From: an uncultured virus (IMG/VR IMGVR_UViG_3300021375_000026)
Taxonomy: Duplodnaviria; Heunggongvirae; Uroviricota; Caudoviricetes
IMG/VR virus record: IMGVR_UViG_3300021375_000026
DNA length: 20,000 nucleotides
Strand: one strand, 5' to 3'
The notes beneath the pieces were generated by a model. The model was not told where the DNA came from. It was given only the letters and a program-made list of their open reading frames with translations, and did no database searches. Within the stretch, counting starts at the first letter, position 1. Every line of letters begins with the position of its first letter. The position numbers and the translations under genes were made by a program. Below, piece by piece: positions 1 to 20,000 of this stretch.

Positions 1-20
1 TCGAGGCTAAGAAGGCCGAT

Positions 21-635
21 ATGGAAACGGCTCGAAATAACATGGCTCTAGGCATCAAATATTCATCTAGGTCACTAGGCGGCCACACTACTCAATATCG
101 AAAACTGATGAGAGAAGCAGGTCTTGAAATCGTAGTTATTTCTACGCCAAAAGTAACCCCTCAAGTCGGCAAACCATGCCGTTACAAAGCCTGTAAAGGT
201 CGCAACCACAAGGCACACGGTGAGAAGTGTCCGGTTGCATCTAGTAGAGGCAAAACAGGCGGCCAAAACGGTCAAGGTGAAGTCAAGGCAAGAGTCGGTT
301 CATTGAATGGCCGATTTACAGGATTCCGTGAATGCGGTTGTCCTCAAAGGCAACATCTTCCAACCTGCCCGAAAGCGGGATTATCAGCCGCTAAAATTGC
401 CCTCATCAATGAGGCTGTTAGTATTAAGAAAATAATAAATATCAGTCCGGTAACATGGAGACATTCAGCCGATTGTATCACTACCGAGGCAGTTAGTTTT
501 ATGCTAAAAGGAATAACAGGCGTATGCTCGGGCTGTAAGATTGAGATGCCTGCTATCAAGGCGGCAAAGGTTCACAAGAACGATATTAGAGAGGCTAAGA
601 TGCGGGTAATATGCGACGCTTGCGATACACAATAA
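21..635 (+). CDS. Basic Cys/His-rich multi-zinc-finger hypothetical protein (probably 5'-truncated by the window edge)
   Basis: Motifs CRYKAC..H..H..C, CGC...H..C, CSGC and CDAC. The frame is open upstream of ATG21 to the window start (GAG GCT AAG AAG GCC GAT). Confidence 0.6.
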   Translation: METARNNMALGIKYSSRSLGGHTTQYRKLMREAGLEIVVISTPKVTPQVGKPCRYKACKGRNHKAHGEKCPVASSRGKTGGQNGQGEVKARVGSLNGRFTGFRECGCPQRQHLPTCPKAGLSAAKIALINEAVSIKKIINISPVTWRHSADCITTEAVSFMLKGITGVCSGCKIEMPAIKAAKVHKNDIREAKMRVICDACDTQ

Positions 636-647
636 GATAGTTTTAAG
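616..647 (+). promoter_or_regulatory. ACGCTTG-box + TATA promoter P1
   Basis: ACGCTTGCGA at 616 and TTTAAG at 642. ATG672 is 30 nt after the TATA start. Confidence 0.8.
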
Positions 648-671
648 AGTAAAGGATAAGGAGAGAGATAT

Positions 672-1094
672 ATGACAAGAACGAGACACGGCAGACACGG
701 AGAAATATGCAAGAGACAAAACGGAAGAATAATGATGACTGTAAGACCGACACCATCGGTTTTAGATGATACAGATATAGCCATGCTTATCGGTTATATT
801 ACTAGTGTACGCAGACCGGATTATTATAGTGAAGAAGTTATATCCAAATCTGATGCTAAACAGGCAATACACGATTGGGAATATAATACAGGTAGTATTA
901 CACCTTTGACAAAGAAAATGCTTATGAATTATCTAACAAGTAATTATTACTTAGCACAAATTGAAGAACAAACCGATTTGATTGATACCTATGATGAAGA
1001 TTGTGGGGTATGTCAAGCATTGTTAGAAAGAGTACATCAGATATTCCCTTCTTTTGTGGTAAAAGAAATAAATGACGCTTGTGAGGCGGAATAA
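672..1094 (+). CDS. Hypothetical protein
   Basis: 140-aa ORF directly downstream of P1, with AAGGAG upstream. Confidence 0.7.
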   Translation: MTRTRHGRHGEICKRQNGRIMMTVRPTPSVLDDTDIAMLIGYITSVRRPDYYSEEVISKSDAKQAIHDWEYNTGSITPLTKKMLMNYLTSNYYLAQIEEQTDLIDTYDEDCGVCQALLERVHQIFPSFVVKEINDACEAE

Positions 1095-1106
1095 GATAGG
1101 TTTAAG
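1075..1106 (+). promoter_or_regulatory. ACGCTTG-box + TATA promoter P2
   Basis: ACGCTTG at 1075 and TTTAAG at 1101. 1090-1113 matches 631-654 at 22/24 nt. Confidence 0.8.
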
Positions 1107-1146
1107 AGCAAAGTACGTTTAGAGACAAATACAAGGAGAGAGAAAA

Positions 1147-1497
1147 ATGATATACACAAGAATAGGAAAATACGGAATGATAGACGCATTTAGAAAATAC
1201 GGGCGATTGAAAACTAGTGAGACGCATGGTAATTTTACCGAAGAAGCAATTGAGGCGTTATTCGATTATTATGATGAGATGGTTGGAGAGCATTATGAAA
1301 TATCGCAGGCTTATGAATTAGACGTTATAGGTATTTGCTGCGAGTGGACTCAATATGATGACATAGACGAAGTTAAAGAAACGTACCTAGATACAAAGCA
1401 AGAGACATACGATTCTGACGATGTTTTTGAGTACCTAGAAGATAACACCTATCACATCGTTTTAGACGATGATTCAATATTAGTGAGGGGTTTTTGA
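1147..1497 (+). CDS. Acidic conserved phage hypothetical protein
   Basis: AAGGAG SD. The F..EA..ALFDYY and ELDVI.ICCEW.QY patterns are recalled from small phage early proteins. The C-terminal two thirds are D/E-rich. Confidence 0.75.
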   Translation: MIYTRIGKYGMIDAFRKYGRLKTSETHGNFTEEAIEALFDYYDEMVGEHYEISQAYELDVIGICCEWTQYDDIDEVKETYLDTKQETYDSDDVFEYLEDNTYHIVLDDDSILVRGF

Positions 1498-1836
1498 ATG
1501 TATGGAGAATCCTCGCCTCAACACAAAGAGGGCTTCACACCAATAGGTGTTTATGATGTTGAAGGTGTAGGTCTATGTACGGGTGTATCATTCGCAGAAA
1601 GACAGACCGCTTCTTTCACAGGAAAACCACCTGTATTCTATGAATGGGCATACATTTGCGACACTTGCACTTACGAAGAAGATGAATGTAAATGCGGTGA
1701 TGATAATTCACCTTTAATTAGGGCTAAAACTAACTATTCAAAAGCGAAATATACGACGCTTGAGAAGCAGGAGGCGACACCTTTAAGAGTGGAAGCCTCG
1801 AGGACAATTCACCCAACAAACAGGGAGGAACAATAA
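1498..1836 (+). CDS. Hypothetical protein with a CxxC-x5-CxC Zn-binding motif
   Basis: Starts immediately after the upstream stop, with a GAGGGG SD; contains CDTC....ECKC. Confidence 0.65.
   Translation: MYGESSPQHKEGFTPIGVYDVEGVGLCTGVSFAERQTASFTGKPPVFYEWAYICDTCTYEEDECKCGDDNSPLIRAKTNYSKAKYTTLEKQEATPLRVEASRTIHPTNREEQ
1756..1787 (+). promoter_or_regulatory. ACGCTTG-box + TATA promoter P3 (inside the 3' end of the upstream ORF)
   Basis: ACGCTTGAGAAGCA at 1756 and TTTAAG at 1782; precedes the DUF932 gene. Confidence 0.8.
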
Positions 1837-1837
1837 C

Positions 1838-2815
1838 ATGACAATGAGAAACATGATGGCGGCAATTGGCCGCTTTGGAAATGACGCACAAGGAACGACT
1901 GCCGAAGAGGTCTTGGCTAACGCCGGACTAAACTTCGATGTGGCAATAGAGCCACTATATACCTCTAAAGGTAAACCGATTAGGTCTAAGTTTAATCGTA
2001 TCTTTAGAACTGACAATGACACAACACTAGGTGTTGTCGGTAAAACGTATGTACCAATGCAAAATGATAGATTATTAGGTATTGCTAACGAATTAGTACA
2101 ACGTGGAAAGATTGATTGGGATAGAATTGGTATGGTTGGAGAAGGAGAGAAATTATTCGCTTCTTTCAAACTGCCGGAAGGATTTACAATTAGCGGTTGG
2201 GATGATGTAGACCAATACATTTACCTTACAAATACGCACGACGGTAGCGGTGGAATTAGAGTAATTCCTAGCAACGTAATTATCGGATGCTCTAACCAAT
2301 TCAGTCATCTAATGGCAGGTATCAAGAGAGCAGGCATTGACCCTAAGAAATTAGTAATACGCCATTCAGCAAAGCAAGAAGAGAGAGTAGCGGAATTAGT
2401 CGAGGCATTAAAAGTAGTGGATATGCTCAACCAACAATTCGTCTTAGACGCTCAAGAATTAGTTAACATTGAGATGACTCAAGAAGAGAGAGTATCTTTT
2501 TACCTAGATACTTTTGGGATAAAACAAAATGAAGAGTTAGTGGATGCGGCTAATCCTCTAGGGCTTACTACAAGAGGCAACAACACACTAGAGAAATTAC
2601 TAGAGGTCGAAGCACACCCTACCAACAACCACAACGGCAACGGTTCTAGTGCCTTCGCTGCCTTCAATACAGCAACGTACTACATAGACCACGAATGGAC
2701 ATTCGACCGTAAAGGTGAGAAGTCTAACGACAAGAGAGTCGAGTCGGCAATCATGGGTACAGGCTCAAGAATGAAAGCAAAGGCGTGGGAGTCTCTAGTA
2801 GGAGATTACCTATAA
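1838..2815 (+). CDS. DUF932 / TIGR03299-type phage/plasmid protein
   Basis: Family motifs AGLNFDV, RTDN..LGVVG..Y.P.QN, YLTNTHDGSG, CSN and IRH; GGGAGG SD. Confidence 0.85.
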   Translation: MTMRNMMAAIGRFGNDAQGTTAEEVLANAGLNFDVAIEPLYTSKGKPIRSKFNRIFRTDNDTTLGVVGKTYVPMQNDRLLGIANELVQRGKIDWDRIGMVGEGEKLFASFKLPEGFTISGWDDVDQYIYLTNTHDGSGGIRVIPSNVIIGCSNQFSHLMAGIKRAGIDPKKLVIRHSAKQEERVAELVEALKVVDMLNQQFVLDAQELVNIEMTQEERVSFYLDTFGIKQNEELVDAANPLGLTTRGNNTLEKLLEVEAHPTNNHNGNGSSAFAAFNTATYYIDHEWTFDRKGEKSNDKRVESAIMGTGSRMKAKAWESLVGDYL

Positions 2816-2980
2816 GCATAAACTCAAGTGAGGTTGGCGAGGCTACATAAACAGGTGGTAGTCCAAAACCGTAACCGATATGCACAGGGAAGGAGTAAAG
2901 ACACGATGATTAAGAGTCACACGTTCTGATAAACGAGTCACTGATAATAAATAGAGCATTAAGAAGTCGGATAAGCCAAC

Positions 2981-3014
2981 ACGCTTGAGAAGCATACTAC
3001 TACAACCTTAAAAG
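2981..3014 (+). promoter_or_regulatory. ACGCTTG-box + TATA promoter P4
   Basis: ACGCTTGAGAAGCA (identical to P3 over 14 nt) at 2981 and CTTAAAAG at 3007. ATG3036 is 29 nt later. Confidence 0.75.
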
Positions 3015-3035
3015 TAAAGTCGGAGTCGAAGTACC

Positions 3036-3149
3036 ATGAGATACAATAAAATGTCATGCAAACAATCCGGTTGCCCTAGAGTTATAGGCGAACAAAAATG
3101 TAGAGTATGTGGTAAAAATTACGGAACAGGAAGGAGTGAAGAAGAATGA
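3036..3149 (+). CDS. 37-aa zinc-finger microprotein (not in the ORF track)
   Basis: MRYNKMSCKQSGCPRVIGEQKCRVCGKNYGTGRSEEE. Starts at the leaderless position of P4 and overlaps the next ORF by ATGA. Confidence 0.7.
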   Translation: MRYNKMSCKQSGCPRVIGEQKCRVCGKNYGTGRSEEE

Positions 3150-3250
3150 ATATAAAAGAAAAGATTTTTCATATTGCTATGTGTATGGAAGCGGCTGATG
3201 GTGAATACATGAGAGGATTTATTGACGATTTATTAGAGGTGATTGAATGA
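3146..3250 (+). CDS. 34-aa microprotein (not in the ORF track)
   Basis: MNIKEKIFHIAMCMEAADGEYMRGFIDDLLEVIE; ATGA overlaps at both ends and GGAGTGA SD. Confidence 0.65.
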   Translation: MNIKEKIFHIAMCMEAADGEYMRGFIDDLLEVIE

Positions 3251-3816
3251 ATATTTTTATCCTAAATGAAAACCCCGAATTAGCGGCGAGAGATTACTGT
3301 AATAAACACCTACCAAAAATGACTGTCGAGATGCTTCAAATGCTAGGTAGTGCCGTGATTAGGCACGGTGCTACACCCGACATGATGCCACTTACTAAGA
3401 AAGGTACACCTCTCAAGGGTGGCTATCATAATCATCCGTGTACTCGATGGGTAGGCGACAGTAGCGATAATTACGTTTGGACTGTACGTCATGCCCTAGA
3501 GATATGTAAAGAATACACTAACAAGTATAACAAAATACATTTTTGCGAGGCAGGTATTCGACACCTTAGTAATATGGTAAAAGTAATTCCCGAAGGCAAT
3601 CGTACACATTTTGCTCTTGCTATGCCCGATGAGTATAGACCCGATTATATGACTGCTGTAAGTAAGCCCTTTGCTGTAATAACAGACGATGAAAAAGGTG
3701 TCATCAGTCATGCAAGAGGCGAAGAAGCAATACAGGCTTATAGACGCTATTATCACAGTAAAGAGTTTGCTACGTGGGATGACCGTAAAGTACCTCATTG
3801 GTGGGTGATTAAATGA
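3247..3816 (+). CDS. Pyrimidine-dimer DNA glycosylase / endonuclease V (DenV)-like protein
   Basis: MNIF.L...P..AA...C.KH..KM..E..QML, H.NHPCT.W...S..NY.W and AY R.YY motifs; GAGGTGA SD. Confidence 0.75.
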   Translation: MNIFILNENPELAARDYCNKHLPKMTVEMLQMLGSAVIRHGATPDMMPLTKKGTPLKGGYHNHPCTRWVGDSSDNYVWTVRHALEICKEYTNKYNKIHFCEAGIRHLSNMVKVIPEGNRTHFALAMPDEYRPDYMTAVSKPFAVITDDEKGVISHARGEEAIQAYRRYYHSKEFATWDDRKVPHWWVIK

Positions 3817-3917
3817 CTAATGAATTAGCAATTAAAATTGCTGAGGCTGATTTGACCCTTGAACAATTACAATTTTTGAAAATCATTGTTGATTTGAAAC
3901 TTGAGGTGATTGAATGA
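3813..3917 (+). CDS. 34-aa microprotein (not in the ORF track)
   Basis: MTNELAIKIAEADLTLEQLQFLKIIVDLKLEVIE; ATGA overlaps at both ends and GGGTGA SD. Confidence 0.65.
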   Translation: MTNELAIKIAEADLTLEQLQFLKIIVDLKLEVIE

Positions 3918-3994
3918 GAGACGATGACTTCTCACAAACTATTATCTTAATAGTATTATCATTAGTATGTATATTAGTAGGTGTATTATTATGA
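3914..3994 (+). CDS. 26-aa single-pass membrane microprotein
   Basis: MRDDDFSQTIILIVLSLVCILVGVLL; GAGGTGA SD and ATGA overlaps at both ends. Confidence 0.6.
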   Translation: MRDDDFSQTIILIVLSLVCILVGVLL

Positions 3995-4185
3995 TAAAAG
4001 AAAAGTGTGAACATCCGGCAAGTGGTACTTGTGTTTGGTCTGTAATAAGAGTTTTTTCAGTAAGTGCGGTATCAGACAATAGATTATTGACCGAATGTGA
4101 TGTTGAATGTCTCAAGTGTGGTACAAAAAAATATGTAGTATCAAGTGGTAATATATTAGAAGATGGAGTGACATACGATGAGTAG
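3991..4185 (+). CDS. Small Zn-ribbon protein (CxH...CxxC)
   Basis: Start revised from 3967 to 3991 (ATGA overlap); contains KCEH and CLKCG. Confidence 0.65.
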   Translation: MIKEKCEHPASGTCVWSVIRVFSVSAVSDNRLLTECDVECLKCGTKKYVVSSGNILEDGVTYDE

Positions 4186-4210
4186 TTTTTTCTTAAATAA
4201 AACTCAAGAT

Positions 4211-4256
4211 GAGGGGGCGGCTATATTTTCCTCCTTTTTCAATAGCCGTCGCCCTC
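4211..4256 (+). other. GC-rich RNA hairpin with a pyrimidine loop (terminator or sRNA candidate)
   Basis: GAGGGGGCGGCTAT (4211-4224) pairs with ATAGCCGTCGCCCTC (4242-4256): 14 bp with one G-U pair and one bulge. Confidence 0.6.
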
Positions 4257-4260
4257 TCAC

Positions 4261-4293
4261 ACGCTTGCGTAGCGTAGTGAAAACCCTTATAAA
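4261..4293 (+). promoter_or_regulatory. ACGCTTG-box + TATA promoter P5
   Basis: ACGCTTGCGT at 4261 and CTTATAAA at 4286. ATG4315 is 29 nt later. Confidence 0.8.
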
Positions 4294-4314
4294 AAAAGAC
4301 ATGGAGGACTAGAT

Positions 4315-4578
4315 ATGAGAAATACAGACATAACAACACACGGCATAAAAGAGATACGAATAGCGGCAGTTAATCGCGACATACCCAATTTAGTGAAGAT
4401 TCATATAATGGGTATAGATGGTAAAAAAAGTAAAATCTGTTTATTCTTTGAGGACAAAATTGATATTGGCTTAGATGCCGAATTACCTATCGAGTGGGTT
4501 GGAAACATGAATGTTCTAGGTGATACAGAAGTGCGTGGTGAATCCGTACATTGGACATTGGAGGATGAGGAAGAATGA
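4315..4578 (+). CDS. Hypothetical protein
   Basis: 87-aa ORF after P5, with GGAGG upstream and an acidic tail. Confidence 0.7.
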   Translation: MRNTDITTHGIKEIRIAAVNRDIPNLVKIHIMGIDGKKSKICLFFEDKIDIGLDAELPIEWVGNMNVLGDTEVRGESVHWTLEDEEE

Positions 4579-4874
4579 ATGAACATACATGGGAAAAACT
4601 AGACGCTGATATGAGAAGCGACATGGCTGAGGAATACATACAAGAAAAATGTGAACACGAAGATTTGTACCTTAATAATATAACGGTAAAAATACAATCA
4701 AAGCCCGTTGGCGATTTAGATACTTGGAAAAGATACTTAGCAAAAAATGGTACAGAATTATTTGAAGTATATGTCGAATTAGTGTGTGAAGAGTGCGGTG
4801 CTACTCAAGAGCAATACATAGACATAGGTGAGATAATGTATGATTGGACAGAACCTTGGGAGTGGGAAGAATGA
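4575..4874 (+). CDS. Acidic Zn-ribbon protein (CxH...CxxC)
   Basis: Contains KCEH and CEECG; ATGA overlaps. Confidence 0.7.
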   Translation: MNEHTWEKLDADMRSDMAEEYIQEKCEHEDLYLNNITVKIQSKPVGDLDTWKRYLAKNGTELFEVYVELVCEECGATQEQYIDIGEIMYDWTEPWEWEE

Positions 4875-5020
4875 AGCAGTCAGAAGTGAATAAAATTGTA
4901 GCCCAACATTATCAAAGTTTTCTTTTAGGGAAAGAGTATGATGTGCTTCAAGATTCATGGCGTGGCTTCTTACTTCATGTCAATCAGATAGTAAAGGAGA
5001 TGACTGAAAATGGGGAGTAG
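4871..5020 (+). CDS. 49-aa hypothetical microprotein (not in the ORF track)
   Basis: MKQSEVNKIVAQHYQSFLLGKEYDVLQDSWRGFLLHVNQIVKEMTENGE; ATGA overlap and fills the gap between neighbours. Confidence 0.65.
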   Translation: MKQSEVNKIVAQHYQSFLLGKEYDVLQDSWRGFLLHVNQIVKEMTENGE

Positions 5021-5414
5021 GCGACCACGAAAGCAAATGCTTGACTTCTGTTATAGATACATACAGGACAATGGTATTCAGACAAGTAAAGAATTACTTT
5101 CGGCTTACGAAAAACAGGATTGTACCACAAAGAAAACAGGCCATTGTAGTATCAAAGAATTGAGTATGACTCTATCCAAAAATAAACTTTTCTTTAGGAC
5201 AAAAGAAAGTTTTGGGGTAGACCATAATAAAAATAAGATTTACAAATATGACATACGTGATGTTAATGAAGTAGCCCGTAAGTTAGCCTCATTAACTCAT
5301 ATGCAAACCGAGCCTAAACATTTTCCTAGAATACTGAAAGACGCATACGACGCTTGCATAGCAGAACAGAAGTCTTTAAGACCTATGGGCGTTTCGGTAG
5401 GAATAAGGGAGTGA
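5010..5414 (+). CDS. Winged-helix DNA-binding protein (paralog of 8716..9087)
   Basis: Y.YI...G...SKEL helix pattern. YDIR and HFPRILKDA align with WDVR and RFPKFLRDA in 8716..9087. Confidence 0.6.
   Translation: MGSRRPRKQMLDFCYRYIQDNGIQTSKELLSAYEKQDCTTKKTGHCSIKELSMTLSKNKLFFRTKESFGVDHNKNKIYKYDIRDVNEVARKLASLTHMQTEPKHFPRILKDAYDACIAEQKSLRPMGVSVGIRE
5350..5380 (+). promoter_or_regulatory. ACGCTTG-box + TATA promoter P6
   Basis: ACGCTTGCATAGCA at 5350 and TTTAAG at 5375. Confidence 0.75.
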
Positions 5415-5420
5415 AGCAGA

Positions 5421-5513
5421 ATGCCTAACAAACAACAAAACAAAGCAAGAAAATATAGATACAATATGAAATACAAAGTCCGTAAGGCAAATGTAGGAAG
5501 TGAAGAAGAGTGA
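5421..5513 (+). CDS. 30-aa basic microprotein (not in the ORF track)
   Basis: MPNKQQNKARKYRYNMKYKVRKANVGSEEE; GGAGTGA SD and a GTGA overlap with the next ORF. Confidence 0.55.
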   Translation: MPNKQQNKARKYRYNMKYKVRKANVGSEEE

Positions 5514-5749
5514 ATAAAGAAGAAATAAGATTAAAAAATAAAGAATTAAGAACGAATGCCCCTATACCCGATGGTGTGGAAGATATTAGAGGTGTAACCT
5601 TTAGCAACATACACAATCTTGTTACAATGACAATTGTAAGTAGTTGGGTTGGAGATGAAGGCGTAGTACTATGGACTTCCGAAGCGGGAGAAATATACTC
5701 GACTAGAAATATTAAAGCACATTGGTTAAGGATAGGTGAGGTAGAATGA
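5510..5749 (+). CDS. Hypothetical protein
   Basis: GTG start overlapping the upstream stop; ATGA overlap downstream. Confidence 0.65.
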   Translation: MNKEEIRLKNKELRTNAPIPDGVEDIRGVTFSNIHNLVTMTIVSSWVGDEGVVLWTSEAGEIYSTRNIKAHWLRIGEVE

Positions 5750-5871
5750 ATAGTGATGAATTAGATTATATATGCACGTTTATATGGTACGTCCACCATC
5801 GAGAGCCTCTTGATGGTGATGACATTGAAGATATAATGAGAGCCTTGAAAGAATGGAATGGAGATGAGTAA
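5746..5871 (+). CDS. 41-aa acidic microprotein (not in the ORF track)
   Basis: MNSDELDYICTFIWYVHHREPLDGDDIEDIMRALKEWNGDE; GGTGAGG SD. Confidence 0.6.
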   Translation: MNSDELDYICTFIWYVHHREPLDGDDIEDIMRALKEWNGDE

Positions 5872-6037
5872 GATGGGTAGTATAACGATAAAAGTAAAAA
5901 TAGAAATTGAAGAAGAAATAGAGATTGACGCAGATGATTTGATACACCAAAGCATTGATGATTACATGGAAGATGTAATAGATAATCCATCGGATTACGT
6001 AGACATTATGAATGGTATTGATTGGGAGTTGGCTTAG
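5864..6037 (+). CDS. 57-aa highly acidic microprotein (not in the ORF track)
   Basis: MSKMGSITIKVKIEIEEEIEIDADDLIHQSIDDYMEDVIDNPSDYVDIMNGIDWELA; its stop abuts ATG6038. Confidence 0.65.
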   Translation: MSKMGSITIKVKIEIEEEIEIDADDLIHQSIDDYMEDVIDNPSDYVDIMNGIDWELA

Positions 6038-6229
6038 ATGAGTAAAAAATTGTTAGTAAGATATGAAGTTATGGTGACTGTAAAAGATGAAAGAGAAGCA
6101 GATGAATTGGGTGATGATATTTGGTTGCTTGTTGAAGATAAATTAGGTTATGATTGTGCTATTGAAGTTATAAACAGTGAGACTGAACAATTAATACATT
6201 CTTACCGAACAGATGTGGTGGTCGAATGA
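6038..6229 (+). CDS. Small acidic hypothetical protein
   Basis: 63-aa ORF translationally coupled on both sides. Confidence 0.65.
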   Translation: MSKKLLVRYEVMVTVKDEREADELGDDIWLLVEDKLGYDCAIEVINSETEQLIHSYRTDVVVE

Positions 6230-6525
6230 GTGAATTAAAAAGAGATTATTGGTCGGAAACATTAGTTTGTCTTACCGGAAAAGTAAAGATAGACAGACGA
6301 GAGATTGCGGCAATAGTAGAATTAAAAGAGCCTACTACCACTAAAAATGGTGCTTTGTGGTGTTTAGATATACACCTAAAGTCCGGTACTATTTTTACCG
6401 TATCAGAATGGGATATAAATACCATAGCAAATCTATACTTGACAGAATCACCACACGAAGAAGTCAAGGTAGTACCTAATACTTTTACCATGAGAGAAGG
6501 TAAAGCACCGGAGGCACAAGAATGA
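6226..6525 (+). CDS. Hypothetical protein
   Basis: 99-aa ORF with ATGA overlaps at both ends. Confidence 0.7.
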   Translation: MSELKRDYWSETLVCLTGKVKIDRREIAAIVELKEPTTTKNGALWCLDIHLKSGTIFTVSEWDINTIANLYLTESPHEEVKVVPNTFTMREGKAPEAQE

Positions 6526-6611
6526 AACAATGCGATTGTGAAGGTAGGGTTATTGATTACCCTAAGCCTGCGTACCCTAGTATATGTGGTAAATGTGGAG
6601 GTTGGTTCTGA
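6522..6611 (+). CDS. 29-aa zinc-finger microprotein (not in the ORF track)
   Basis: MKQCDCEGRVIDYPKPAYPSICGKCGGWF; GGAGG SD, with ATGA and TGATG overlaps. Confidence 0.65.
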   Translation: MKQCDCEGRVIDYPKPAYPSICGKCGGWF

Positions 6612-6958
6612 TGAGTAGTATAGAGAAAAAAGTAATTGATAACAAAGACATAAAGAAAATTGAATTAACCTATGAAACACATTGTTGTATAGATTTGGAT
6701 TATTTATTTAACCCCGAAGATGGTGAAACAAACCCATTTGCCGAAGGTAGGGTAAAAAGATGGTGGATTAAACACGCAACATTATATATGGAATTAGATG
6801 ATGATACTACAATAGAAAGAGATGTATCTTGGTGGGTAGGAGATGCCTACGAGAACGTGGACACAAAGTGGCCTACTGTTATTATGGTTGAAGATGAAGA
6901 AGGTAGTTGGCATAAATCTAAGTTTCCAAAATCGAAAGTGAGGTGGTTTAATGAGTAG
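6611..6958 (+). CDS. Hypothetical protein
   Basis: Start revised from 6593 to 6611 (GGAGGT SD, TGATG overlap). Confidence 0.7.
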   Translation: MSSIEKKVIDNKDIKKIELTYETHCCIDLDYLFNPEDGETNPFAEGRVKRWWIKHATLYMELDDDTTIERDVSWWVGDAYENVDTKWPTVIMVEDEEGSWHKSKFPKSKVRWFNE

Positions 6959-7139
6959 TATTGAGGAAAAAGTAATTGCTGAGATTAGACAACGTGCTGA
7001 AAAAGGTGAGGTCAAATACGGTACTACAATGGATAGAGACGACCTATCTCTAAAGGAATGGCTACAACACCTCAAAGAAGAATTGATGGATGGTGTAATT
7101 TACACACAAAAAATAATTGATTTGTTGGGGATGAATTAA
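6951..7139 (+). CDS. MazG-like / all-alpha NTP pyrophosphatase-like small phage protein
   Basis: R...G..KYG.TMDR.DL...EWL.HL.EE..D...Y motif; GAGGTG SD. Confidence 0.6.
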   Translation: MSSIEEKVIAEIRQRAEKGEVKYGTTMDRDDLSLKEWLQHLKEELMDGVIYTQKIIDLLGMN

Positions 7140-7147
7140 GATGATTG

Positions 7148-7178
7148 ACGCTTGCGACACCGATACGAACCCTTTAAG
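7148..7178 (+). promoter_or_regulatory. ACGCTTG-box + TATA promoter P7
   Basis: ACGCTTGCGA at 7148 and TTTAAG at 7173. ATG7202 is 29 nt later. Confidence 0.8.
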
Positions 7179-7201
7179 TGATAAGAAGGAGACGGAGTAA
7201 T

Positions 7202-7465
7202 ATGAAAAGACACGCAAACACTAGAGCCGCAATCACTAAGGCTCTCAAAGAAAAAGGTGAGCCAATGACTGCGGAAGAAATATACCGAAGCATTGATGTA
7301 AAAAGAAGAGGAAAAAAAGTTAGTAACAGCAAAGCAGTTAGTAACCTACTAAAAGGAATGAAGAATATTAAAGTCATAAAGGCAGGCTTCACGGTCAAAG
7401 GTGATGTCGCTTCTGAATACAAAGTACATAGTTATGTGTATGATGATGAGGGGGCAGAAATATGA
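7202..7465 (+). CDS. Winged-helix (HARE-HTH-like) DNA-binding protein
   Basis: Start revised to 7202. AI.KALKEKGEPMTAEEIY...S.KAVSNLL followed by a beta wing. Confidence 0.65.
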   Translation: MKRHANTRAAITKALKEKGEPMTAEEIYRSIDVKRRGKKVSNSKAVSNLLKGMKNIKVIKAGFTVKGDVASEYKVHSYVYDDEGAEI

Positions 7466-7713
7466 GAAAGTACAGCGAAGTTTTAGCGGAAAAGAAAGCG
7501 GCAGCAGAAGCAGAAAAGGCTAGAGTTGAGAATATGACTGATGAAGATAAAATGCACGAATACCGCATCTTAATTAGTGATATGCGTAAGTACATGAGTA
7601 TAGGTTCATGGGGTAAAAAGACTCCACAGAAAGTAACAAACGAGTTTAGAAGTTTGATGAGTAAAGCCAATGCGGTTCATGTTGAGAGGATGCTATATGA
7701 GTCAGAAGAGTGA
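7462..7713 (+). CDS. Hypothetical helical protein
   Basis: ATGA overlap and GAGGGG SD. Confidence 0.65.
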   Translation: MRKYSEVLAEKKAAAEAEKARVENMTDEDKMHEYRILISDMRKYMSIGSWGKKTPQKVTNEFRSLMSKANAVHVERMLYESEE

Positions 7714-8497
7714 TTACTTTATCCTAAAAGTAAAAGACTTAGAGTTATTAGAAGCGACTCCATACACAAGAGCAGCCGAAGGTAATAGAAGTAAACCATT
7801 TTACAAAAAACCTACAATACTTTTAAGGGATAAAAAAGTAGATAAATATTTTGCTATACTTGATACAAGTATGTTCTCAAGATTTATCATGGCTATGGAT
7901 AGTGAAGTATCATTTTTAGATTGTAACCATTGGCTCTCTTTATCCATAGATGGTGAGTTAGACTTCTATGATTTGATATTATCATTCATACAAGATTATC
8001 CCGATTCATCTTTTGGTGTATGGGTTACTTCGGGTATCATACACGGTATTGATGACGGGGCATGGGATAGTAAAAGTAAATATCTTGTGGAATTATACGA
8101 GCAGTTGCCCGCTTATCTGATGCACAAACCTGCTGATTGGGATTCATACATGAGGATGAGTAAGATAGATGGTAAAATGTACCCGACGCTTGCGTATCAT
8201 AGCGGAAAAAAACACATAGAAATAGTGTGTGCTACACAGCGTACTTACATCGTTGGTAGGTATGAGGTAGGTGATGGGTTTATTCAGCCTGTACGTGCTT
8301 CTATACTACCATTTTGGGCACATCTAGTACCCCTAGAGACATTCCATAAACAGGTCGAAAAACATTTAGACCTACTAAATACTATTGGGGAAAAAGAATT
8401 ACCCGAACAACCATTCACTAAAGCAAGGGCTAATAGTATAGACTTTGCAGATAGAAATAGACTAGAACATGAGAATTATTTATTAATTTTTCAATAG
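7697..8497 (+). CDS. Hypothetical protein
   Basis: Long ORF; start revised from 7670 to 7697 after GAGAGGA; no motif recognised. Confidence 0.7.
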   Translation: MSQKSDYFILKVKDLELLEATPYTRAAEGNRSKPFYKKPTILLRDKKVDKYFAILDTSMFSRFIMAMDSEVSFLDCNHWLSLSIDGELDFYDLILSFIQDYPDSSFGVWVTSGIIHGIDDGAWDSKSKYLVELYEQLPAYLMHKPADWDSYMRMSKIDGKMYPTLAYHSGKKHIEIVCATQRTYIVGRYEVGDGFIQPVRASILPFWAHLVPLETFHKQVEKHLDLLNTIGEKELPEQPFTKARANSIDFADRNRLEHENYLLIFQ

Positions 8498-8527
8498 TTA
8501 GGGAGGCCGCAAAAAGAATTAATCGTG

Positions 8528-8642
8528 GTACTGCGGCTTTATTTTTTAATTTTTTAATTTCTTCAATAGTATGTATGGTAATAGGTTAGTCTCTTAACCA
8601 TTATAGAAGAAATAAAATAAATAAATAATAGGCTCTCAGTAC
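8528..8642. repeat. AT-rich 115-bp imperfect inverted repeat (candidate replication origin)
   Basis: GTACTG (8528) / CAGTAC (8637) and ATTTCTTC (8557) / GAAGAAAT (8606) share one symmetry axis at 8585; a T-tract arm faces an A-tract arm. Confidence 0.6.
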
Positions 8643-8659
8643 AGCGTTTTATTCTTTTG

Positions 8660-8692
8660 ACGCTTGCGGTAATAAAAGAAAATAATTAAAAG
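8660..8692 (+). promoter_or_regulatory. ACGCTTG-box + TATA promoter P8
   Basis: ACGCTTGCGG at 8660 and TTAAAAG at 8686. ATG8716 is 30 nt later. Confidence 0.7.
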
Positions 8693-8715
8693 CGTAATAC
8701 ATAGGTGGAAAAAAT

Positions 8716-9087
8716 ATGAGTAAGAGAAGCGGTGCTTTGAATAAAAGATTTCAAACAGAAGTCTATAATTATTTGAGCGAAGAAGGGATGAAGAACACTA
8801 GAGAAATAACCGATTGGTATAATGAGAGGTTGAATAAGAAGGGTATGAAGGCTAAAGACACCATTTCTTGTATAAGGGCGGCAGCAGTATTGAATAGAAG
8901 CATATTGTTTGAAAAGAAAGGCAACATACCACACCAATATACTTCGGCTAATAATATTATATCTCTATGGGATGTAAGACCGATTGAAACAGCAGTTGAT
9001 AAAGTAATATTATCGAAAAAGCAATTACATAGATTCCCTAAGTTTCTTAGAGATGCAGTAACAAGGAGGGTTGAAAATGCTGAGTGA
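8716..9087 (+). CDS. Winged-helix DNA-binding protein (paralog of 5010..5414)
   Basis: VYNYLSEEGMKNTREI helix pattern and shared C-terminal motifs with 5010..5414. Confidence 0.6.
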   Translation: MSKRSGALNKRFQTEVYNYLSEEGMKNTREITDWYNERLNKKGMKAKDTISCIRAAAVLNRSILFEKKGNIPHQYTSANNIISLWDVRPIETAVDKVILSKKQLHRFPKFLRDAVTRRVENAE

Positions 9088-9856
9088 AAAAATGATACAA
9101 CAAATGAACGACACAGATTTAGTATGGTGTAAAAACGTGTCAGTCGAGCCTACGTCTTTGTTAGTGTATTTTCAAGGAGAACAGGGCTTCGCATCCTTTG
9201 TAGCGTGTAGCGGTCTTGTAGGTGAGGCTAAACCAATCTGTAAGATATTTTCTAAACTACACAACGTAGAGCCAATTAATACTGTACCTAACCCAAGTTT
9301 TGCCGAGTGGAGATTGTATGAAGCATACAATAATATCGGCAGAAGATATTTTATCTTACGTATGTCTCACACGTATGTAGTAAATCAAGATAAAACTAAA
9401 GCATGGTTGTATAACTATCCTGTAATGAGAGATATAGTTTTATCCTTAAACAAACTAGGTGTTGATGAGATGACATATCTTACTACGAATATTATGCAGG
9501 AGTTTATGTATCAAGATACATTACAGATACCCGATAACGACCTGTTGATTTATGACTACCAAGAAAAACCCGACTACTCATTCTTCCATGACAGCGTTGA
9601 GGAAACAAAAAAACAATTGATAGTACCTCCGCCTGCGTGGATGTTTTCAGAAGTCTTTGAAAACTTTTCCCTTAATAATAAAGGTAATTACTTAGTGGTT
9701 TGTAGCAATACAAAAAATACTTTTGTGAATATCAAATCCGTTGATACAATAGTCAAGTTTTTAACCGAGACGCATTTACTGTCTATTGATGCAGACTATA
9801 TGTTGAAAGTTGAAGAGGCACTATTAGATATAGAAGGACATACGGCAGGTGAATAA
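9077..9856 (+). CDS. Hypothetical protein, possibly PAC2 (proteasome assembly chaperone)-like fold
   Basis: AAGGAGG SD before ATG9077. LLVYFQG..G.AS..A...L, I.KIFS, WRLY and I...L..LGV.E...L follow the PAC2 element order. Confidence 0.45.
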   Translation: MLSEKMIQQMNDTDLVWCKNVSVEPTSLLVYFQGEQGFASFVACSGLVGEAKPICKIFSKLHNVEPINTVPNPSFAEWRLYEAYNNIGRRYFILRMSHTYVVNQDKTKAWLYNYPVMRDIVLSLNKLGVDEMTYLTTNIMQEFMYQDTLQIPDNDLLIYDYQEKPDYSFFHDSVEETKKQLIVPPPAWMFSEVFENFSLNNKGNYLVVCSNTKNTFVNIKSVDTIVKFLTETHLLSIDADYMLKVEEALLDIEGHTAGE

Positions 9857-11206
9857 ATGAGTACGCAGATAAGGAGGTTTAATGTCTTTGAAAAGACAAT
9901 AGAGTTTGCACAAAAAAATCATTTTGTGGGAGTCGAAGATAAGATACCTATATTCTTATGTAGTGTCGGAGGACATCTTTTTAATACCTTAAATAAATGT
10001 AGTCGCTGCGACTTCGACCCCGATAGCCCATTGGTGAATGAAGAAGATGGTGATTTCGTCATAGAAAATTGTCCACTAAGACATGACAATATGCCCTTCT
10101 ATACACCTATGTCTCAATTGCCCGATACACGTATTCACATACTAATGAGGGGTGCTAAGGGTAGCGGTAAATCGGTTCTAATTCTTATGTTCCTAGCAGA
10201 AGGTACAGGTTTACTATACAATACTAACCAAGACTTAGGGCAGGGCATGAGAACAATGATGGGTGCTAACTCTATTACAGAAGCAGGTATGTTCGGCTCG
10301 GTTGATGAAGAGGGCAACATAGCAGGTCGCCCTATTGCTAGAGAGATGTGTGGTGGCTTCTTAGGGTTTGAAGAGTTTAGTAGTATGTCTGATGCGTCTA
10401 AAAAAGACCACAGCCTAGATATGAAAAACCAATTACTTACATCCTTAGATAATGGTAGGGTACAAAAAGCCATGAGAAACGGTTGGGTAAATTACACTAC
10501 TAGGTATTCTATTTGGGCGGGTACACAGCCTGCTAGGTTTGAGTTAGACTCCGGTTTGGATAGACGTTTCTTTATCATAGATATAGAGATGACACCGGAA
10601 AAAGAGAGAGCATACAAAATTGCACAGCATCGTCAAGCAAATATGCAGGCAGAAGAAAGGGCAATCTTAGCAAACCTAAACCTAGAGATTAGAACGTGGA
10701 TTAGACAACGTGTAGAAACTGCGGTGGCAAATCCTCCTTCGGGAATAATCTTTGATGATGACATTATGGAATGGATTGACAGGCCGGATGTACGTTCTTT
10801 TGAGGCAGATTTATTCAGAAGATTGTGTATTGGTTATGCTATGATGCAACCGGAATATCGTGGTGGAGAGCCTTTAATAATTAGACTTGATGATACTTTA
10901 ACGGGAATACTAAACCAATCGCTAGCCATGAGAAGAACCGTTATGGATGCAGACCTAGACTTAATACGCTCGGCATTTTGGATGAAGGATATTCCTAAGA
11001 GTCAATTGTTGAAGGAGATTTCTAGGATGATTACTAATGGAGATTATCAATCCGCTAAGAGATGGCTCATAGAAAACCTTGAGTCGCAAACGTGGTACAC
11101 CGAGCATGAGCCTGCTGTAAAAAGGCGTGGTCGTAAAGGTGTTATATGTCGTTTTGGTAATCTTAGTGAGAGTGCCGAGAACCTACAATGGGGGAATAAA
11201 GCATGA
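9857..11206 (+). CDS. MCM-like AAA+ ATPase / putative replicative helicase
   Basis: IHILMRGAKGSGKS (Walker A), ITEAGMFGS (MCM xxAGL-type motif), GGFLGFEEF (Walker B) and LDRRF (Arg finger). Confidence 0.75.
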   Translation: MSTQIRRFNVFEKTIEFAQKNHFVGVEDKIPIFLCSVGGHLFNTLNKCSRCDFDPDSPLVNEEDGDFVIENCPLRHDNMPFYTPMSQLPDTRIHILMRGAKGSGKSVLILMFLAEGTGLLYNTNQDLGQGMRTMMGANSITEAGMFGSVDEEGNIAGRPIAREMCGGFLGFEEFSSMSDASKKDHSLDMKNQLLTSLDNGRVQKAMRNGWVNYTTRYSIWAGTQPARFELDSGLDRRFFIIDIEMTPEKERAYKIAQHRQANMQAEERAILANLNLEIRTWIRQRVETAVANPPSGIIFDDDIMEWIDRPDVRSFEADLFRRLCIGYAMMQPEYRGGEPLIIRLDDTLTGILNQSLAMRRTVMDADLDLIRSAFWMKDIPKSQLLKEISRMITNGDYQSAKRWLIENLESQTWYTEHEPAVKRRGRKGVICRFGNLSESAENLQWGNKA

Positions 11207-11574
11207 GAAAATTAGAAGGTAGATTAAGTCGTCGTACTATGAGTAAACAAAACGACGCTATCAAATGTGCTGCTAGGTATCTTTTAGATAAAAGTACACC
11301 ACGTACTGCTGCTGAGTGTTTTGAACATATGACTTTCAAAAGCGGTAGGTTGTATAGAATTAGTGCTAGGGCTACTACATTAAGGAGACTAGAAAGTAGA
11401 ATGGCTAGACACCCCGTACTCACTAAACATAATACTAACCCAAAAACATATACTTGTACCTTAAAAGAATATGAAGAATATTTTGATTGCGACCCATTTT
11501 ATGACTACACCGACCAAACTGTTAAAAATAAACAATCACACGATAAACCATCAAGGAGACAGAATAATGGGTAA
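11203..11574 (+). CDS. Winged-helix (HARE-HTH-like) DNA-binding protein
   Basis: AARYLLDKSTPRTAAECF...LRRLESRMARHP..K....TY; ATGA overlap with the helicase gene. Confidence 0.55.
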   Translation: MRKLEGRLSRRTMSKQNDAIKCAARYLLDKSTPRTAAECFEHMTFKSGRLYRISARATTLRRLESRMARHPVLTKHNTNPKTYTCTLKEYEEYFDCDPFYDYTDQTVKNKQSHDKPSRRQNNG

Positions 11575-12322
11575 AATTGTCTGTTGGTTTAGTGGTGGTG
11601 TTACTTCAACCGTTGCTACTAAATTAGCGTTAGAGAGATATGATGATGTAGAGATTATATTTTTCGAGACAGGAAGCCATCATCCCGACAATGATAGGTA
11701 TTTTGCTGAGTGTGAAAAATGGTTCGGGCAACCAATCATAGTTTTACAAGATGAAAAACATGAAGATATTTATTCTATTTTTGAGGAAAAAAGATTTATC
11801 AACTCTCCTTATGGCTCACCTTGTACTCAAATATTAAAGAGAAAAGTTAGGCAGAAGTGGGAAGATGAAGTTGACTACAAAAATAATTATGACGGTCAAG
11901 TGTTCGGCTTCGATTGTTCACCAAGAGAATACAAAAGAGCAGAAAGATTTCACAAAGAATATCCGTACACTAAACCACTATTCCCACTAATCGGTTGTAA
12001 TTTAACAAAGGAAGATTGCTTCGATATAATGGAGAGAAACGGTATAGAGATACCAAAAATGTATAGGTTAGGTTACGGTAATAATAACTGTATAGGCTGC
12101 GTCAAAGGTGGTATGGGTTATTGGAATAAGATAAGAATAGATTTTCCCGAAGTGTTTGAAAAGACTGCTTCTTTGGAGAGAGAGATAGGTGCTACTTGTA
12201 TCACAGATAGAAACGGTAATCGTGTATATCTTGATGAGTTAGACCCGAATAGGGGATGGGAGTTAAAACCCTACGTTGAGCCTTGTGGCTCATTTTGTGA
12301 TGATTTAGATGGAGTTGAATAA
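11567..12322 (+). CDS. PAPS-reductase-like (PP-loop, adenine nucleotide alpha hydrolase) protein
   Basis: Start revised to 11567 (AAGGAG SD). Motifs WFSGGVTS, HPDN.R, PCT..LK, FGFD, FPLI, NNCIGCVKGG and CGSFC. Confidence 0.8.
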   Translation: MGKIVCWFSGGVTSTVATKLALERYDDVEIIFFETGSHHPDNDRYFAECEKWFGQPIIVLQDEKHEDIYSIFEEKRFINSPYGSPCTQILKRKVRQKWEDEVDYKNNYDGQVFGFDCSPREYKRAERFHKEYPYTKPLFPLIGCNLTKEDCFDIMERNGIEIPKMYRLGYGNNNCIGCVKGGMGYWNKIRIDFPEVFEKTASLEREIGATCITDRNGNRVYLDELDPNRGWELKPYVEPCGSFCDDLDGVE

Positions 12323-12943
12323 ATGAGGACTAAGAGAGAGATTGAATTAAGATTGCATAACGAGAATGATGCTTTTGTGATAGAAGTATTACGGTGGGTG
12401 CTACAAGGGTCTTGTGATTTTTGCGAACACAAAAACCGTAAAGAGATGGAGTTAGAAGTACACACAGGAGATTCTTCCCCTGCGTATCTTGAAGGTAAAT
12501 ATAATTGGGCTGATGGAACGGTTATGCACCACATGGATTATCACATGGAGTACGACCCTGCCGAAGCCAAACACGTTGAAGAAGCACGTTCTCAATCTAT
12601 CAATACATTAGATGCTGCGGAGGATATTGTTCTTAGGATTCAGTCTTACTTAGATGAGTTAGAGATACGAAAAGAAGAAGAAGGTGGTATTACTTCTGAG
12701 TTTGTAACAGATGCCGCTAGACTTATCGGACAGGCTAATACTTCCTTAAAACTAGTCGGTCAATTGAAGAAAGAGATAGGTGTAGATTCACAATTACTTT
12801 TAGCCCAATTACAAATGTCGGATGTTAGTAGAATCTTAGTAGATGTTCTCGGACACGACCACTTGTTATTGGATAGTGTAGAAAAGAAACTTAATGCTTT
12901 ATCTGCACCTGTTATAGATGTAGAATATAAGGAGGTTGAATGA
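12323..12943 (+). CDS. Zn/HTH + coiled-coil protein (terminase small subunit-like?)
   Basis: CxxCxH..R..ME.....G.S......KY......V.HH...H followed by long helices. Confidence 0.45.
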   Translation: MRTKREIELRLHNENDAFVIEVLRWVLQGSCDFCEHKNRKEMELEVHTGDSSPAYLEGKYNWADGTVMHHMDYHMEYDPAEAKHVEEARSQSINTLDAAEDIVLRIQSYLDELEIRKEEEGGITSEFVTDAARLIGQANTSLKLVGQLKKEIGVDSQLLLAQLQMSDVSRILVDVLGHDHLLLDSVEKKLNALSAPVIDVEYKEVE

Positions 12944-13239
12944 TGCCTAAGAAGTGGAGAAATAAACCTACACGTATGATGATAAACCGTACTTTAGAGA
13001 AAAAAGAAATACCTGATTTGCTTATGGCTATGGCCGAAGATGGCGTTAGTGCGTACATAACTAAAAATGGTATAGCGTGGTATCATGCTGAATACAAAGT
13101 AGCCAAGAATGTTATAGGTGATGTTTGGGGTTTATCCTCAACGCAGATGGACAGGGTAAATAATTACATATATGGTAATGACCCCTTTGTAAGTAGCGGT
13201 ACTAATCTTTATAAACATGAATATGAAAAAAATGACTAA
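12940..13239 (+). CDS. Hypothetical protein
   Basis: AAGGAGGT SD and ATGA overlap. Confidence 0.7.
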   Translation: MMPKKWRNKPTRMMINRTLEKKEIPDLLMAMAEDGVSAYITKNGIAWYHAEYKVAKNVIGDVWGLSSTQMDRVNNYIYGNDPFVSSGTNLYKHEYEKND

Positions 13240-13244
13240 AAAAA

Positions 13245-13892
13245 TTGAAAGGGGGTATAGGCATTATAATTTTTACAAAAGACCCTACACCATTTATGAC
13301 AGGAGATTATCTTGTCATGTATAGGACATTAGATACTGCACCTACACAGGCTAATGTTACTTATATTTTACACACAGATAAGTTTGGGGTAAAAGAAATA
13401 GAGAAATGGTCGCCTATTATACAGAATAAGTTAGTTATTGTTACCGAAAAAGCACCTAAGATAACAAAAAAGATAGAGGATTTAGTTGTCGTTGATGACA
13501 AGTTGCTCATAAAAAATAAGGATAATTATTTCGGTGCTATCAAATCTTTACTTACATGGAATGATAGAAAAAGAGTGAGCAAGGTGTTGCACGACACACC
13601 ACTACCACTAGTTATTGCTTTCTTAAAACAAAATGATGTGGATATAGAAGTGTGGCGTAGTCTAGCGAAAACACATCAAATATTACCGGAAAAATACTCT
13701 AGGGCTTTGTTGACTTACAAGATTAAACCTAAAACTATGAGAGTTAATTGGCCTAAAAAGAAAACAAAGAAAAAAGAACGACCCAATGTGTTTGAATATG
13801 ACGATGAACATTGGGAGATTATAAAGGATAACTCTATAACCGTAGCCAATACCTTACGCAAGCGTAAGAAGGTGTCGGATGAATGGGTGTAA
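13245..13892 (+). CDS. Hypothetical basic protein (possible degenerate clamp-loader large subunit); start uncertain
   Basis: Long ORF with no ATG near its 5' end. YF.AIK.LL...D and P.PLVIAFLKQN resemble the RFC-L collar region. Confidence 0.5.
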   Translation: MKGGIGIIIFTKDPTPFMTGDYLVMYRTLDTAPTQANVTYILHTDKFGVKEIEKWSPIIQNKLVIVTEKAPKITKKIEDLVVVDDKLLIKNKDNYFGAIKSLLTWNDRKRVSKVLHDTPLPLVIAFLKQNDVDIEVWRSLAKTHQILPEKYSRALLTYKIKPKTMRVNWPKKKTKKKERPNVFEYDDEHWEIIKDNSITVANTLRKRKKVSDEWV

Positions 13893-14092
13893 TAGGTTTA
13901 TTAATAATATTACTATATATATATGTGTCTTTTTGGGCTATTTCCATCTTCTTCGATATGGATATGTATGAGATGTTAACAGATACTACTAAAGAATACA
14001 CAAACGCTTGCGAAGCAAAAAGACAAGGTATAAATGAAGGGGATAATTCCTTCGCTGATGCTATTTTTTGGTCGGATTTAGGAAACCATTAA
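13883..14092 (+). CDS. Small membrane protein
   Basis: N-terminal hydrophobic helix VIGLLIILLYIYVSFWAISIFF; AAGGTG SD. Confidence 0.6.
   Translation: MGVIGLLIILLYIYVSFWAISIFFDMDMYEMLTDTTKEYTNACEAKRQGINEGDNSFADAIFWSDLGNH
14004..14034 (+). promoter_or_regulatory. ACGCTTG-box + TATA promoter P9
   Basis: ACGCTTGCGAAGCA at 14004 and TATAAA at 14029; the next ATG is at 14120. Confidence 0.6.
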
Positions 14093-14119
14093 TAAGAAGC
14101 ATAGCGACAACCTTTATAC

Positions 14120-14521
14120 ATGAGTGCGAACAACCGCCGAGTAAGGCGGCTTATAGTCGATATACTATGGAAACATGGTGCTATGACTAAAGAGGCAGTC
14201 GCACAAAGACTCTCTAGCGATAAAAACGTGAGAGCAGTACCTTCACCGCACAGTTTATCGGCTCTCTTATCTAAGAATCCTCAAATTGTACCTGTCGGTA
14301 GTGAGAAGGTGGAGAATGCCGTAGGATTAAAGGCTAGCCATCTTATCTATGACATAAATAGAGACTTAATTAAGTCCACCGATGATATAGTTTATAGCCG
14401 AACTCCAACCGTGATGACACCTACACAAAGGAGAGAAGCAGTACAATGCAAGTGCGGAAGAATAAGAGTATTTCCACCGGATTCGGATGTTTGTCTACAT
14501 TGTGTAAGGAATAATTCATAA
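14120..14521 (+). CDS. Winged-helix protein with a C-terminal Zn ribbon
   Basis: IVDILWKHGAMTKEAV...PSPHSLSALLSKNP...YDIN, then CKCG...CLHC. Confidence 0.65.
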   Translation: MSANNRRVRRLIVDILWKHGAMTKEAVAQRLSSDKNVRAVPSPHSLSALLSKNPQIVPVGSEKVENAVGLKASHLIYDINRDLIKSTDDIVYSRTPTVMTPTQRREAVQCKCGRIRVFPPDSDVCLHCVRNNS

Positions 14522-14543
14522 CACACTAACGGAGTAGATACAC

Positions 14544-14891
14544 ATGGGGGAGATGATGCGAGAGGATATTAGTAGCATTCTGTCAGCCATGTATCATACC
14601 CACCATAATTACGACCTATCGTATTTACTCTCTCCCGCCCACATTTCCGAAGGTAATTTTATCAGAACAGTATTAGATTACTTTACAGACCCCGATGAGG
14701 ATGAGGAAATAGATTCTATTATTGTAGAGAAGATGAATCCCGAATATCTAAGAGGTATAATGATGGGTTTAGTCATAGCACTAGACACCGAGAAGGGTCA
14801 TGGCGAACACATGGGTAGAAGTAGTCATGGTGAGATTCTACATTTGTTCGATGCAGCCAACGCTTTCTTGATTGAATCACTACAAAGATAA
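14544..14891 (+). CDS. Acidic hypothetical protein
   Basis: 115-aa ORF; TTCATAAC lies 29 nt upstream of the ATG. Confidence 0.65.
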   Translation: MGEMMREDISSILSAMYHTHHNYDLSYLLSPAHISEGNFIRTVLDYFTDPDEDEEIDSIIVEKMNPEYLRGIMMGLVIALDTEKGHGEHMGRSSHGEILHLFDAANAFLIESLQR

Positions 14892-14893
14892 TG

Positions 14894-14905
14894 TTTATAA
14901 CCCTA
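14894..14905 (+). promoter_or_regulatory. TTTATAACCCTA promoter (second class) of the RFC gene
   Basis: Starts 31 nt before ATG14925; identical 12-mer at 18848. Confidence 0.7.
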
Positions 14906-14924
14906 ACAAAACACAGTTTTTGTT

Positions 14925-15803
14925 ATGGTAACATGGGCTACTAAGTATCGACCTACCACATTCGATGAGATGGTTGCTAATAATAATTTTTCTTCTTCTA
15001 AACAACACCTTCTATTACATAGTAAGGCGGCAGGTGTAGGTAAAACCACTTACGCTCACGTTATCGCTAACCATTTCGACTACCCCCTACATATATTCAA
15101 TGCTTCCTCTAAGAAAACTAGAGGCATAGCATTTGTTGAAGAAGAGTTATTGCCCTTGACACGTTCCGGCAATTATAATCAATACATACTACTAGACGAA
15201 GCAGACCAATTAACACCCGAAGCACAGGGTGCTTTGAAAGGTGTGATAGAAAACGCACAGGGTCTTTTCATTCTTACCTGTAATAATATCGAAAAAATAA
15301 GTCCTTACTTACGTTCAAGGTGTAGGGAAATGCCTTTTAGACCGATAGAGATAGATGAGATATTCAAGAGACTACAACACATTGTTGTAGCCGAGAATGT
15401 GGTTATAACAGACGCACATCTTCGTATGATTTGTGAAGCACATAGTGGTGATTTGAGAAATGCTATCAATGCTTTACAGGCTTACGACTCTTTAGGTGAA
15501 GAGAAAGGTAAAGCATTCGTACATAGTTTAACGGTAAAAGAGTTTGATAGTAAGTTTCTGTTGACTCTATGTTTCCGTGAGAAAGATTTCACAAATGCTA
15601 TGAAGTTGTTCGGTAAGAATGATGTAAAGCAAACCATAAGAAGCGTATTTGATTACGCAATAGAGTCCGATGCTAGTAGCAACGGCAAGATGACAGTCAT
15701 TGATGCGGCTATAACAGCCGAGAGGGATTTGATGAGTGGGATTGATGAAGATATTGTCAAGGGTAATTTCTTGAGGATGTTGATGCAACCGCATTCTTTA
15801 TAA
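14925..15803 (+). CDS. rfcS: Replication factor C small subunit (clamp loader)
   Basis: WATKYRP, GVGKTT, FNAS, LLDEAD.LT..AQ.AL, FILTCN, LRSRC and GDLRNAINALQ. Confidence 0.93.
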   Translation: MVTWATKYRPTTFDEMVANNNFSSSKQHLLLHSKAAGVGKTTYAHVIANHFDYPLHIFNASSKKTRGIAFVEEELLPLTRSGNYNQYILLDEADQLTPEAQGALKGVIENAQGLFILTCNNIEKISPYLRSRCREMPFRPIEIDEIFKRLQHIVVAENVVITDAHLRMICEAHSGDLRNAINALQAYDSLGEEKGKAFVHSLTVKEFDSKFLLTLCFREKDFTNAMKLFGKNDVKQTIRSVFDYAIESDASSNGKMTVIDAAITAERDLMSGIDEDIVKGNFLRMLMQPHSL

Positions 15804-15805
15804 CC
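15797..15805 (+). promoter_or_regulatory. TTTATAACC promoter of the SSB-groES-groEL unit
   Basis: Overlaps the RFC stop codon; GAGGT SD before ATG15844. Confidence 0.65.
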
Positions 15806-15843
15806 GTATTAGTGGCGAGAGAAAAATAACTGAGGTACACAAA

Positions 15844-17013
15844 ATGACTAACCCGATGCTAGAAAATATTGCTAAAACGCTGAATGTCGCACCCGAAGCG
15901 GTGCAAAAGAGGGCTGATGAAGTCCTTGTAGAACAGGGTGCTGCGTGGAAAAACGCAGGCCGTTCTGATGAAGATTGTGCAGTACTTGCACTAAGAGTCG
16001 CAGGGCGACAAATCTCTTCTGAATCTGCTAAACTACGAAGAACCGGCTCAGACATCTTTGAAGGTATGTTCATTTCTGTTCCTCGACCTAAAGAATGGGG
16101 TAAAATACTATACAATAAGATGAAGAATCAACTTATGTCTGCTACCGATGATGTGCGTCAAGTACTGATTGATAGTGGGGCTGTTGTTGTCTTTGAAGAT
16201 AATAATGACGGTACATACACAAGACTAGCGGCAGAAATGTTCGGTATGGGTACTGAATCTGATACTTCTACTCTACCAAAACACACAATGAGACTAGATG
16301 GTAACACACACTTCTATGTAGTATGGGATAAGAACAACCCAACATTCCCATCCGGTGATGCTAACTTCAAGTACGGTGCGGCTCGACCTCAAGATGAGAG
16401 AGAAAGAACATCATTATTCTATGGTCGAAAACAAGGTACTAATGATTCCTTAAAAATACTTAAAGTAAGTGGTAACGGTGCTGCTGCTGATAGACAATAC
16501 CCATCTTTTACACCATTAACTATCCCTATGAAGGGTGGTAACAATGATAGATGCTACCTAAACGCAGACGTTTCAGTACCTACTGTTGATGCTTCTTTGG
16601 CTAACCTTTTCGATGGTTCGCCTACTGACATTATCGGTGGTTTGATTGGTGAAGAGAATCTATTAGTAGGTTTGTCTCACTTAGGTACATACTACGACAC
16701 ATACAACGGTAAAGACGGTTGGTGGGATAGAAATTGTGCTGTAATTACAGAAGTAATACACATAGACCCAAGAGACAACGGTGGATATATTTTAGTTTGT
16801 GCTGATACCGATATGACTTCTATGGCAGGTACAGTTGATGTATATTGTGATGAAGAAATTGACTTTGCAGTAGGAACAAAGATGCTACTACTAGGTGGGG
16901 CTTGGAGAAGTAGAGAAGGTGAAGATAGACTATCAGTTAATGGTTGGTATGCTTTCGACATCATCCCTCAGATGGTTGAGCCTGTCGTGGAAAACGACGG
17001 GTGGGAACAATGA
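15844..17013 (+). CDS. Putative OB-fold ssDNA-binding protein (RPA-like)
   Basis: Helical N-terminus, a beta-rich C-terminal OB-like segment (ITEVIHID..GGYILVCAD..VDVY..F.VGT..LLLG) and an acidic/aromatic tail, in a replication context. Confidence 0.55.
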   Translation: MTNPMLENIAKTLNVAPEAVQKRADEVLVEQGAAWKNAGRSDEDCAVLALRVAGRQISSESAKLRRTGSDIFEGMFISVPRPKEWGKILYNKMKNQLMSATDDVRQVLIDSGAVVVFEDNNDGTYTRLAAEMFGMGTESDTSTLPKHTMRLDGNTHFYVVWDKNNPTFPSGDANFKYGAARPQDERERTSLFYGRKQGTNDSLKILKVSGNGAAADRQYPSFTPLTIPMKGGNNDRCYLNADVSVPTVDASLANLFDGSPTDIIGGLIGEENLLVGLSHLGTYYDTYNGKDGWWDRNCAVITEVIHIDPRDNGGYILVCADTDMTSMAGTVDVYCDEEIDFAVGTKMLLLGGAWRSREGEDRLSVNGWYAFDIIPQMVEPVVENDGWEQ

Positions 17014-17300
17014 AGGCCGTAGGAGAATACGTTATCCTAAAGATGGCTGAAACAATCAGTACATCGGGTCTTATTACCGCAAAAGAATATGTTGTTGATA
17101 GTATTGGTTCTCTCGTACCCCTAGAAATAGGGTGCGGAGACACCGTACTATTCAATGGTGATAAGATACAAATGACATTGGATGACGGTAGGGTTTGTGT
17201 ACATTATTCTGACCTTTTAGCATTTGACGGTGAAGAAGTACCGTACTACATAGGTGGAGAAGAATACTACGACCAAGATTTACATGACGATTTTATATGA
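17010..17300 (+). CDS. groES: Co-chaperonin GroES/Cpn10-like protein
   Basis: Start revised to ATG17010 (ATGA overlap). MKAVGEYVILK, TSGLI, SIG and GDTVLF; directly upstream of groEL. Confidence 0.8.
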   Translation: MKAVGEYVILKMAETISTSGLITAKEYVVDSIGSLVPLEIGCGDTVLFNGDKIQMTLDDGRVCVHYSDLLAFDGEEVPYYIGGEEYYDQDLHDDFI

Positions 17301-17309
17301 GGTATTTTT

Positions 17310-18854
17310 ATGGAAACAATATTAACAGGAATGGAAGCAAAGAGTAAATTACTCAAAGGTGTGAACAAGGTTGCTAACGCAGTCAAGGGTACTTTAGGGG
17401 TAAATGCAAGAACGGTTATTATACAGAATCCTGCGGGTATGCCCGTCATTCTTAATGACGGTGTTACTGTTGCTAGGGCTATCAATGATGCAGACCCTTA
17501 CGTGCAAATGGGTATAGACTTACTTAAAGAAGTCGCTAGCGAAGCACAGGAGAAGTCGGGAGACGGTACTACTACTGCTACACTTATAGCACAGGCTTTG
17601 TGTAATGGTTCTCTTACCTTAATAGAACAAGGTGTAAGTCCTATTGTTATAAGAGATGCTTTGGGTTATTACTTAGAAGAAACAATAGATTATCTTAACG
17701 ACATCAAGACTGATGATTTCTCTATCGAAGATGTGGCTACTATTGCTGCTAACAATGACCCTGTATTGGGTAAAATGATAGCAGACGTTATCAATAAGAC
17801 AGGCAGTAAGGGTACTATTACGATAGAAAAAAGCCCTACCTTTGAAACATACACAGAAGATGTGCAGGGGTTAGAGGTTCTTTCGGGCTACGCACATAAT
17901 GTTATGATAAACAGTCCGAAGGCTAGGTGTATCTTAGATAATCCTATGGTTATAGTAACAACCGAAAGGATTGAGACGTTCAATGCTTTGATACCTGCTT
18001 TAGAGTTAGCAGTCAAAGACAACAAACCTATTGCTATATTTTGTACCGACTTTAATCATCAAGCGTTACAGAATCTTTTAGTCAACATAGCACAGGGTAA
18101 GATAAGTGCATTATTAGTTAAGCCATCGGGTATGCCGGATGAACAACAGGCATGGTTAGAGGATATAGCGTTGGTTACAAAGAGTAATTTGTTTAAGACT
18201 TCTCTAGGTGAATCTATCACTAAACTAACTTCATTTGATGTAGGCTCATGTGATAAAATACAGGCTTCTGCTTTGACTACTATAATTACAGCGAGTGGAG
18301 AATCGTCTGATGAATTAAACGAACACCTAGATTCTTTGGCTTCTTATGAAGAAGAAGCGACTAATGATTGGATGCAACAATATTATAACAATCGTATATC
18401 AAGATTGACTAATGGTATATCTAAGATATATGTAGGCGGTAAATCTGAGGTTGAACAATTAGAAAGAAAAGAACGTGTAGATGATGCAGTTAACGCTTGT
18501 CGTTTGGCTATGAATGGTGGTGTGGTAGCAGGTGGCGGTTCAGCACTATATTTCGCAAGAATGAAAATATCACAACATCCCGAAGATGTTGATTTCCATA
18601 TCAAAAAGTTATTTAATCTTGGCTTGTCAGCGCCCATAACTACAATAATACAAAACGCAGGTAATGATACGGGCGAGATACCTATACATACATACAAACA
18701 ATATATTTGCGGTAAAACTACTGATGTTAGAAACGCATTTGATGATGGCGTTATTGACCCCGCACAAGTAACAATTAACAGTTTAGAATCTGCGGTTAGT
18801 GTGGCGGCATTACTTCTTATGACTGATGCAGCGATACTTACTGAAAGTTTATAA
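17310..18854 (+). CDS. groEL: Group I chaperonin GroEL/Cpn60
   Basis: NDGVTVA, GDGTTTAT, IAANND, VGGKSEVE..ERKERVDDA, GVVAGGG and GVIDP; GAGGT SD. Confidence 0.95.
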   Translation: METILTGMEAKSKLLKGVNKVANAVKGTLGVNARTVIIQNPAGMPVILNDGVTVARAINDADPYVQMGIDLLKEVASEAQEKSGDGTTTATLIAQALCNGSLTLIEQGVSPIVIRDALGYYLEETIDYLNDIKTDDFSIEDVATIAANNDPVLGKMIADVINKTGSKGTITIEKSPTFETYTEDVQGLEVLSGYAHNVMINSPKARCILDNPMVIVTTERIETFNALIPALELAVKDNKPIAIFCTDFNHQALQNLLVNIAQGKISALLVKPSGMPDEQQAWLEDIALVTKSNLFKTSLGESITKLTSFDVGSCDKIQASALTTIITASGESSDELNEHLDSLASYEEEATNDWMQQYYNNRISRLTNGISKIYVGGKSEVEQLERKERVDDAVNACRLAMNGGVVAGGGSALYFARMKISQHPEDVDFHIKKLFNLGLSAPITTIIQNAGNDTGEIPIHTYKQYICGKTTDVRNAFDDGVIDPAQVTINSLESAVSVAALLLMTDAAILTESL

Positions 18855-18859
18855 CCCTA
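18848..18859 (+). promoter_or_regulatory. TTTATAACCCTA promoter of the ATPase gene
   Basis: Starts 30 nt before ATG18878 and overlaps the groEL stop codon. Confidence 0.7.
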
Positions 18860-18877
18860 GTAATGAGAGGAATATAT

Positions 18878-19822
18878 ATGAGCGCATGGGGAACACAAGC
18901 AACACCTACGACTAAACAAAAGACTGCCGAACCTGTAAATCGGTTCGATGAGAGTTACTACAAAAACCTCTTCGAGAACAATACTATCAAGGCTATTACT
19001 CACAGGGCTGCCTTTGTAGGCCATGAGAATACTGCTAAGACAGGGTTGGCTTTATCATGCTTGAGAAATGAAATAGAAGCAGGTAAGACAATCTATATCT
19101 TTGACATAGATAACTCCGCTAAGTCTACGGTAGACCATGTGTTTCCCGACGCTGATAATATAGTAGTGTTACCACTACACGATGAAACAGATGACTCTAT
19201 CTTCGATGAGGATAACAACGTAGACTACAAGGCTCTACTTGACAAGACATCTTGGTACGTTAACATTCTAGCCGAGAAGGTAAAGAATGACCCCGAATCA
19301 GTAGGTGGTGTAATCTTTGATGGTGGTTCGACATTCCTAAAATGGTGTGAACACGCTATGAGAGCGTCATTACTAAGTCGCGGTGTCATTGAGACAGAAG
19401 ATGGTACATTCAATCAGAAAGAATGGAGAGAGCGTAACCGTCTATACAGAAATGTTTTGACACGTTTACACAGTCTTAATGTTGCTAAGGTTTACTTTAC
19501 CTTTCACTTAAAAGCAGTATCACAATTCATGGATGACGGCACAGGTAAGAAAGTACTAATGACTGTTGGTTTCAGACCGGAATGGGAGAAAGGTACTATG
19601 AGAAAGTTTTCTCAACAAGTATTCCTAAACCGATACATGAAGAAAGCAGACCCCGCAGCAGGTGTTGAAGGTGATAGAACCTTAGCCGATGGTGAGTGGG
19701 TTGTACGTGCTACTATTGAAGAAATGAAAGGTAGCAACATAGAAAAGGTTGGTACTAAACACGATATACTCAAAGTATCTAATGGCAACGTAGAGTGGTT
19801 CGGCCTACCTTTCATGGAGTGA
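18878..19822 (+). CDS. RecA-superfamily / AAA_24 (Sak4-like) P-loop ATPase
   Basis: Start revised to 18878. GHENTAKT (Walker A variant), IFDID, VIFDGGS (Walker B), W..RN and FTFH. Confidence 0.7.
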   Translation: MSAWGTQATPTTKQKTAEPVNRFDESYYKNLFENNTIKAITHRAAFVGHENTAKTGLALSCLRNEIEAGKTIYIFDIDNSAKSTVDHVFPDADNIVVLPLHDETDDSIFDEDNNVDYKALLDKTSWYVNILAEKVKNDPESVGGVIFDGGSTFLKWCEHAMRASLLSRGVIETEDGTFNQKEWRERNRLYRNVLTRLHSLNVAKVYFTFHLKAVSQFMDDGTGKKVLMTVGFRPEWEKGTMRKFSQQVFLNRYMKKADPAAGVEGDRTLADGEWVVRATIEEMKGSNIEKVGTKHDILKVSNGNVEWFGLPFME

Positions 19823-19826
19823 TTAC

Positions 19827-20000
19827 ATGATTACTGTTGATAGTAACTCATTAACATGGTTACTAACTTTGTCTCAAAGGAAACAGAATGTTTCCGGTAA
19901 AGTAACTCCACAGGTTCATTCTCTAATGATGAGAGCAGTAGGTAGTAGACTTACTGCCTGCTCTCTTGTCAAAGATGGGTTGTCGTCATTGACATTATTA
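19827..20000 (+). CDS. Probable DNA sliding clamp N-terminus (runs off the window; not in the ORF track)
   Basis: MITVDSNSLTWLLTLSQRKQNVSGKVTPQVHSLMMRAVGSRLTACSLVKDG has a beta-alpha-beta-beta pattern like a clamp; GGAGTGA SD; RFC gene nearby. Confidence 0.45.
   Translation, partial: MITVDSNSLTWLLTLSQRKQNVSGKVTPQVHSLMMRAVGSRLTACSLVKDGLSSLTLL

Follow-up and report, generated by a model that had tools for sequence, protein, structure and literature searches.

The window, the whole 20,000-nt stretch of an uncultured tailed virus analysed here, encodes a family B polymerase, an archaeal-type RFC clamp loader, an ERCC4 nuclease (ERCC4+HhH) and a GroEL, and the virus is magrovirus-like. Among PDB sequences, the clamp loader matches archaeal RFC small subunits best (E 1e-22), compared with 2e-11 for T4 gp44 and 6e-8 for bacterial gamma, and in tblastn the polymerase finds its best full-length hits in haloarchaeal tailed viruses. 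A GroEL inside the replication gene block is shared with magroviruses of groups B and C, as described for those groups (PMC5434244). Neither sigma-70-type promoters (30 sites vs 34.2 expected) nor intrinsic terminators (5 vs 5.3 expected) are enriched in the window, and sigma-70 region 2 was found in none of seven viral records, one of them complete, while control genomes did match. Gene content and the lack of such enrichment agree with the archaeal setting proposed in the initial annotation, and a tailed marine virus infecting archaea is the most likely source of this DNA. Against an archaeal host weigh the bacterial type of the GroEL, a DUF932 gene, a domain common in bacterial mobile elements, and the label 'Legionellales bacterium' that one related 69-kb contig carries in a public metagenome bin; GroEL genes also occur in Vibrio and Flavobacterium phages.

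The repeated box followed by a TATA-like hexamer, first noticed in the initial annotation, is confirmed. The window contains 13 copies of ACGCTTG, 11 on the + strand and 2 on the - strand, where 1.38 +/- 1.19 are expected (no count as high as 13 in 200 dinucleotide shuffles); among + strand 7-mers none is more over-represented (11 observed vs 0.76 expected). All nine + strand starts reported before (616, 1075, 1756, 2981, 4261, 5350, 7148, 8660 and 14004) are present, and four copies were missing from that list (8186 and 18493, +; 13865 and 18066, -). The stated distance of the hexamers, 25-26 nt counted from the first box base, is correct: allowing up to one mismatch at +25/+26, such hexamers follow 9 of the 11 + strand copies, which, since 5.7% of window positions qualify, corresponds to P ~3e-10. 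The five ATGs previously assigned to these promoters (672, 3036, 4315, 7202 and 8716) are likewise correct, and an ATG at TATA+29/30 in 5/9 copies has P ~5e-5. The same 17-base box is found at a fixed distance before the promoters of eight small non-structural genes (Table 1).

Table 1. Box promoters, further ACGCTTG copies and candidate regulator genes in the window.
Feature	Coordinates	Strand	Box	TATA-like octamer	ATG	Remarks
Copy 1	616-674	+	616-632	TTTAAGAG 642-649	672 (TATA+30)	Box within the last codons (D-A-C) of Cys-rich gene 3-635; kept in L015, L016, L020
Copy 2	1075-1149	+	1075-1091	TTTAAGAG 1101-1108	1147	Predicted start T/A 1130/1131; SD-like AGGAGAGAG 1134-1142 (manual count); leader ~16 nt
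Copy 3	1756-1840	+	1756-1772	TTTAAGAG 1782-1789	1838 (DUF932 gene)	Within ORF 1498-1836; predicted start C/A near 1810/1811
Copy 4	2981-3038	+	2981-2997	CTTAAAAG 3007-3014	3036	37-aa CxxC mini-protein
Copy 5	4261-4317	+	4261-4277	CTTATAAA 4286-4293	4315	Inverted repeat with T runs directly upstream
Copy 6	5350-5423	+	5350-5366	TTTAAGAC 5375-5382	5421 (30-aa basic ORF)	Within ORF 5010-5414 (D-A-C); predicted start T/A 5404/5405
Copy 7	7148-7204	+	7148-7164	TTTAAGTG 7173-7180	7202	87-aa winged-helix-like protein
Copy 8	8660-8718	+	8660-8676, after T-rich stretch	TTAAAAGC 8686-8693	8716	Head of tightly packed gene row 8716-13892
Copy 9 (doubtful)	14004-14060	+	Box-like ACGCTTGCGAAGCA	TATAAATG 14029-14036		Encodes N-A-C-E-A in ORF 13883-14092
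ACGCTTG, no TATA-like hexamer	8186-8192	+				Inside ORF 7670-8497; left out of promoter count
ACGCTTG, no TATA-like hexamer	18493-18499	+				Inside GroEL gene, reads N-A-C
fam2, 3' part	3-635	+				Cys-rich protein family, 218 aa full-length in L015
Winged-helix-like protein	7202-7465	+				Second candidate regulator, behind copy 7

Copy 9 is doubtful as a promoter: its box-like sequence is part of a conserved coding motif, no long ORF begins at TATA+30 and TATA+29 opens a 7-codon ORF only, the TATA-like hexamer is present in one of its two orthologues (L032) and absent in the other (L023), and G002, a near-identical relative, lacks a + strand copy at this site. The copy at 18493 is probably due to chance or coding. 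The initial annotation had the box encode DAC or NAC within upstream genes, which is right for D-A-C at 616, 1075 and 5350 and N-A-C at 14004 but not at 1756, where the ORF frame gives T-L-E. Among 55 sites of the G-type, conservation extends beyond the searched hexamer to G8 (54), A9 (47), G11 (42), C12 (46) and A16 (48). The pseudo-palindrome put forward earlier, ACGC-TT-GCG(A/T), is weaker than GCTT-N3-AAGC.

The box is found, in one of three variants and with the same spacing, in 19 of 34 related viral contigs. Conservation of the spacing in related genomes, named in the initial annotation as a check, was borne out, with an offset from box to TATA of 25 or 26 in 89 of 96 unique box+TATA sites (window plus 16 related loci). 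Spacing is unchanged for the variant ACGCTT(A/T)AGAATCA (L012, L013, L014 and L018) and for tGCTTGCGTGGTCG (L025-L027), and box positions are conserved across 35-96% protein divergence. In the complete 69-kb genome G007 all six copies are confined to one strand of the 22.5-31.4 kb region, and G002 has ten box+TATA copies within 2.8-12.2 kb. One close relative, L022 (record G004, 84% complete), has no ACGCTT box, yet at all five orthologous promoters examined, that of copy 4 among them, its TATA and the sequence downstream are kept; at the position of copy 8 the TATA is kept without the box in L022, L012, L014, L017 and L043. The loss of the box from L022, which kept its core promoters, and the end of the conserved part ~9 nt before the TATA support the box as a separate upstream module, as had been proposed.

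The position of the start codon follows the TATA closely, with an ATG 28-30 nt downstream in 62/96 sites. In the relatives, box promoters precede 32 unrelated protein families, 23 of which start at TATA+28..30, and the base at -1 of the ATG is a pyrimidine in 57/57 unique sites of this geometry, compared with 58/202 (29%) of other SD-led starts. This pyrimidine resembles the archaeal initiator, and a pyrimidine-purine step is also found at TATA+28..30 in the three window copies with long leaders; the leaderless geometry and the TATA reading of the initial annotation are supported. Against leaderless mRNAs counts a Shine-Dalgarno-like GGAG between TATA and ATG, 9-12 nt before the ATG, in 57/62 of the TATA+28..30 sites, which a bacterial -10/SD/ATG layout would predict; the initial annotation makes no mention of it. 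It would be useless on a leaderless mRNA and needs an explanation; it may serve read-through transcripts or be a promoter-proximal element. The five SD-less sites still have their ATG at +28..30. In the RNA library X4, the sole contigs on the 20-kb window, identical to it, cover 1121-1453 (main contig 1131-1424), their first bases lying 20-30 nt past the TATA of copy 2, with the start of the main contig at TATA+30. This position is a hint of expression; these are assembled contigs, the one reaching 1121 being a low-depth fold-back, and the start at 1131 may be an assembly branch.

Two genes of the window could encode a regulator. The best candidate for a box-binding factor is the Cys-rich protein fam2. 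The window shares it with the 12 box loci that extend far enough; it has divergent homologues (33-34% identity) in G007 and G008, which carry a divergent box, and is absent from the boxless G004. Record G005 (69% complete), with about three G-type boxes, lacks fam2, and the link may reflect just synteny and shared descent. No Pfam match, PDB-sequence match or fold match (the last with E up to 0.001) was obtained for fam2, nor does its model (mean pLDDT 66) have a recognisable DNA-binding fold. The product of 7202-7465 gave sub-threshold winged-helix matches (HTH_20, FUR, WH_Rok) and is also encoded by the boxless L022 (62% identity).

We consider it moderately probable that these units are archaeal TATA promoters whose mRNAs are mostly leaderless, and that the box directly before the BRE position binds a factor, probably a virus-encoded activator. 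Each unit would be complete as an archaeal-type promoter and be used by the host's RNA polymerase together with TBP and TFB. Taking as +1 the predicted start, which lies ~30 nt beyond the initial T of the TATA, the 17-nt box (t)gACGCTTGcGAaGCAgAA would occupy about -56 to -40, followed by a short A-rich stretch at the would-be BRE, a TATA-like octamer (TTTAAGAG, CTTAAATA or CTTATATA) at about -30 to -23 and an initiator-like pyrimidine/A step at the start. For five of the window's eight promoters, +1 would coincide with the A of the ATG, so that the mRNA would have no leader, or one of up to about four bases with HF2 spacing (see below); the other three would have a 16-27-nt leader with an SD. 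The box would lie outside the core promoter and may be the site of a sequence-specific factor adjoining TFB/TBP, whose most likely role, judging by where the box lies and how rigid its spacing is, would be to help recruit them. Such a factor would more likely be virus- than host-encoded, with the Cys-rich protein encoded just upstream of the first box promoter as its best candidate. Taken as a whole, the interpretation in the initial annotation, an activator box defining an early viral regulon, is partly supported. The motif with its spacing, conservation and variants is observed directly, as is the loss of the box in L022; archaeal host, start sites, activation, factor identity and early timing are inferred.

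A box before promoters is a layout found also in a few studied archaeal viruses, the closest being, in our comparison, the class I intergenic repeats of halovirus HF2 and the early sequences of Sulfolobales viruses. HF2, also a tailed archaeal virus, has several copies of a ~58-bp promoter unit described as alpha-beta-gamma blocks by Russ, Pfeiffer and Dyall-Smith 2021 (PMC8707807): a 14-bp conserved upstream alpha, a beta in which the TATA hexamer is TTTAAG, as here, and gamma, a conserved start region that is followed by GAGG. According to the same account, promoter activity and start sites have been demonstrated, the TATA begins at -26, and repeats and positions are conserved within the genus. 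The HF2 alpha has no sequence similarity to our box, and its distance to the T run of the TATA is 8 nt (the window gap is ~9 nt after the 17-nt box); the 7 HF2 copies are spread genome-wide, some before tRNAs and long operons, whereas here 8-12 copies pack a 9-kb small-gene block with the ATG mostly at the predicted start. In Sulfolobales viruses (SIRV2 and others), as described in PMC11065993 (Nat Commun 2024), many unrelated small genes of one viral genome likewise share a regulatory sequence around the core promoter; the flanks vary between related viruses, which is read there as different virus-encoded regulators, and the conserved sequences served to predict early anti-defence genes. These viruses differ in their Crenarchaeota hosts and other morphotypes, and their conserved part surrounds a near-identical strong BRE/TATA with a known regulator, Aca8, whereas the window has a discrete box upstream of the BRE position. 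That position fits the class of archaeal upstream activator sites, which, as presented in PMC5512572, lie immediately upstream of BRE/TATA (Ptr2 of M. jannaschii at rb2, TFB-RF1 of P. furiosus at pf1089, the EarA boxes of fla and the Sulfolobus ara-box) and act via TBP or TFB recruitment. Those belong to cellular regulons with factors identified or inferred, often at a weak BRE/TATA; the window element is viral and multi-copy.

The box might instead be a repressor operator, for example for the winged-helix protein, whose gene has its own box, shutting off or autoregulating genes with a constitutively strong TATA/initiator core. The boxless promoters of L022 show that this core can stand alone, mutation of alpha in HF2 left basal promoter activity unchanged (PMC8707807), so that an upstream conserved block is not necessarily an activator site, and early-promoter sequences of Sulfolobales viruses have been tied to Aca8 and to putative inverted-repeat-binding repressors (PMC11065993). 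We nevertheless hold this to be unlikely: archaeal activators usually bind upstream of the BRE and repressors on or after the core promoter (PMC5512572), and the box ends ~9 nt upstream of the TATA, overlapping neither BRE, TATA nor start; its rigid 25/26-nt spacing fits TFB/TBP contact and not simple occlusion, and the winged-helix protein is present in L022 too. A host factor, or a factor-independent enhancement of TFB/TBP binding, would give strong constitutive promoters with no viral regulator. The earliest genes have to be transcribed at a time when no viral protein has been made, fam2 has no known DNA-binding fold, and Sta1 is a precedent for a host-encoded activator of viral promoters (PMC1635249); but close relatives that have most genes and core promoters in common carry different box variants or none, and the box is limited to one ~9-kb region of the complete 69-kb genome, which makes this distinctly unlikely.

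A bacterial host, with a -35-like TTGCGA overlapped by the box, the A/T hexamer as a -10-like element, an unusual host or phage sigma and a 17-nt leader with SD, is to our mind highly unlikely. The TTG of the box does lie 16-17 nt ahead of the A/T hexamer, RNA cover reaches to 1121, 10 nt upstream of TATA+30, and the GGAG, the GroEL and the bin label discussed above point the same way. The T at -7 of the bacterial -10 element is near-invariant, however, and the hexamers, read as TAnnnn, end in G or A; only 1/9 sites passed the sigma-70 scan, L022 retains the A/T element and drops the '-35' with no replacement consensus, and the invariant -1 pyrimidine would have no role in a bacterial leader. 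The ATG spacing of the SD-less copies, the missing sigma-70 region 2 and the archaeal-type replication genes argue likewise. That the cassette is chiefly a recombination joint swapping gene modules between related viruses, its transcriptional role being secondary, seems very improbable indeed, even though the homology blocks shared by window and G002 break off no more than 15 nt from a cassette (at 681, 1073, 2966 and 7138), the variant DNA contigs from run X1 part ways at 1068, 2981, 8668 and 14004, and near-identical cassettes precede different genes. A joint needs no fixed TATA/ATG distance, single strand or conserved box positions, and any such role is compatible with the promoter reading, probably as a by-product of the promoter. 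In T4-type phages, repeated early-promoter cassettes known as PeSLs (promoter-early stem-loops) mark mosaic gene boundaries, much as the window cassettes coincide with homology breaks, but PeSLs are bacterial sigma-70 promoters plus a stem-loop, neither of which is part of the window cassette.

A further difficulty for a virus-encoded activator is the order of expression. The genes behind the box may be early ones, and if they are the very first to be expressed, the viral activator must be packaged or come from another promoter class.

We counted 13 copies of ACGCTTG in the 20-kb window, 11 of them on the + strand, against 1.38 ± 1.19 expected from 200 dinucleotide-preserving shuffles, none of which reached 13. 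In an unbiased count the same heptamer ranks first among all + strand 7-mers (11 observed, 0.76 expected). The initial annotation had listed nine copies, starting at 616, 1075, 1756, 2981, 4261, 5350, 7148, 8660 and 14004, each followed by an A/T-rich hexamer at +25 or +26; on re-checking, all nine starts and hexamers are correct, but the list is incomplete, four copies having been missed at 8186 and 18493 (+ strand) and at 13865 and 18066 (- strand). The two additional + strand copies are intragenic and lack a TATA box. A TATA-like hexamer (up to one mismatch) is found at +25/+26 after 9 of the 11 + strand copies, while 5.7% of window positions would carry one as background (P about 3e-10), and the five ATGs described at TATA+29/30 are also where they had been placed (P about 5e-5). 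The proposal that copies inside upstream genes encode DAC or NAC holds, in the ORF frames, for 616, 1075 and 5350 (D-A-C) and for 14004 (N-A-C), but not for 1756, which reads T-L-E. Copy 14004 is doubtful as a promoter, since it lies in a conserved coding motif, no long ORF starts from its TATA+30, and G002, a near-identical relative, has no + strand copy at the corresponding site. The other eight are firm, each a block joined to a TATA box ahead of unrelated genes. A scan of the whole viral_contigs collection with ACGCTTG-N18/19-TTTAAGA matched at least 113 stretches and was discarded, the pattern being too short for specificity. An Rfam scan of the window gave no family above the gathering score. 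Immediately 5' of copy 5, at 4190-4260, there is an imperfect inverted repeat, GAGGGGGCGGCTAT ... ATAGCCGTCGCCCTC, with a T-rich loop inside, which may be a terminator or insulator between units.

Using the 189-aa protein of window 3247-3816, we found 34 related IMG/VR loci (numbered with L; related virus genome records are numbered with G) at 35-96% identity. Nineteen of the 34 carry the box at the same spacing in one of three variants. The G-type, ACGCTTG plus a TATA-like hexamer at the same offset, occurs in 11 loci (the hexamer accompanies 10 of 10 copies in L017 and 12 of 13 in L043), and L030 has a few. The A/T-type, tgACGCTT(A/T)AGAATCA, is found in four loci whose query protein is nearly identical (L012, L013, L014 and L018), and the TGG-type, tGCTTGCGTGGTCG, in three more distant ones (L025-L027), where the distance from the G of GCTT to the TATA is 23-25 nt, versus 24 in the G-type. 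Fifteen loci were counted as boxless, 14 of them checked for ACGCTT only (L029 and L033 also for GCTTG[CT]G), so further variants may exist. An excess of ACGCTT on the - strand of the distant loci L025 and L034-L039 was considered as a motif and rejected as coding bias.

The anatomy of the element was derived from 96 unique box+TATA sites in the window plus 16 loci. The offset between box and TATA is 25 in 27 sites and 26 in 62, that is, 25/26 in 89 of 96, and the spacing is thus conserved in relatives, a check that had been named at the outset. Outside the searched hexamer, the 55 G-type sites keep G8 (54), A9 (47), G11 (42), C12 (46), A13 (41), A15 (42) and A16 (48). Since the conserved positions span -2..+16, the box is about 17 nt long, (t)gACGCTTGcGAaGCAgAA, leaving about 9 nt between its end and the TATA. 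The pseudo-palindrome ACGC-TT-GCGA proposed earlier is not borne out, the best internal symmetry being GCTT-N3-AAGC.

If the A/T element is an archaeal TATA box, transcription would start 26-30 nt downstream, at or within 4 nt of the ATG. By sequence geometry, an ORF-opening ATG lies 28-30 nt past the hexamer at 62 of the 96 unique sites and at five of the nine window copies, in agreement with an archaeal TATA 24-30 nt upstream of the start when the start codon is taken as the start. The geometry is no artefact of counting orthologues, because 99 sites stand ahead of 32 protein families and the start falls at +28..30 in 23 of these. All 57 unique sites have a pyrimidine immediately before the promoter-proximal ATG (T in 52, C in 5), and 47 have A at -2; among the other gene starts led by a Shine-Dalgarno sequence (SD) in the same loci, 58 of 202 (29%) have a pyrimidine at -1. 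Archaeal initiators consist of a pyrimidine/purine step at +1, for which a bacterial leader would have no use; here a pyrimidine is followed by the purine of the putative +1. The three window promoters with a longer leader likewise show T/A or C/A at TATA+28..30 (1130/1131, 1810/1811 and 5404/5405), and the five SD-less cassettes (box+TATA units) retain the ATG at +28..30. The stretch ahead of the TATA, where a purine-rich BRE would lie, is A-rich (consensus aA.AGa).

The leaderless archaeal geometry put forward in the initial annotation is upheld by the TATA-ATG distance and the pyrimidine at -1, but not with respect to an SD-free first codon: a GGAG-like tetramer occupies -12..-9 of the ATG in 57 of 62 sites, with G at -11 in 49 of the 57. 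A leaderless mRNA does not account for a GGAG at a fixed position. One possibility is a role on read-through transcripts, as the 60 nt ahead of five of the eight firm boxes contain no stretch of four or more T; another is that the tetramer is a promoter-proximal element. The tetramer would also fit as an ordinary SD if the A/T element were instead a bacterial -10, with a start about 10 nt downstream. However, the hexamers, read as TAnnnn, end in G or A and not in T, and one of nine sites (8657) passes a sigma-70 scan that demands a -10 with A at position 2 and T at position 6 and a -35 TTGACA 16-18 nt upstream. The invariant -1 pyrimidine, the pyrimidine/A step of the long-leader copies and the SD-less cassettes favour the archaeal start, and L022, a close relative devoid of the box, retains the A/T element and the downstream sequence with the upstream block gone and no '-35' replacing it. 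In the first 10 kb neither sigma-70-type promoter-like sites (30 versus 34.2 ± 5.6 expected) nor intrinsic terminators (5 versus 5.3) are enriched. Seven related records, including a complete one, yielded no sigma-70 region 2 (Sigma70_r2) in a scan whose control matched in 10 of 14 genomes; a search for a T7-type RNA polymerase gave no match, but its control matched nowhere either.

The thin RNA evidence comes from contigs assembled from a single metatranscriptome library (X4); runs X5 and X6 yielded nothing of use. On the window these are confined to 1121-1453, directly 3' of promoter copy 2. The main contig (294 nt, depth 28, identical to the window) begins at 1131, which is TATA+30 of that copy, and a fold-back contig of depth 5 extends to 1121; the end at 1131 may be an assembly branch point. 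Gene 1147-1497 is probably expressed, and the contigs are compatible with a start near 1126-1131 without proving any start.

Comparison of orthologous promoters shows that the box is a module separable from the core promoter. L022, whose genome record G004 is 84% complete, has most gene families in common with the window, and at five of five orthologous promoters examined (before the DUF932 gene, 3036, 4315, 7202 and 8716) its TATA, spacing and start region are all preserved, and unrelated sequence occupies the place of the box. At the 8716 promoter the box is also missing in L012, L014, L017 and L043. Between G-type and A-type viruses, differences in orthologous promoters are almost confined to box positions 6-8. 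The box regulon is also local within the genome. In G007, a complete genome of 69 kb, all six copies lie on one strand between 22.5 and 31.4 kb, five or six of them counting as box+TATA; G002 has ten box+TATA copies in 2.8-12.2 kb and seven copies elsewhere without TATA, and the three copies of G001 outside the window all lack a TATA. In the window, box copies stand at the head of units of small unknown genes, the DUF932 gene, a winged-helix-like gene (7202-7465) and the row 8716-13892. No box precedes the clamp loader, GroEL or polymerase genes. That the regulon is 'early' is no more than a reasonable guess, based on its position and the type of its genes.

The cassettes also seem to be joints of gene-module exchange, which we read as a by-product. 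Homology between the window and G002 (96-97% identical) breaks at 681, 1073, 2966 and 7138, each time within 15 nt of a cassette, and gene 672-1094 is swapped in G002 for a 36%-identical homologue with both flanking cassettes intact. Variant contigs from a DNA run (X1) diverge at 1068/1501, 2981, 8668 and 13891/14004.

All sizeable ORFs of the window lie on the + strand, and the main gene products and repeats are collected in the table. Right behind box promoters we noted two mini-ORFs that are easily lost in automatic annotation, one of 37 aa with two CxxC pairs (3036-3149) and one encoding a very basic 30-aa peptide (5421-5513). Five small proteins (5010-5414, 7202-7465, 8716-9087, 11203-11574 and 14120-14521) have a basic N-terminus and a helix-rich segment and look by eye like paralogous winged-helix proteins; among them only 7202-7465 has winged-helix Pfam matches, below threshold. 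The 389-aa protein is highly conserved, at 54-93% identity to the window copy across four relatives, and its conserved C-terminal part resembles, by eye, an OB-fold single-strand-binding protein. A virus-encoded TFB in this ORF was considered and rejected: the TFIIB match (13 bits, E 0.003, at the N-terminus of the orthologous 389-409-aa ORF in G001, G002 and G004) is sub-threshold, finds no support from Pfam (E up to 1) or a PDB sequence search, and is probably spurious.

Gene products of the window and second-class repeats of related loci
Feature	Location	Strand	Size or copies	Remarks
DUF932 protein	1838-2815	+		
Endonuclease-V-like protein	3247-3816	+	189 aa	
PAPS-reductase-like protein	11471-12322	+		
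RFC-type clamp loader	14925-15803	+		
Conserved protein	15844-17013		389 aa	Between clamp loader and GroES-like ORF; no family match
GroES-like ORF	17001-17300	+	99 aa	Likeness by eye; neither scan matched
GroEL	17310-18854	+		
CCTACAAAA repeat	L012		18 copies	
AATCCAAA repeat	L022		23 copies	
AATCCAAA repeat	G002, first 2.7 kb		13 copies	
GCTACAAAT repeat	L025		34 copies	

Window 7453-20000 is matched at 99.8% identity by the nearest record, the 39-kb G001, which encodes, outside the window, a family B DNA polymerase, a PD-(D/E)XK nuclease and an ERCC4+HhH nuclease. On its opposite strand are tape-measure and tail-tube genes, which indicate a tailed virus, and an ORF of 2353 aa. The 2353-aa ORF adjoins the tape-measure gene (L011:1-6485, equivalent to G001 19324-26385, - strand), and it had no PHROG or Pfam match over the 2161 aa scanned. 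The clamp loader best matches the archaeal RFC small subunits 1iqp and 2chg (E about 1e-22), ahead of T4 gp44 (2e-11) and bacterial gamma/tau (6e-8), and the best full-length matches of the polymerase among 50,697 phage records are haloarchaeal tailed viruses. More than 300 clusters of this PolB clade came up, many of them on contigs of 65-78 kb. In the sections of Philosof et al. (PMC5434244) that describe them, magroviruses are tailed viruses of 65-100 kb assigned to marine group II archaea, with an archaeal-type replication set (DNAP, clamp loader and nucleases), and their groups B, B1 and C also have a GroEL of bacterial type within the replication block. The replication set and GroEL of the present virus match that description. 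A host link through PolB gave no relative in genome_contigs, and G001, G002 and G007 have no tRNA genes. Relatives are labelled 'Prokaryotic dsDNA virus sp.', with one bin labelled 'Legionellales bacterium', to which we give little weight.

Since the box stands just upstream of the BRE position at a helically rigid distance, we favour an activator site; its placement, at a fixed distance and immediately upstream of the BRE position, is that of archaeal activator sites of the Ptr2, TFB-RF1, EarA or ara-box type. A repressor operator is a serious rival: in the relevant passages of PMC11065993, early-gene sequences of Sulfolobales viruses are tied to Aca8 and putative repressors, and mutation of the analogous alpha block of halovirus HF2 is described in PMC8707807 as leaving basal activity unaltered. 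The factor that would act at the favoured activator site is likelier to be encoded by the virus than by the host, because the box varies or is missing among viruses that otherwise have mostly common genes. One family tracks the box: fam2, a Cys-rich protein encoded immediately ahead of the first box promoter (3' part at window 3-635; 218 aa in L015). Among its invariant motifs are KPCRYK.CKG..H, KCP.AS.RG and two C-terminal CxxC pairs. The window and all 12 box loci of sufficient extent encode fam2, and G007 and G008, both with the divergent TGG-type box, have homologues at 33-34% identity (E 3e-19 and 3e-17). In the boxless G004 it was not found, while positive controls matched. On the other side, G005 (69% complete) has a few G-type boxes and no fam2 homologue, which counts against fam2 as the factor, and the association is confounded by synteny and descent. 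Three alignment columns split A-type from G-type viruses, the sequences being too few for interpretation.

As a candidate for a cognate activator recruiting TBP/TFB, fam2 offers co-occurrence with the box; its fold was not recognised. There was no Pfam family with E below 0.047 and no PDB sequence match; its Atlas neighbours, with scores up to 0.80, are all unnamed viral proteins, and an AlphaFold model (mean pLDDT 66, pTM 0.28) returned nothing from the PDB in Foldseek with E up to 0.001. The family is widespread, comprising at least 69 clusters from marine metagenomes. Apart from the weak winged-helix matches, Pfam and PHROGs scans named no regulator. In the L012 group the fam2 gene lies behind a different promoter class, CCTACAAAA-N24-TATATATA-N22-ATG. 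We consider it unlikely, yet worth stating, that fam2 is a new kind of transcription activator of archaeal viruses which co-evolves with the box and is itself made from this second promoter class in a two-step cascade. Three fam2 lineages would then match the three box variants, one lineage having lost both; fam2 would be made from the CCTACAAAA-N24-TATATATA class (L012 group), and the ACGCTT-box genes would be switched on afterwards. Such a speculative cascade, in viruses whose hosts would be abundant marine archaea not yet in culture, would consist wholly of add-on boxes in front of TATA promoters of the host type.

Left of the position of the window's start, the relatives have 3-6 kb upstream of the box regulon that are largely non-coding and packed with a second, lineage-specific short repeat (L012:530-3200; L022:1230-6770; G002, reverse strand, 590-2650; L025:20-5340). 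The copies, often in inverted pairs or short tandems, alternate with G+C hairpins followed by T runs, and several stand about 24 nt ahead of a perfect TATATATA. In the window, the repeat is absent from the + strand and occurs once on the - strand (6695). The region may hold a second promoter class for small RNAs or may be an origin region.

Among described systems the class I intergenic repeat of HF2 comes closest, as presented in section 3.2 and related passages of PMC8707807: an alpha block of 14 bp lies upstream, the beta block contains a TATA identical to the TTTAAG seen here, beginning at -26 by primer extension, and the gamma block holds the mapped start. Next closest are the virus-specific early-gene regulatory sequences of the Sulfolobales, as outlined in parts of PMC11065993. 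In common with promoter repeats of archaeal viruses, a multi-copy block plus TATA (eight firm copies in the window, 10 in G002, five or six in G007) precedes unrelated genes, here of 32 downstream families, and is conserved in relatives with lineage-specific flanks. In the literature searched, including two papers on magroviruses, we found nothing on promoters or gene control of these uncultured marine archaeal viruses, and a search with the box 10-mer returned unrelated primer matches only. The box system extends the HF2/Sulfolobales pattern to a large uncultured marine virus group without a new principle; its contributions are natural variants of the box, a relative that has none and a candidate for the factor.

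The motif provides a handle, from sequence alone, on one regulon, since transcription units and probable leaderless starts can be read from it and about 30 small-gene families are flagged as co-regulated. By analogy with Sulfolobales viruses, the box-led genes may be regarded as candidates for roles in host takeover or anti-defence. Together with the boxless relative, the box variants form a natural mutational series for the dialogue between an upstream factor and TBP/TFB. Independent evidence for archaeal hosts of the large 65-70-kb polymerase-B virus group comes from the promoter grammar, with a TATA at -30 and a pyrimidine/A step at the ATG. The pattern is real and conserved, and useful both for annotation and for inference of the host domain.
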